A stretch of 64,000 bases of DNA. It comes from Amoebophrya sp. A120. Lineage: Eukaryota > Protista > Dinoflagellata. The stretch is taken from the NCBI GenBank assembly GCA_905178155.1, contig CAJINV010000001.1:15562142-15626141 (forward strand). The letters are read 5' to 3'. A program made the position numbers and the translations under genes. Positions 1 to 64,000 of the stretch are shown here, piece by piece; the stretch's first letter is position 1, and each line of letters opens with the position of its first letter. The notes beneath the pieces are model-generated. The model saw only the letters and a program-made list of their open reading frames with translations. It was not told where the DNA came from and made no database searches.

Positions 1-3000
1 GTGCGAAGATCAATACTTTTTTCCTGCGTTTGCAAAAGAAGGTGGTAGAAGTGTGCACAACGAGGCTCGAAGAAGAAGGCGCTTCACCTGTCGTGACCAT
101 CGACAAGCTAGCTTCCCGGGTGTTACGAGACCTCGAGCACGAGCTTGGACGTTTCCGCACGACCGGGAACGCCGGGGAGGACCCAAACGCAAACGCGAGC
201 GCTTCTGTTTTATCGTCAGAAAGCATCGGGACAGCAGATGAACCTGTGAAAGAAAAAGAATCAAACCACGTAGCAGCCGCCCAAGCAAAGGCTGCAGCGC
301 ATAACTGGAACTACGAGCTAGCCGGAACGAGTTTCGACTCTTGGTCGTTTCTGTTGACGACTATGAATCCACAAAGTTTTCCCGGGGGACTACAGCAGGT
401 ATCTCGATTTCCTTTGCACACTTTTATGTTGGTCTTGTTGCGCCGAAGCAAGGCCGCGCAAGTCATAGTTTACCATAAAAAGCTCATCCGCTAAACTCAC
501 ATTCTAGTGCCCAGAGAGATCATCACGAGAACCATTCACCTCTTGAAGAACCACTCTTCTCAGATTGTCCGCGCCATGGTGATTTACGTGACTGGGAGCG
601 CGTCAAATTTTCCCACCGAAGAGAAAAGGAAAGTCCGTTCCTCACCGGACGAAAAGGTCTTTTCTGTTCGCATGGGCGCGATGGGTAGTAGCGAGCTGCT
701 GATGCATTGGACCCGGTTGATTTACGTGAGCGCCATGGAGGTCATGCCGGAACTCGCTCGCGTCGTCGCGTTTTCCTCAGTCGTGGAGGATGATGGGACT
801 GATGCTTCTGCTTGCGCGCCAGACCACATCAAGAAGAACCCGTCGCAGGCGAAGAGGCGTTTATCCACAGTCGACTTGTCCATTGCTCTTGCCAAGAAAG
901 TTTCGTTTTCTCGCCCCGACGGCTTTCCACCGAGTTCCGACGATGAAGGAAATAAACCGAGAACGGACTTTGGAAATAAAGCCATACCAAAAACGGACAG
1001 CGAATCTACTTCAGCACGCAACGTTGGCGCAGAAGGCGACTCAGCAGCCTTTTCACTTCTAAAGCGATCCGCTGGTGCTTGGAAACCGTCTGGAAAGTGG
1101 CGACAAAAAGAGAAAGAAGGCAACAGCAGGGAAGACAGCCAGGCCGCGGTGCGTGCCAGCGACGTCAGGGACGAGACTGTAAAAATGCGCAGTTGTGGCA
1201 CGACGTCCACGTCTAGCCCGTCAGCCATCAGTGCCTCGTTTGACGCGACCGCTTCTCCCGTGTCAACATCTGAAACACCTGCGTCGCGCCGAATTTCCGA
1301 GGCGGCCACCCAGCTTGACGAAAATGCACTTTCCTTTTTCGAGCAGTTACACACCGACACCACGATGAAAGCGTCCTTCGGCCCGGCAACTGATACCGTC
1401 ACTCCCTCGACGAGGACGGTGGCAGCGCCGGGGTCAAAACAGATTCGTCCCCCACCCGGCTTCGAAGCTGCTGAAGGCGGACTGAGTTCTAAGGAGTATG
1501 TCAAAAGAACTTCATCTTCGCTGTGTCGCTCGCCGATTAGCACAACCACCACAACTGCAGAACCAGGTGGTCCTCGTGAAAAGTTTTCACTGTCCTCCTC
1601 TCCCGCAGACAGGTCAACGATCGCGCCTTCTTCACCGGCACCGTCATCGGTTTTGTTCTCGTCCCCGGATAGTTGTAACAACACTAGCTGCCCAAGTATT
1701 ATCAGCTACACTTCTTCCACTTCGTCGACTGCATCTCGTGTTCTACTTGGCCCGGTTCCGGTCTCTTCCTTCCTTGCGGACGAAGACGATCTGCCTAGCG
1801 AGTTTGAGCTCGTGCCGGTTCTCGAGAAGAATTGCCAGGCCGCGGGGGAAGGACCCGACGAGGCCGCAAGCAAAGCCGTGCAGCACAATTCTAAGAACGG
1901 AGCCTGCTCAAAGTTGTCAAGTGACGAATTATCTGCACGAACAGAAGATGAAAACAACTCCGGCTGTTTCGTGCAGAAGGTCCTCCAGTTTCTCCGTGCC
2001 ACGATGACGTTTGATGTGGAGAGGTGCGGCGCGCTTTGGCAGGAACTGGAAACTTTATCCGCGAACGATTGGCACATTCAGAACGATTGGTGCATCAGCT
2101 TCCAGTGGACCGAGAAGAGGAAATGGCAGGGCGGAGACCTGGCCTGCTTCTTCGTGGCGGTGTTGGCGCAGGTGGTTTCCGACACGGATATCAAATGTAA
2201 AAGTGTCTGGGTCCGGAAGAGTGCATGTTTGTCATGCTTGTCTGGCATGACTCTCAAATCTGTCACGCACGTTACCCAAGAGCATTTTTCTGTCATGCAG
2301 AAACGCAGTTTGTCATGCATTATGCATAATAGGCAACACCTAGAAGCTCAGAAACCTGTCATGCTGCGCCAGCACTTCTGGCCTCCTCATGATACGCCAC
2401 CCAGCACCACAAGTGTCCAGACCCAGACATTTTTGCATTTGATAACGGAGACCTTCGAGCGACACGTCGACCTGGCGGCACAGGGCCGGTTGATGCACAA
2501 AAGCAACAACACGTGGTGCAACGAATACACCAGCGTGGGAGCAGCTACAACGCACTCAGACATGTTGACCAGCACTGCTAGTACGTCGTCGAGTCGCACC
2601 GGTGGTTTTGGTGGTGGTCGAGGAAGCTACAACTACACCAATCTGCCCCCTGAGAGCGCCGGGGTGAGCGGAACGAAGGCCAGCAAGGTAGTTCGGTTCG
2701 TGAAAGAGGTTTTAACCAAGTGCAAGAAGCAGCACAAGAAATTCCTCACGCACGTGAATCTGGAGATGCTGCTCAGCTGTGACCGCGATTTATCCGCTTA
2801 CTACGGGCTCGGACAAAAATCTCCTGCCTCAACGCCGTCGAATAAAGCCGAGCGGGCAAAAATAGATGCCAGCGTCCATGACCACGACCAAACAAGGCAC
2901 AGACGCGGCGGCCCGAGTGTGCTCGAAATCGGTTCGGGAAACTTCTCTTTCGCGGATTCCTTTACGCAGAGTGCGAAATTTCGGGGACGGTATCTCGAGG

Positions 3001-4251
3001 CCTTGTTTCCTTTTTCTCTCATAATGTTTCCGGTGTTTATTTTCATTGGAGGCAAACAAGGCATCTGCCCGGGGAAAAACGCAAAGCACAAGACGCTCGT
3101 GCGTCGATACAGCCATGTCTTTGTCTTTCCTATCTGATATCGCCCCACACATTTCATCAGGTACTTTGCAAGTTCGAAAGAGGATCGAGAAACACTGCTC
3201 GCGAAGTACGGCGAGCAGGCCATTCGTGCTGCGGAGAATTGCAGTGACCGGTTTTCGTTGCTTTTTAACATCGACGTGAGCTGCCCCGAGGCCACGGCAC
3301 GCACGTTGCTCCGCACGCAGCCAGAGGGCTTTCAGGCGGTGCTGTTCATCAATCCGCATGCGGGGGATGAACGGGAAAAGAACACACGACTGCTGGAGCA
3401 GTTTTTTGAGGTGCAAAATTACCTTCTTTTGTTCTCTAGAAGCGTGTTTAGAATAAAGAATGACAAAAGTAGTACAGTCTCTTTTGGAAAAGCGGTGTAG
3501 ATGCCTCGATGGAGCAGTCGTGCTCCACCTCCACTCTCGACGTCCGAAAATTCTTGCGCGACAGGTTTGCTCTCGGGTCCTTGACCCGCGCGACGAAAGG
3601 GCGAGTGCACAGATTACCCTCGCGAAGCCGGACGTGCACTACCAACAGTGGAACGTGAGCGCGGTCGCGGCGCGGGCCGGCTTCAAGCGGGTGGATAGCA
3701 AGCCGTTCTTCGTGTCCCTTTTCCCCGCGTACCAGCCTGTGTATGGGGACAAGCGCGACGAACGAAACCACCAGCGCCGGATTCAGCACGGGGCCAGAAT
3801 CTACTTCACCTGCAACCCCATCACCTACATTTTTCAGCGAACTTTAGTCACCAGAAGTACTGCAGGAGTTAGTGCGTCTAGTGCGAATCTTGCAACATCA
3901 TGTACTCGACTGGATGACGCAGGAGATGAAAGGACCTGTAGTTGTGCGGGGGATAAACACGCAGGAGGGCGGGCTGCTCCTGCTACAACTACTACAGGAC
4001 TGCCGGAGACCATGGGCGGTACTATCGCTGGACTCAGTGGCAAAGGCACTCCTGCTCGAGGTGAGTACGAGCATCATGATCTGGAATACGGCGACGATGA
4101 GGAGGCTGCACCGGTTTGGAAGCGGAGGACTTCCAATCCTCGAGGTGCGAATCGGTCCAGCAGGTGGACCACCGGAAACCCAGGACAATGGAGCCGCGGA
4201 TCCACAGGCAGCGGAGGCACCGGACGCAATAATTTTCGAAGTTACCAGTAA
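1..4251 (+). CDS. Multi-exon protein (5' partial) with long low-complexity N-terminus and C-terminal DUF2431/Bmt5-like rRNA uridine-N3 methyltransferase domain
   Basis: Motifs VLEIGSGNFSFADSF, YFASSKEDRETLLAKYG, LLFNIDVS, VLFINPHAG..NTRLLEQFFE and HYQQWNVSAVAARAGF..FPAYQP follow the DUF2431 pattern. They join in frame through GT-AG introns 2990-3160 and 3411-3564. Introner at 2189-2444; first intron near 399-518 has an uncertain acceptor. Confidence 0.7.
2189..2444. mobile_element. Introner, family A (subfamily A1), 256 bp
   Basis: TIRs TATCAAATGTAAAAGTGTCTGGGTCCGGA / TCCAGACCCAGACATTTTTGCATTTGATA; direct repeat ACGGA at 2184-2188 and 2445-2449; interior similar to 60847-61101. Confidence 0.92.
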
Positions 4252-5761
4252 TGACAGAAAGAAGGAGGGCTTGGTACTGGTAGCGCCACTGATGCTAATC
4301 CGGGAGAGTGTGTCACAAAGCAGGTATGTCGATTTTTTAGTCAGGTTATGAAGATGAACACAGACTAGCAAAAGTGGGTCTACATCCCCACAAATTTTCA
4401 AACTGCAGTTCTTGTAGAAACTGAAACTGAAATTTTATGATATCAATCAAATGGGCGTGAAACTCGCTTTTCATCCTTTTTCGCTGGATTTTGCACGGTC
4501 GCTTCGGAGAACTTCATCAACCCGAAATAGGCATTTCGCATAGGTTACTTACGTTGCGCCCACGTTTCTGTATTCTTGTTTTGCAACGGGCGCAAATCGC
4601 ATAGATTTTCTTTGATATTATACAGTTCTTCTTGAAAGATAGCGCACGGATTCTTCTTGTTTGTTTCTGGATAACGCCGGAAGTTCAGCTTTCACTCGCA
4701 GCGTAGTCGACGAAATAAGTCATATTCAACTTCTTGCAAAACCAAAAAGACAACCATTCGTAACCCGCTCTCTCATTGAACGAATGTCCTGCTTCTTTAG
4801 ATTTTTTTAAAATAGAGATTGCCACTCTACTACTTGATTGTCGATATTTGTAGTCGCGCCCAGGCCAACATAAAGTCAAAGATAAGCAAAATCAACAACA
4901 ACAACCGCGAAACATCCTCCAAAATCTATCTTCTAGTTCTCCAGCAGGAACCACACATCGCAGTCACAGACACGCGCGTTTCGACGGGACTATGAGTTCG
5001 CGATCTTTTGCCCGCGATACAGGCGCTGGGGGTTTCTCTTCGAGAAAAGGAAAGTCGATGTGATGTCATACTTCGTTTCGATGGTAGTTTTCTTGTCGTG
5101 ACATACTTCGTTTCTGATCGCTCGACTTCGCTCATTTCTTCTCGTCCTCGCTTTTTTTTTGCGATCTAAGACAGTGTCAGTGGCCTAATTTGTAGTTTGG
5201 GAATGAACTCCTGGGTTCCTGGTCGTGATGAAGGCGATCGATGTTTGAACATTGATGTTGTTCTGAGTGACGAGTAGCGCTGTTGGAGATCATGCAGTAT
5301 TCGTCTTGATTTTATCTGAAGCTCCTCTCGACCTCGCTCTCGTGGTGATGTTGCCGGTCGATTGGCTTGTAATATTATTTGCACTGAACTTCTTAGTAAT
5401 AGAGTCCAACTCGTTCTCGTGGTGCTCGTCAACTTGATTTCAATTGTGATCGTGTGTCCTCTCGTGCAAGCCAGGAGTGTGGATTCATTTACTAACGACG
5501 TTTGTCGGCTTGTCCTAGTCCTTGTGCCACAAGTTGTGGTCGTTTCGTCGGACTCCACGCAGAATACAGGCTAATATGCCCGAACCTCTTCTATGTGTGT
5601 TTCGTGTCTCCATCTCGTCGACGTGCTCAACACAGTAACATCATCTGCAAGTCGTGCAGCGGTTCCACCTCGGAGACTCGACGTGAACCTGAACTCATAA
5701 GACTGATATAAGTTGGAGTTGGTGCGGTGCGCGAAACATTTACATACACCAGCAACAGATA

Positions 5762-8700
5762 ATGCGTCGATACACCACAGCCGAGGTCACTCCGTGTGTG
5801 TTCCAAGAGAACTGCGACAAGCAGTTTTCTGTGAAAGATCCGGTGGATGAGTGCCGCATTTTTGCGGGCGTTGTTTCCTACCTCTTGCGTCTCATCAAGC
5901 GAGGCAGGCTTGACGCCGACGATCTCGCCCAGAATGCCAGCCGCGATAACTTTGTTGTCCCCGAGCTACAACAACATCATGCTCAGTCTCCCAGCATCGG
6001 CGTGAGCATCAGCACCGCAAGCACCAGCACGCCGTCTTCGCTCATGGGAGGTGTTTCTGGTGGTACAACTACTGAGAACAGGCTTTTTTCTTGTACCTCG
6101 AGTACTAGCGGTTCGGGCTCGGAACGCGAACGCCAGCAGCAAAACAACAAACGGGGCAGGGGTGCACCAAGCACCAGCAACCAGGACACGTTCGGAGGAC
6201 GGTACGCGCTGCAGGGTCGTACTTTTGAAGGTCAGTTTTCCGCGCAGCTGCAGTCAATGGAGCAAACCGCAACCGCTGCCACAGAGGACTCGCAAAAGAG
6301 GGAATGGCTTCTCCACACCACGCAAAGCTGCTGCTTCTCCATGACCAGCATTGTCGCAGGGGTAAGTTGCAGGCTTACTGTGTAGCTTAAGTTCTTCATT
6401 AGATGGCCCAAGTAAGCATCAAATCTGAAATCATACTGGTCTTTATAGGCACTTGAATTACCATAATCGACCTTTAAACTGCCCCTGTCGACGACGGATT
6501 TTCACAATAGCGGGGGAGCACAAGAATTATTATCCTCAACAGCTTATCTACCTCACGCGCTTGCTGGAGGAGAAGCGATTGGCTTTCGGCGAAAAGAGCT
6601 GGCAGGCGATCTGGTGCTGCATCATGATTCTGTCAGAAAAATATTGGGAAGACAATTACATTCACCCAGGACATGTGCTCAACACGTTCGGCTTCGGATC
6701 TGGTATCTTTCCATTGAGTTAGGTTTTTGGCGACTCCGATGAGCAGATCGTGCTTGTTCATAGTATGCCTTGTCATGTTGGTTGTTCCTTCTGCTTTTGG
6801 TCTTAATTCTCGCTCTTCGCAAGTACAGGCCGTGAAATAAATGCTGCGTTCGTTTTCCAGGTAAGCGAATGATGCTACGGATGCAGATGTGGCTGCTCGG
6901 CGCACTTCGGTGGAGCCTTACTGTGCCCGAACCGGATTACGAGCGGATGCTGCACAAACTACGCGAGGAGGGAACCAGCTTCATACAATCCCGCAACGCG
7001 GGCGAGCCACCGTCGAATCTTTCGGTACTCGTCGAGCGGCCGCTTCCAAAATCCGCCGGCATCGATGCGCAGAAGTTGCGCGAGCCGCCACCCGACATGC
7101 CCTTGCCGCAACAACCGCATGTCGCTACACGCATGCAGCTTCACGCACAGCAGCAACTGCTGCAATACCACCTGCCAGCAGTCGGGGCAGGCATGGTGCA
7201 CGGTGGGGGAACGTCGGGATTTGCCGGAGGAGGTCCTAAGGCACACAATCAACACGGAGGGCAAAGTACTATTCGGCGTCAGTCTAAATTGAGTTGACCT
7301 AGAACTTTTTTCTACCACTTATATCGCTCCGTTTTGTAACTAATTTCAATTTGGTGGTCTACTCTCGTGTCGGAGTCGGAGTACAATAAAGACGAAGAGG
7401 ATTCTTAATCATCTGGCATTGCAATGTATCATGATCAAGTTTTCGAATTTTTGGTTTTCCTGTGACACGTTTTATCGGGCGGCCGTGTCGTGAGTTTTTT
7501 CTGTATGTAATTTCGATTTCATGATCCAAAAAAAAAAAAAAACGACAGATTCGCTTCAGAGTGTGGCAGGTCAACCACAGGGTGTTGGTGCTGGTTTCGG
7601 GCACAACGGCAACCAGAGCCACAGCCACTTTGCGATATTCAACAAGCGACTCTACCCTGAACAGCAGCCCCCGCGGGCACCGTACTTTGTCTCTAACCAG
7701 TCACAGGAGCAAGCACAGCAGCATTTGCAGCATTCAGGATACGGACAAAAAGGGGCGAATGCAAACGGTACGCAGCATAATATTGGCTTTATTTTCAGTG
7801 TGTTGCTCGCCTTCGTTTTTCTTTCTTATTCTTACATGCAAATGCGACTTTTAAGTTTAACGATACACACGTCCAATTTTGCAGGCGCACCCGGCGGAGG
7901 TGGAGGGTCGGGTGTTGGTAACTTCACCAATACTTCGCATCCGTACTTTCGCGACCAGTCGCAAATGCAATTGCACCCTCACACCGGGCAGTCACAAGGG
8001 ACCCTGCAGCAGCAACATCAGACCTTTCCTCTGAACACGCAGAACTACCCACCAAATGATCAGCACATGCACTTTTCATCACATTCGTCGTTTCCAAGCC
8101 AGCAAGGCCACGGTCATTACAATTTGATGAGCAATTACCCCAACAATGCGCTGAGCAACGGGCTGCACCACGCACCATTTCCTTTTCTACCGCACGGCGC
8201 GGTAAACAACCTCTCTGCCGCGACAGCAGCACAGCATAGCCTCTACAACGAATACATGAACCCGCATATAGCAGGCGCACTCAATAGCGCGCACAGCAGC
8301 GGCGCCGCTGCGCAGAGCCACATGCATCAAGCTGCCTACGACCCGAACGCACAGTCGTTCTACCCCGGTGGAGTAGGCAGCCACGCAAATAATAAAATGT
8401 ATTACGGTGCTGGGGGAGTTGGGAGCAACCCAGCAGGAACGATAATGAATACAAACGGTGGTGCTGGAACTGGGGCAGGTTTCAACGTGGCGCTGTTCAA
8501 TCACGCGAATAATCGGGGCCGGTACCTTTTTGTGCTTTCTCTTTGTTTTGTCTGTTGGACTAAGACTTCGATTTCGAATCTATTATGGCAATGCAGACAC
8601 CACGAAAGGCAATTTGGTGCATACATCAACAAAACAGGGCCTTCAAACCACGTAGCCGGCCTACTACTTCGCACAGTTACTTCGAGCACAATGGCTAATA

Positions 8701-8813
8701 GTTGGCCGACGGGTGCACTGAACAGGCGCAAAACTTGCATTTCCACTTCCGAGACCGAGCTGCTGTGGCTGCCAGACCAACGACAGAATGCTACAGAAAC
8801 AAAGGTTATTTGA
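5762..8813 (+). CDS. Cyclin (cyclin-Y/Pcl-like cyclin box) with Q/H/G-rich low-complexity C-terminus; multi-exon, 3' end uncertain
   Basis: Spliced SIVAG|LIYLTRLL..SWQAIWCCIMILSEKYWEDNY..MLRMQMWLLGALRWSLTVPEPDY resembles a cyclin box; GT-AG intron 6362-6542 joins in frame. Confidence 0.65.
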
Positions 8814-10283
8814 GCTTTATCAAGCAAAATAAAGGCGACTCCTCGTATATGTTGCGTCATCACGTCTTAGTCTTTGCTTCTGAAGTGCTTCTCTACCAAA
8901 ATGTAAAAAATGAACTTCGTCCCTCCATGTAATACTGATATGAATATGTAGAGTCAATCAGTTAGTGTCCATCTAGGTGGCACCCATATCAAATAAGCGT
9001 CTGATCCGATGCATGCATTCACAGGCATGATTTTGGTCAGGCAGCGTTTGTAATTTTTCTCGAGGAACACTACCAGCTCCTTGTGCTTCTAGTGGCGCTT
9101 CTTGACGTATCCAGTGCAAAAATTTTCTTTGTATCACAGTTTTCACCAAGGCATGTACAATGAACTCTCCTCTTCAACAGTCATCATGTATCTACTATTT
9201 TTTAGGTTGTATAAAAATGAACTTCTGCGTCGCTTCATCTCTGTTTCTCGTTGTAATTTTCGGAAAGCGACAAAATCAACGTACACGAACTGTAGTCTTG
9301 TAGCTGCAAACTATCGAAACTTTTCATGTATAGGAGCGGCACAACCTCCCCTCGCTTTGTAACTATCTCTCACTCTCATCCAGAAAGCTTCTATCCCTCC
9401 ACTGGAAAAGAGCACTGTAAAATTTTTCTGTCCGTCGTGATCTTCATTTCTATCCTATTTGACAAGGCACTTCAGCATCAAATGCGGCAACACAAAGAGT
9501 GGGGCCACCTTCTAGTCTCTGGGTTGATGCTGGCGTTCTCATACATTTGTTCGCCGTCTCCTGTAGAGGAGATTGATGTACATGTGCTGTGTCCTGTAGA
9601 GGCGATTGATGATTCATGAATCTTGTACATGTGCCGTGGACTCCTCGGTGTGATACGGAACCCGAACCGGGATGAGGTCGATGAAATTCGGTGGCTTCAT
9701 AAATCGGTGAGCCACATCGAAAATTCGTGGTCGTGCATGATTTTGACAGCAGCAGAATGAACGTTGCAGATCGGTTTAAATTGTACTACGCAAGAAAAAA
9801 AAGCTACGTAAAGTGCATCGGTTATCGTCCACTAATGTTGAGAACGTCATCTCCAACATCGTGCGCAAGAGCAGAAGTGGCCATCGCCCAAGAACAAGAT
9901 AAAACGAAATTAATAAGTAGTCGTCGCGCTGTGGAATTTTGACATGTTTACACAAAAACTTGAACTTCTTGTACTACTCGTACTCGTACGTCTAAGTCGT
10001 TCATACGATTTTGAAAGTCAACGACTTTTGCGTCATCAGAGGACAGTTGTAGCACTAAAAACTAAATAGAAATCTTCAATACATCAGCAGGGTTGCTATT
10101 GTTGCGTTTTATCCACGCCTCTAATTTCACACCGATACCCATTTCTACTACTATACGCATACAAACACTCTTCTACATTTTTACCTCGTTTTTATCGCGC
10201 TCAAAGATTGCATCCCCCTTGCAGAAGCAATTTGTACTAGTCCCAGTTAGAAGCAGTTGCTTCGATCACTCGACGGACAGAAA

Positions 10284-12783
10284 ATGAGTAGAAGTAGTCT
10301 GGCTTCTAACTCTCCTACAAACGCTACTGCCTCGTCGGAGCCCAACATTTTGAAGAGCATCAACCTTGCCTCATCGTCAACCATCGCCTCCCAATCGGAC
10401 CAAAACATGGCAGACGCCGCGGGTAAGAGCACGCCGCGCTCCACCGTGGCCGCGAGTCTGGATAGTTTACAGAAACTCGCTGTTCAGCCCCTGACGCCCA
10501 CGATTCGCGATAGCCTCTCTCGACTGATTCAGACCCTGAAGGGCATCCAGCAGCAGGTGCGGTCAGAGCAGGTACCGCGGGAGAAGCTTCGGGACCTGTA
10601 CGACGAGGCGTGTTCGCAGGCGGGCACCTTGCGGTTCGAGATTGCTTCCTCCTACAAAGACAGCCCGGAACTACGCGATCTGTTACTGCAGCAGGTGCAG
10701 CAGTGCCACGATTTACTGAAGAGCATGTACAAGGCCCTGTGTGATCGACTCTCAATTCAAGTGGCACTGGAGAGCCTCAGGGATTTGAAAAGTGCCTGTG
10801 TCTCCGTCACCATCGCGTGCCGAGATTCCTTGTTGCAGCTTTGCGAACGGGTAATCGACCTGCTCGGATGCATGTTGCGGCAAGTGCCAGGTAAGTCTAG
10901 CCTAGAAACAAGGGTTCTTGTATAGCTTCTAGGCGTGAGCAGGGTGAGCGAGACCGGAGGTTGATCATTCATGTGGATGATGTGTGCATGCGTAGGGTAC
11001 TACTTACTAGTTTGTCGTCTCCTGTACTGGGTGGTTTTATCAGTCGAGCATTTTAGCATTTCATGCTGACCAGCCCGAAGCAAGCTGAAAAAATTGAAAT
11101 GATTTCGTCCGCGAAGGCAAGCTTTACAATGAACAATCCTCTTCATCTCCTTCTCAGGTTACACGGTTTTGAAGCAGCTGTACGACAATGCGCAAGACGC
11201 GCTTTATTCCCTGAAGAAGCTTCTGCTCGGGGAAACCGGCCTCGCCGAGGGGTTGAAGAAGCGGTTACTTTCCCGAATCGAGCTGGCTTCCGAATACCTC
11301 AACGCCGTCAAGGACCGACTGATCAAGTCGCAGTCCCTGTCGCTCGCCCTGGACACCCTGGAAGACATCGAGAAGAACGTCGAGTCGCTGTTTCTCGTCG
11401 GTCGGGAAAGAGTCGAGGTGATCTACAAGGACTCCACGTCCTCGTTACTCTCCGGGTACAAGCACGGGCACAACCGCGGACAGAGTCTGGTGCAGGAATC
11501 CACGCAGCGGGTGCAGGTGGAGTTCCAGCGGCAGAAGGACCTGTTCGTCCACGATGCGTTGTCCGCGACGCGCGCACGGATCAAGGACTTCCAACAGGAG
11601 ATGCTGATCGTGAACGACCTGAACCTGGAGAAACTCCAGGAGAAGTACGAGGACTGCTTTTTTGGCCTCCAGGAGATGTCACAGGCGGAGTTCCTGGATT
11701 TCCCCGACGCGTTGCTGCCCGAGCAGGTGGCGCTGCTGCGGAAAAAGATCGCCATGGTGGGGGAATATTTGCAGGAAACGGTTTCCCGGAACCACTTGTC
11801 CTCCACGTTTTTTACGACTTCGGCGAGGTACTTGCAGTCTGTGTTGTCTCTGAAAAAAGCCTTGTCGAAACTGCAAGAATGCGGGAGCTCGGTGGCCAGC
11901 ATGGTGCCGTTCTCCTCGCAAATCTCCACATTGTACAGCAAGGGGCTGGCCTTGTTGAAGAAGATTCTCCTCTTCGAGCAAATCAAGGGCTTGCTCCCCG
12001 TCACCTTCGTGTCCAACATGTTCCGCAAGGCGTTCGAGGTGGTCAACAATTTGCGGGTCACGATCCAAAGCGCGATGTTGGCCGCCGGAGGTAAGGTGCT
12101 CCACGGCATGATGGACGTGAAGGACTTTGTGTTGGAACGGGTCTCGCAAGTGTGCTCGATTTTGTACTCGGCGCAGCAGCAGGCGTTCACTGCCGTGTAC
12201 AACATGTCACTCGACGCAGCCATCACCGCGGACAGAATGTAAGGGACTACTTTCGCTTTAGTTTGTTGTATTGTAGGAGCACAATAAATTCACACACGAC
12301 CACTGAATCGATAAAATAGATAGTGCCGGTTTTCTTCCAATTCTACCTAATTGAGTTTGTTGACGGGTTGAAGGGTGTGCCGCTTTTGTTCATTCTGGGG
12401 GGGGGGGGTGTCGTTTGTTTGTCCCAAGACCAAGAGCGAATGATCAACTAACATCACCAAAAAACTCAACTCACAGATTCGGTGTGATGAAACTAGCGGA
12501 GATTCTGTTTCGCCGCGCGAAGGTCGCGGACAAGTATGCCCTCGGAATGGGGACCGCCATCGTCGGAAAGGGCCTCGCGCTCGATAGGTGCATAACGGGC
12601 GGAAAAGCCAAGAACCTCGTTGTCAACGCATTGGAAGACTACGAGCTGCGTGGCGGGCGAGCCTTGCAATTTATTTCAGACGAGACAACAAGCGGAAACG
12701 ATTTAAATGAAGGTGAGGAGACTTCTGACAAAGGCGAAGGTAGAGAAACGAATAAGAATAAACTGCCGAATCTTCTAGTGTGA
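10284..12783 (+). CDS. Hypothetical helical/coiled-coil protein, 3 exons
   Basis: ORFs 10257-10925, 11169-12242 and 12415-12783 are linked by GT-AG introns (about 10891-11157; 12239-12476 gives DRI|FGVMKL in frame). Coding-like composition; no recognised family. Confidence 0.65.
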
Positions 12784-15057
12784 AAGTAAAAATACAAATA
12801 GCTGGTTATCTCGCGCTAAAAAAATTATACAGTGGTCATTTTCATAATTTCTACGCTCTTTGACGTTTTGGTTTTGCAATGTTCCTCGCTTTTTATTTTT
12901 CCATTACACGCAGCTGCTGCTGCTGGTGATGAATCTGTAGCAGACGAAGCACCGACTTACTTTACTTCATTCATTTTCCATCCTACCCACTGTCTACAGT
13001 AATCAATGTGCATCCATTTTCCCGTGTCTTGAATCGACCCGCGAGTTCGTATCGTGCTCGCGGTGCAGCTACTCGAGAACATCTAAGTAGCAGACTTGTA
13101 GTTCTTTACAAGAAAACGTGTGTGAAGTAAATGTTAAAGTTTTCGTTTACTCGTCGAGCACCATCGTATTTCTGAGGTTGCGCAGTGTCAGTCATCACTA
13201 ACCCTTCCGGGCTCCCCGGCCCTTTTCAATGAAGAAAGTATAGCTTTTTCTGCGAAAGGATACCTGAGCTGTTTGATGTTTTTTTCTTGTTGTTGAACGG
13301 AATTTGTGCCTAATCTATAATCTAAGTGCCTTAGCTTAGACTCGATACCGAGAATTTCGGACGACGCAAAACAAGACTTTTCGTAGTAGTCACTACTACA
13401 GTTCGCTTCATTTTCCTTGACACAGTTTCTGCCAGTAATGGCTTTTTTATCGAACGCTTTTAGTTTTATTTTCCACCTTCAAGCATAGCCTCATAACAAG
13501 TCCGAAAAAACCTAGCCTCATAACAGCTGCGCCCCTAAGGTATAGATCAACTGTTCGTCATAGAGGATCGGCGTTCAGCTGCTCTCGGGCTGGAGGAGGG
13601 AGTAGCACGCAGCAGTCCGCTAAAGGGCACACTGCCAACATCATCATCATAGCCACTAACGCCAGCGCTGTACTGCTCTGTGTATCACTTTCGCGAGCGT
13701 TTGCGACAGGCGAGTCGCCCATATTTTCTTCGCGAATATGACTCAAGTGGTTCTGATATTGGTGTGTATTTGTGCCACCTATTCACGCATCAACTTCAAC
13801 ACGCCATCGTTTGTATGTACGCACGTTTAATACGCAGCTAAAGCTTATCGCTTGCAGCTATTAATTAGGAGGTAGTAACCATTGGATTTTTATTCAACAC
13901 TCTACATCAATCTGAGTTTGCTGTAACCGCGGCACCAGATATGTTGCCCGGCAGATAACCACGCACCACCAACGCGCACCACCATGTTGAATTTTTCTAT
14001 AGCAAGCAAAGTCAGGACATGACAGACGTCGTCCATAAGAACGAACTGATGAAACAGCAAAAAAGGAGCGACACCAGCATCATTGTTCCATCACGTGGTA
14101 GTTTGACAGATCGAATCAATGATGACAGAATCAGTGAGCATTATTTTTATTCGTATAAAATGATGAAAACGTCGCCGTCGGTGTGCGTACGACATGATCC
14201 CCCGATGACAAAATCGTCCATCAAGATCATGAACAAATTGAAATTCAAGCGAAATCATATCATATTCTTCTTTTCTAAGTGAAAGTGGTTACATCTGGAT
14301 CCCATCATGCGGCGGCGAATTTCGAAGTAGTTCCTTTGCAAAGGAGAAAGAGAAGCGTTTTAGCATTAAACCTCCTGACCACGTACTGGTATTGGTATTG
14401 GGCAAACAAGTCCTACGCCTGTTAGCGAGTCAGCCCGTGCGCGTTATTGTGGATTCTTTCTGATCCTGTATAGTTTGGATCTCCCCAGAGTTCAGAACTA
14501 CGAACGACTTGCTGCTCTGAAGACGAGAAGCAACGCAAGCAGCCGCGTGACGGTAAAAAAATCCAGACCGACTTCGATCTATCCAGCTCTACCGAAGACC
14601 TCCCTTATTTGCGCGTCAGACGCAAGCTGACAGCAGTTTACGTCGGCGAACAGGTGGAAGAAACGCCATCTTGTATAAGGCTCGAAGATCCCGCACGATT
14701 TTTGTCTCCTGTGGTGGTCCACCCTGTTGGTTCACTTTCGCCGACGGAAGTCCGACACGATATTTCGTACGGGAAATGCAACCGATGAAGTACGTAGAAG
14801 CGAGAAGTACTAACACTTACGAATACGAATCCCCCGATTTTTGACCGAAAATAAACGCGTCGGCAGGTCCAAGTTCGATATATCGCAGAACGCTCGCGAA
14901 GGTTCCGATACCGATTCCGATTATTCGCTACAGCTGTCCTTGTTTGGGTTTATCGCTCCTTTGCAACCGCTTGTACGAAGAAGTCGAAGTTTGAACTCTG
15001 TACCGTTTACGTTTTGTTCCGGATACTCAAGTCACGAAACACAACACCTCCACGAAA

Positions 15058-18000
15058 ATGGGTGGTCGCAGAGGATCTTCCGCTTCCCGCAAGTCTCGCT
15101 CGCCGTCTCCGGCGCCGCGCAAGGACAAGGACCGCTCCCGCTCCCGTTCCCCGCTCGATCGCCGTCCTGCCAAGTCCCGCTCCCGTTCCCGTGGCGCGAC
15201 GGTATAATGTGGTGCTTCTCGATGTCATCTCTGATGTCCTTACACTTAGTGTTGCTTTTTGCGCCTCTTCTTTGATGTACGAAGGGCAAGGGTACAAAGT
15301 AGAAATAAACGATTTAATTTCGAGATAAAGAAAGTGAAACGCAAACAAAAAAAAAACGCACTTCACAAAAATGAAATACAGAAAGGGGATGAACCGCGGA
15401 GAAAGGGCGGCTTATGGATTGCAAAAATGTCTGGGTCTGGAAGATTGCAACTTGTCATGGTAAATCTGAAGCATGCAAAAATCTGTGTTGCATGAGTGGC
15501 AAAAGCTGTCCACTTTTGACCAAGTTGGAAGGGAGTTTCTCATGCCGGACCGGCATGGCGGAGACCTCGCAGAGTCTGCCATGCTAAGTCCCGCATTCCA
15601 GACCTCATGGGTCATAGAAAATCTGCATGACAAAATCTACACTTTTCCAGACCCAGACACTTTTACATTTGATACGGCTACTACAAGTACAACTTCGATG
15701 AGAAGGAGGCCACCAGGACACTTTTCCTTGCCAATATCCTGAGTAAAAACGTCCCCACACCAGAGTCAGGATGGGGATTTTGCAACACAAACCTAGGAGT
15801 TTAGTGAGTCACGCATGACAAATTGCAGGCTGTATTGTAGTGCAGTTTAGCAAGGGAAGTCGCATTACAAATCCCTCTGCTCATCCTGTTCACAGCATCA
15901 CAAATTCCAAAACACGACTGGAAATGGCTCTCATGGGGATGCGCGTTACAAGTCTTCCTGTCTTTGCAAATCTGCATTACAACTCTGGCGTGGGGACGTT
16001 TTTACTCAGGATAGCCAACATCGCCGACTCAGCGAACGAATTCGACGTCCAGGACTTGTTCAGCAAGACGCTCGGCTTCGATGTCAACGAGGTATCATCT
16101 ATAAGGAACGATGCGCATTACCATTATAAATTCCTGTTGCAGCTTCATGATGTTGATCTTGATGTATGACAAACAATTACTGCGAGTGCGACGAACCTCA
16201 TGATAATGAACCTCCTGAGTCCTGCACAGCGCAGACACTGGGTGATTTTCTTCGCACGAGTTACTCAATTGTTCTTTAAATTTATGTTCCTTCTTGATTT
16301 CTACTTTGTCTTTCTCTTTCTTATCAGGTCTCGCTCCCGCGATCGCCGTCGGCCCGGACTCACCGTGGTTACGGGTTCGTGCACCTGAAAGATGACCGGG
16401 ATGTGGACGATTGCGTGAAAAAGGCCAACGGATACGAATTGCGCGGAAAGCCGCTCAAGGTCGAGGAGAAGCAGGTATTAGAAATATTTCCGTAAAAAGT
16501 TCTAGGGTCGTTAGCAGAAACACCAGAATGGGAATCAAGAAACCGAAGGAAAAAGCGACGCCCGTGCCACGGTCTTCGTCTTATGGTCATGCCCTATTGA
16601 AGTAGAAAGAGAAACAGGGAATGAATCAATCGCATATCAACAAAAAAACACAGTCCCGACCGCCGCGCTCGAAAGGATTCAAGAAGGGTGATGACTACGG
16701 GAGGGGTACCTATCGCTATTGCTATTTTTTCTTTCATACAACGCCACACGCAGGCTTTACTTTTTTAAATCGCTAGTATCGAAGAAGCTCTTTGTTCATT
16801 TTACCCTGAAGACTGCGACCTCAATTCTCTATTTTTCGGTAATCAACATCAAAAGGCCGCCGTGATAGCCGCGGGCGTGGAGGTACTACGTTGAAAATTT
16901 CAAGAATAAGAAAACGAGCAAAATTTGGTGTCTAGAATTCAAAACGGTAAGGCGTCGGGCGCCCTGTATTTTGTTTTTGTTTTGGATAGCGCGCGGCAGG
17001 TCGCGAGGCATACTACTTCAAAACCATCAGAAGCAGAGGACGCGACACGCTGAATGTGTTATCGCGGCCGCCTACTTCTCGATAAAAAAAAACGAGAGGC
17101 CTGGCATGGAGCCGGCTCACGAAGACGGGCCGAGGGCTACCAACCTCACGCACCAAACTTACTAGTTAGCTAGGTGTGGCCGTTGCTGGAACATTCATAA
17201 CCGGGGCCCAATGGGCTCGGGCCGTTACGTGGTCCGAATAGGCGAGCTGCAGCAACGCCTCCACAGGCAAGCGAGAAGCGGCCCGAAGCTACTGAAATAT
17301 TAAAGCCAGCTTCTGCAAGGGTGCCCGAGTAAAGACATCGCCAGGGGACTCGATACAGGTACTCTTTTTCTGCATTGCGCCCGTGATTCACGCAAAATTT
17401 TGCTATTCCCACTGGATAAAATTCCAAGAATGAACAGGGTCGACCCCTTCCGAGAGCCCTAGTTTTGGGCCATTCCTGAAACGGGCTTTTGCCCTATTCC
17501 CACTTGATAAAATTCCAAGAATGAAAAAGTAGGCCCCTCCGGCGACCCCTGACGCGGGGGGTCGCCCAGAGGACTTTTTTGACCGTTTTGTGCTCCAAAA
17601 ACGCACTTTTTGACGTTCGCCCACTTCGGAAATCGATTTTGGAGCCACGCGGCGCCCCAATTCTGGACGCCCAAAATGCAGCCCGTCGGGGAGGGCAGTC
17701 CCGCCCTGCTAAGGGTCCGGATTGGGCGCGCAAATTGGGCGCACTACTTGCGGCGCCGAAAAATATGCTCCGACACTTGGCCAACTCTGGCAAAGACGTC
17801 GCGTATCTGTAAAGCGCCCCACTTTCATCCTCCGGCCAGCTGCTTGCCGGCGTCAAGAAGAGCCGCTTTGCCGGGCTGCGGGGGCTCTGCCGGTTCCTCT
17901 CCAAGTACAAGTGGCGCCCCGTGGCGATGGTTGGCGAAATGATGTCCCGGCCGGATGCAACCCGGCCGAGCCCAAGGGCGCCGCGTGCTGCTTCTGCGCT

Positions 18001-18225
18001 GCCGGTCGAGCCGCCGGCGTCGTGTTTCGCCGATCTTGGAACCCCTCCCGGCCGCCCTAAAGACTCTAAAGGCCGAATTTTGCTCGTTTTCTTATTCTTG
18101 AAATTTTCCACTCAGTAGGAGGCCACCGTGGGGACAAGGGATATGGCCGCGATGACCGTTACGGGAGCAGCAAAGGTGGTCGCCGGAACAGTCGTCCGCG
18201 TCGCGACAGCCGCCGCCGGTACTAG
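15058..18225 (+). CDS. SR-rich RRM protein (Tra2/SR-like splicing factor)
   Basis: Exon 1 encodes MGGRRGSSASRKSRSPSP..RSRSRSP. RNP2 LFLANI forms only after removing the 15735-16013 element; RNP1 is RGYGFVHL near 16363-16387. An R/G/D-rich tail ends at TAG 18223-18225 after removing the 16884-18117 element. Confidence 0.85.
15413..15674. mobile_element. Introner, family A (subfamily A2), 262 bp
   Basis: TIRs TATGGATTGCAAAAATGTCTGGGTCTGGAA / TTCCAGACCCAGACACTTTTACATTTGATA; direct repeat CGGCT at 15408-15412 and 15675-15679; contains an in-frame stop; removal gives KGG|YYKYNF. Confidence 0.92.
15735..16013. mobile_element. Introner, family C, 279 bp
   Basis: 32-bp TIR TATCCTGAGTAAAAACGTCCCCAC(A/G)CCAGAGT with one mismatch; direct repeat GCCAA at 15730-15734 and 16014-16018; removal restores RNP2 LFLANIADS. 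Confidence 0.93.
16884..18117. mobile_element. Long introner, family D, 1234 bp
   Basis: About 42-bp TIR TACT....GAAAATTTCAAGAATAAGAAAACGAGCAAAATT; direct repeat GGAGG at 16879-16883 and 18118-18122; removable as GT-AG intron 16883-18121, giving RGRG|GHRGDKG. Confidence 0.88.
17403..17525 (+). repeat. Two 32-bp direct repeats inside the family D element
   Basis: CTATTCCCACT(G/T)GATAAAATTCCAAGAATGAA at 17403 and 17494. Confidence 0.85.
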
Positions 18226-19282
18226 ATGGTGAAGATATATACGGGAAACTAGTGTTCGTGTTGCGTCAACATCGCAATAGTGAAACGACACATACACGAC
18301 TATTAAGAATGTAAGTGCTGCCACCAGAATTATTATACCTATACGAATACCACGAAGCCGTTTTTTCATCCCAATTGAAAGGTCACAACAGCCTCTCTAC
18401 CTCTACTGAACTGGAACATTCTTGATGCGCTTTTTTTTGTGTTGAATGAGTAAGATCACATTCAACAGCTCAAACTTCATCTTTCAACATCATCAGGCTG
18501 CTTGTCACCTGCGTCTTCTCTATGATGACGAGGTGGAAGGGCCTAGGAACAAATCACAGATACTGATAAACTTCAATCAAACACAGTGCCTCCCTATAAG
18601 TACGAAACAGGAAATGCAATGTAGTACTCTTCAATCGTCTCTACTCAAGAACACGACTTCTCGTCTTGCGTATTATTATTATTTATTAGAAACTGTGTAT
18701 CGTGTCCGTGTGCATCTCGTATGCACCAAATGAATTTCAGTTTCACCCGATACACTGAAGAGGAACAAGAAAGAGGAATTACAGCCAGCAGATCGAGATC
18801 AAAACGAACAAATACGAGAGAAAGTATGTATGTCTTTCTTGTTGAATGAACACACCTGTGGTTGTGACTTTCAGCATTTATAGAAATTCATGTCAGAAGA
18901 TGAAGACGTGGCTACGGCAGGTTCCGGCGCGCCTGTCGTCGTTCCAGGAGAATATCACCCTGTTACTGTTTTTCCCGAATGGGAATGCGGAGCCTTGTTC
19001 CTGGCTCCTTGTTCCTGTTCCTGGCTCCTACGAATCAGTGCCGGGGTTCTCATCCGTCGTTGGTTCCTGTAGATGACCACGACTCACTCCATTTATTTCA
19101 TTTGCTCTTCTATTCTATTGTCGGTGTCTTTTCTGGAATAAGAGGGACTGTTGAGTGTGGGGCCATCTTGGAATGGGTAGGGATTTCGACGAAAAAGTTG
19201 CAGACAAATGCGAACGAGTTGCAAGCCGCGACCAAAGAAACAAAGCACTTCTTCTTCACGTGTTTAGCATTAGCTTCATACA

Positions 19283-19861
19283 ATGTCGTCGGTCGCACTT
19301 CGCGCGTCAACCTCCTCCGCGGCACAGCTCTCGCGTGGCGCTGTGCTTCCTGAGTCCTACCGGTATAGGATACCCGTTCGCGAACTGGCAATAACTTCAC
19401 CACACGCACACGACAGGACTATCGATGAAGATAATCAACAAAGCGCGACTTCTATATCGAGATCGAACTCTATTCAAGGTGTACTAGATGATCCGCGGTT
19501 GCCGTGCTGGGAGGGTCTAAACCGTCAGCCATCTGCGCACGTCCGTGCGTTAGCGGAAGAATTGCTTCGACTGCCAGAGGAGGAACTGAAACAACTACAC
19601 AAAGAGTGCCGCAAGCGGCTAAGCGTAACCCCGGCCACCAAAATTCCGGGCCTTTCTGCGCGATCGCCCTTTCCTCACCCCCAGACATTTTTTCGCGGCG
19701 AGAATGGCATGCGCACTTTACCGGTTCCAAGTCAAATTTTTGCACCCGGACTGTTTTTACCCTCGCTCAGCGTGTTTTTCGGCGGGCGTGAGCGTTGGGG
19801 TGTCAAAACAAAAAGCCCAGAGAGTACTTCTACATCGAAAACTTCGAGCTCTGTCCAGTGA
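19283..19861 (+). CDS. Hypothetical protein; weak resemblance to the ribosomal bL12 N-terminal dimerisation helices
   Basis: 192-aa ATG ORF with an S/A/R-rich N-terminus; SAHVRALAEELLRLPEEELKQLHKECRKRL loosely resembles the mitochondrial L12 N-domain. Confidence 0.45.
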   Translation: MSSVALRASTSSAAQLSRGAVLPESYRYRIPVRELAITSPHAHDRTIDEDNQQSATSISRSNSIQGVLDDPRLPCWEGLNRQPSAHVRALAEELLRLPEEELKQLHKECRKRLSVTPATKIPGLSARSPFPHPQTFFRGENGMRTLPVPSQIFAPGLFLPSLSVFFGGRERWGVKTKSPESTSTSKTSSSVQ

Positions 19862-20501
19862 AAGAAGATGAATCTCTCCAATGTATTATGCCCTCAAAGA
19901 CAAGATGCCGTCTTTTTATCTTTTCGATTCCTGACAGATGTATTTGATGAATGAACTTGTTGTTGTGTTCTGCTGATGAAATCGTGAAGCGCAAGCTACT
20001 AACTCACATCGCCTCGAATTCGCGTCCGCACTCGTGACCTTGTTTCAACCGAGTTTCTCGTTCGGTCGGGTTTTTCGTGTCGCCGTATTCTACTTATCAA
20101 AAAAAAAGTGCTGCTCGTCGCCTGGAATCTTGCGGCTACAATCATCTACATGGGAAACTACTTACTTTACATCATGCGTTGACTACATCGGTTCTCGTGT
20201 CAGATCGAAGCATACAGTCGTCAACGAACATATTCAGGGGCAGGGACGACGGAAAATCAAAACGGGGTACTAGTCGGGTGATAAAGTAGAGGGCGTGTAA
20301 GAGTGGCAGGCTTAGCTTGGTTCACTTTCGCCTCTCCATTCGTACAAGAGCATGCAGACTGTGTCAAATTATACTTAAGTAGAGCGATGAAGAGTAGTAC
20401 AATTACGACGTACATCAAGTCGTGACGCACTGTGCCTGCGCCACCGTTTCAATCATCTTTGTATAAATGAAAATGAGGAAGAATTTTTGGATTTTGGATA
20501 A

Positions 20502-21533
20502 GAGTGGGGTAACAATTGATTCAACTAAGTCGGAGTTTGCCGCGGGCGGAAACTTCCTCCTTCAGGAAATCGAAGAGCCGAGAACCCCGACCCGGGGTCC
20601 TGCCGTTACAGCACGCGAAAACCTTATGAGAAAATGCACTTTTGTAAACGGATTTTTGCACTTTTGGTGTGTTTTTTTTCGGGTGGGCATGAGCATCCCG
20701 AAAAAACATGGCAAGAGCTACTTTTTATGCATGACAGTTGCTGTTTATGCATGACAGATTATCCCTTTCTGCAATAAAAAAAGCAAACTTTTCTTCCTTT
20801 CCTGCAAAAGCAAAAAAAAGCAAAAGTCCGCACTTTTCATTTGGAAAAAGTGCAACCTTCTTCAGCTTCGCCTTCACATTCCCAGCTCGGGGGGGTTGCG
20901 CGTTCGCACGCAAAAGCCCGCACTTTCAAAAGTGCAATCTTTTTCAGCTTCATTCCCAGCTCGGCTCGGTGGGGTTGTGCGAATTCCCGGCTCGGGGGGT
21001 TGCGCGAATTCCCAGCTCCGGGGGTTTCGCGTTCGTTGCGCGTCTGGCGAACGCGCAACCCCCCCGAGCTGGGGATTCGCGCAACCCCCCCGAGCCGAGT
21101 GTGAATGCGAAGCTGAAAAAGGTTGCACTTTTTCCAGATGAAAAAAGTACTCAAATGAAAAATGCGGACTTTCGCTTTTTTTTGCTTTTGCAGGAAATGA
21201 AGGAAAATTAGTTTTTTTCAATTGCAGAAAGGGCTAATCTCTCATGCATAAACAGAAACTGTCATGCAGAAAAAACAGCATTTGCCATTTTTTTTCGGAA
21301 TGCTCCCCTGAAAAAAAAAACACGCCAAAAGCGCAAAAATCCGCTTACAAAAGTGCACTTTCTCATACGGTTTTCAGATGCTGGAACGGCAGGACCCCGG
21401 GTCGGGGTTCTCGGCTCTTCGATTTCCTGAAGGAGGAAGTTTCCCGCGACAAAGTCCGACTTAGTCGTCCGTGCGGCCGGACGGACGACTAAGTCGGCGA
21501 TCCGACTTAGTTGAGTCAATTGTTACCCCACTC
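20502..21533. mobile_element. Foldback MITE (PIF/Harbinger-like non-autonomous element), 1032 bp, intergenic
   Basis: Ends GAGTGGGGTAACAATTGA / TCAATTGTTACCCCACTC; arms imperfectly complementary for about 400 bp; TAA on both sides (20499-20501, 21534-21536). Confidence 0.88.
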
Positions 21534-21719
21534 TAATGTAGCGGGAAATTATGCTCGATGAAGCTTGGACGGAATCATCACCATCAGGGTAACATCACGA
21601 ACCAGCGCAACCACATGCCAGAAACCGCCGGTCGCAGTCGTCGAGGCACGCCTCGTATTTGTTTCGGCGTTTCAGTCGGTGGTCGCGTGATTTCAGTCTG
21701 TAGTTCCGTCCTGGCGAAG

Positions 21720-24700
21720 ATGTCGATGTGGCATTGTTTGTTTTTCTTCTTCCTCCGGCAAAACAACTACCTGTCTCAAACACTCGTACACGCAAAGATC
21801 CGCACGCATCGTGCGCTCTGCCTGAAGCGCGTGGAAAAAATTGCGCTCGACCGAGAGGCCAGTGAGAAGTATTTTGATTTCCTGGTTCGCAACAACATGT
21901 CCGACGCCCGAGCGGACCGCCCGCGCGGTTTAAAGGACTACTTCAAGTACTACAATACTTCCGAGGTATCCACAGAAAAAAAACCATCCCCATCCATTTT
22001 TCGCATGACAAGCACAGGATTTTATGCGTGTTTTGCATGACAAACAGGAAGATGGGTGTTTTTTCCTGGATGCGAGGACTTGGTATCGTACACCGCCACG
22101 CCGCCGAGTCTTGCGCCCATGCTGACCTGCGTTGATTTGGAAGACGCCGTGCTGTTTAACCAGGAAATGGCAACGGCGTGTTCACCCGCAACCTGTAGCC
22201 TGTTCGACGCGGCCTTGAAGTTTGTGCCGCCGAAAAGCCTGCTGCACTCCGCGGACGGAACCGATTTGACGCAAAGAAAAGTAATATCGGAAGCGGACAA
22301 GGTGGAGCAACAGGTCTTGGACAACTGTAAGGGGGAGGACACGCGGCAGACTCTACGGAAGACCAGCAGTCCATACGCGTTCGTGTCCGTCGACGAAATA
22401 CTGCGCGGGGGCTTTTGCGGCAAGAACGTAGATGATGGCTCAGTCGAGGGAAAGGAAGCAACAACTTCGCCGGACTGGGCCACCAGTATCGTCACCGCCG
22501 TGCTGAATTTGGGGAGCCGCGAGAACAACAGCGAGGAGGATTACAAGTCGTTCCACTTGCATGGCCCCAAAAAGCTGCACACCTACAAGACGAATGAAGA
22601 GCCCTTGCCATCTACGGCTACAGGACGAGGAACCTCGTCGACGTCGTCTCTCTTATCGGCAAAAGTCACCGAAAGCGGTGAAATACATGTAAATGCCGCG
22701 GGCTCGGAATCTCGATTGGGCCAAGGAACATCCACAAACGATTTTTTGCAGGTGTTTGCTGAAGAAGCCGATGAACCAACTGGACACGACGGAGACCATG
22801 ATGCTGACGCGTTCTTTTCTCCTACTGCATCTTTTTTCTCAACTTCTGCGGAAGTCCTTGACAAGGACGAGGACTACACGCATGGTTCATTCTTGGAGCA
22901 TCGTAGTTCCAGAAGCGCGGAGCGAAAGCAGGAAACCGAAACCAGCAGAGAAAAAGTAACAAAATGGTCCAAAAGAAGAGCTTCATCTACTTCGTCAAGA
23001 ACATCGTCAGCGTTCACACAGAAGATGAAAAAGCACCGCAAGTCGTTCTTCATGGATTGGCTTCGTGGTACGAAAAAGCCGCCCCCGCCGCATTGCGACC
23101 TCGAGGGCTTCGTGCAAGCGTTTCGGAGCGCCTTGTGCCAGGACGTCCACAGAGGGCGTGTTGGTCCACCGACGGACGACGCTTCGTTGGTCTCGATCCT
23201 CGAGCACCGGGCGCCGCCCACCATCCAGCTCGTTCTAAAGACGGACGTTCTGTACTTCCTAGGCGTGGCGGACTTGACACAGGAGAAGCTACAGCACGGA
23301 AAGGAGGACGGCTCGCGGATTTACTACAACCAGCCGCAGCCCGGCCTCGTTTTCAACGAGATTCAGAATCCGCACACAGTTTTTCAACACGTCTTCAACC
23401 AATGCCCCGTACGTAGTGGTGGCGCAACAGTGCTGGCGCATGTCAACCCTGCGACGAATAATTATGCAGGGGCGCCGTCAGTGCTGTCAACCTCAACATC
23501 AACGGTCACCGTTCCCGTGCCTTACCTCCTCTTGGCGCGTTCGCTGTTTCTAATGGGGAACCCGCGGGGTTCTGTTGGTGATCTATGGAGCTCGCTGGTG
23601 AACAGCTCCCCTCATTCGGCGAGAGAGGCAGAGCTGATGCGAGCGTACGAAACGAAGACAGCGAATCTCTGGCAAGGAAGATTTCTGCACGCGGTGGGGC
23701 AGCGCGAAGCCAGTGATGGTTCCCTGTTATCCACAGTCACCGGGGACTTTCTCAAGAAGGTCGAACAGTATGTGTGGAAGAAAGAATTCCTAGACTCGAA
23801 GCGAGGGGCAAAAGCAGAAGGAGCTGCTGCACTGAAAACTACATCTACTCCGCAGGAAGAGGAAGACCACAAGCAGCTACAAGATTGGGCCCGTTCCCAC
23901 CCTTTGAGACTGCTGGAGTATCTGCACTACCGGCGAGTGTACCGATTCCGCCTTTCGTTCTCGTTTTCCGGCGTCGGTCTCGTTATGGGCAACAAAATGG
24001 TCTCCGAGAAAGAGTCAGCGACCATGCGGGAGATCGAGGTGGATGGGATTTACATTTTTCATCCCGACGTCCTGCTGGAAGTACTCTCTGACGAGGACGA
24101 CGGGGACGAAGAAGTTATCTCAGTCATCGAGTTTGACCACGGCCACAACCGGCACTTTCGTTCTGCACCCTTTCTGCACAAGGAGTCCCGCAAGATGCGG
24201 CCTTGGACGGGAGATTGGTCGAGTTGGTCCCAGGAGGTTGGCGAGTTTTCGGCCAGCATCCACAAAGTCTTCATGACGCTGCAATACTGGATCGAACTTG
24301 CCGGCGCCAAGCCCTACATGCTCGGGCAGTGGAACTGCTTCCAGATGGCACACTTGCTCGTCTACATGTTATTCTTGCCCTTGCACGAAGTCAACACGGA
24401 TTTCCACAGTGACTCGGCTTTCCAAGAAATCCAGCAGCGACTCATTTCAACACAAGCGGCTCAAAGCGAACAAGGACAGGGGGCAGGAGCAGGAGAAACT
24501 GGACAAGCAACAGAGGGTGACGCAAGCGCAACTGATGTAGTCTCCTCAGCGGATCATACCATTACCAGCGGCGCAGCTGCTCCTGCGGGTGCAGTGGATT
24601 CTTCGAACGAGGGTGGAAATGATGCGGAAGGGCAAGATGTACCGAAAACCGAACTGCTTTCTTCCACCGCGTTCGTGGAAATGAAGACGAAGACTCGTCC

Positions 24701-25567
24701 GGGAGCGCGACTCTTCCACGTGCCTCAGCTGCGCAGCTCCGGAAAAAATGATCTGGATACCTGCACTCTAGCCGATCGCAACCGACTCTGGCGGGCGTTC
24801 CTCGGTGAGATCGGTGAACCGCACGACGAGAGTTCCCTTGGGCGCACTGCAGCCGCAATGAAAACCATCTCCGCCTGCGGTCGCATCGACGAAGGGTCCT
24901 CGCAAGGTGAAGACCGCGCCAGTCTGATGTCAGCCCAAGTGATTCTTCCTGCAGAATCACTCACGCTCAAGAGGGAGACCGACGTGGTGGAGAATTATCA
25001 ACTGCAATTTCCGAATCACTACGCGTCGGGTCCGTCCTTTGAGGTGGAGTATCCGTTGCAAATGTTCGCGAATATATCCACAGAAAAAAACCCATCCACA
25101 TCCATTAATCCACTATTTGTCATGCAAAAAATGGATGTGGATGGGTTTTTTTCTGTGGATAGAATATGACCATCGACTACAGCGTGTTTCGCGTTTTTTC
25201 GACCGAGGCCCTGCTTCCCGCCGCGTGGAGCGCGAGACTGCAGCTGGTCCAGTTGCCCTTTTTAAGCCGCTTCGATTCGCTGGGAGACCTGCTCGAGATG
25301 GCTGCCAACCGAAACGGGAAACGATTCGAACAGTGGAAGCTTTCCGCCTTGAGGTACCTGGCTCCCGCGGTGACGGACAAACTATCGCATTGGTTCGGCG
25401 ATAAGCACGGGCATTCTGTGTTCGCCATCGGGCTCAATCGGGAACAGGCGAGGAAAGGCATCACTGAGTACATGGAGAGCGACACGCTGGCAAGCATCAT
25501 CAAAGATTTAAAAGCAGAGTATCAAGACCTGCTCCTCTTTCTTCAAGCTTACAAAACGAAAACATGA
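21720..25567 (+). CDS. Large hypothetical protein, possible signal peptide and PPPDE/LRAT-like cysteine peptidase motifs
   Basis: ORFs 21558-22040, 22056-25169 and 25166-25567 fuse in frame on removing the introners at 21967 and 25075 (TSE|DLVSY; FAN|MTIDY). Motifs GIYIFHPDV and PYMLGQWNCFQMAHLL. Alternative ATG at 21558. Confidence 0.7.
21967..22072. mobile_element. Introner, family B, 106 bp (eroded right TIR)
   Basis: TATCCACAGAAAAAAAACCATC... / ...GATGGGTGTTTTTTCCTGGATG; direct repeat CGAGG at 21962-21966 and 22073-22077; GT-AG register 21966-22076; in-frame stop inside. Confidence 0.9.
25075..25161. mobile_element. Introner, family B, 87 bp
   Basis: Perfect 32-bp TIR TATCCACAGAAAAAAACCCATCCACATCCATT; direct repeat GAATA at 25070-25074 and 25162-25166; 92-nt removal corrects a frameshift. 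Confidence 0.95.
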
Positions 25568-26237
25568 TCTAAAAAACTGGTGACACGAAGAAGCAGTAGA
25601 AATGACAGCGCGAAAAAGTAAAAGTTGTATATCCGAAGCGGATGTAAGATGAAACGAAGTGTATGCAAACGAATTTCAATGAAAGAAACTAGACGAGGAT
25701 GTAGAGCACTTGTGTTGGTTGTCGTGCTTGGCACAACTTCTGGCACAGGAGCTTAGTCTCTGTCCTTTTTCTGTAGCCGAGGAGGAATTCATATTCAAAA
25801 AATTAAAATTGATATGGAGTGCCTTTACAGCATCTCATACTCATTTCCCTAGTAAACGAAAATATTGCATCAATTGTCTCGTCTCTGTACTATGTATTCT
25901 GACTTTTGCAAAACCACCCCGGCGACCGATGTTATCGTCCAACGGGGTCGTGGAAAACTCTTGTACGATTGGGATTGAACAAATTAAAGCGAAGCGAGGA
26001 AATAGAAAGTGTAAATGTTGGAAAACAAGTGAAAACCAAAACTGAATCGTCAACCTACTATGTCAATCTCAAAGGAGCATGTCCCTGAACATGATAATGT
26101 GACACACGACTGACTCTAATTTGGTTGTGCTGTGTGTGTGTTCCAACTCCAAACCAAGTCTAAGCAAAACGTATGAAAAAAGCATGAAGATTAAAACATA
26201 GCTCCCGGATCCGGAAACTCATACCCTGCACCTGCTG

Positions 26238-29200
26238 ATGCTTGTCGACGTGCTTCCGAGCCTAAGCAACCGCGAGCAGGAGGCGCTCGCCCAGCGCATC
26301 CGGTCACAGAATCAATTCGTGTGGCCTTGGGACGACATCGAAAGCGTTGATGGTGACGAGGAAGAAGAAAGGTCCAATAAAGGCACGACCGAAGCAGCAA
26401 CATCGTCGGTTCTGGTCGCGCCTCAACTCCTCCGAAGCTCCAGGCCGGTACTCCACGCGGTCCTGGACGTGTGTGTCAAGAGGTTCAGAAAGGCCTTCAG
26501 AGACCAGTTTCTGCTCAGGGATTTCTCTTGCGCCGGGCGGAGAAAAAACTCGCCGGGGATTCCGAAAAGTACGAGAACAATTCAAATTTTTCTTCCTCAT
26601 TCTGACTTTTTCTTCAGGATCAACTTACATACTTGCTTTACGATTGGTTACGTTTTTTTGCATCACCTCATTTTCTTCACCGAAGATGAACTTGAAGCCT
26701 TTGGTTTCGCATTGATGCCATTTTTAGCTGCTGCACTATCGAAGTAAAAAAAAGAAACGAACAACAACAAGATCAAGAACAACTGTCCAAGCCGTGCCGG
26801 TTCCGCGGCAACTACTCCGCCTATTATTCGCCCCCGGTCGATTTCAGTTATTTCCTGCAAAACCGCAACTCCTGGCTGGGCAGCACCAGACAAGCACTCT
26901 CGGGATTGACCTACGAGGTCGATCGGTCGGACTTCCGCCCAGCCTGGACGGTGGAGCGGGAGATTTTGCGGACCAACTCTTCCGTCGACGGTGTTTCCTG
27001 GGCGCAGATCGAGGAGCCCTTCTGGTTCTCGCACGGGCAGCGGGTGCAGCTGCTACCGGAGTCCTGCGGAACAGCGGGGGAGGATCTAAAGCTCTTCTCC
27101 CGGGACGTTGCGGATGATGACGAGATTTTCTTCAAATTGGCCAGTGCCGCGGACGAAGGCGATGAAGTAGAAGGTGAAGGCAGCTCCGAGCAGCAGGTGG
27201 GGAGGTGTCCTCGAGCAAACAAAGACGTCGACAATGTCGAGGACACGACTGACGGGGATTGGTATCAAGACAGTTCTTCCGACGATGAAGTAGAAGATGA
27301 TGACGATGCTGGCGAAGGAGCGATACATGAACGCCCCCACTCTCGCGTCGGAAGAGAGTCTCCGATCCGCCTGCCAATCTTTGTCTTCGGCCAGAATCGA
27401 CCGCTGCTTTGTTGGGCCTCTCGACGCTTGCAGGACAGCCACGCCGTTGTCTTCTGTTGCGTAAACCGACGTCCGCTGGACCTGCGGTTTGCCTCGACGC
27501 GGCTGCGAGACGATACTGCGATTGTTCGGAGAGCTGTATCGATCGACCCGGTAGCGCTGCAGTTCGCGTCGGACCGGCTACGGGACTCGGAGGTAGGTTT
27601 GGATTTTCGCACCTACTTACTCGAGTGTACGCGTACCTATCGATGTTGCTCTGCCAGGTTTCATCATAGCCATCGTCTCCATGTAAACGATAAAATCAAG
27701 ATTTTTTTCAGTGACACCAGTGGCAGTGTCCTCGATCGTGCTAGCGGTAGTTAGACTTTGAAAAACTCAAAAACGTCTAGGATATCCTACTCGCCTGCCG
27801 TTGCGATCCCTACCGATCCGGAGGGACCTGTTCAAACATGCGGAATACGGACGAGGACCGGAAAATTGCGGGGGCGCCCTACTACCACCACTGGTTCCGA
27901 TTTGCATCCGAGCGACTGCGCAACGACGTCTCCTTCGTCCAGCGCTTCGTCGAGACCTTGATCGCAAGCCGGGGTGGCCAAGGAAATTTGTTTCATGAAA
28001 TGCTTCAGCATGGGGGAGAGGACGTGCGGGACTGCGAAGCCATCGTTGTGCAGCTGATCCTCGGCAACCGCAGCCTACATGTCGGGGGCGCGAAAAAGAG
28101 AAAAAAAAGCGAGCGCAGTGAGAGCCGAGTAACTCGGGGCATGGGGTACTCCAACGACTACATCAGCTCCCGCTATTGTCTGAAATTCGCGTCCGAGCGG
28201 GTCCGGTCCCTGGAGCACCTGTGGCTGCTTTGCCTGGGCCCGCCACCGCTACCACGGGGAAAGACCATGGAGCAGCTGGCAGTTGAATTCGAGGCGAACA
28301 AAAAGGTGATCTCCTACTCTTCACACCCTCTGGTTCCCACGTGGAAGCTGCTGCCTGGGATCGCGGCCGAGCTGCTGACTTGGGCGCCCGACAGTATTCG
28401 TGACTCTGACGCTGTCATGGCGTTGGCGCTCGACTCCGACTGCTACTGTGTTCGCTTTGCATCGCCGCGGCTTCAACACGACGAAGCCTGGGTCCGCCAC
28501 CACGTTCTATCACACAACCGCAACCGCGGAAACTCCCACAGCCGTGTTGACCACGAACACCTAAGGAATCCATCCACAAAAGAACCGATTGCAACGGTGG
28601 CCGAGCTTTTCAAAGGCATAGGAAGAAATGGGGTTGTTCCAGTGGTGGGCAATGACTGTTCGTCAGCATCTGGCTCGCGGAAAAGCAACGGGGGCTACGC
28701 CGCCAAGGACGCCAGTGGCTGGGAAACGCACGTGCGTCGTCAGGGCGTGCCTCCTTTCGCATACCTGTCGCCTCGACTTCGCGACAATGAGGAAATTTTG
28801 GAATTAGCCTGCGGCTTTTTTCCGGAATCTTTTCTCTACGCAAGCGAGAGATTGCGGGAATCCTCCGTAAAGGCTGCTTGCACTGCGATCTGGGCGATTG
28901 GGCCGGTGTCCGACAGTTGGAAAAAAATTGAGAAAATTTTCGATTTTCATATCAACCCTGTTTGGCGCAAAGACGGCGCAGGGATGGAGCGGGAGGAGGT
29001 CCGATGTGCCCCGTTCTTGGCGCAATTGCACGAAAACCTGCGAGACAGCCCCACAGTTAATACCGCAGCCTGCGTCAAAGACGCCAGGGCCCTGCGCTTC
29101 GCGTCAGACCGCATTCGTAGTGGGGAAGGTGAGGACGCCGTGCAAGTTTTGCACACTGCGCTAAAGCAAAACGTGTGGGACGCGCTCGAATGCGTGGGCG

Positions 29201-29607
29201 ACACAGCGCTCAAGGAGAATCGAGGCAATGTTCTCGGCTGCGCCGGATACTGGAACTTCGTCGCCGCGATGGGGAAGATGCGGCGAATCTATTCACCAAA
29301 GTCAAAGTCCTTCAACAATATTGCTCCGATGGAGGATCTTCAGGATGACGAAGTAGAAGAGCAGAGTTCTTTGACACAACAACTCCTGCAGCACGTCGCA
29401 CGATACCGCGCCGACAAGATGTCGAGTGAAGGAGAAGATTTTTGCGCCAAGGAAGAGAAGGAAGAGGAACCGGGGGAGGTCGACAAGGACGGTGAGGCTG
29501 CTTCTGTACTAGACGAAGTTTCGAACTGCCTGAATCCTGATGACGTTGACGGCATCCACTGTCTCTGCCCAGCGCACTTGCGGAGGATAGGAGTCTGGGA
29601 CGCATAG
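26238..29607 (+). CDS. DUF4116 repeat protein, multi-exon
   Basis: Repeated units such as IVRRAVSIDPVALQFASDRLRD, CVRFASPRLQHD, SFLYASERLRE and ALRFASDRIR; three + strand ORFs separated by intron-like stretches. Confidence 0.75.
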
Positions 29608-30257
29608 ACAAAGAAACATAAGCTGTTGTTCATCTACGTCTTAGTTTTTGGCTTTACCATTACCAACGACCCTCCAGCGAGCACGAATAGATAAATGCAC
29701 GATCATCATGTTGCTGTATGATAGATGACAATCAAGGTGAAGTTGAGGTAGATGCGCCTTGATGTCGTACGTAAGTAAGTAGCTTCTTCGACCGAAACTA
29801 AAAAGAGTCACATTGGATTGCGCAGGTTTCCCACGGCTGCGGTTCACTGTCTTGCTGCTACTTACGGTTACGCACCTGAGTGTGCGAGTTTCAGTTTCCG
29901 GAGGCTTTTAGAACCGTGTTCGATGTGGGCGGTTCTTCACGGACTTTTTTTACGACGAATGTGTAATTAGCGAGAGCCACGTCAGGCTGTGCTGGCTGTA
30001 GTTGAGACGAGTTCTAGTACTTCTTCTGCCCTGCACAGCATAGAAAGAGCAGCAGATGAAGCAACACTATCACTAAAAAAATTCCTTGTCAATGTCTAGT
30101 ATGTCGATGCGTACCTAGCTGCTTTCTACTAGAGCTTGGCGCGGATTCGAACTTCATCCCGGTCCGCTTCTGTTTCGGTTTTATGTAAGTCACTTCGTTG
30201 TTCTGGCGAAGAACATTACGCCCCTCGTCATTTATGACCCCAATCCTCGTGAACAAC

Positions 30258-33200
30258 ATGGCGTCCTCGTCCTCTTACGCAACCGTGACCATCAATCTGC
30301 TGGCCACCGGTCGGCAGATTGAGATGCAAGCCTGGCCGGTGACGGAGACCGTCGCGGATCTGAAGCGGAACATTGAGCGGCAGTGCGCCATTGACCAGCG
30401 GCAGATGCGGGTGATGTGCAACGGGCGCAACCTGACGGAGGACTTCGCGACCCTGGCGTCCGTCGGGGTGGTCGACGGAAGTCAACTGGTTGTTGTGATG
30501 CGGCTGAACATGTACAACGAGGTGGCGGGGCAGACGAAAATCCACGGCGTCTCGAAGGACAACTACGGCAACGCGGTCGGGACCAACTTTGACCTGGCGA
30601 AGGACGGTGCGTTCGCGGGCGCCACGATCGCCGTTTTGCACTTGTACACGTTCGGCGGCTTTGACTTTTCGTACCCGCAGAAGGCTTTGGAGTTGAAGGG
30701 GCTCAAGATCAAGCGGTGGACGGAGCTCCCGCAGCCGTTTGAATTGGAGCGGCAAATCCAGGATTGCTGCCAATTGTGGCTGATCAGCAGCATCGAGGGA
30801 CGGTTGGAAGAGTCGCACATGAGTGTCATCAAGGATTTCTGGCACCGAGGAAACGGCGTGTACATCTGGGGGGAAAACAAGCCCTGCTACGAAGACGCGA
30901 ACCGGCTGGGGAAGTATTTGTATCAAATGGAAAAATGTCTGGGTCTGGAAGAATGCAACTTGTCATGCTAAATCTGAAGCATGCAAAAATCTGTGTTGCA
31001 TGATTACCAAAAGCCATCCAGTTTTGGCCAAGTCGGGAGGGAGTTTCTCATGCAGGATAGGCATGAGAGAGAGTGCACAGAATCTGTCATGTTAGGCTCT
31101 GCATTACAGACCTCATGAGTCATGTAAAATCTGCATGACAAGTCTGGCAGTCGATTTGAGGTAGTTGTTACGTGTGGTTGGTCTTTCGGTTCTGCCTGAG
31201 TATTTCCTTTTCAGTCAAATATTTAGTCTTCTGAACTTCGACTTCTTATCCTTATTTCTCGCCTATTTATTGGATGAAGCTAAACAGCGCCTCTGACTTA
31301 TTAATGTTTTTGGCGTATGTGACTCATCCATATATCAATGTGAAGGTCTTGTCGCAGGAGTCAGCATTTTTGTTGCTGTGCTCCTGGTTTTGGCTTTCTA
31401 TATGTTTAGCGAGTTGGAATTGTTGGCTAAGGTTGGCGTAATTTGGCAAAGTGGGATATGTTGGCGTGAAGTGTGTTGGAATCGTGGCCGGGAGATGATG
31501 GTGATGGCACTTCGGTGTCCGCCTGACCTACCTTCCCTGCGTGACAGCCATCTGCGGCTGTTTACAAAGGGGGAGGCAAAGTGTGCCGCACTTCTGTTTA
31601 GCATGACAAGTCTGGCATTCTTCCAGACCCAGACATTTTTACATTTGATAACTTGATAGGGGCGACCATGTCCGGAAACGTACCGGGAGGGAAGGTAGCA
31701 AGTTTGTAAAAGCTGCGCTGAAGCGGCATCATAGGATATGAATATGTGTATGTCAACATGTACATGGAAAATAAAAATACCAACTGCATTCGCATTCCGA
31801 CTGCTCTATTCAACAGCATTTCGATGTTCAGGTCGTGCGCGAGCGTCCCCTGGGTTCTAACAGCGGCAGTGGGTTCGTGCAGCACTTGATCACTACCGGT
31901 CTCGAAACGCTCTTTGAGGGCGTCACCGTTGCCACGATTCACCAGGACCGGAATTTTCACCGCCAGCGCATGATGCCTTTGGTCTACGGTTCCGACATGA
32001 TTCCGGATGACAAGAACCCCGGTGGACAAAAACCAAATTTGGTCACCGCCGTCTACGAGCAGGACGGGCGGCGGCTGATCATCGACACGGGGTTTACCCG
32101 GCTGTACGTCAACTGGGACTCGGCCGGTACCGGACGGTACGTCAGCAACGCGGCCGCGTGGCTGGCGAATTTCGAGCGGTTTCAGCAGATGGACGTACCC
32201 CTGGGCATGCTAGACGGGGGGCAGTTGCGGATGAACCGGGAGGAGGTGACGGAACTGCAGGAAGCGTTTATGCTGTTTGACAAGTCCCAGACCGGGTACA
32301 TCGACATCAAAGATTTGGAGTCCGTGCTCCTCTCCCTCGGGCAAATCGCGACGGCGGAGGAAGTCCGGGACTTGATCTCGGTCGTGACCATCGGGAACCC
32401 CGACGCGGCGCGGTTGAATTTTCAGGAATTCCTCGGCGTGATGAACAGCGCGATCGAAGACAAAAACGCGGAACAGGAGATCTACGAAGCCTTCAAGATG
32501 TTTGACATGGACCGCACGAGAAACATCAACGCGATGGAGCTGAAGAAAGTGATGGACAGTCTGGGCACGCAGGTGAGCCACGCGGACGTGGAGGAGATGG
32601 TGGTGGAGGCGGACCTGAACCACCAGCGGCGGATCAATTACGAGGAGTTTTACAAGATCATGATGGGGAACCAGATCGGGAAGAAGAACGTGAGCAAGGA
32701 GGAGCGCGACCGGCAGGAGAAGCTCGCGGAGCGGCGGCACGGCCGCGGGCCTGCGGCCACGATGGCGCACTTGCGCGCGGCGCAGCGGTGGGACGCGTTG
32801 CGCACGCAGGTCATGAAGGCGGTGCGGCGACACCGGGTGGATAATCAGGAGCAGGTCACGCAGGACAACGCGGAGCTGCTGGATAAACACCGCATCCGAC
32901 ACTTGATTGGCTTGGCACTCACGACGGTTGTGACCACCATCTGCATCGTCGTTCCACTGGTTCTGCAGGGGGCTTTTGAGTCTCAGATGGACGAGGCGCA
33001 CAACCTCCGTGCGCTCACCCACCACGGCAACGCGGTGCTGTACTATGACGAAGCAATGTCTATGGCAGCACGGATGACGGCCCTCACCGCCGCCCAGGAA
33101 ATGCTCGACCCGGTGAACATGGTGCCGGACAGCGCGAACGCCACGAAGAAGTACAATTTGTGCCATTTTGCGCCCCCGGCCGGCACGGAGTACCCGTATT

Positions 33201-35725
33201 TCTGCTGCGCCCGGTGGGTCAACCGCTACAACAGCTTCGGCCCGCAAATGGACGCCGCGATTGCGAACATCCAGAACCTCGCCCGGAGCATCGCGACCGA
33301 CTACGATTTACTGGTCGCGGCGTCGAACAGCAAACTGATCGCCCGGGAAACCATCGCGCTCAACATGTGTGGGGGTACTGGCACGTTCGGCAACGCCGGG
33401 ACCGGCATCCGCACGGCGGGGAACGGTCTGCTTTCCGTCCAGCCGGAATTGCTCTGGGGCTACGCACCCGGGGGCGTTGATTCCCCCGGTCGCGGGCTGT
33501 TGAACGGCATTGACGCGCTTTTCGACGAGGGCCACTTCGTCAAAACGAGTAATAGTGTAGAGGTGATGGACAGTTTGGTTGGCGGCAAGTTGCTCACCCG
33601 AACTTTCCAGGCGGACGAGATCGTTGCAAACTCCGCGACTTCGCTAACCCTGAAGCTAGCCGGCGTCGACCAAGTCAGATTAGCGTTAAAAGCCCCGCAA
33701 GCGACCAGCACGAATCAGCGCGTGTACATTGATCAGGTGTTTCCGGACACGGCTGCGCAGCGCGACGGGATCATCGAGGGAATGAACGATCCTTTGTACG
33801 GGGATTTCCGCCCCTTTCTCGTGGAACTGACCAACACGGCGACCAGCCAGAGCTACACCGGCACGGCGGGCAGCACCGGGTTCCACATGTGGCCGCGAAC
33901 GGCGGTAATTAGCGGTTTCCCCGGGTCGGGACAGGTGATCACGGTCCGGATCGCCGACCCGGTGACGCTGACAACGTACGATACCGAGAAGGTGAAGCTG
34001 CTGTCCGGCGTGAACAAGTTGGAGGAACTGATCAAGGAAAAAGTGGAAGACTTCGATCGCGACCACTGGACCACGGCCATGCGGAACGGCGTGGTTTTGG
34101 TGATTTGTGCCTTAATCCAAGGGTTCGCGGTCTTCTTGCTGATCTTGCAGGAGAAAAAGGCGGTTTTGGTTGAGTTCCAGCACTTCAAATCCGCAGACGA
34201 ATGCCAGGATCTGAAGCAGCGGGACTGGTTGACAAGCGAAGCCTTGCCTATTCTCCGGTCGACGATCGTAGAGGACATCTCGAGCTCCTGGACCAACAGG
34301 GACCAGACGACCCACAGCCCAAAGAGTAACAGAGGGGAGACAAACGCAAATAACCCCAATTCGAAGATGCACATTGTGATAGGGGAGAGCAACACTCAAC
34401 AAGGCAAGCAGCAAGCCCAGCAGCCGGCGCCGTTAACGCGGACGGAGAGCCAGAAAATGCGCATGACCGCGATCTGGACGAACAAATTTAAAAAGATCGC
34501 ACGATTGAAAAAGCTGCAGGAGCACATGTGCGAGCTGAACCGGGTGGAGGCGTTGCTCGCACCGTATAAGAAATACCGATTCCCGCTGATGATTGCCGCC
34601 GAGGTGATCTGTTTGCTCTGTATTCTTGTCCCCTCCCTGTTCGAAATCTACAACAACGAGTCGATCCGCGCCACGGCGGAGCTGCGGAATCTGCAGGGCG
34701 CCGCAGACCTGGTGGTGTACTACGACGAGGCGCTCACCATGTCCGCGCGCATGGCGGTGTTGCGCGGCGACGTCGGGGGCTGGTCGCGCCGCTACAACAG
34801 CTTTGTGGGGCCGATGGACGGGCTTCTGGGCTCGCCGCCGGGTGCGACCCCCGTGTTCAAGGGCAGGCTGGAGACCATTGAGGACGTTTTGCTCGACAAA
34901 TTCAACACGGACCACGACGAGGAACCGGGGATCGGAAACATTTGGGACCAGTACAACACGCAAGTTGTCACGGCCAACGCAGAACTCGTGGAGCTCGAGG
35001 GCGCGGCGCTCTCCATTGCGGCCCTCAAGGACAGCCCCGCTGGAAGCACGAATTTGGCGAGGTAGAGTTAGACTTTTTGTGCTAAGAATAATAAGTGGAA
35101 GACAGTCTACTGTCCTTGTCGAACAACATGTTGGCTGTTCTTGCTCTAGTCATCATCATCAAAGTAGTGAATGTGAGTCAATCTTGATGCAGTGCGTTAC
35201 ACTTACATACTACCTTCCAAGTAACCGTTTCCTATCAGCTACAACGCGGGCAAGTCGAACCTGTTTGGCACAACGTATCAGACGTATAAGGACACTCTGA
35301 AGAAGGCAATTCTGACGGAGACGCTGGTCCCGAAAATCAACAAACTGGTGGAGTACCAAGAACGCTCTGACGAGGACAGGAAAGATCTGAACACCGGCAT
35401 CATCACCACCGTGGCTGTGGTACTGGCTCTCATCCTTGCCGTTCTCGGCTACTACGAGCGTCAATCGATTGCGCTGGACAAAATTTTTCTCACCGCGTAT
35501 CGCAACGTGCTAAAATACGAGTCGCGGGATTGGCTCACCAACGACGCACTGCTGACCTTGCGGACCAACATCATTTCCGACGTGCGCCGGGCGACGTTGC
35601 GGCGATTCGACGAAGCTGACGACTCGCAGAAGCCCTTTATTGAGGTGCTGGATAAGCCAAAAGATCTGAACATTGCCGACGTGCCGGTGACGCCCAGCAC
35701 CATGCGGTTTATGGAAAATGCTTGA
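30258..35725 (+). CDS. Multidomain membrane protein: ubiquitin-like + alpha/beta (GATase/flavodoxin-like) domain + four EF-hands + two TM-sensor-TM modules
   Basis: Ubl (ETVADLKRNIE..QMRVMCNGRNL..TLASVGVVDGS); calmodulin-like LQEAFMLFDKSQTGYIDIKDL and EAFKMFDMDRTRNINAMEL; four hydrophobic helices; repeated YYDEA(M/L)(S/T)M(A/S)ARM and RYNSF. Joined via introner 30921-31650 and GT-AG introns 31694-31831 and 35062-35238. Confidence 0.8.
30921..31650. mobile_element. Introner, family A (subfamily A2), with nested insert, 730 bp
   Basis: TIRs TATCAAATGGAAAAATGTCTGGGTCTGGAAGAATGC / GCATTCTTCCAGACCCAGACATTTTTACATTTGATA; direct repeat ATTTG/ACTTG; removal gives GKYL|IGATMSGNV; interior homologous to 15413-15674. 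Confidence 0.92.
31150..31600. mobile_element. 451-bp insertion of unknown type flanked by a 17-bp duplication
   Basis: GCATGACAAGTCTGGCA at 31133-31149 and 31601-31617; removing insert plus one copy leaves 262 bp, the length of the sibling at 15413. Confidence 0.8.
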
Positions 35726-35854
35726 TTGAAGATCAACCGGGAGGAGGAGCGAGAGCACCGGCTTAAGCATATCATCGCTAATACGTGCATCTGTTTGAAT
35801 GATGCGTTTCTGAGTTTCCCGTTTCTTACGTTTCGAAATTCCGCTAGTAGATGG

Positions 35855-36218
35855 TATGACACATAAATCATCAACCAACGATAAGAACCTTGATCCACTC
35901 CAAAGATCCAAAGCACACCTAAACGGGCACGATCGTCACTAATTCAATTCTACTAGAGTAAGATGACTACTGAACCTGAAACAGGCTAAGACGGGCACGA
36001 ACGTCACGGCAAGAATAGTGAAGGTTCCCGAGTGCCCCAGTTTTGCCTGGGCACGCAGTACCATCGACCTTTACTCTTCCAATGAACCCCAGGGCCCTTG
36101 ATGCCAGTCAAGGCACACACACAAATAATCTCTCATGCATATTTGTACCACCTCAACTAGGTGTTGTTTTTACTCGTAGTGGGTTCGACCTCGTCGTTGG
36201 TTAGTTCGCATCTTCACA
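35855..36218 (+). repeat. 5' LTR
   Basis: TATGACACATAAAT...CATCTTCACA; appears identical to 42540-42903 by eye. Confidence 0.95.
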
Positions 36219-36232
36219 GAGTTATGAGCCCA
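36219..36232 (+). promoter_or_regulatory. Primer-binding site complementary to the initiator tRNA-Met anticodon arm (half-tRNA priming)
   Basis: GAGTTATGAGCCCA directly after the 5' LTR; the reverse complement TGGGCTCATAACTC contains the CAT anticodon loop. Confidence 0.75.
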
Positions 36233-36337
36233 AATTACCACTAAGATTTACTTCTGATTGCGAACATTTAAAATTACACTTTGCACCTAATTATCAGCAT
36301 TACAAATTTAGAATCATAAATACCCCAACGACAAACC

Positions 36338-39300
36338 ATGGGCGAGCTGACTGCAGCGCAGAAGCAAAACAAGAAGGAGAAGGCTGCGAAGGAAAAGGCT
36401 GCGAAGGAGAAAGCAGCAGCAGCAGCAACTTCTGGCGAGCCTGAGGGCGAACAGCAAACAGCCGGTGATGACGGAACCATCACGCCGAACCCGGGCAAGA
36501 AGAAAAAGAAGAAAAAGCAAAACACTTCTTCTACCGCCGACACCACTCTGACGCCGCAAACTGCGCCTAGCGTTGTGGCGAAGTTGTCGCAGATGGGAAA
36601 ACTGCTGGACGACTTGAAAGACGACAAGGGCGGCACTGTCGTTGCTGACCTCCGGAAGCAGCTCGAGGACGTCGCGAAGGAAGAACAACAGCGCGACGCG
36701 GATGCGAAGAAGCAGCTGCAGAAACCAGCCACGAAGACCAGTACGAAAAAGAAGAAACAGAAGAAACCGAAGCGGAAGGATTCCGATTCCGACATTCTGT
36801 CTTCTTCGGATTCCAGTGGTGGCAGCTGCGACGAAAACTCTTCTTCCGATTCCACAAGCGGTTCTGCGAGTTCCGAGGAGGACGAGAAACCGAAAAAGCG
36901 AAAGAAATCGTCGAACGAAAAAGACGAGAAGAAGATGGTCTTGTCGCAACTCCCGCTCTATCAAGATGACTCGTTACCGTTCACCGAGTACTTGTCGCTC
37001 GCGCAGGAGAAGTACAAGCCGAGCCGTATCCTGAAAGGGATTGAATCAAAAATCCAGCATACTACTACCCTGCGACAGTACTTAGCGGCGAAGAAGCGGA
37101 GGACAGTCCGCAAGGCGCATAACAGTTCGAAGCGCCTCCGGCGCATCATCAAGATCTTCCGGAACGAACTGCAAGACCCCGATGCAGGTATGGAGAAACT
37201 GGAAGATTGCAAGCAGGACCAGAACCAAAACCCACAGGAGTGGTATAAGAAGTTCTGCGAAGCTCTTGCTGAATTGCCTGAGGACAAACTGCCGTTCTCG
37301 GAAGTCGTCCGCTACGCCGAACGGAACGCGCAAAAGAACGTCAGGGGCATCATCGTCCAGGACAAACCGAGAAACGCGACGCAGCTGGCGGCTGCGATTG
37401 GCAAAGCGGAGAAGCTTTTCGGGAAGAAGAAGAAATCTGATGTCGCCTTCCCTGCCTTCCACGACCCGAAGGGCGGCCGCAAGCACAAAGGCGGTCGCCA
37501 TGGCAAGAAGGGTGGTGGCAAAGGCGGTAAGAAGGGCGGCAAGGGTGGTAAGCCCCGGAAGCCGTACAACCCGGACGCCTGGTGCGATTACTGCAACCGC
37601 GCCGGCCACTGGGAATCGGAGTGCCGTACCAAGCAGAATAACGACGGCGGCAAATCTGGGGCACCGGGGAAGCAGTACAACTCGTATGCAGCATCCGGCG
37701 ACCACAACAGCGGTGGACACCACCAACAGCATGGTGGATACCACCAGCAGCAGCAGCAGCAGGGGAACTACAACCAGTACGGTGCCCAGCACCAACAACA
37801 ACAAAATCCGTACCCCCCGCAGCAACTGCAACAACAGATGGTCCACCAACCGGCGAACCCGAACTACAACCAGCAGGGCGGATTTTTCTGTGCCGTGGCT
37901 GTCGAAATCTCCTGCCCCGACCACCCCCACAGTGCGTTTGCGACTCCCGCGACAGCAAACACGGTGGAGATGTTCTTGATGCTGGATTCTTGTGCGAGCA
38001 AGCACATGGCGGGACCGGTGCGGGTTCTGCATGAACTCGTGAAAGCGCCGGCAATGTCGTTTAGCACGGCAAACGGACCGACCACCAGTACTACCACGGG
38101 TTCTATCTGGTTGGAAACCTCACCGCCGATCAAGCTCCAGAACGTTGCCCACGTCCCTAGCCTCGGCAGCAGGGTGTTGCTGAGTTATCCGCTTTTGCGC
38201 AGAGCCGGTATCCCGATGTCCTTGGACAAGATGCAGTTCTTATCCTACGCGATCCAGCTCGTGGAAGGATGCACCCAGATCAAGCTCCCGGTGCGTATCA
38301 ACCACAAGGAACCGATCCAGACGGCGTTTGTAACCTGCAGCGAGGAACTCATGCAGGACTTGTGGCGCGCCACCCATGATTACTTTAATTCTTTGATTGG
38401 TTTCGATAGCTCTTTGCGTCTTCAGTTTTTCGAAATCGATTGCAAAAATCTCAGCACAAACGAGATAATCGCAGAAGTCGTTCACAACCGTCAAAAACGA
38501 CTTGCACTACTGGCGCCCATCATCAATGACGAGATCAAAGAAAAACTTCGTATTTTGTCAGCGTATCTCGATGAAAAAGTAGTAGTGCTTGATGGCCCGA
38601 GTCACCACCAGCATCGGACATTTGAAATCAAAGACGACGATGTCAGGTGGCTTGCATCTTGTGCCTACTCTTTTCCCGCGCCAGAGGTTCCACCAGAGGA
38701 CCAATCGCATGAGCCTGAGCCTGCTGCATCTTCGGGCCCCACGTCTTCACACGCGCAACAAGAAGATCGTGGCCAGGATGCAACCCGCAGCGCCTCAAGC
38801 GATTCTGAAAATGCCGACCGCTCTGAGCTACCTACTTCGGATCATCTTGGCTCTGAGCAGCCCAAGGCCAAAAAGAAGAAAAAGGCCAAGAACAAAAAGC
38901 GCAAAAAGGCCGACCAGGACCAGGACCAACCAAAGCGAACGCGCCCGGCGAAGAAGTTCAGGCGAACAGATTCGACCGAGGCCCCGGCTTTCGAGCAAAT
39001 TAGTTATGAAAAGATATGCCAGCTTGGCGCTTGCCTTTTTATGCCTACTTTCCAAAAGTTGTGGGAAATTGTCCGAACGCTTGACAACTCCCAGCGCTCC
39101 AGAAGTATGGTTATTCACTTCTGCAAGCACAACTTGACGCGCCTTAAGACCCATGCCTTTCCCCACCATAAAGTCGGAGGAGTTGAAGCCAATTCTTTGT
39201 CCGACTGGTGCGCCTTAGATACGTTTTTTCCGTTAGGTAAGGAGTTTAGCGTGCTACATGGGATCAACATCCATTCCCGCGCCAGCACCACCACAACTTT

Positions 39301-42280
39301 CAAACGAGCAGTCAAGATGCAGGACACTGCTGATTTTTTAGAGTACTTGAAAACTGTTGGCATGATGGGCAAGAACATTCTTTGCGACCAAGGCAAGGAG
39401 TTTGACAACATAAAAGTGCGCGAATGGTGCCAGCTGTATGGCATTCAGCTTTTCCTGACGCCTAAGGCTTCTTGGGTGAATGGAACTTGCGAGCGCCGCC
39501 ATCGTCTTTTGCGTGCTGTTTTGCATCGTCTTTATTACGTTTATGGCCAAAAGAGTTCTATCATCCCGCGCCTGGTACAACAAGCAACAAACGCGGTTAA
39601 CATGACGCCCACCGCTGCGCTTGACGGGCTTGCGCCTGCGCAGGTGCAGTGGGTCATAAATCCGATTAAGCTCGAGCCTAATTTTGTAGAAGATTTGACA
39701 GAGCAGCAAGCAGTTTTAGTCAACGAGCAAAGTCCTGAGTCCGATTACAAAATCCGTTGTAGGGCCCGTGCTCTGGTCGAAGAGCTGAAGCACGACAGAC
39801 AGCTTGTAGATGAGACGCGGAAGCTGAGGGAACTTCAGCGCAATTTTTATCATGAATCCGACGAGTGCAAAGTTGGAGAATTGGTAGAAATTTTCGACAA
39901 GGACAAAGAAGCATGGTTAGGTCCCTGCACCTTAATCCATCGCCAAGTGAACAACAACTCAGTCACTTTCGTTGTGGATCATGATGGCAGGTATCGCCGT
40001 TCGCATGCGTCTCACGTACGTAGGCACCTGACGGCCACTGCTATGACTTTTCCACCCATGTTACTCAAAAGCCTCTACAAAACGCACAACGTCCCTGATA
40101 GCCATCCGGACACGCCCCAGGGCGAATTTCTCGACGAAGAGACAACCATCAAAATAGTTCCGGATGGTAATGCGAAGGTCGCACCAAAAACCCTCGATGC
40201 AGCTGACAGCATCAAAGCCGACCCAAAATCGAGCACCGATGCCCCCGCCGCATCAAGTAGCAGCGCAAGCTCGTCATCTCGTGAACCTGACACGCTCCCG
40301 CCGCCTGGCAACGGTGGCCCGGCTGTCTCACTTGATGTTGCACCCATCGAACTAGAGAAAAAGTTCCGTCTTACCAAGGACTACTATCAGGGCGTTTTCG
40401 ACAAACTCAAATCTGAAGAGGTGCAGCGCGTACGCCAGTTGATCGCGACAACTGAAACAGCGCCGGTGCGTGGCGCTTGGATAAAACGCAACGAACAACG
40501 TGAGAAAACGCTACTCACAGTGCGCGCGTTAATCGATGCTCAGCCCGAGTATTCGCATTTGAAAGAAGCACAAAAGCACAAAGTCGCTTCTGACATCGCA
40601 GAACGATGCCGACAGCTCAACATCAACGACATTAACGACAATACGCTTGCAGCCATGCTTGCGCCCCTCATTTGTGCTGACTGGGAGCCTGGTGAAGTTT
40701 GCTACAAAGCTATCGCTGTCCCTGATCACAAGTCTGGTTTTGACACTACAGAGCCCGCTTGGAAAGAAGCCATTTCTAAAGAAGTCAAAGCACATTCTCA
40801 CGTATTCAGGCCTGCTACACCTGAAGAAGTCGAACGGTTCAAACGCAGCGGCAGCAGAGCAGTACCCTGCAAAATGTTGCTTAGTGTAAAGCGCTGCGGC
40901 AAACGTAAGGCCCGGATCGTATGCTTAGGCTTTCTGGACAAAATGTCTGGGAACCAGAAGTATGCTACTGTGCCTGATTTAAGTATTTTGCGTATGTTGC
41001 TTTGTATGAAAGTTCAGTCACCTAGGATGTTTGCATTCCCTTCCGACGCTACTTCAGCCTTTTTGCAAGCAAAGTACCCAGTTCCGGTCGTGATCGATCT
41101 CGATCAGCGATTGCAAAACGAGCTAGGCTACCGCCTTGGTGTGGTAGAATACGCCATGAATGGCCTGCGCCTTAGTTCCCGCGCCTGGGAAGACCACCGC
41201 GATGCCGTTCTTGTCAAACAAGAATGGAAGCGCAACCCCATCGAGGCCACTCTCTGGACTCGTGCCGGTGTTTTGTTGTTAGTATTTGTAGATAATTTTT
41301 GGTTTTTCGGTGACAAGGAAGAAGTTTTGAAGTACCACGAAGAACTTAAGCCCGCGCTAAAGTTACAACCCGAAGAGGTTCGCGACGAAGGTACGCACCT
41401 CGTCTACGATGTCCTTGGCATCGAAGCCCGCGAAAACAAAAAGACCGGCGACATGGTCTTGAACCAAGACAAATACGTGCAGAAAATTCTTGATCGCTTT
41501 GGCGGTGACACAGGTCGCAACACTTCCACGCCAATGGATGCGCCTCCTGATGTCTCTGCGCCTGAAGTGCCTGAATTAGTCAAAACCAAGCAAGAACTAA
41601 CTGGCTCCTTACAGTATTTGTGTCAAACCAGGATGGACATAGTCGTAGCTTTAAAGATGTGCGCCCGCGTGAAAGCTACTCCCGAGTGCATTTTGGCACT
41701 CAAGCGCATCGTGCGCTACTTACGGACCCGCCGAGGTCTCCGATACAAAAACCGAAGTGAAAAGTTTGGAGATCGTCTTATCCTCACCGCGTGGAGCGAC
41801 TCCGACTGGGCTAGTTTCGGAGATAGAAAGTCTAATTCCGGCGTAGTGATCTGTCTGAACGGAAATGCCATCGCATGGCGTTGCGCAAGTCAAAACAGCG
41901 TTAGTTCTAGCGTTTCTGAAGCTGAGCTCTATGGCATGAGCGAAGCCGCGAAAATGGTTTTACGTTTTCACTATTGTCTTGAATCTTTGCGCCCGTTTTG
42001 GAAAAAGTTCTTTGCATCACACAGCCTTTTACTGCCTATTCAACTTGGATGTGACAACTCCAGCGCAATTTCGTATACTGAAAACCAAAACGGCACCAAA
42101 AGCGCTTTGAAACATATCGACATCCGTGGCATGCAGATGCGCGATTTGCAAGAGAAACAACTTATCAAGTGCGTTTATCACTCGACCAAGATTAACAAGT
42201 CAAACGGTTTGACTAAGACTTGTCCTCCTATCGAGTTTCGTGCATTTCTCGAACTAAACGACATAATCGAGTTGGATTAA
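36338..42280 (+). CDS. Copia Gag-Pol polyprotein (1980 aa)
   Basis: Zn knuckle CDYCNRAGHWESEC; protease LDSCASKHM; integrase LDTF/CDQGKEF/NGTCERRHR; RT SDATSAFL, AMNGLRLSSRAW, LVFVDNF; RNase H SDSDWA, SEAEL, CDNSSAI, KHIDIR. Confidence 0.96.
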   Translation: MGELTAAQKQNKKEKAAKEKAAKEKAAAAATSGEPEGEQQTAGDDGTITPNPGKKKKKKKQNTSSTADTTLTPQTAPSVVAKLSQMGKLLDDLKDDKGGTVVADLRKQLEDVAKEEQQRDADAKKQLQKPATKTSTKKKKQKKPKRKDSDSDILSSSDSSGGSCDENSSSDSTSGSASSEEDEKPKKRKKSSNEKDEKKMVLSQLPLYQDDSLPFTEYLSLAQEKYKPSRILKGIESKIQHTTTLRQYLAAKKRRTVRKAHNSSKRLRRIIKIFRNELQDPDAGMEKLEDCKQDQNQNPQEWYKKFCEALAELPEDKLPFSEVVRYAERNAQKNVRGIIVQDKPRNATQLAAAIGKAEKLFGKKKKSDVAFPAFHDPKGGRKHKGGRHGKKGGGKGGKKGGKGGKPRKPYNPDAWCDYCNRAGHWESECRTKQNNDGGKSGAPGKQYNSYAASGDHNSGGHHQQHGGYHQQQQQQGNYNQYGAQHQQQQNPYPPQQLQQQMVHQPANPNYNQQGGFFCAVAVEISCPDHPHSAFATPATANTVEMFLMLDSCASKHMAGPVRVLHELVKAPAMSFSTANGPTTSTTTGSIWLETSPPIKLQNVAHVPSLGSRVLLSYPLLRRAGIPMSLDKMQFLSYAIQLVEGCTQIKLPVRINHKEPIQTAFVTCSEELMQDLWRATHDYFNSLIGFDSSLRLQFFEIDCKNLSTNEIIAEVVHNRQKRLALLAPIINDEIKEKLRILSAYLDEKVVVLDGPSHHQHRTFEIKDDDVRWLASCAYSFPAPEVPPEDQSHEPEPAASSGPTSSHAQQEDRGQDATRSASSDSENADRSELPTSDHLGSEQPKAKKKKKAKNKKRKKADQDQDQPKRTRPAKKFRRTDSTEAPAFEQISYEKICQLGACLFMPTFQKLWEIVRTLDNSQRSRSMVIHFCKHNLTRLKTHAFPHHKVGGVEANSLSDWCALDTFFPLGKEFSVLHGINIHSRASTTTTFKRAVKMQDTADFLEYLKTVGMMGKNILCDQGKEFDNIKVREWCQLYGIQLFLTPKASWVNGTCERRHRLLRAVLHRLYYVYGQKSSIIPRLVQQATNAVNMTPTAALDGLAPAQVQWVINPIKLEPNFVEDLTEQQAVLVNEQSPESDYKIRCRARALVEELKHDRQLVDETRKLRELQRNFYHESDECKVGELVEIFDKDKEAWLGPCTLIHRQVNNNSVTFVVDHDGRYRRSHASHVRRHLTATAMTFPPMLLKSLYKTHNVPDSHPDTPQGEFLDEETTIKIVPDGNAKVAPKTLDAADSIKADPKSSTDAPAASSSSASSSSREPDTLPPPGNGGPAVSLDVAPIELEKKFRLTKDYYQGVFDKLKSEEVQRVRQLIATTETAPVRGAWIKRNEQREKTLLTVRALIDAQPEYSHLKEAQKHKVASDIAERCRQLNINDINDNTLAAMLAPLICADWEPGEVCYKAIAVPDHKSGFDTTEPAWKEAISKEVKAHSHVFRPATPEEVERFKRSGSRAVPCKMLLSVKRCGKRKARIVCLGFLDKMSGNQKYATVPDLSILRMLLCMKVQSPRMFAFPSDATSAFLQAKYPVPVVIDLDQRLQNELGYRLGVVEYAMNGLRLSSRAWEDHRDAVLVKQEWKRNPIEATLWTRAGVLLLVFVDNFWFFGDKEEVLKYHEELKPALKLQPEEVRDEGTHLVYDVLGIEARENKKTGDMVLNQDKYVQKILDRFGGDTGRNTSTPMDAPPDVSAPEVPELVKTKQELTGSLQYLCQTRMDIVVALKMCARVKATPECILALKRIVRYLRTRRGLRYKNRSEKFGDRLILTAWSDSDWASFGDRKSNSGVVICLNGNAIAWRCASQNSVSSSVSEAELYGMSEAAKMVLRFHYCLESLRPFWKKFFASHSLLLPIQLGCDNSSAISYTENQNGTKSALKHIDIRGMQMRDLQEKQLIKCVYHSTKINKSNGLTKTCPPIEFRAFLELNDIIELD

Positions 42281-42528
42281 CCGAAAACGTTCCGAGTATG
42301 AAAAACACCACAGACCGCCAGCAACCCTAACTGGACACCAACGAACGAACGAACGAACGCGAAGAAATTCGGCGCAAGGGGGACTGCTGATGACTATCGA
42401 AGAGAGTTTTATTATGCACCAAATTTATTCGCTTCCATTTACGCCTGCATTCATTTTTCGCAAGTCTCGCAAAGACTATAAACAAAGAACCTGCAATACA
42501 GATTTTATTTTTTGACTTTGGATTTGGA

Positions 42529-42538
42529 GTGAGGGGGA
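42529..42538 (+). promoter_or_regulatory. Polypurine tract
   Basis: GTGAGGGGGA ending one base before the 3' LTR. Confidence 0.7.
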
Positions 42539-42539
42539 C

Positions 42540-42903
42540 TATGACACATAAATCATCAACCAACGATAAGAACCTTGATCCACTCCAAAGATCCAAAGCA
42601 CACCTAAACGGGCACGATCGTCACTAATTCAATTCTACTAGAGTAAGATGACTACTGAACCTGAAACAGGCTAAGACGGGCACGAACGTCACGGCAAGAA
42701 TAGTGAAGGTTCCCGAGTGCCCCAGTTTTGCCTGGGCACGCAGTACCATCGACCTTTACTCTTCCAATGAACCCCAGGGCCCTTGATGCCAGTCAAGGCA
42801 CACACACAAATAATCTCTCATGCATATTTGTACCACCTCAACTAGGTGTTGTTTTTACTCGTAGTGGGTTCGACCTCGTCGTTGGTTAGTTCGCATCTTC
42901 ACA
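42540..42903 (+). repeat. 3' LTR
   Basis: Direct repeat of 35855-36218, followed by GATGG. Confidence 0.95.
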
Positions 42904-43504
42904 GATGGCGAACTAGTAGTGTAATAGATGGAGGTGCGAGTAGAGCTGTCTTCTGTGTATGATATCCAAAATCAAAAACGAATGACGCCATCGAGCTGCG
43001 AATTTTGCAAGACTGCTGCAGGTGCAGCTGCACGTGGCAGCACGCTTGTTCCTCGCCTGTGGCGTTCATGGACCTATTTTCTCTTGGAAGCTAGCTTTGC
43101 CGCATCGGATGACTATTGTTCGTCCGCCCAATGGTCTCTGCATTAGCATTTCCACATGCTGAGAAATATTATAAAGGACTCAGCAGTAGTTCATTTTAAT
43201 TTAGGAGAGAACGACGAGTCGAGCGACTTTGAGAATAGACAAGAGAAACAGCAGTAGTAGCTTCTGAAAGTGCTGCGGCCTGTCCCTGTGACTTACGGCT
43301 CCTTATGCAACTACACTAAAGTTCAAGTTCTATCATGTTGACTACTAGCTGGTCCTCGACCTCGAGCCAACGACCGGCGAAGGTCTATCACGACTACTAC
43401 TACTACTAGCTGGCTAGATCTACAAAAAAATCTTGAAAAGTCTTCTGCGCGCGGCCTTCTATCTTGTATCACGAACAAGATCTTCAAACTCTCTCGTTAC
43501 AACA

Positions 43505-46500
43505 ATGCGAGCGTTGTTGTCTCGGAGGCGCGAGCCTCAGTTTGCGGATGGTCGGCACCGCAGTTCAAACGCCGACGGAGCTGAGAACAGCGTACCTAGT
43601 GAAACCACTTCAAAATCCGCCTCTGGTATTGCAAGCAGCCCAAGTGGCCAGCAGCAGGACGACGAGGTCGAGGACGATGATGAAAGTGAAGACAGCAGCA
43701 AACAGGAGCAATCACATTCTCAATCGCAATCGTCGTATTCCCAGTCCCAGAAGTCGCAAAAATCCGGACAAGAAAAAGGCAACGCAGGTAAAGAAGAAGA
43801 CGATGGTGTCGTGGTTGATCTATTGGGCGGCTCAAACTCGAATCCAATAAATGCTCTGGACCAAGCGTTCGGCGAAGATTCCTCTGCATCATCCTCTTCG
43901 TCTGCCAGCAAAAGTAACAGCAAGCAGAGCAGCGGCCATATACCACGGAGCGGCGGCGGCGGCAGCAGTGGCAGCAGCAGTCGTATGACGTCGAAGGACC
44001 GCAACCCAGATGACGAAGTAGAAGAGTCGTCCTCCCGTAAACATGCTGCTTCAAAGGGTAATGGAAGTGCAAGTGCCTTGGATCTTGAGAATGATTCGAT
44101 GTCCGTTCCGTCGAGCAGTAAGGGACGCAGCGGTCTTGCGTCCCCTAGAGATGCTCCGGAGGGCGAGTGCATCCCTGGTCTGTTCAGAAGCAAGGCAAAA
44201 GAGGAAACAGCCGATGAGCAAGTGGCCAAGAACGCGGATATGAAGCCCGATGCTACCGCTTCAGTCACCAATACTAGACAGCAGTTTGTGCAGAGTGGCG
44301 GCGCAAAGAGTCCTTTCGATCCAGTCACGGGACCGTCTCTGACGGTAACAGACGGAGCTACGGCTGGGCTGCAACAAGCGCAGCTACAACCTGTTCAAGG
44401 GACTGGTGGCGCTTCGTCTTCCTCCGCAGCTGCGCCTCGGAGAAGCCAAAAAAGCGTTACCTTAAGCGCGAACGATGCGGAAGATGGTGCCGGCGGCACG
44501 ACAAGCGGGAATAGGAGAAGGAGCAGCTTGTACCGGCAAGCGACTCCAGCAGTGCGGAAATCGCAGCAGGCAGGAGCTGGTGCGGGATTTTCCTCAGGAG
44601 TTGTTGCGCAACGTGTACTGCAGAATGACGATGACAGTGGACACGGTGACCAGCAGGAGGAGACATCAGACCCGACAACTCTCCGGACCAGCGCTCTGTA
44701 CGATCGATCCCCCGCAGCTGACCAAACTCTAGCATCTAGCCGCGCGCGCTTCGTTGCGCGCATAGTTTTCAAAAAGAACCTGCAGCTGCTTTTCAATTAC
44801 CTGCTTGCGTGGCGCGGCCTGACACTGCGGATGAGCCGGCGACGCCCGGGCTTGCAACCCCGAGTGGACCACACCGGGGCTGTGCAGACCCGCAGACCGC
44901 GAGGCACACCACCGGTCTCCTCGTTTTCACGACCGCCGACCCAGGACACGAGCAAGCCCGAGCGTATGCGGGTGCACTTCTCGCACGTGCTGGAGAACAT
45001 TGGCCGGCTGCTGTACCAAATGCTGCTGGAGCGGCGCGTGAGCGACATGTTTCACTTTTGGCGTGCGGAAACGGCGCAGCGGCGCTTTCTGCAGGCTCGC
45101 GTCACGGCGGAGGAGGCGACGGCCAAATTTCAAGCGGCGGTTCGCAAGCTCGCCGCGGTCGAAACGGAGCTGAAGGCCACCCGGGGCTCGATGCCGCAAC
45201 TGTGCGCCGAGCTGCAGGAAAGGGTCGCGCTTCTGGAGTGGAATTACGTCGGCGAAGTGAACTCGTTGTGCGAGAAGCACGCCGCGAACTTGAACGCGGT
45301 AAAGCGAGAACAGGAGGAAATGCTTCGCACAAAAAAGCAAGCCGTGACCACTTTGCACACGATGGAACAAGAGAAGCAGCTCTTGGAGAGCGAAGTTCGG
45401 GAACTGCGCCGCGGTGCGGGCATATTCAATCCCGGCGGGGGGCTTTCTACGCGGGCATTTTCATCGTCGTCCGGTCTCAATAAAAACAACAAAGGCAGCG
45501 CGTCTGGTGCTGGCGCGCCGGACAGCCCACTTTGCCCGTTCACACAGGACACGTGCCCCGATGGGAATGCCTGTCCGGTGCACCATTCGCAAATGCTCCG
45601 AGTAGTGCGCAACGGCGGAGTCGGAACGTTGCGCGACATGCAGGCTGGAGGCTCGAGTTCCTCGAGTAGTCCATTGGACACGACGTTGCTGCCCCCGGGG
45701 AATAGAATGGCACGGGAAAACTCCTTGACGCGCCGGGCGGAAGTGCTCGCTTTCCGCGATGGCACTCGGGCGATAGAGGAAGAAATGCAGGAAGAGAAGG
45801 TAGTTTTTTTCGTCACGTTCGTACAACTACCTTGTTTGGACTTCTTGGTAAGAACAAGCTCGTATGTATTGGCTGTTTCGACTTTTTCCGTGCTCATCTC
45901 AAGCATATTTTCTACCGGTACGCCGGAAGAAAAATATACCTTCCAACCCACGAATGACAAAATAAAAGAACAAAACCGAAACAGCCTCCAAAGTCCCCGG
46001 CGCAGCAGCGGCTCGAGACGCTCGGCGATGTTCCGGGCTCGCCGCGCCGCGTCCGCGACGACATACGCGAGAAAATCTTGGTGCGACACGAGGGCGCTCG
46101 CGAGGAATACGTCGCAGGTGTAAAGCAGCGAATGAAGGAGCACGACCCAAACGTGGACGACTACGACGTTGATGCACTACCGGTCAGTGCACCGAGAAGC
46201 GCAGTTCATTCTCCGTCTTCAAAAACGCGGAATGTCCGGCCGAGCACATTCGAGCTGGATGGTAAATCGCACTTTTCTCCAACGGGTAGAGGTAGAAATA
46301 ATCGGAGACGGTACCACGTGGAAGAGGACGTTTTCCGTGGCCTGCTGCAACAGCAGCAGGAGGAGCAGCGGCAGGTTCGCTTAGCAAGTGAGCGCGAAGA
46401 CGGCGACGCCAGGTCCTCACGAAACGCCAGCGGCGACCTCTTGGAAGTTGCGATCGGCGACATGCATCGTGCTTTGCGGGACGGACAGAAGGTCATGCGC

Positions 46501-48200
46501 TCGAATCCGTCAAGTCCAGGCATCTCCACCTCTCAACATGTGCAGCAGCAGCAAAACTTGTACCAGAAAGGCAGTAGGGGTCCGTCACCGAACAGTCAAC
46601 AACAACACAACAAGCTCTCCCTTTCTTCGATGCGGGCTGTGGAGGGAAATTTTCCGGGGGGCGCGATGCAGGAAGTCTACGCAAGGAAAGTAAATCGAAA
46701 GCTGGACGCCTTCGGGGAAACGGGGTTCTTGGCGGCTTCCGACATCGAGAATCAGGTGGACACACAAACCGTCTACCAGGTGAACTGGCAAGAATCCCGC
46801 GAGGGGTCGCCCGCACGAGAATTAGACGGAGTTGGTGCACCTGTTGAAAACGGCGAGGATGTAGGCGGGGAGAATGACCAGATCATGATGTCTCAGCGTG
46901 CCGCGCAGCTCACCAACTCCGGGGTGTCGCGCTCGAGAGCCTCGAGCGGCGGCCTGGAGCTGTCCTCTGCGGGAGCCTCCTCTGCGCGAAACAGTCGAAC
47001 GCAAATTTCCCTGAAGAGCCACGCGCATCAGCTGCAAAATCGGAGGCTGCTGGAGGAGCAGCGGAAGATGGAACAGCAGCAGATGCAGCGCAGACCACCG
47101 TCCCCGTCACCACCACAGATGACAGGAGATCCTGGACGAGGCCCAGTTGGGACAACTGCAGCAGGATCCTCAAGAGGTAGACAGTACGAACAAAACCGTC
47201 CTCCTGGGACTACGAACACGCAACCCGCCCCTCTTGTCGACAGCGACGTACGTGCCGAAATTCTGGCCAAGGCTCGCGAAGCGCGGAAGAAGAATTTCGC
47301 GCAACAGCAGTCCCGCATCGACAGTAAGGAGCCAGCGTCTCCAACTGGTGTGGACCGGAAAACCAAGCCGATGCTGTTTTACCCTCACGTTTCTGGAGGG
47401 GGTGACGTCCTCGTTGGTAGCAAAACTACTGCTGGTGGCGGTGATCTCTCACTGCAAGATCACCCGCCTCAAGTTTTACCTCAACAGGCCCCCGTGGTCA
47501 AAAAAACACATACAAATCCGCACTCATTGAAGGAACATCAGCAACTGTTGCTGGAGATCGAAGAGTCGCCGAATAACGGCACGAACGGCGTCGCTGCCGA
47601 ACTCCCAGGAGCAGCTGCAAGTGCAGCTTCCCAGCCCATCGAGGACATGTTTGTGAACGAAGACGGGGAGAAGTTGTTTCAAATCGAACACAAACCGGAT
47701 GAGGACGTGTGGGACTTCAGTGGCGTCCGGAAATACCTCCGCGACACCGACCGCTTCGTTGAGGAGTATTCCCACTTATTTCCCGGGCTGACGGAAAATG
47801 TGAACGCTCTGGAGCACCGGAAGCTCGTCGGAGCACGCGCTGCGTCAAAGACGTCGGGCGGCGCTGGAGGAGCGGGTGGAGGTCCTGGAGCGCAACAGAA
47901 TCAGGGCAGGTAAGGTTAAGAGTGAAGTAGAAAACAAGGCGATAAAAGTTGTATGCGCAAATTTGTAGTTTTGATGATGTTGACGATGTTGATGAAGACG
48001 ACGAAGCTGTAGGCACAGGACCGATAACCCCAGCGCTTCATCCTTCCCCGACGACCACGACGATGGAAATCACATTCAGGTCGGCTTCTGCCGTGGGACC
48101 GAGCAAGGGCTTTACCGCAATCGCGCCTCAAGCCGGAGCACCGTCCTCACGAGGCGGAATGCGCATACCCATAGCAATACCACCCGAATTCGACTTCTGA
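43505..48200 (+). CDS. Large low-complexity/coiled-coil hypothetical protein, multi-exon
   Basis: ORFs 43433-46123 and 46078-47913 can be joined by GT-AG intron 45800-45984; coiled-coil segment near 45080-45410; possible last exon to 48200. Confidence 0.6.
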
Positions 48201-48923
48201 GCGTGCACCTGAAGGGGCTGAAAGAAAGGGGATCGCTGCGTTATCAGCCTACTCTCATCTGCAACTCGCAAACCAAAGAAACTTCTTTGATACTGGTTAA
48301 GTTTGAGACGCGGCGAGGGCGACATCGCAGCCGTGCTCGTGCATGAGATTGCTGCACATTTGTTGTTCATTCGTGCAGCTTTCCACGGTGGAACGGCAAC
48401 AGCGATGTGCTGAAAAACAAGAGGAAAAGAAGAAGATCTAGCACTATTTTTTCTCCCTGAGCCTAAGTGCACTTGCGCGATACTGCGACGCCGACATGCA
48501 AGGAAAGATCTGGATTTTTTCTCATCCCTTTTTATTCTGGTTTTTCTTCTTTTGCAGTCTCTCACGATCATTGATCACGCTTATGCGACGCTCTTTTTTC
48601 GATAGCGCACCGGCCCCACTGAGGACACGACTGTCACTACGATTTTTTCCAAGCAGCAACAACCATGTGCCTCCGACTAGATCTTTAAGTAAGTAAGTAG
48701 ACGTAGAAAAGACGACAAATCACAGTGACAGACAGAGAGTTTAGTTCTGATTTTTTGATTTTCTTTTTCTCAGCCTGGAAAGAAATTGAAATAACAAGTG
48801 AGTGTAGTCGTCCAAGCTCAATTTCATTTCTTGAGCACGGTATCTCGTACGTTTTGGTTTTTTATTACGTTTGTGTTAGGAGTCTCCGTGCGTAGGCTAA
48901 GCTACGAAGAACGCTCAACCAAA

Positions 48924-50501
48924 ATGGCGGACAAGGTGTTGGGAATGCTCTCAAGGACGGGCATGGCGGCCGCCTCCGTTGCGGCAATACCTGCCTTCTG
49001 CTTGTACAATGTGGACGGAGGAGAAAGGGCAGTTATGTTCAACCGATTTTCGGTAAGAATTATGTAGTTCTCGCCTGGTGTTGCATCAAATTAAGATTAA
49101 CAAGTGTCCTGAACAAAGACGAACGTTGTAAGTAGAAGTGCGGCGGTTGTTCATCTGCTTCGCATTCAAAATTAGACGCGTGTTGATTTTTATGAAGATT
49201 TGTAGTTCTGCACCAAATAAAATTTTAAATTTTTCTACAGGGTGTATCAGCAGTAACGTCAGGGGAGGGCACGCACTTTAAAGTGCCATGGCTGATGTCC
49301 CCTTACATCTACGACATCCGTGTCAGACCAAAACTCATCCAGACAACGACAGGTACTGGACTCTTTTTTTCGATCCGCCGTGTTGTATTCCTATTTGCAC
49401 TACGGTGACGGTGATAGAAAAAGTTCTCAATCTCAAGATAATTGTCTTATTCTTCACCACAAGCGATTGAAAAGCTGCCTGCGGTGACCTCCGATGGTTG
49501 AATATCACGACAGGTACAAAGGATTTACAAACCGTCACCATCCACTGTAGGCTTCTGTTCAAGCCTGACGTAGAAGCTCTCCCGGCACTCCACAAACGGC
49601 TAGGGAGCGAATACGACGAGCGAGTACTGCCGTCAATCGGGAACGAAGTGCTCAAGGCCGTTGTGGCACAGTACTTTTCTTACATTTTGATCCTGTCTCT
49701 GTTTTTCGTGTCCTGTCTGAACTGAAATATGCAGATTTTGGATTCAAAAGAACAAGCGCTCGCTCAGTTCTACTCTGAGCTTTCCGGCAGCACAAAACAG
49801 GTACAACGCCGAGCAGCTGCTCACACAGCGAGAGCGCGTCAGTCAGGAGGTCCGGGATGCCATTGTGCAAAGGGCAAAGCAGTTTCACATCCTGCTCGAG
49901 GATGTATCCATTATCCACCTGAAATACGGAAACGAGTTCGCGCGCGCTATTGAGGAGAAGCAAGTGGCCGAACAGGAGGCTGAAAGACAAAAGTTCATCG
50001 TGCAAATGGCAGGTAAGGCTAAGGACTTTTATTAACCACGCGGAGCAGTGACATTCATTTTGTTACTGATTTGCGTGTTTCTCGAGGCAGGCTCTGGCAG
50101 TTTCAGTTTGTCAATGAGCGACTTCGATGAAGTTCGAGGATTCTCCCAACTAATTACAGAGCAAGAGAGGCAGGCGACAGTGATTCGGTCGGAAGGAGAA
50201 GCAGAAGCAGCGACAATGATATCAGAAGCGCTGAAGGAACACGGTAGAAATGAGAAGATGAATTACTGGAATATTTTTGTTGCTTGATGTTTTCTAATGG
50301 GAGGGATACGTGTTTGACTTTGAAAGTGGAAGCGAATTCTTGATGAAATCTAAATCGTGTGTCAAAACAGGAACCGGATTGATCGACATGAAGAGGATAG
50401 ACGCTAGTAAGGAAATCGCGGAGGTGTTGTCCAAATCGGCGAACATAATGTACATGCCCGGGGGCCAGAACATGCTTCTCAACATGAGTGCTGGACGATA
50501 A
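48924..50501 (+). CDS. PHB1: Prohibitin (PHB1-type), 6 exons
   Basis: [82 protein letters not shown] and [10 protein letters not shown] across GT-AG introns. Confidence 0.95.
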
Positions 50502-52047
50502 TGATGAACATTATTCGACTTCTGCAGCTGCTGTACTACCTCTACCTACGAGGGCATCGGCTTGTAGTTCGGCGCACAAAACTAAATGAACATAAATCAA
50601 TGACTCCTTTTGTGTTGAATGTCAGTGACATTGACAATGACTGGTTGGTGCATGTCTTCTGTCATTATGTAAATGTGTGTTTGTCCATCTCAGGTCTGTC
50701 GTGAACAGAACCAGTTTTCACAACTAGCGACATTTTCATCCAAGAGTCTAACAGTTCCGAGAGCGCTGTGGCGTTTCACGGAGAAAATAAACACCGAGTT
50801 CTTATGTCTTATCGCAGCTGACTTAGACCACGACTGCTGCTGTTCTTCTTCTGATCTCCGAAAGGAGCACATCGAAAGACATTAAGATTAACAAACAAGG
50901 CTTCTTTATCTTTGCCCGCGGCGCTCGCATCAGCTATGATTTTGCGGCGGTCCACGCACCAGCCTGCGCGGTGCGTTGGATCGGCTCCCAATCCCATGGC
51001 CATGTTGTTCAAGAATGCATTGTTAGCAAACTAGTAAACGAGATGGCTGTACCTGCAGTCGCGGTTGTGGTCGTGCATGAAAAAACTAGTGCGCACCTCC
51101 TCCTCCCCGCAAAGAGACCAGAGCGCATTTCTTCCTCGTCGTAATACCTGTTTTTTTGTTTTGTCCCCTCGTTGTCCTTCTCGGTTGCCGTTGATGTAAG
51201 TAGTTGCGTCTGTTACTGGCATCGTGCCATCCACACACTCTGCTTCTAGGATCTGTTCTGGCTGCTCCTCATCAAGGGCGCAGGACTGGAGACCGCAATG
51301 AAAGAGATCCAAATACCTGTAAGAAGCAAGAGCGATATGTTATGCGTTTGAACATGCGCAGGAGCTCGGCGATCAAATCTAGATCATGGGAAAAACATCC
51401 TCATTCATTGCCGTGTGGTATCTATTTTTTTACTCGAATGAGACCGTAGCATCAGCATCACAAGATGTTCCCTCCAATCGATACTCATTTTGTTTAAGTA
51501 CATCCCTCGCTATTGGAGGTTGACGTCGTTTCCGGAGGTTAGAGTCCCACTCAACCATTGATGTGCTACAGCGACCTTTTCTTTATAATCTGTTTTTGCA
51601 GTAGTTTATCGTGAGAAGTTCTTGTATCTATGTATCGATACGAACCTGTATCTGAGTTCATTAAGCCAAATTAGAAACGTCACAGCAACGATGTTGTTCC
51701 TTATGTATCAGGCCCACGGTTATCGTCATGTCACCGTATTTTTTGCGTGATGAAGTGCAAGTTTAAGTTTTTAGTTTAGCAATTTAGAAAATAGTCATAG
51801 GGTCTCTTACTCTTCAAATAACGACGAGAAGTCGTTGCTTAGTGTTAGTTTAGTCTTTTTACGTACTCTCCAGGCGGGGCGTCGTCTCGCCCCGTTGGTT
51901 TTAGGTTTCTCGAGCTCGACCGAAATTGAAAAGCTGTAAATGCAAACAACAAACGCCGAGAAGGAACACGAACTATGAGGATCACCTCCAGACTGGCGTT
52001 TTCATTCATTTAGCCCTGTCATCTTGCTTCATCTCATCATCGTCGTG

Positions 52048-55000
52048 ATGATGCACGGGGAAATAGATCTTCAAGCCACCACCATGCAAAATTGTCGTCC
52101 GCTTTCGGCGGAGGACTTTGCTCCCTTGTGGCACAACAAATCGGAGAACTTCTGGATTGCACACGTCAAGAAGTTGATCGAAGATTTTGGCGTAACGGCG
52201 GTTGAGCAATTCAAACATTTTGTTGCCACTGACTTGCAGGCCGGCATTTCCACCACGAAAAGCTGTGCCTCTGCTGCTCGTCCGGACGATGTTGCTGCAT
52301 CTTCAAGCACGACTACATTGCACGAGGGCCCTTTGAGGACAGCTGCTGCAATAGCACCGCCCCCGTCCCGCTCGGATCTTCAGGCTTGTGGGGGCGCAAC
52401 ATCGTCCAGTAAAGCTTCTCCCGATGTTGAGCAACCTGGGGCGGGGAGAACCTTGACCAAAAATGATGGTGGTCCGTCTACTGTCTCCAAGACCCACGCA
52501 GCGCCTCCGTTGGAGCAGTCGACGAAATGCTCCTCTTCTTCGGCGTCGCGGAATGTCACACCGACTGATGCGGTGCCTGCCAGCACGAATGGATCGCCCT
52601 TGACTCCAAGCAAGACGAGCGGAGGTGGGCAGAATGCTACTACGAGCAGTTCTTCTACAACAACTTCAAGACCCTACAACCTTTTTCAGCAGGATCACAC
52701 AATGGATGGCGGCGGGGCAGCGTCGAATCATCTCAAAGACGGCGCAACATCATCTACTTCACAGATGATGAAAGACAACTCTTCCGGCGAGATGAATTCT
52801 ATGAATCAGTCACTGATAACGACAAGTGCGACGTCAACATCTTCCTCCTCCAGCAGATTGGCAGCGCAACAACACCAGATGAACACCAGCAAGCCAGTCT
52901 CGCTCGTCGTGGGGTCAACATCGTCACAGCTCGGTGGTTGTGTCAACAACAATTCTCCCCCGTCTGTAAATGACCTCAACCAGGGAAACCGGCTGCTGCA
53001 CCTTTGCGTGCTTAGAAATTACACCTCTTTGCTTCACAAGCTCGTCATGGACTTTGACTTTGACGTCGACATCACACGCGACAGCGACCGCAACACGGGC
53101 ATGCATCTCGCTCTGTTTGAAACCAGGAAGAAAGAAGTAGTCGAAAAGTTGGACTTCCTCGGTGCTGATCTGGAAAGGAAGAACGCGTATGGGGTAGACT
53201 GTGAAAAAGCGTTCCAATCGTTCAACGAGTCCAAGGACAACATAATCTTCCTCGACCTGGAGCTCACAAAAGGTATCAACTACTCCGAAGTCCTCGATCT
53301 AGACGTAGCGAGTACGTAGTACGTCGCTTATTTGCCACCTTTTATGCAATGGCAGGAGAACAATGCAATGCTTTTTGCCTTGCTGTATTTTTGCCGTGAA
53401 GTCGTGATCTTGGTCCCTATTCCTCCCTTCCCCTGGCAGGAGTTCTTGTGGCGATCGCAAGTTCCCGCAGCCTTGTGCTTGTACTTGTACTTCCTTGTGC
53501 TTGAACTTGTTGCAACGCAAAAATTGAAATGCTATAGGTTTCTACGAGCGGGAGGAGGAGGAGGGGATTCCTCGGAAGATTATGGAGCTCGCCTGCGTGA
53601 TCACGGACAAGAATTTGAAGGAGCTCGGGCGCGGTTCCTGGGTGATTGGCGGTTTCTCGAAGGAGTTTCTCCTTACGCTCCCCTATTTCCACCAGAAAAA
53701 TTTCCGCGACAGCGAACCGGGTGGCCCCTTCGAGCCGTTGCAGGAAGAGAGAACCGGGTACACTTTCTACGGCAACGACCTCTTTAAGGACATGGTAAAC
53801 CGGGAGAAGGCGGTGTCACTGCTCCAAGCGGAAACGGAGTGTCTGGCGTTGATCCAAAGTTTCTGTCCCGAGGGCGCCTGCCCGCTGAGCGGCAACAGCA
53901 TCCAGTGCGACCGGGAAGTGCTGTGCGACGAGACGCCCTTGATCTACCAGTGGCTGTCCCATCGGATCATCGACGTGTCATCCTTTCTCGGTATAGCCGA
54001 GCGCTGGATGCCCCACAAAATCGAGATGTGGCGCGCGCACCAGAGGCAGGTATACAGGAGCTAATAACCCTAAACAGCTATATAAACTGTGTAGGTTTAG
54101 CGACCACATCAAAGAGCTCGAGACTTTCTTTGTTCTGAGCCTCTACTAAGTTGTATTCTCTTTCTTCTTGCCGCACGAATTCAGACGAGGACGCCATTAT
54201 GCATTGACGTTTTTGTTCTCGATGAACACTCTATCTGACGTCGTTTTCACAGGTATCCAACTACAACCACCGCGCCCTCGATGACACTTTGAGCAGTATC
54301 CAGAGTTTGGCGTGGATTCGCGAAAATCTTCTGCTCCCGGCGGACGACGGACTCGCGGAATGGGAAGCGCAAAAGGAGTGGGAAAGGGAACAGTGGGAGG
54401 AGGAAGGTATGGTTGGTACACTAAGTGAGCTCTGTTTCAGTTTCTTGGGTAGTTGGGTTAATAGGGGTTCTCTTTCTTGCATGTTTTCAAACCTCCACGT
54501 AGATGAGCGAAATAAATGATAACGTAACTATTACAAACAGACGAAGAAGCCGAGGCGGAGGACGACGAGGGCTACACGCAGCGAATCCTGTCCGCGACAA
54601 ACAGCCCAATACGGTTCCAGGCAGGAAACAGCAGTGCCTCAAACTACTACAACCCGGGAGGTAAAGCGGGTAGCTCCTACGGCGACCACGGCAAGAGTTC
54701 CAGCGGAAAAAAGGGTCAACAACATCATGGTGGCCCCGCAACTTGGTCAGGAGCAAGCAGCGGTACCTTTCATGGAAACTATGGCTCTAGTTCAAGCAAA
54801 GGTTCTTCAGCTGCGCCAGGTGGGAGCTACAACCAGCATTCGTTCTGGAGCAGCAAAGGCGGTGGCGGTGGTCAGAAAAGCTACGGGTCGTCGAAAGGAA
54901 GTTCGTGGAAGGGGTCAAAATCAAACTCGAATTCTCCCGTAAAGCGTCCCATACACGACAACCGCAACCGGTCGGCGAGTTTCGGGAATAACACAAGTTC

Positions 55001-55379
55001 ATGGAACAACAACACTGAGCCCTGGTACGAGGACTATTTGTCGGACTGGAAGAATGACACTACACCCGGCAGTGGTGCTGCGCAGAACCAGCAACATTTT
55101 CGCACCTGGCCTCTCTCAGGTCCGAGTAGCGGTTCCTCAGGCAAGAATTCTGCAGGAGCTGCACCACCTTGGTCGCCAAATTGGACGGCTCCTGGTCGTG
55201 GCATGCAACAGAATCTTCAACACACGTCCGCATCCACCTCGAACAACAACTCTCCGATGCGCGGCGGCCGCCCACCACAAAATTTTCAGTACAGCGGCAA
55301 TTGGGGACAGAAGAACAATGGCGGATCGCCACGAAGTAAAGGCAAGCCGAAAAGCGGAGGCGGCGGAGGCAAGATGTAG
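52048..55379 (+). CDS. Ankyrin-repeat + oligoribonuclease (Orn/REXO2-like DEDDh) fusion with low-complexity termini
   Basis: Ankyrin GNRLLHLCV and NTGMHLAL; Exo I IIFLDLELT, ELACVITDKNL, LSGNSIQCDR, HRIIDVSSF; Exo III NHRALDD after GT-AG intron 54050-54252. Confidence 0.85.
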
Positions 55380-56792
55380 CAAACGATCGACCTGAGTAGG
55401 TTTCTGAACTGAAAACGATTGCTGCACCCGGTAAACCAGTGCTCCTGCCGGATGAAAACGAGGAAAACCAATGCAACGACAGGCCCGCCTAGAAGGTGCT
55501 TCTGGTGTGTCACGACCGGCAGCGTCGGCTCGAAGAACTGATTGATGAATCGATTTCAACACTGATCAAGTATCTACTTGTCGTCCTTCTAATATCTCGC
55601 GTCAATACAACCAAGAGTTGTACAGTATTCCAGGAGGCCCTAAGTGAATTGTAAGTGTAAGTAACGACATCACAATGTTCATGTTGACAATGTAAAGTTT
55701 ATCTCGATGGCAGCAGCGGTGAGCCGTCTCAGTAAGTTCAGGATCTTGTGAACATATCAAGTGTGGTCGACGACACACATTTTCTCTTTCGACGAAGTTT
55801 GCGAAACGACAAAACATGATTGAGGTAGAATGAGAAATTGACAATGGCGCTTCCCCGGGCGCCACTCGAACCGTCACCCATTTTCCGTTGCGACACAGTC
55901 AGCACGCGAGCGGTTGACAACGCTCGGCGAGGGCAAAGCAATGTGGCTGCTAGTCCTAGTTCTTTATCTTTCAAGAAAGCGACAAAATATCTAAAATGAA
56001 AATCGAAATTTCAAAAAAAGAAAAATTCAATGGCGCCGACCATCGAGCAAGTACCAGATGATAGCTCATATATAAGCCTGGCCGCCGGGGGGAAGGGAGC
56101 ACCACCAGTGCCTTTGTTAAGTACTCGCAATTTCGAAGCTGGTAGATTACTGACGCATGCTGTTCGTCATCTAAGTGACCACGGCCATCATCTAGTAGTA
56201 ATAGAAGAGCAAGTTCTCGACGTCTATGCAGCGTCCGCGTCGAACTACAAATTATAAAGTATAACGGAAACGCAAACGCTTACCAAAGAGAGAATGTCTT
56301 CCAAGCTGTAGCTCATGATACTCGTACAGGGAACTTGTACTCGTGAGTGCAATATATATTTGGATCTCCTGGCGCCTCAGCAGCAGCTAGTTAGAGGTCG
56401 TGAACGAGCAACTGACAAGGGATGAGAGTAATGACAGACTTGGTACCTGGAACGTCGACGTGGTCGGGCTGTTACTAAGAGATGTTGACGAGGATAGACA
56501 CGAGAACAAACCATTTTGTACCTATTGTCGTTCGGGTCTAGGTCTACTCGTCTGGGTCGTCGCCATAACGTCAGATGAGTGAAAGGGGCACGTTTTTTGT
56601 TCGTGCCGTTCATTGTGAATGTTCGCAGTTCTGGACCTGCTCCACTCGACACCACGTCCGTTTCTTTTCCGAATAATTGAAACTAGAACAACGCTCCGAC
56701 CGAACCATTACGGGTAGCTGTAGACCTGTGAGTTTCTACTTTACAGCATCGTTTCCCAGTTGCAGTTGCTGCACACAGAACTACAAAAGATC

Positions 56793-57908
56793 ATGCTGAC
56801 GGTGCGGGATTTCCCGTCGCTGTCCAGCGGGATGCCGTGGCGAATTTACTGCATCTTGATGCTCACCTACGCGGTGGTGTTGTGCCTACAAAAAGCGGTT
56901 GCTCCGGTAGTCGGTGTTGGCAATTTGCGTGGGCCGTCTGAGAAGGACGTCTCCGCGGAAACCCCGTCGATCAACCGTCCCCTCCCCGCAGCGACAAGAA
57001 CGTACGAAGAGAAGGACGAGCAGGATGATATTCATCTCATCTACTTCGATCTTAAAATGGAACTCTTGCTGGCGCAGAAGGGCAGCGATCCAGCGACGTT
57101 GCACAAAGAACTGGCGGGGTCTGGTTTCTTCAATACGCCGCAGGTGCCCCTGATGGTGTACATGTTGTTGAACGCGAAGAGCGGCGAGAGTTACGAGCTG
57201 CGCCCGGAAATGACCCTGATGGCGTACGAGACGGGCCTGCTCCAGGAATTTCTCCACCGCGACGCGGACCAGAATGGGCGACTGGACAAGGACGAGTGTC
57301 CGTTTCTTGCATCCACAGCAGGACTACTGTCACGACCGTCAAACCCAGACGGCGATGATGTCACCACCTTCGCGGCAACGTGCAGACAACATCACACGGC
57401 CTCGGGGTTCCTGCAAATCAACATCGATCGAGCGGGGGAGACGGAGTTGAGTAGCACTGCCACTGCGGGGACGAGCGGCGGGGGCGGGACGAGTCGTGAC
57501 ACAGTCCTCGAATCCGGTAAGTTCTACGAGAAGGCGCCAGCGTCTCTTATGGAGGAGCGATCATATTGGCGGTCGTGGTTGCCGTCGTGCTGTGGTGGCG
57601 ACACGGCGGCGGCCGCCCGAGACCAAGCTGCCAGAGACCGGGCCCGAGACCTGCGGAGCGAATTGGGGTTGAGACCTAACGGAGAAAGGATGACTGACAG
57701 CGAAAGGGAGAAGGCGCAGGAAACTGCAGCCGCGGCCGGCAGGCGATATGACGGCCGGAGGCAGTCGCCGCGCATCAGTGACAAGGAGGCAAACATGTAC
57801 ACATCTACAGGATATAATTTCGGAGACCAAGACGAACCTGAACCCGAATCGGAGTCACCGGCATCAACGTATGCAGCAGACACAAGGAGGACCGATGTAC
57901 TTAAATGA
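56793..57908 (+). CDS. Hypothetical secreted or signal-anchored protein with one EF-hand-like loop
   Basis: Hydrophobic IYCILMLTYAVVLCL near the N-terminus; DADQNGRLDKDE EF-hand loop. Confidence 0.6.
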   Translation: MLTVRDFPSLSSGMPWRIYCILMLTYAVVLCLQKAVAPVVGVGNLRGPSEKDVSAETPSINRPLPAATRTYEEKDEQDDIHLIYFDLKMELLLAQKGSDPATLHKELAGSGFFNTPQVPLMVYMLLNAKSGESYELRPEMTLMAYETGLLQEFLHRDADQNGRLDKDECPFLASTAGLLSRPSNPDGDDVTTFAATCRQHHTASGFLQINIDRAGETELSSTATAGTSGGGGTSRDTVLESGKFYEKAPASLMEERSYWRSWLPSCCGGDTAAAARDQAARDRARDLRSELGLRPNGERMTDSEREKAQETAAAAGRRYDGRRQSPRISDKEANMYTSTGYNFGDQDEPEPESESPASTYAADTRRTDVLK

Positions 57909-58970
57909 AAGAACACCGCTGAGGCTGACAGATTTTTTTTTTTGGATGCTAACAGGTGGATGGCTCTGTCAATCCATTAAACCACACGCAAAGTGGTTCT
58001 GGACGAGTTGACGACTGCAATTAGTGGCGAACTCCGCCTCCGTTGAGTATCGGCATCGCAACAACATAAAATTTGAATTTCGTAAAATAATTGCTCAACA
58101 CCACACTCTCACTCAACACAGGAGCTCCCATTTTGGTTGAATGAGCACAAATCGTATTGGGAAGAGCACCAGGAGGAGGCTACACTTGCCCAGCGGCTTG
58201 CAACCAGAACGGGCCAGCCAACACAAGCTCGACGAAGCAGAGAAAAAAGTAACTAAAAACAAGGTGATATCAAACCGGAATCAGCTTGAACAGAAACAGT
58301 TTTTGTTGATATCTTCATGAGTGCTGAAATTTCGTCGTCAACATCGATCAGTATCTATGAAAGACAAAAGCTAGTAGACAAAACCTCAGCGTCGCTGAAG
58401 CTTTGTCTACCTCTACTGCGGAACAGCCAACCTGCATAAGCCCTCACCCTACAATCAAGGGGCAACAATAACATTTAACGAGTGTTCTTGATGTTTTCGA
58501 CGTAATTTGGAACTGATAACATCACTTGGATACATATTGATTTATACATAGTTTTTTTCCAGCGGTAGGACGACCCGAGGAAATTTTCTTTTTCGCTTTC
58601 AGTTTCAGCCAGGCGCCATCTCAACGAACAGACATCAAGATTTCCTTCTCGTCCACGTCGCAGTCGACCCTGATCCTCGACAAAGCTGTATGATCTTTTT
58701 TACCTTCATCACCAGGACCTCCTACATAAAGCTGCTTAAAATTTGAATTTCGTCTGCAACGGACATGATTGTTACTCTTTTTTCACGTCTTACTCTTATG
58801 TTCGGAATAGGATTTATAATAAGCATATATAAAGATACATGTTGATCTACACGCAAAAATTTAGCACATTCTTAGTGTCTGTCCTGTGATGTTCGTTCTT
58901 CGAGTTGCCGATAACGCTGTATGCTTTTACTCTTTCAGTGGTTTCTCCCTGAACAAATCAATCCCAAAAG

Positions 58971-61507
58971 ATGATTGGCGTCCTTCTTGGCATTTCGGAG
59001 TTGGACGACCCGCGGAAGCGGGCCGAGCAGATCCTCCGCTTCGACAAAACCCGGCTGAAAAAGCAGATTCTGCAGACAAAAACCGTCATCGTCCACATGG
59101 ACCTGGACTGTTTCTACGTCGCTGTTGAACGGCGTTTGAATCCCATGCTCCGCGGCAAGCCGGTGGGCCTGTGTCAGTGGTCCCAGCAGCACGCGAGCTT
59201 TCACAACTTGCACTACACGCAGGACCGCCTGATTGACACATTCGGGGCAAGTACCGGAGGTGGTCCTAAAGGCGGGGGGAAAGGAGGCCCGGGTGGACAC
59301 AACGCGGGGATCATTGCTCTGTCGTATGAAGCCAAGGCGGCCGGTGTGAAGCGCGGCATGTTCCTGCAGGATGCGCTCCGGGTTTGCCCGGATATGCTTT
59401 TTGTCGGGATTCCGACCAAATTTGGCAAAGCGGACACCAGCTTCTACAAGGACGCCGGCAGCGAGGTGATGGGCGTGCTCGGGGAGTACGGGGGGACGGA
59501 ACGAGTTTCCATTGACGAAGCGTATTTGGACGTCACAGCAAGATCCGCCGAGGGCTTCGACGAGTGGGTGAAGCGGACGTCGGGGGACATTTTGGCCAGC
59601 GACGCGGCGGATAGGGCGGAGGCAAATGCAACTGAAATTGTTGGGGAGCCGGTTGAGGCCAGCAAAGTGAAAGATGAAGCTCGTCTTGAATTGGGTGCTG
59701 GTACTACTAGTACAACTGGTGCATCAACAGCATCGCGTTCCTCTTGGCACTCTAGACGCGACCACATAGCTGCGCTGCGAGAGGAGCTGCGGCGCGACTT
59801 TGAGGCGTTCTGCGAGCTGTGTCTAACGGAAGATCGACTTGCGGTGCACGGCGTTCCGTTTTTCTCCGACTTGAAATACAGCAAGGAGGCGCGCCAGGCC
59901 GCGCCAGGGCTTCTGCTGCTAAAAGATAACAAGATTGGGGATTTACACAAGGCTGGTGCTGCAGGTGGGCGACAAATTGGCGCATCTTTGGCGGCGACCG
60001 CTGCATCAAGCACGAACACGAAGGAAGAGCAATGCGAAGTCAAGGTATCTACAACTACATTCGAGGCAGCTGATCTGAAAGCTGCCAGCCCGCGTTTGAA
60101 AAAAGTCAAGATAGATGCGGAAAAAGTAGTGCCCGACGTCAAGAAACAAGCTGCAGACGACAGCGACGATGACCTAATCATGTTCGACGAGCAGGGCAAG
60201 CGTGTGGACATCGAATCTATGACAGCAGTTGGTAAAATAAAGTCGTCCGGAGTTCCACCGCCATCCAACCCGAAACTTGCGAAAACTGAAGCGCAAACGG
60301 ATACGACTCACAAGAACGCGAGTAGATCTAATGGTGCGCCGAAACCGGCGCAGCAAAAGAGTTCGCCGCTCCCCGCAGATCAGGACCAAGCTTTTTTCGA
60401 GGAGCTTTTCGAGTTCTACAAACTGGTGAACAGCATGCGCATCTGCTTCGAGATTCAGGAGCGGGTGAAGAAACAACTCCAGCTGTCCTGCTCGCTGGGC
60501 GTCGCCAATACCAAGTGCGTGTCGAAGATTGCGAGCGGCAAGCACAAGCCCTACAAGCTCTCCCTCGTGTTCCCCCTCGGTACGCCGGAGTTCCTGAACC
60601 CCCTGCCGATCAAAGATCTTCGCGGGTACGGCCAGAAGTTGGGCAAGGAGATCTGCCAGAAGCTCAGCGTCGCGACCGTCGGGGAGGTGTTCGCTAAGAA
60701 GATGCGAGTGCTGGACGAGAAGCTGACCCACAAGGTCGCGCAGGAGCTGGGCGACGCCTGTCACGGGATCGACGATAACCCGGTCTGCGCACGGCTGCTG
60801 TCGAAGATCGTGGGGACGAGCAAGCGGTGGCACACGCCACAGTACCTATGAAATGCAAATATGTCCTCTGGGTCTGGAAGATTCTTACTTTTTTCATGCA
60901 TGTCTGACATGACTCGAGAATCTGTGATGCATGGGCAGGAAAGGACTCTCCTTTCTGTCATGCAAAAACGCAGTTTCTCATGCGGAATACGCAACACATA
61001 GCAACTCAAAAATTTGTCATGCTGGGCTGCGTATTGCAGTCCGGCTATCATCCACTTTTTGCATCAGATGTTTCCAGACCCAGACATTTTTGTATTTGAT
61101 AGTACCTGGTGGACAGCAACTTACGAGGCTGGATGGACACACTGCTGGCGGATTTCGTGGAAAAGGTCGCGAAGGAGAAAACAAACCACAAGCGCAAGCC
61201 CCTGCAGGCCGTGGTTTCCTGGAAGAACGTGGCCGGGAACGACGTATCGAAGACGATTGCCGTCGAAAAGCTGACGAAAGAGTTTCTGTTGTCTGATCTG
61301 CTGAAGGGCAGGGACCCGATTCTCAACCTCGGGTTCACGGCGCAGCGCTGGGTCTGTCTCGAAACCGGGGAAGCGTTTAAAGAGGAAGGAGGCCCTGCTG
61401 GAGGCCCGTCGGCGCACGACGAAAGTCTCTTTGTCGAGCGCAAGTGCCCAAGAATTGGCAGTCTTTTGAACAACCACGGTTTCAAGACTCGCACAACGAG
61501 CTGTTGA
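58971..61507 (+). CDS. Y-family translesion DNA polymerase (Pol eta-like); start uncertain
   Basis: IVHMDLDCFYVAVE, SYEAKAAGVKRGM, ERVSIDEAYLDVT and SCSLGVANTKCVSKIASGKHKP; the C-terminal ORF 61109-61507 joins on removing introner 60847-61101 (PQYL|VDSNLRGW). Confidence 0.9.
60847..61101. mobile_element. Introner, family A (subfamily A1), 255 bp
   Basis: TATGAAATGCAAATATGTCCTCTGGGTCTGGAA / TTCCAGACCCAGACATTTTTGTATTTGATA; direct repeat GTACC at 60842-60846 and 61102-61106; introduces an immediate TGA. Confidence 0.92.
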
Positions 61508-62348
61508 GTCAAGTGATCAGGACGAATGTTTGAGAACAGCCGTTGAGCTACAGATGAAGCTCTTTATTTTGTCCATTCCTTTGTCCCATTTCAAAGACGA
61601 GACACGATCATCCCCGTGGAGTGCAAGCTCACGATCAACGCAAGATGCGCCATCAAGTTGAGTTTTAAAACACAAGGAGCATTAAGTGACCGCCGCTCGC
61701 AAGGAAGGGCGAGGGTTGTAGGTGACGAAGGGACGCTGTGTCTCCTCCTCAGCTTGTTCTGGGAGAAGTGGTAGATCCAACAGGTTGTAGCTGTGTTATT
61801 TTGACGTAAGCGGCTGGTGCTCCGGGGCACACGGTGTGCCCGCACCCCCAGAGAATAACGAAACTCGTGTTGTTGATTGTAAAGATCACCGCGGCGAAGA
61901 AGTGTGTTTTGATCATGCCTTTTCCCTCTGGCTCTCACTCACACTGAGATGAGTATGGTTTTGGTTCATCCTGTTATCAGAATCACATCTTCAATGGCGC
62001 TCAATTTTGATGGTGGATTTTTCCCCAACGCGTGAATGCCATACCAACAAATGATCGAAAAAATTGTTGGTGCAGGAATGCTGGTGCTATTATACTTCTA
62101 GTTCCATTATATCTGAATGGATGCTTTTTATTATTTTCTAGCTACACGTATAAGAAATAGAAAATTCACCCTTGTAGTTTTGACAACTAGGTCTGGACGA
62201 AGAATTGAGACAAAATCCTAAGCACGTCCAGAAGTAAAACGCCGTTGTTTTTATTGTTCCACACTTGCGCAATTGTTTTCATTGTTCCAGCACGCTGCTG
62301 TTAAATCGCAACTGTTTCCATTGTTCCACCACCACTACCACCACCAGA

Positions 62349-64000
62349 ATGTCATCAAACCCCCCTGATGAACATGCTCCGCGCTCCACGGACGGGGCAA
62401 ACGCTTCGCCCGTAGGTAGAAGTAGTCGTGCGCCGGATGATGTCGCACAACACTCGTTGCCAACTTTGCTAGAAAAAGAGGAGCCAGCCGCGGCGAAAGG
62501 ATCTGCGACCGGTATGGCCGCGCAGAGGAAGATTTCCGGCACTTTGGAAATCGCACTAGAAGGTAACGACTGCAACCACTTCTCGGCGGCTACCATTACG
62601 GGCGGTTGGTTGGAGGCGACCGATGGTACTCGTTTTGCTCTTTCGCCCGGTGGGAAAATTTCGTCTGTGATCGTGCCGTCTGAAAACGACAAGACGACTC
62701 GTGTAGTCGGTCTGGCCACGAGCCAGAAGGAAAAAGAGAACGAACCCGAGCCCACCCCACCAGAGATCATAGCGAGTGTGAACGAGAACAAACTCCTCCT
62801 GGGCGACGAAAACAAGAACTTCTACCCGGACGAGGATGAGGACAAGAAGAAGGATCACGAGAAAAAGAACAGCCGGGAGTTGGAGGGCCTGTTATTCGAA
62901 GACTTCGACGGGCTGAGCTCAATCGGGAAGAATTCCCCCGGAGATTGTGAGTTGGAGCTGGATGGGGCGCCAGAATTCGAGGAAAGCGAAAAGGTGGAAG
63001 AGAACAACAAGGTCAAGGAAATGCATACAGTGCGCGACGAGGCGAAGACGAAGCAGATGAACGACCGGCACCAGAAGACCCCGGCCGCGGAGGTTGGAGC
63101 ACAGGGAGCGGCCGAGTTGCTACCCTTCCCGAAGAAGCGCGATTTTTTCGCCGGCGAACTGTTAGGGCAGCGCCTGCCCGACCCGACGTTCGCGGCGATC
63201 GACTTCCACGCAAATCCGCCATCTCCGCCGGACACGCGCGAGCGGAGCTGCTTCGATCAGAAGGCCGAAGACGAAAGAGAGGACATCTTCCGGGCGGTCT
63301 GCAACGCGGTCGAGCGGCGCAACGGAATGGGTATGGACCCACGGCAGGGCCTCGGCCCACTGCGCGAGCGGTCAGCGAGCGCAGTGATCACGGGGCGCGA
63401 TGCGTACACACGGACGGAGTGGGATATCCTTTGCCAAGATGCCGCGCGCTCTTCTTCTTGTTCTTTTCTTTCGAAGCGCAGTCAGGTGGTCACGATGGAA
63501 AAACAAAAAGCGCAACGATCGAGCCGCAAGAAATGAAGTGCAAAACTTGCAACGCTCGCTGTTAGAAACCACAAAAATAAACTGCGTGGCCAAATCTGAA
63601 ACGAAAACAAAGAATCACTTTTGAAGAACGAGCAGAAGTGCGCGCGGGTGTTTTTGCACCTCATACAGAAAGATGGACTGCTTTACGAATGGCTGGAGGA
63701 TTATCCACAAAAAAAAAGCCATCCCCATCCAAACTGTAGACTATGTTGCTTTTTGTGCATGTTTCGCGCCACTACTAGTGGTGCGAAACATGCACAGAGT
63801 CCAGGAACTTGCCATGCAAAAAACTCTTTGATGGGCATGGCTCTTTTCTTCTGGATAAGTGTCAGAAAAAAAAGCCGAAGGGCGGCTATTCCCGCCCGAG
63901 AGTCCCAAAGTGCTTCAGTCCGTTCATAAGCAAGTTCGGCGATGAGTACGTATCTAGTGCAAAGGTATCGCACTCGTAGCAATTGCAGTTTGTTATGAAC
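62349..64000 (+). CDS. Hypothetical protein, probably 3' partial
   Basis: ORF 62265-63536 (first ATG 62349) and a downstream exon interrupted by the 63702 element; exon structure not resolved. Confidence 0.5.
63702..63857. mobile_element. Introner, family B-like, 156 bp, degenerate
   Basis: TATCCACAAAAAAAAAGCCATCCCCATC / GATGGGCATGGCTCTTTTCTTCTGGATA; flanks AGGAT/AGTGT (3 of 5 match); a GA-AG register gives WLE|CQKKKPKGG. Confidence 0.75.

What the first reader, a model, noticed from the sequence alone, without database searches (positions are those of the whole stretch)
2184..63862. Introner system: nine TIR elements with 5-bp duplications, six lacking any standard splice register
Seen: nine elements (2189, 15413, 15735, 16884, 21967, 25075, 30921, 60847, 63702) begin with TA, eight end in TA, all have TIRs and 5-bp flanking repeats. 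Removing element plus one repeat restores conserved protein (RRM RNP2, polymerase C-terminus). Sliding the junction across the repeat gives GT-AG only for 16884 and 21967 and GA-AG for 63702. The other six have no GT/GC/GA-AG register, and five of them add stops or frameshifts. Known: inverted/direct-repeat non-canonical introners are reported from Amoebophrya, and to my knowledge their excision mechanism is unresolved. Inference: they are removed precisely by a structure-guided route in which the TIR stem brings the two repeats together.
Basis: partly seen in the sequence, partly recalled or inferred. Interest (0 to 1): 0.9.

Follow-up and report, generated by a model that had tools for sequence, protein, structure and literature searches.

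The report
Hairpin introns cut at fixed offset
These are already-described jumping-DNA introns of a marine parasite that are removed exactly from its messenger RNA without normal splice signals, and two copies with decayed flanks suggest the cuts likely fall at a fixed distance from the element's paired ends, a rule that would make the unknown splicing mechanism testable.

Summary
The window is Amoebophrya sp. A120 DNA (an ORF is 100% identical to an A120 protein), and the nine elements are its published introner elements (Farhat 2021, PMC7789003). Seven have perfect 5-bp repeats, 30921 has 4/5 and 63702 3/5. RNA-like contigs or annotated proteins lack element+5 nt: directly for 25075, 60847, 63702 and a missed tenth element (63425); by length sum, one border or annotation for the other six. 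DNA contigs keep them. The paper calls the splice borders variable or unknown. A cut one base before the TAT end and four bases after the far end fits every case, gives N-TAY starts like the host's GTAY donors (10 of 12), and matches the paper's Table S4 (all 18 commonest non-canonical types have T second). Likely machinery: a relaxed spliceosome positioned by the stem; untested. The register rests on one contig plus a possibly non-independent annotation. The scan noted a similar intron in another genome (e1-7695377).

The parts
2189..2444 (+). Introner element, perfect 5-bp repeat; inferred intron 2188-2448 (AT..GG), in frame without stop
   Evidence: absent from annotated protein P0002; homolog P0003 is continuous across the site; no RNA laid
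15413..15674 (+). Introner element in the SR/RRM gene; inferred intron 15412-15678 (TT..GC); stops if kept
   Evidence: predicted inner mRNA length 382 equals the 382 nt of X1 record 1
15735..16013 (+). Introner element in the RRM start; inferred intron 15734-16017 (AT..CA); frameshift if kept
   Evidence: same 382-nt test
16884..18117 (+). Long introner element (TAC start); inferred intron 16883-18121 (GT..AG)
   Evidence: X1 piece resumes at 18118 and has no depth in bin 17086-17702; 382-nt test
21967..22072 (+). Introner element ending TG; inferred intron 21966-22076 (GT..AG); stop if kept
   Evidence: X1 record 3 piece starts at 22073 and has 561 further letters upstream whose place was not shown
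25075..25161 (+). Introner element, 32-nt perfect arms; inferred intron 25074-25165 (AT..AT); frameshift if kept
   Evidence: X1 record 3 joins 25069 to 25162 with no letter between, 92 nt skipped; fold z -11.3
30921..31650 (+). Introner element (composite, 730 nt), repeat 4/5; inferred intron 30920-31654 (GT..TT); stop if kept
   Evidence: X1 record 6 piece ends at 30917, past the mismatched base, so at least 2 left bases are kept; the far side was not listed
60847..61101 (+). Introner element in a Y-family DNA polymerase gene; inferred intron 60846-61105 (CT..AC); stop if kept
   Evidence: joint 60840|61101, 260 nt skipped, in 4 of 4 runs of one sample; Pfam IMS
63425..63665 (+). Missed tenth element, flanks only 2/5 alike; intron 63424-63669 (AT..GA) or one base right; a GA..AG register one base left is not used
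   Evidence: joint 63423|63670, 246 nt, in 1 of 4 runs; P0001 fits only registers 4 and 5; weak fold, z -1.6
63702..63857 (+). Introner element, flanks 3/5 alike; intron 63701-63861 (TT..TG) or one base right; the GA..AG register is not used
   Evidence: joint 63700|63862, 161 nt, in 1 of 4 runs; P0001 fits only registers 4 and 5
63951..64000 (+). Probable left end of an eleventh element (TAT+7+AAA), right end outside the window; the cut falls before G63950; may instead be an ordinary GT donor
   Evidence: loose ends behind 63949 in 2 of 4 runs; P0001 continues Y-F; motif
15058..18225 (+). Host gene: SR/RRM-like protein, 210 aa, four GT-AG introns and three elements
58953..61507 (+). Host gene: Y-family DNA polymerase
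62349..63949 (+). Host gene of P0001 (annotated A120 protein, 663 aa; first 398 residues lie in the window)

Best explanation
The elements are non-autonomous inverted-repeat DNA transposons of Amoebophrya A120 that are removed exactly (element plus 5 nt) from messenger RNA, likely by cuts one base before the left TAT end and four bases after the right end, and likely by a spliceosome with relaxed end rules. Shown: 5-bp duplication on insertion, presence in DNA, absence from RNA-like contigs or annotated proteins, a cut at register 4 or 5 in two non-slidable cases. Inferred: register 4 everywhere. The element's own TAT/TAC would supply donor positions +2 to +4 (N-TAY, like the host's GTAY donors with +1 free), and the terminal stem would hold the 3' cut four bases beyond its end, standing in for the AG and for the first-last base contacts of ordinary introns. 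One net copy of the target is kept, so any insertion site in either orientation would be neutral, which would explain the spread. The machinery is untested.
For: Removal. DNA retention: X5 contigs run from the flanks 23-38 nt into the elements at nine borders and across the right border of 21967 (table 8). Insertion: 86 of 101 complete copies in assembly JACKZZ01 have an exact 5-bp repeat, none 6-9; only 20 of the 86 offer a GT/GC/GA-AG register in either orientation. Register: 63425 and 63702 allow only 4 or 5 and bypass GA..AG; 30921 needs at least 2; the cut before G63950 needs at most 4 if 63951 is an element; both GT-AG cases sit at 4. Donor likeness: 10 of 12 GT-AG introns of the window have TAY at +2..+4 against 346 of 3493 GT sites, P about 5e-9; at register 4 all 10 elements read T, A, T/C there. 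Farhat Table S4: all nine commonest non-canonical types in A120 are N-T.., all nine in A25 T-T.., none TA.. or ..TA. The stem tip tolerates mismatches at arm positions 4-10 while 1-3 and 11-13 hold. U2, U4, U6 and nearly all spliceosomal proteins are present in A120 (paper passage); in Fritillaria the U2 spliceosome is needed for TIR-derived non-canonical introns (preprint passage).
Against: The two decisive joints come from one contig of one run (X3, 31 letters on the short side, flagged 'between: not known'); the agreeing annotation may rest on the same RNA. X1-X4 are one sample and only guessed to be RNA. Registers 4 and 5 are separated only by 63950, which could be an ordinary donor, and by Table S4, whose junction placement I could not check. 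GT-AG arises most easily at register 4 by chance (7 of 13 GT cases). No enrichment of G at target position 5 or of AG was seen in 36 crudely oriented copies, although a spliceosome might be expected to favour them. No common branch-point motif is evident, a long stem would have to open for U6 pairing (general knowledge), U1 snRNA was not found in A120, and the closest working analogue, Euglena's introns, leave as circles and are thought not to use the usual spliceosome.
Confidence: 0.5

Rival explanations
1. Same fixed geometry, but a protein nuclease reads the TAT..ATA ends and stem, cuts with a stagger and a ligase joins the exons (as in tRNA or IRE1-type splicing, or the unknown Euglena route), giving circles or linear introns.
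For: No constraint on the first base or last two bases at register 4; no selection for GT/AG seen; symmetric signal works in both orientations (22 against 14 copies); U1 not found; Euglena introns have a fixed spacer-stem code and circles.
Against: The 5' cut coincides with the host's own spliceosomal donor pattern at +2..+4, and A25, with unrelated arms, also shows T second; hybrid ends (GT..non-AG, non-GT..AG) are the commonest types in Table S4, whereas they are rare in Euglena. No candidate enzyme was sought.
Confidence: 0.3
2. Removal is precise in length but the register varies between elements or families, as the 2021 paper states; the fit to register 4 here is a small-sample coincidence.
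For: Paper Fig. 3 legend and Fig. S23 legend: borders variable, arms 1-5 nt from the splice sites. Only two non-slidable cases here.
Against: Both cases agree and both pass over a GA..AG register; Table S4 is dominated by N-T starts; slidable repeats alone would produce the reported 1-5 spread.
Confidence: 0.12
3. One reading: the stem aligns two identical 5-nt repeats and the join is made by repeat homology.
For: Seven of nine repeats are perfect.
Against: 63425 (2/5) and 63702 (3/5) lose exactly element+5 nt; perfect repeats are explained by insertion alone.
Confidence: 0.04
4. The joints are reverse-transcriptase jumps across a hairpin between short repeats, and the real mRNAs keep the elements or the genes are dead.
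For: Hairpin plus short repeat is the usual setting for such artefacts (general knowledge); all RNA evidence here is assembled cDNA; retention could not be measured from contigs.
Against: Kept elements would break five of the six genes' frames; removal restores long open frames and a homolog is continuous at 2189; the skip is element+5 even where the repeats do not match.
Confidence: 0.03
5. The elements are cut out of the DNA in a transcribed copy of the genome (ciliate-style elimination) and are not RNA introns.
For: TA-bounded, transposon-derived, precise.
Against: Flat-depth X5 contigs run unbranched from flank into element, so no common empty DNA site in that run; contigs drop rare variants.
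Confidence: 0.01

Closest known systems
Introner elements (IEs) of Amoebophrya sp. A120 (Farhat et al. 2021, PMC7789003; 58 families in Gozashti et al. 2025, PMC12130899)
   Same: Same organism, TAT+7+AAA arm motif, 3-5-nt direct repeats, hairpin model, RNA-validated removal, tens of thousands of copies.
   Different: Nothing in kind. The paper leaves the border 'variable' or 'unknown' and sees no clear dinucleotide signature; here a single register (N-TAY ... +4) is proposed and repeat identity is shown dispensable in two cases.
Euglenid nonconventional introns (Nomura et al. 2025, PMC12501133; review PMC11282704)
   Same: MITE-like origin, terminal stem at a fixed offset from the cuts, slidable repeats resolved by using non-slidable cases.
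   Different: Code is N3CDG...CH'GN5-6 with a purine starting the next exon; here the stem starts at +2 and ends at -5, and 3 of 10 next exons start with a pyrimidine. Circles are reported there; nothing is known here.
Fritillaria borealis non-canonical introns (bioRxiv 10.1101/2025.08.15.670264; review PMC11282704)
   Same: TIR/TSD transposon introns in a genome where most introns break GT-AG; removed by the U2 spliceosome.
   Different: There the ends are mostly AG-AC/AG-AT, supplied by the repeats; here the end bases come from the arbitrary target sequence.
GT/GC/GA-AG introners of Aureococcus, Micromonas, Symbiodinium, Polarella (PMC9860276)
   Same: Non-autonomous TIR DNA transposons that co-opt splice sites from the duplication.
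   Different: They need standard dinucleotides; only 20 of 86 copies here could offer one, and two available GA-AG registers are bypassed.

Membership tests
Amoebophrya A120 introner elements | Located in the A120 genome | tested here: met
   window ORF 62349-63422 is 100% identical over 100% of the query to an A120 protein on a 16.5-Mb contig; window GC 51.4% against 51.2%
Amoebophrya A120 introner elements | Terminal inverted repeats starting TAT + 7 nt + AAA | tested here: met
   8 of 9 left ends fit exactly; 16884 has TAC; the tenth element fits at its right end only
Amoebophrya A120 introner elements | 3-5-nt direct repeat at the borders | tested here: met
   perfect 5 bp in 7 of 9, decayed in 2; 86 of 101 related copies exact
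Amoebophrya A120 introner elements | Removed from transcripts with non-canonical ends | tested here: met
   direct joints for 25075, 60847, 63425, 63702; indirect for the rest
Amoebophrya A120 introner elements | Repeated across the genome | tested here: met
   17,383 X5 contigs laid on 18.5 kb, depth piling up on the elements (not a copy number); families within the window
Amoebophrya A120 introner elements | Assignment to a numbered published family | not tested
   family consensus sequences were not seen; 2 of 118 Amoebophrya rows of one supplement were read
Named DNA-transposon superfamily | Cognate transposase or autonomous partner | tested here: inconclusive
   the one long ORF inside 16884 has no Pfam match; no genome was held to search
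Euglenid nonconventional introns | N3CDG...CH'GN5-6 code with purine exon start | tested here: not met
   ends at register 4 read N-TAY ... ATA-NNNN; 3 of 10 next exons start with T or C
Euglenid nonconventional introns | Excision as full-length circles | not testable with these tools
   only contigs of the same organism were available
U2-type spliceosomal introns | GT/GC..AG ends | tested here: not met
   2 of 10 elements
U2-type spliceosomal introns | Donor context at +2..+4 like host introns | tested here: met
   10 of 10 elements at register 4, 10 of 12 host GT-AG introns
U2-type spliceosomal introns | Lariat and dependence on U2/U6 | not testable with these tools
   needs lariat sequencing or inhibition

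The most novel reading that the evidence does not exclude
Amoebophrya runs a second splicing code on most of its introns: cut one base before a TAY that opens an RNA stem and four bases after the stem closes, with no constraint on the first base or on the last two. It overrides nearby GA-AG sites and needs no matching repeats, so the transposon's own ends act as a ruler that makes every insertion harmless. If lariats are found, this is a spliceosome that has replaced both terminal-base checks by RNA geometry.
Probability: 0.6. Interest if true: 0.75.

Novelty: already known. Interest (0 to 1): 0.5.

Why it matters
The elements and their odd ends are published, but how about two thirds of this organism's introns are cut is open. 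A fixed register turns that into exact predictions: which base starts a lariat or closes a circle, where to place mutations, how to re-annotate slidable junctions. It would also tell whether a spliceosome can drop the G+1 and AG rules altogether or whether a second, enzyme-based route evolved, as suspected in euglenids.

Tried and rejected
No whole genome was held, so no genome-wide count. No listed holder was on record as RNA; X1-X4 are guessed RNA, supported by four exact GT-AG joints. In one search the joint table was swamped by X5 repeats (230 rows not shown), so six elements there rest on the piece table. Retention levels cannot be read from contigs. Frame-restoration test on 55 JACKZZ01 copies (remove element +3 to +8 nt) did not discriminate: 25, 27, 30, 22, 28, 31 fully open. 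Target-site asymmetry in 36 of 86 copies oriented by codon score: G at 5 in 12, C at 1 in 11, A against T at 3 10:10; null. Of 132 loci, 101 gave a complete element; 97 were used for the arm profile after dropping 4 with poor flanks or long span. No match in viral contigs. The 48406-49461 hit of the strict scan overlaps prohibitin exons and was dropped as chance. A branch-point reading of the TTTGAT near the right end fits one family only and was dropped. Searches for a published fixed register listed none; figures of the 2021 paper, Roy et al. 2023 and most rows of the 2025 supplements were not seen and may hold it.
Full report
Source. The window is eukaryotic, genes run on one strand, GC is 51.4%. 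ORF 62349-63422 is identical to an annotated Amoebophrya sp. A120 protein, P0001. Farhat et al. 2021 (PMC7789003; I read the abstract, passages, sections 5, 11, 12, 16, 25, and supplement text including Table S4; figures were not visible) describe A120 introner elements: inverted repeats starting TAT + 7 nt + AAA, 3-5-nt direct repeats, a hairpin joining the exon borders, 29,850 copies, U1 snRNA not found, mechanism open, and borders 'variable' or 'unknown'. Gozashti et al. 2025 (passages; 2 supplement rows) list 58 A120 families, the two rows seen being TIR DNA with mostly non-canonical sites. The system is therefore known.

Observation. The nine elements are real, with the ends given under parts. 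Seven repeats are perfect, 30921 is 4/5, 63702 3/5. A strict scan gives 6 hits against 0-3 in shuffles; long arms, family likeness and fold z-scores of -3.2 to -11.3 for four listed elements carry the case; the missed element 63425 folds weakly (z -1.6). Only 20 of the 86 have a GT/GC/GA-AG register in either orientation.

Removal. Runs X1-X4 (one sample, contigs, RNA by guess; they join four GT-AG introns exactly) skip element+5 nt: 25075 (92 nt, no letter between, X1), 60847 (260 nt, 4 of 4 runs), 63425 (246 nt) and 63702 (161 nt), the last two in 1 of 4 runs, the others having little cover there. For 15413, 15735 and 16884 the X1 contig holds 382 nt between 15200 and 18118, exactly the length predicted if all three and four GT-AG introns go. 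For 21967 and 30921 one border each was seen. For 2189 the annotated protein lacks the element and a homolog is continuous. The flat-depth run X5 runs from flanks into the elements, so the DNA keeps them.

Register. With a perfect repeat the cut can slide over six positions (k = bases of the left copy kept). Decayed repeats fix it. For 63425 and 63702 the contig and P0001 allow only k = 4 or 5, and both pass over a GA..AG register (k = 3 and k = 2) that would give other residues. 30921 needs k of at least 2. The transcript leaves the window before G63950, one base ahead of a TAT+7+AAA motif, which means k of at most 4 if that is an element. The two GT-AG cases are at k = 4 (weak, since chance favours that register). 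At k = 4 every element starts N-T-A-T/C, and 10 of 12 GT-AG introns of the window start G-T-A-T/C against 9.9% of GT sites. The paper's Table S4 lists nine commonest non-canonical types per strain; all 18 have T second and none starts or ends TA, though the text reports no clear signature. How junctions were placed for that table I could not check.

Mechanism. Best reading: the element's TAT/TAC supplies donor positions +2..+4, the stem sets the 3' cut four bases past its end, and a relaxed U2-type spliceosome does the chemistry (0.5 overall; the register alone about 0.6-0.7). For it: donor likeness, hybrid GT/non-AG and non-GT/AG types, a loose stem tip, an almost complete spliceosome, the Fritillaria precedent (preprint passages). 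Against it: no end-base constraint, no selection for GT/AG in 36 oriented copies, no shared branch motif, and Euglena's stem-coded introns, which leave as circles (passages and discussion). A nuclease-ligase route with the same geometry stays at 0.3. Variable register, repeat-homology joining, reverse-transcriptase jumps and DNA elimination are less likely for the reasons listed under rivals.

Limits. The decisive joints are one contig of one run with 31 letters on the short side, marked 'between: not known'; a GT-AG joint with the same mark was exact (57896), and P0001 agrees, but may derive from the same RNA. No genome-wide count was possible. Eight paper searches listed no study that fixes the register; two reviews and the Kv genome paper (passages) do not mention one, and Kv and AT5 have GT-AG introns. 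Gozashti 2022 was read in passages. Unseen figures and supplements may hold it.

Verdict. Known elements, observation largely right, removal confirmed, mechanism refined: a likely fixed -1/+4 cut. Interest 0.5; 0.75 if the rule holds genome-wide.

Noticed in passing
window 20502-21533: A 1.03-kb foldback element with nested long inverted repeats, flanked by TAA on both sides; this looks like a PIF/Harbinger-type MITE (label recalled). X1 depth is near zero inside it and record 3 has 561 unplaced letters upstream of 22073, so it may be spliced from a 5' UTR; not resolved.
   Followed up: partly
window 36320-42280: A 1986-codon open frame with RVT_2, integrase and Pol beta-barrel matches: an apparently intact Copia-type LTR retrotransposon.
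   Followed up: no
window 30189-35065: One spliced frame joins a ubiquitin-like domain, an unannotated middle domain interrupted by element 30921, and calmodulin-like EF hands.
   Followed up: no
window 30921-31650: The element is composite: its first 220 nt match 15413 at 85%, then about 480 nt of other sequence lie between two copies of a short internal repeat; X5 holds a contig that skips 481 nt there. Possibly a nested insertion.
   Followed up: no
window 15413-15497 and 30921-31007 (run X8): About 200 raw RNA reads of another strain carry a related element end joined to one unrelated flank, i.e. a copy kept in RNA at some other locus.
   Followed up: no
window 48925-50501: A prohibitin-like gene (identified by eye from the translation, not by a search) with GT-AG introns, one flanked by an 11-nt direct repeat.
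   Followed up: no
L001-L132: All 132 exact matches to the arm lie in one other assembly (JACKZZ01), with no flank shared with the window: a relative carrying the same family, against the view that families are strain-specific unless it is the same species.
   Followed up: partly
window GT-AG introns: Host donors are mostly GTAT/GTAC with C often at +5 (6 of 12), like the element ends; some ordinary introns may be old introners.
   Followed up: partly

Follow-up and report, generated by a model that had tools for sequence, protein, structure and literature searches.

Plant cytokinin receptors carry a bacterial-derived CHASE-type sensor in a eukaryotic receptor, and calcium-dependent protein kinases have a calmodulin-like domain that lies next to a junction helix. 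Among bacterial receptors, the ligand-binding domains of PcaY_PP (6s18), HK9 (3va9), Adeh_2942 (4k0d), Vc1313 (8bsa), Tsr (2d4u) and McpN/PilJ (6gcv) are four-helix bundles flanked by transmembrane segments (TMs), and domains of this type form dimers that the ligand stabilises, according to the available part of PMC6381276. Bacterial-derived Cache sensors are also known in eukaryotes, including the dCache_1 sensors reused in alpha2delta and protist membrane proteins (PMC8915833, available part). The receptor-like protein of Amoebophrya sp. A120 described here likewise has TM-flanked four-helix bundles and appears to reuse a bacterial extracellular sensor in a eukaryotic membrane protein. As in calcium-dependent protein kinases, a tethered four-EF-hand domain stands beside a conserved basic amphipathic helix; unlike in them, there is no kinase, and the helix comes after the EF-hands and leads into the membrane module. 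The protein differs from bacterial four-helix receptors in having two modules per chain and no HAMP, kinase, MCP or GGDEF output, and its sensors are 5–11% identical to the solved domains, match no Pfam sensor model and have no N-box. The sensor is all-helical, not Cache, and the cassette formed by a ubiquitin-like domain (Ubl), a GIFT-like domain and a calmodulin-like domain is not described for dCache_1 proteins in the available part of PMC8915833. Our literature searches found no paper on a receptor of comparable design, on eukaryotic membrane proteins with four-helix-bundle sensors, or under the gene id (one supplementary file of one paper included), and domain searches matched this combination to no catalogued family; the architecture, which an earlier note on this DNA had not recognised, thus appears uncatalogued.

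The gene lies on the forward (+) strand of the window, the 64,000-nt stretch of DNA that we analysed, as do all features given below. It comprises four exons (30234-30920, 31656-31694, 31832-35061 and 35239-35725) and encodes 1480 aa, and the translation matches the public protein P0001/CAD7929199.1 (Amoebophrya sp. A120) at every residue; an ATG at 30258 is a possible alternative to the start codon at 30234. The domain order is Ubl, a GIFT/IFT52-like domain of class-I amidotransferase fold, calmodulin-like domain, and then twice a TM, a four-helix bundle, a TM and an RDWLT motif. The earlier note had the N-terminal order right, but the alpha/beta domain measures about 270 aa (aa 93-362) rather than about 230, and the second of the four EF-hands is degenerate. 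It had also reported no kinase or cyclase, and none was found by Pfam, which matched ubiquitin and EF-hands only; NCBIfam contributed no more than a weak match to an EF-hand, and HisKA/HATPase, MCPsignal, GGDEF and cyclase output domains were absent from both searches.

Module 1 consists of TM1 (aa 601-619, 32906..32962, hydropathy 2.39), sensor 1 (32963..34090), TM2 (aa 996-1014, 34091..34147, hydropathy 3.01) and a cytoplasmic helix with the first RDWLT (34148..34285), delimited by motif search and alignments. Sensor 1 has the pieces of a four-helix bundle, a loop with a conserved Cys and a variable extracellular insertion of about 190 aa (33377-33955) with no adhesin or other meaningful sequence match in PDB. 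Module 2 comprises TM3 (aa 1161-1179, 34586..34642, hydropathy 2.54), sensor 2 (34643..35392), TM4 (aa 1371-1389, 35393..35449, hydropathy 2.53) and, according to the alignments, a cytoplasmic helix with the second RDWLT and a conserved C-terminal tail (35450..35722); the tail is 77% identical to A25 and 51% to Hematodinium. There is no signal peptide, and basic residues precede TM1 and TM3. Polar or helix-breaking residues are kept in the membrane, namely Gln in TM2 and Glu/Gln and Val-Pro in TM1/TM3.

YYDEA (33041/34718), RYNSF (33224/34790) and RDWLT (34220/35525) each occur twice with their order kept, which bears out the two TM-sensor-TM copies with RDWLT described earlier, to within 1 nt. 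The two modules align by blastp (E 3e-7) and, profile against profile, at a probability of 99% over the pre-TM region, TM and first sensor helix. Four distant repeated 5-mers exceed chance expectation only slightly (at least four turn up in 6 of 1000 shuffles), and we base the duplication on the ordered alignment and orthologue conservation, not on the 5-mers by themselves. The invariant polar residues of the sensor family, D, E, R, W, R, Y, N, E, Y and K on all four helices, are present in both modules; the module 1 motif of A120 has drifted (L>M, T>S, S>A). RDWLT is a doubtful remnant of the DxLT turn of a GGDEF-type S-helix, with which it aligns at a probability of 8.6% and with GLxNR absent. 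It also resembles a Dpy-30 helix, a reading for which Pfam gave no match.

The four-helix bundle between two TMs was seen in the model of sensor 2 (pLDDT 83), the one sensor that was folded. The best seven of 48,161 structural matches to this model were bacterial ligand-binding domains (Z 11.5-13.1), with PcaY_PP at Z 13.1 (rmsd 2.1, 135 aligned), a Z of about 13 being borderline for helical bundles by the structure-comparison tool's own note. Foldseek with the module-2 model returned nothing at E<=0.001, and PDB sequence searches with the sensors nothing meaningful. At the sequence level, we found that the A120 sensors are homologous to a Pfam-less bacterial domain that histidine kinases, chemoreceptors and diguanylate cyclases of many phyla carry; the genome collection contains about 700 such stretches. 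P0001 reached 74 bits against a bacteria-only profile of 86 sensor domains from 77 named bacterial genome loci (E 1.2e-15 at 1.8e9), whereas shuffles gave 5 bits at most, and 27.8 bits were left when both YYDEA motifs were masked. By our count, 95 of 147 new matches carry kinase, GGDEF/EAL, MCP, PAS/GAF, STAS or SpoIIE domains. The conserved D is kept in 151 of 161 bacterial-type sensor domains, the pocket Y in 155, a second pocket Y in all 161 and the pocket K in 151, and each of the four in 31 of 31 eukaryote-type domains. P0001, P0002, P0005 and P0273 had no match at E<=1 to Pfam 4HB_MCP_1, TarH, PilJ or CHASE3; one of the 147 relatives (P0179) passed the 4HB_MCP_1 cut-off, and Atlas lists PilJ, TarH and CHASE3 as look-alikes only. 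The N-box pattern with its nitrate-binding Arg, which marks nitrate-binding PilJ domains such as McpN in the available part of PMC6381276, was absent from all proteins compared. The neighbourhoods of 80 bacterial sensor loci held only generic two-component and chemotaxis genes and therefore give no hint of the ligand.

The bacterial periplasmic helical sensor named in the earlier note is thus a true homologue, but not a specifically cyanobacterial one: cyanobacteria account for 14 of 78 named bacterial loci, and the eukaryotic copies do not group with them. The acquisition does not look lineage-specific either, since relatives occur in core dinoflagellates and in transcriptome entries of Tetraselmis and Hemiselmis. 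Because Symbiodinium, Effrenium, Gymnodinium and the two algal entries carry relatives, all of them without the cytoplasmic cassette, the transfer looks old; a bacteria-to-eukaryote direction is suggested by the distribution, the trees being unrooted. The whole fusion is conserved in syndinian parasites, with full-length identities of 64% to A25, 43% to Hematodinium and 42% to a JGI record, besides a truncated Logan record. The sensors are 26-39% identical to Hematodinium, against 46-61% for the cytoplasmic parts. Of the extracellular sequence, the sensor 1 insertion changes fastest, with identities of 38% to A25 and 10-13% to Hematodinium-like proteins, and free-living relatives lack it.

Within the cassette, the Ubl (aa 17-92, 30282..30509; Pfam PF00240, 32.5 bits, cut-off 25.4) has no C-terminal di-Gly in 5 of 5 fused proteins and continues directly into the next domain; these sequences give no support to the ubiquitin signalling proposed earlier. 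The GIFT-like domain (30510..32191) spans exons 1-3 and is split by introns 1 and 2. A stand-in model of a 51% identical relative, P0010, matched the GIFT/class-I amidotransferase-like fold (Foldseek E 1.8e-8), with the IFT52 N-terminal domain at Z 18.7 (rmsd 2.5, 193 aligned), OST48 at 16.9 and ThuA-like proteins at 16.7. Identity to these proteins is 13-18%, there is no IFT52_GIFT Pfam match for the A120 protein, and the domain forms a separate family. Its elbow, placed by what we take to be the nucleophile-elbow Cys position of class-I glutamine amidotransferases, reads W-G-E/D-N with no Cys, and the sole conserved Cys (C179) precedes another strand; judged by sequence, the domain would lack the Cys of the catalytic enzymes.

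The GIFT-like domain is highly conserved (81% identity to A25, 59-61% to the other fused proteins) and has 994 relatives at E<=1e-10: Bacteroidota and Myxococcota have it as a stand-alone protein, and it also occurs fused to Hsp70 and in rotifers; the gene neighbourhoods of 80 loci had no shared neighbour. The same domain lies in the cytoplasmic tail of P0278, an unnamed and otherwise unrelated protein with two TM-Cache-TM modules, which thus resembles the A120 protein both in having two modules and in carrying this domain, and the two GIFT-like copies group at 99 local support. Its presence on this unrelated two-module receptor makes the domain a candidate receptor output, possibly one that has gone unrecognised. 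The bacterial stand-alone proteins have a hydrophobic N-terminus in 98 of 115 cases and mostly look secreted, which contrasts with the cytoplasmic position in the A120 protein.

The calmodulin-like domain (aa 375-520, 32228..32665; Pfam EF-hand_7, 77 bits) has two EF-hand pairs at calmodulin spacing, and its PDB list was filled by calmodulin chains. The loops of EF1, EF3 and EF4 are recognisable and near-canonical and that of EF2 is degenerate, so the domain does not have four canonical loops; EF1 ends in Asp, and EF3 and EF4 carry Arg at position 6. Regulation by Ca2+ is plausible from these loops. A conserved basic Trp helix (aa 553-580, 32762..32845) follows as a candidate built-in target. 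A second one (34448..34525) has W1124, F, I and L at 1-5-8-14, which we take as a candidate calmodulin-binding signature; the four residues are found in 4 of 7 relatives, position 8 being polar in the remaining 3. Neither helix matched calmodulin-bound peptides in PDB.

Taken together, these results make it slightly more likely than not that the protein is a receptor for a small molecule, pseudo-dimeric within a single chain, whose cytoplasmic side is predicted to be tuned by Ca2+. Both termini would be cytoplasmic and both bundles outward-facing, the two modules packing against each other in place of the bacterial homodimer. Complex prediction of module 1 with module 2 gave 0.22 and 0.14 against a mark of 0.34, in runs without alignment and with the controls not folded, and carries no weight either way. 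A small polar ligand, probably of the class used by the bacterial family, would bind close to the membrane-distal tip, where the conserved cluster D/T/R-Y-N/E-Y/K lies, and helix 4 with TM2/TM4 would shift the cytoplasmic helices that end in RDWLT. A rise in Ca2+ may cause the tethered calmodulin-like domain to clamp a basic Trp helix and reset or gate the receptor. Rather than using phosphorylation or cyclic nucleotides, output would rely on the GIFT-like domain and the Ubl serving as binding surfaces, or on an unknown GIFT-like activity. Against this reading stand the drift of the module 1 motif, the lower conservation of the sensors than of the cytoplasmic parts, the irregular EF-hand loops, the Trp helices' want of a calmodulin-peptide match, the borderline structural matches, the many relatives that lack the cassette and the secreted look of the bacterial GIFT-like proteins. 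Amoebophrya parasites help to end algal blooms, and we know of no identified host-finding cue. Rather doubtful as a whole is a fuller scenario in which dinoflagellates acquired a bacterial four-helix chemoreceptor domain and doubled it to form single-chain pseudo-dimeric receptors, syndinian parasites coupled these to calmodulin and to an unrecognised GIFT-like signalling output that Cache-type protist receptors also use, and Amoebophrya dinospores detect their hosts with the result, the ligand being shared with the widespread orphan bacterial family. The sensor is a concrete, soluble and easily expressed domain for ligand screening, and its residues are so conserved that one screen may also annotate the Pfam-less bacterial family.

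The membrane core could instead be a ligand-sensing auxiliary subunit whose partner in trans would be a channel, cyclase or kinase, with the cassette added in syndinians to have the protein trafficked or turned over, for example by delivery to the flagellum or proteasome; we hold this possible, if on the whole unlikely. The core dinoflagellate and algal relatives are membrane modules alone, most eukaryotic two-module relatives have zero cytoplasmic Pfam domains, so that the cassette seems dispensable for the core's job, and the A120 protein has no catalytic output domain. There is a precedent in the bacterial-derived dCache_1 sensors of the alpha2delta subunits of calcium channels (PMC8915833, available part), and the GIFT domain of IFT52 is the closest fold of the alpha/beta domain. 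However, no part of the fusion is better conserved than the cassette, and RDWLT and the Trp helices are kept wherever it is present, which suggests direct coupling. A ligand- or Ca2+-gated channel or transporter, its pore built from the four TMs of several chains and gated by the tethered calmodulin, is improbable: the conserved TM residues, the relatives without output domain and the calmodulin-like domain with its membrane-adjoining basic Trp helices would fit it, but searches of Pfam, NCBIfam and PDB yielded no channel family, the protein is laid out like a bacterial signal transducer, and no pore motif was seen. To an equally small degree, the bundles might be a structural stalk displaying the module 1 insertion as a host-attachment domain linked to Ca2+, given how fast this insertion changes and its absence from free-living relatives; the buried polar D, Y, N, E, Y and K retained in both modules would be needless in a pure stalk, the insertion has no adhesin match, and attachment could coexist with sensing.

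The protein is encoded in one reading frame and one spliced transcript. All three splice joints were present in runs X1, X2, X3 and X4 (intron-free runs of a single sample, whose RNA nature is the tool's guess) and absent from the contigs of the DNA run, and X1 and X2 each gave a single contig of about 4.7 kb spanning the three joints together, as the one transcript assumed earlier demands. The raw RNA runs X8, X9 and X10 had 2, 4 and 0 reads on the gene, too few to test the joints. Paralogues in A120 were sought in the window, which contains none, and by way of the protein searches. It is very improbable, and largely refuted, that annotation or assembly wrongly joined two neighbouring genes, or that the sensor part is bacterial contamination: X3 and X4 each break into a pair of contigs at 32740-32790, after the calmodulin-like domain and before TM1, depth downstream being 2-3.5 times higher, and Hematodinium also has a 921-aa ORF starting at the equivalent place, but the break falls in an 80% GC patch within a stop-free 3230-nt exon and is bridged by X1 and X2, four independent records encode the same fusion, and a spliced intron splits sensor 2. 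A short second isoform is possible.

Intron 2 (31695..31831, 137 nt) and intron 3 (35062-35238), which interrupts sensor 2, are GT-AG introns. Intron 1 (30921..31655, 735 nt) has no GT-AG ends, and its cut position can slide over 30917-30920. Four canonical GT-AG readings of it were rejected: two shift the frame and two stay open with extra residues, the four runs use the non-canonical joint, and the A25 junction residues are identical. With terminal inverted repeats (30921-30956/31615-31650), a direct repeat at the boundaries (ATTTG/ACTTG), non-canonical ends, repeated occurrence and removal by splicing, intron 1 is an introner. The anatomy of Amoebophrya introners is already known (PMC7789003), and intron 1 shares their inverted repeats, boundary repeat, non-canonical ends and many copies; it is longer at 735 nt, with arms of at least 36 nt against 8-20 nt.

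The gene region contained one short and two long open reading frames on the forward strand. The coding exons (30234-30920, 31656-31694, 31832-35061 and 35239-35725, + strand) joined into a 1480-aa translation identical to P0001, the public protein of the gene (CAD7929199.1, Amoebophrya sp. A120, a product without a name). Introns 2 and 3, not intron 1, had GT-AG ends. Intron 1, 735 nt long, carries terminal inverted repeats, and there is a direct repeat at its boundaries; its anatomy agrees with the introner elements described in PMC7789003, and it is of that already known kind. Three further copies of this repeat family were found in the window (2189-2444, 15413-15674 and 60847-61101), and all three have a direct repeat of 5 nt without mismatch. 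The third copy lies directly against one end of an ORF for a Y-family polymerase (58953-60851), and the arms of the family had enormous read depth in the DNA run.

All three introns were absent, with joints exactly as predicted, from four sequencing runs (X1-X4) that come from a single sample and none of which is recorded as RNA, while they were retained in the DNA run (X5). In X1 and in X2 alike, one 4.7-kb contig (assembled, not a long read) spanned the entire coding region, which supports the single transcript expected from the earlier note. The X3 and X4 contigs were interrupted at 32740-32790, a patch of 80% GC, with higher depth downstream, and a 921-aa ORF of Hematodinium begins at the matching place; the break may reflect GC dropout or a short isoform. 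The same fusion was encoded by A25 (P0002, 64% identity), Hematodinium (P0005, 43% identity), a JGI record (P0273, 42% identity) and a truncated Logan record (P0006), which provides independent support for a single-gene fusion. P0005 carries the GEMP prefix, linked to Hematodinium in PMC6642578.

The cytoplasmic cassette of P0001 comprised a Ubl without di-Gly (aa 17-92), an alpha/beta, GIFT-like domain (aa 93-362) and a calmodulin-like domain (aa 375-520). The four EF-hands noted previously form a calmodulin-like domain in which EF2 is degenerate. The membrane part opened with a basic Trp helix and TM1, which lead into sensor 1; this sensor has a loop with a Cys and a variable insertion of 190 aa. 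After it came TM2, an RDWLT helix and a variable linker, and then a second Trp helix, TM3, sensor 2, TM4, RDWLT and a conserved tail. Pfam and NCBIfam searches of P0001 found neither a kinase nor a cyclase domain, as had been claimed. Both protein ends are probably cytoplasmic, since a signal peptide is absent, basic residues precede TM1 and TM3, and the layout is that of the bacterial proteins.

Searching 1.84 billion proteins with a profile of the two sensor modules gave 1301 matches at E<=0.001; 150 of these were listed, 147 of them new, and bacterial signalling domains lay behind the sensor in 95 of the 147 new listed matches (51/86 and 44/61). The resemblance to bacterial sensors proposed in the earlier note was borne out by a profile built from named bacterial genomes only, which gave P0001 74 bits versus at most 5 for shuffles, and still 27.8 bits with the best motif masked. 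Four residues in helices 1, 2 and 4 (D, Y, Y and K) were kept in all 31 eukaryote-type and in 151-161 of the 161 bacterial-type domains. The model of module 2 (pLDDT 83) had bacterial four-helix ligand-binding domains as its top seven structural matches, at Z 11.5-13.1, which is borderline for helical bundles; Foldseek gave no match with the same model at E<=0.001. None of the Pfam sensor models matched P0001, and the nitrate N-box described in PMC6381276 was absent from it. The sensor family is thus real and without a name.

Across the genome collection the sensor motif occurred in about 700 stretches. The domain was obtained from 78 of the best 80 loci: 14 were cyanobacterial, 14 planctomycete and the remainder spread across many phyla. 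Two-module relatives without the cassette were present in Symbiodinium, Effrenium, Gymnodinium and entries assigned to Tetraselmis, and a one-module fragment in an entry assigned to Hemiselmis. In a sensor tree (101 rows, 137 columns; unrooted, from a short alignment, with the long-branch P0256 omitted), 29 eukaryote-labelled rows, the labels of unnamed ones being inferred, shared one side of a branch (96 SH-aLRT) with one single-module protein, apart from the 9 cyanobacterial rows. An unrooted 192-row FastTree agreed. The sensor is likely of bacterial origin because the domain is in wide bacterial use; the specifically cyanobacterial label suggested before does not hold, and trees this short and unrooted allow no donor to be named. 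Three proteins (P0157, P0163 and P0247, one of them an MMETSP transcript) have a single TM-sensor-TM unit and no output domain, branch beside the two-module eukaryotic group and are possibly forms predating the duplication. Six cyanobacterial chemotaxis-like clusters (L027, L039, L040, L045, L060 and L066) include a chemoreceptor bearing the sensor, in tandem duplicate in L060 and L066; these chemoreceptors are good candidates for ligand identification.

A search of shorter proteins gave 994 relatives of the GIFT-like domain at E<=1e-10; the 120 listed were mostly 50-55% identical, and the named ones among them were from Bacteroidota, some with an Hsp70 fusion. Further clusters, from rotifers and Myxococcota, came from the Atlas, along with GIFT/ThuA look-alikes. 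The model of a stand-in protein 51% identical to the domain (pLDDT 88) had the fold of the IFT52 GIFT domain (Z 18.7). The domain keeps many invariant polar residues and lacks the Cys at the amidotransferase elbow. P0009, P0076 and P0279-P0288 include proteins with the domain at the Hsp70 C-terminus, as well as stand-alone, likely secreted ones from Bacteroidota and Myxococcota. Pfam has no model for the domain, and its loci had no common gene neighbourhood. One of 13 long proteins with the domain, P0278, had two TM-Cache-TM modules, and in a FastTree of 72 rows, some on long branches, its copy clustered with the syndinian ones at a local support of 99. That two unrelated sensor types, the Cache type in a single record, are joined to the domain hints at an output role. 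P0278 (Logan, 1952 aa) also has a TPR and a vWA-like region, judged by eye, into which the GIFT-like domain is inserted.

Bacterial Cache sensors in eukaryotes have already been described (PMC8915833). In literature largely open without subscription, we found no paper on the sensor motif, the gene identifiers, dinoflagellate four-helix sensors or the full architecture, which the earlier note had not recognised either; this receptor-like architecture is real, conserved and undescribed. We lean towards P0001 being a Ca2+-tuned receptor for a small molecule, with a single chain forming a pseudo-dimer. Four-helix sensors act as dimers that the ligand stabilises (PMC6381276), and the duplication would bring both dimer halves into one chain. 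Conservation of a polar cluster suggests that a ligand site has been kept. The tethered calmodulin-like domain, beside two conserved basic Trp helices, could confer the Ca2+ tuning. In 4 of 7 relatives the second Trp helix has a 1-5-8-14 pattern. It is distinctly less probable that the protein is an auxiliary subunit and acts in trans. A gated channel is improbable, and an adhesion stalk equally so. That the fusion is an artefact is scarcely credible.

About 130 nt past the stop of the receptor gene begins a Copia-type LTR retrotransposon (35855-42905), whose 366-nt LTRs (35855-36220 and 42540-42905) are 100% identical and whose 1980-aa ORF, which is unbroken, encodes RT and integrase; the receptor transcript contig extends into the LTR. 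Upstream, a gene with DUF4116 repeats (26696-29607), spliced at 27590-27779, was assembled in separate low-depth contigs, and a nested fold-back element of about 1 kb lies at 20498-21537, with arms of up to 132 nt and 93% complementarity.
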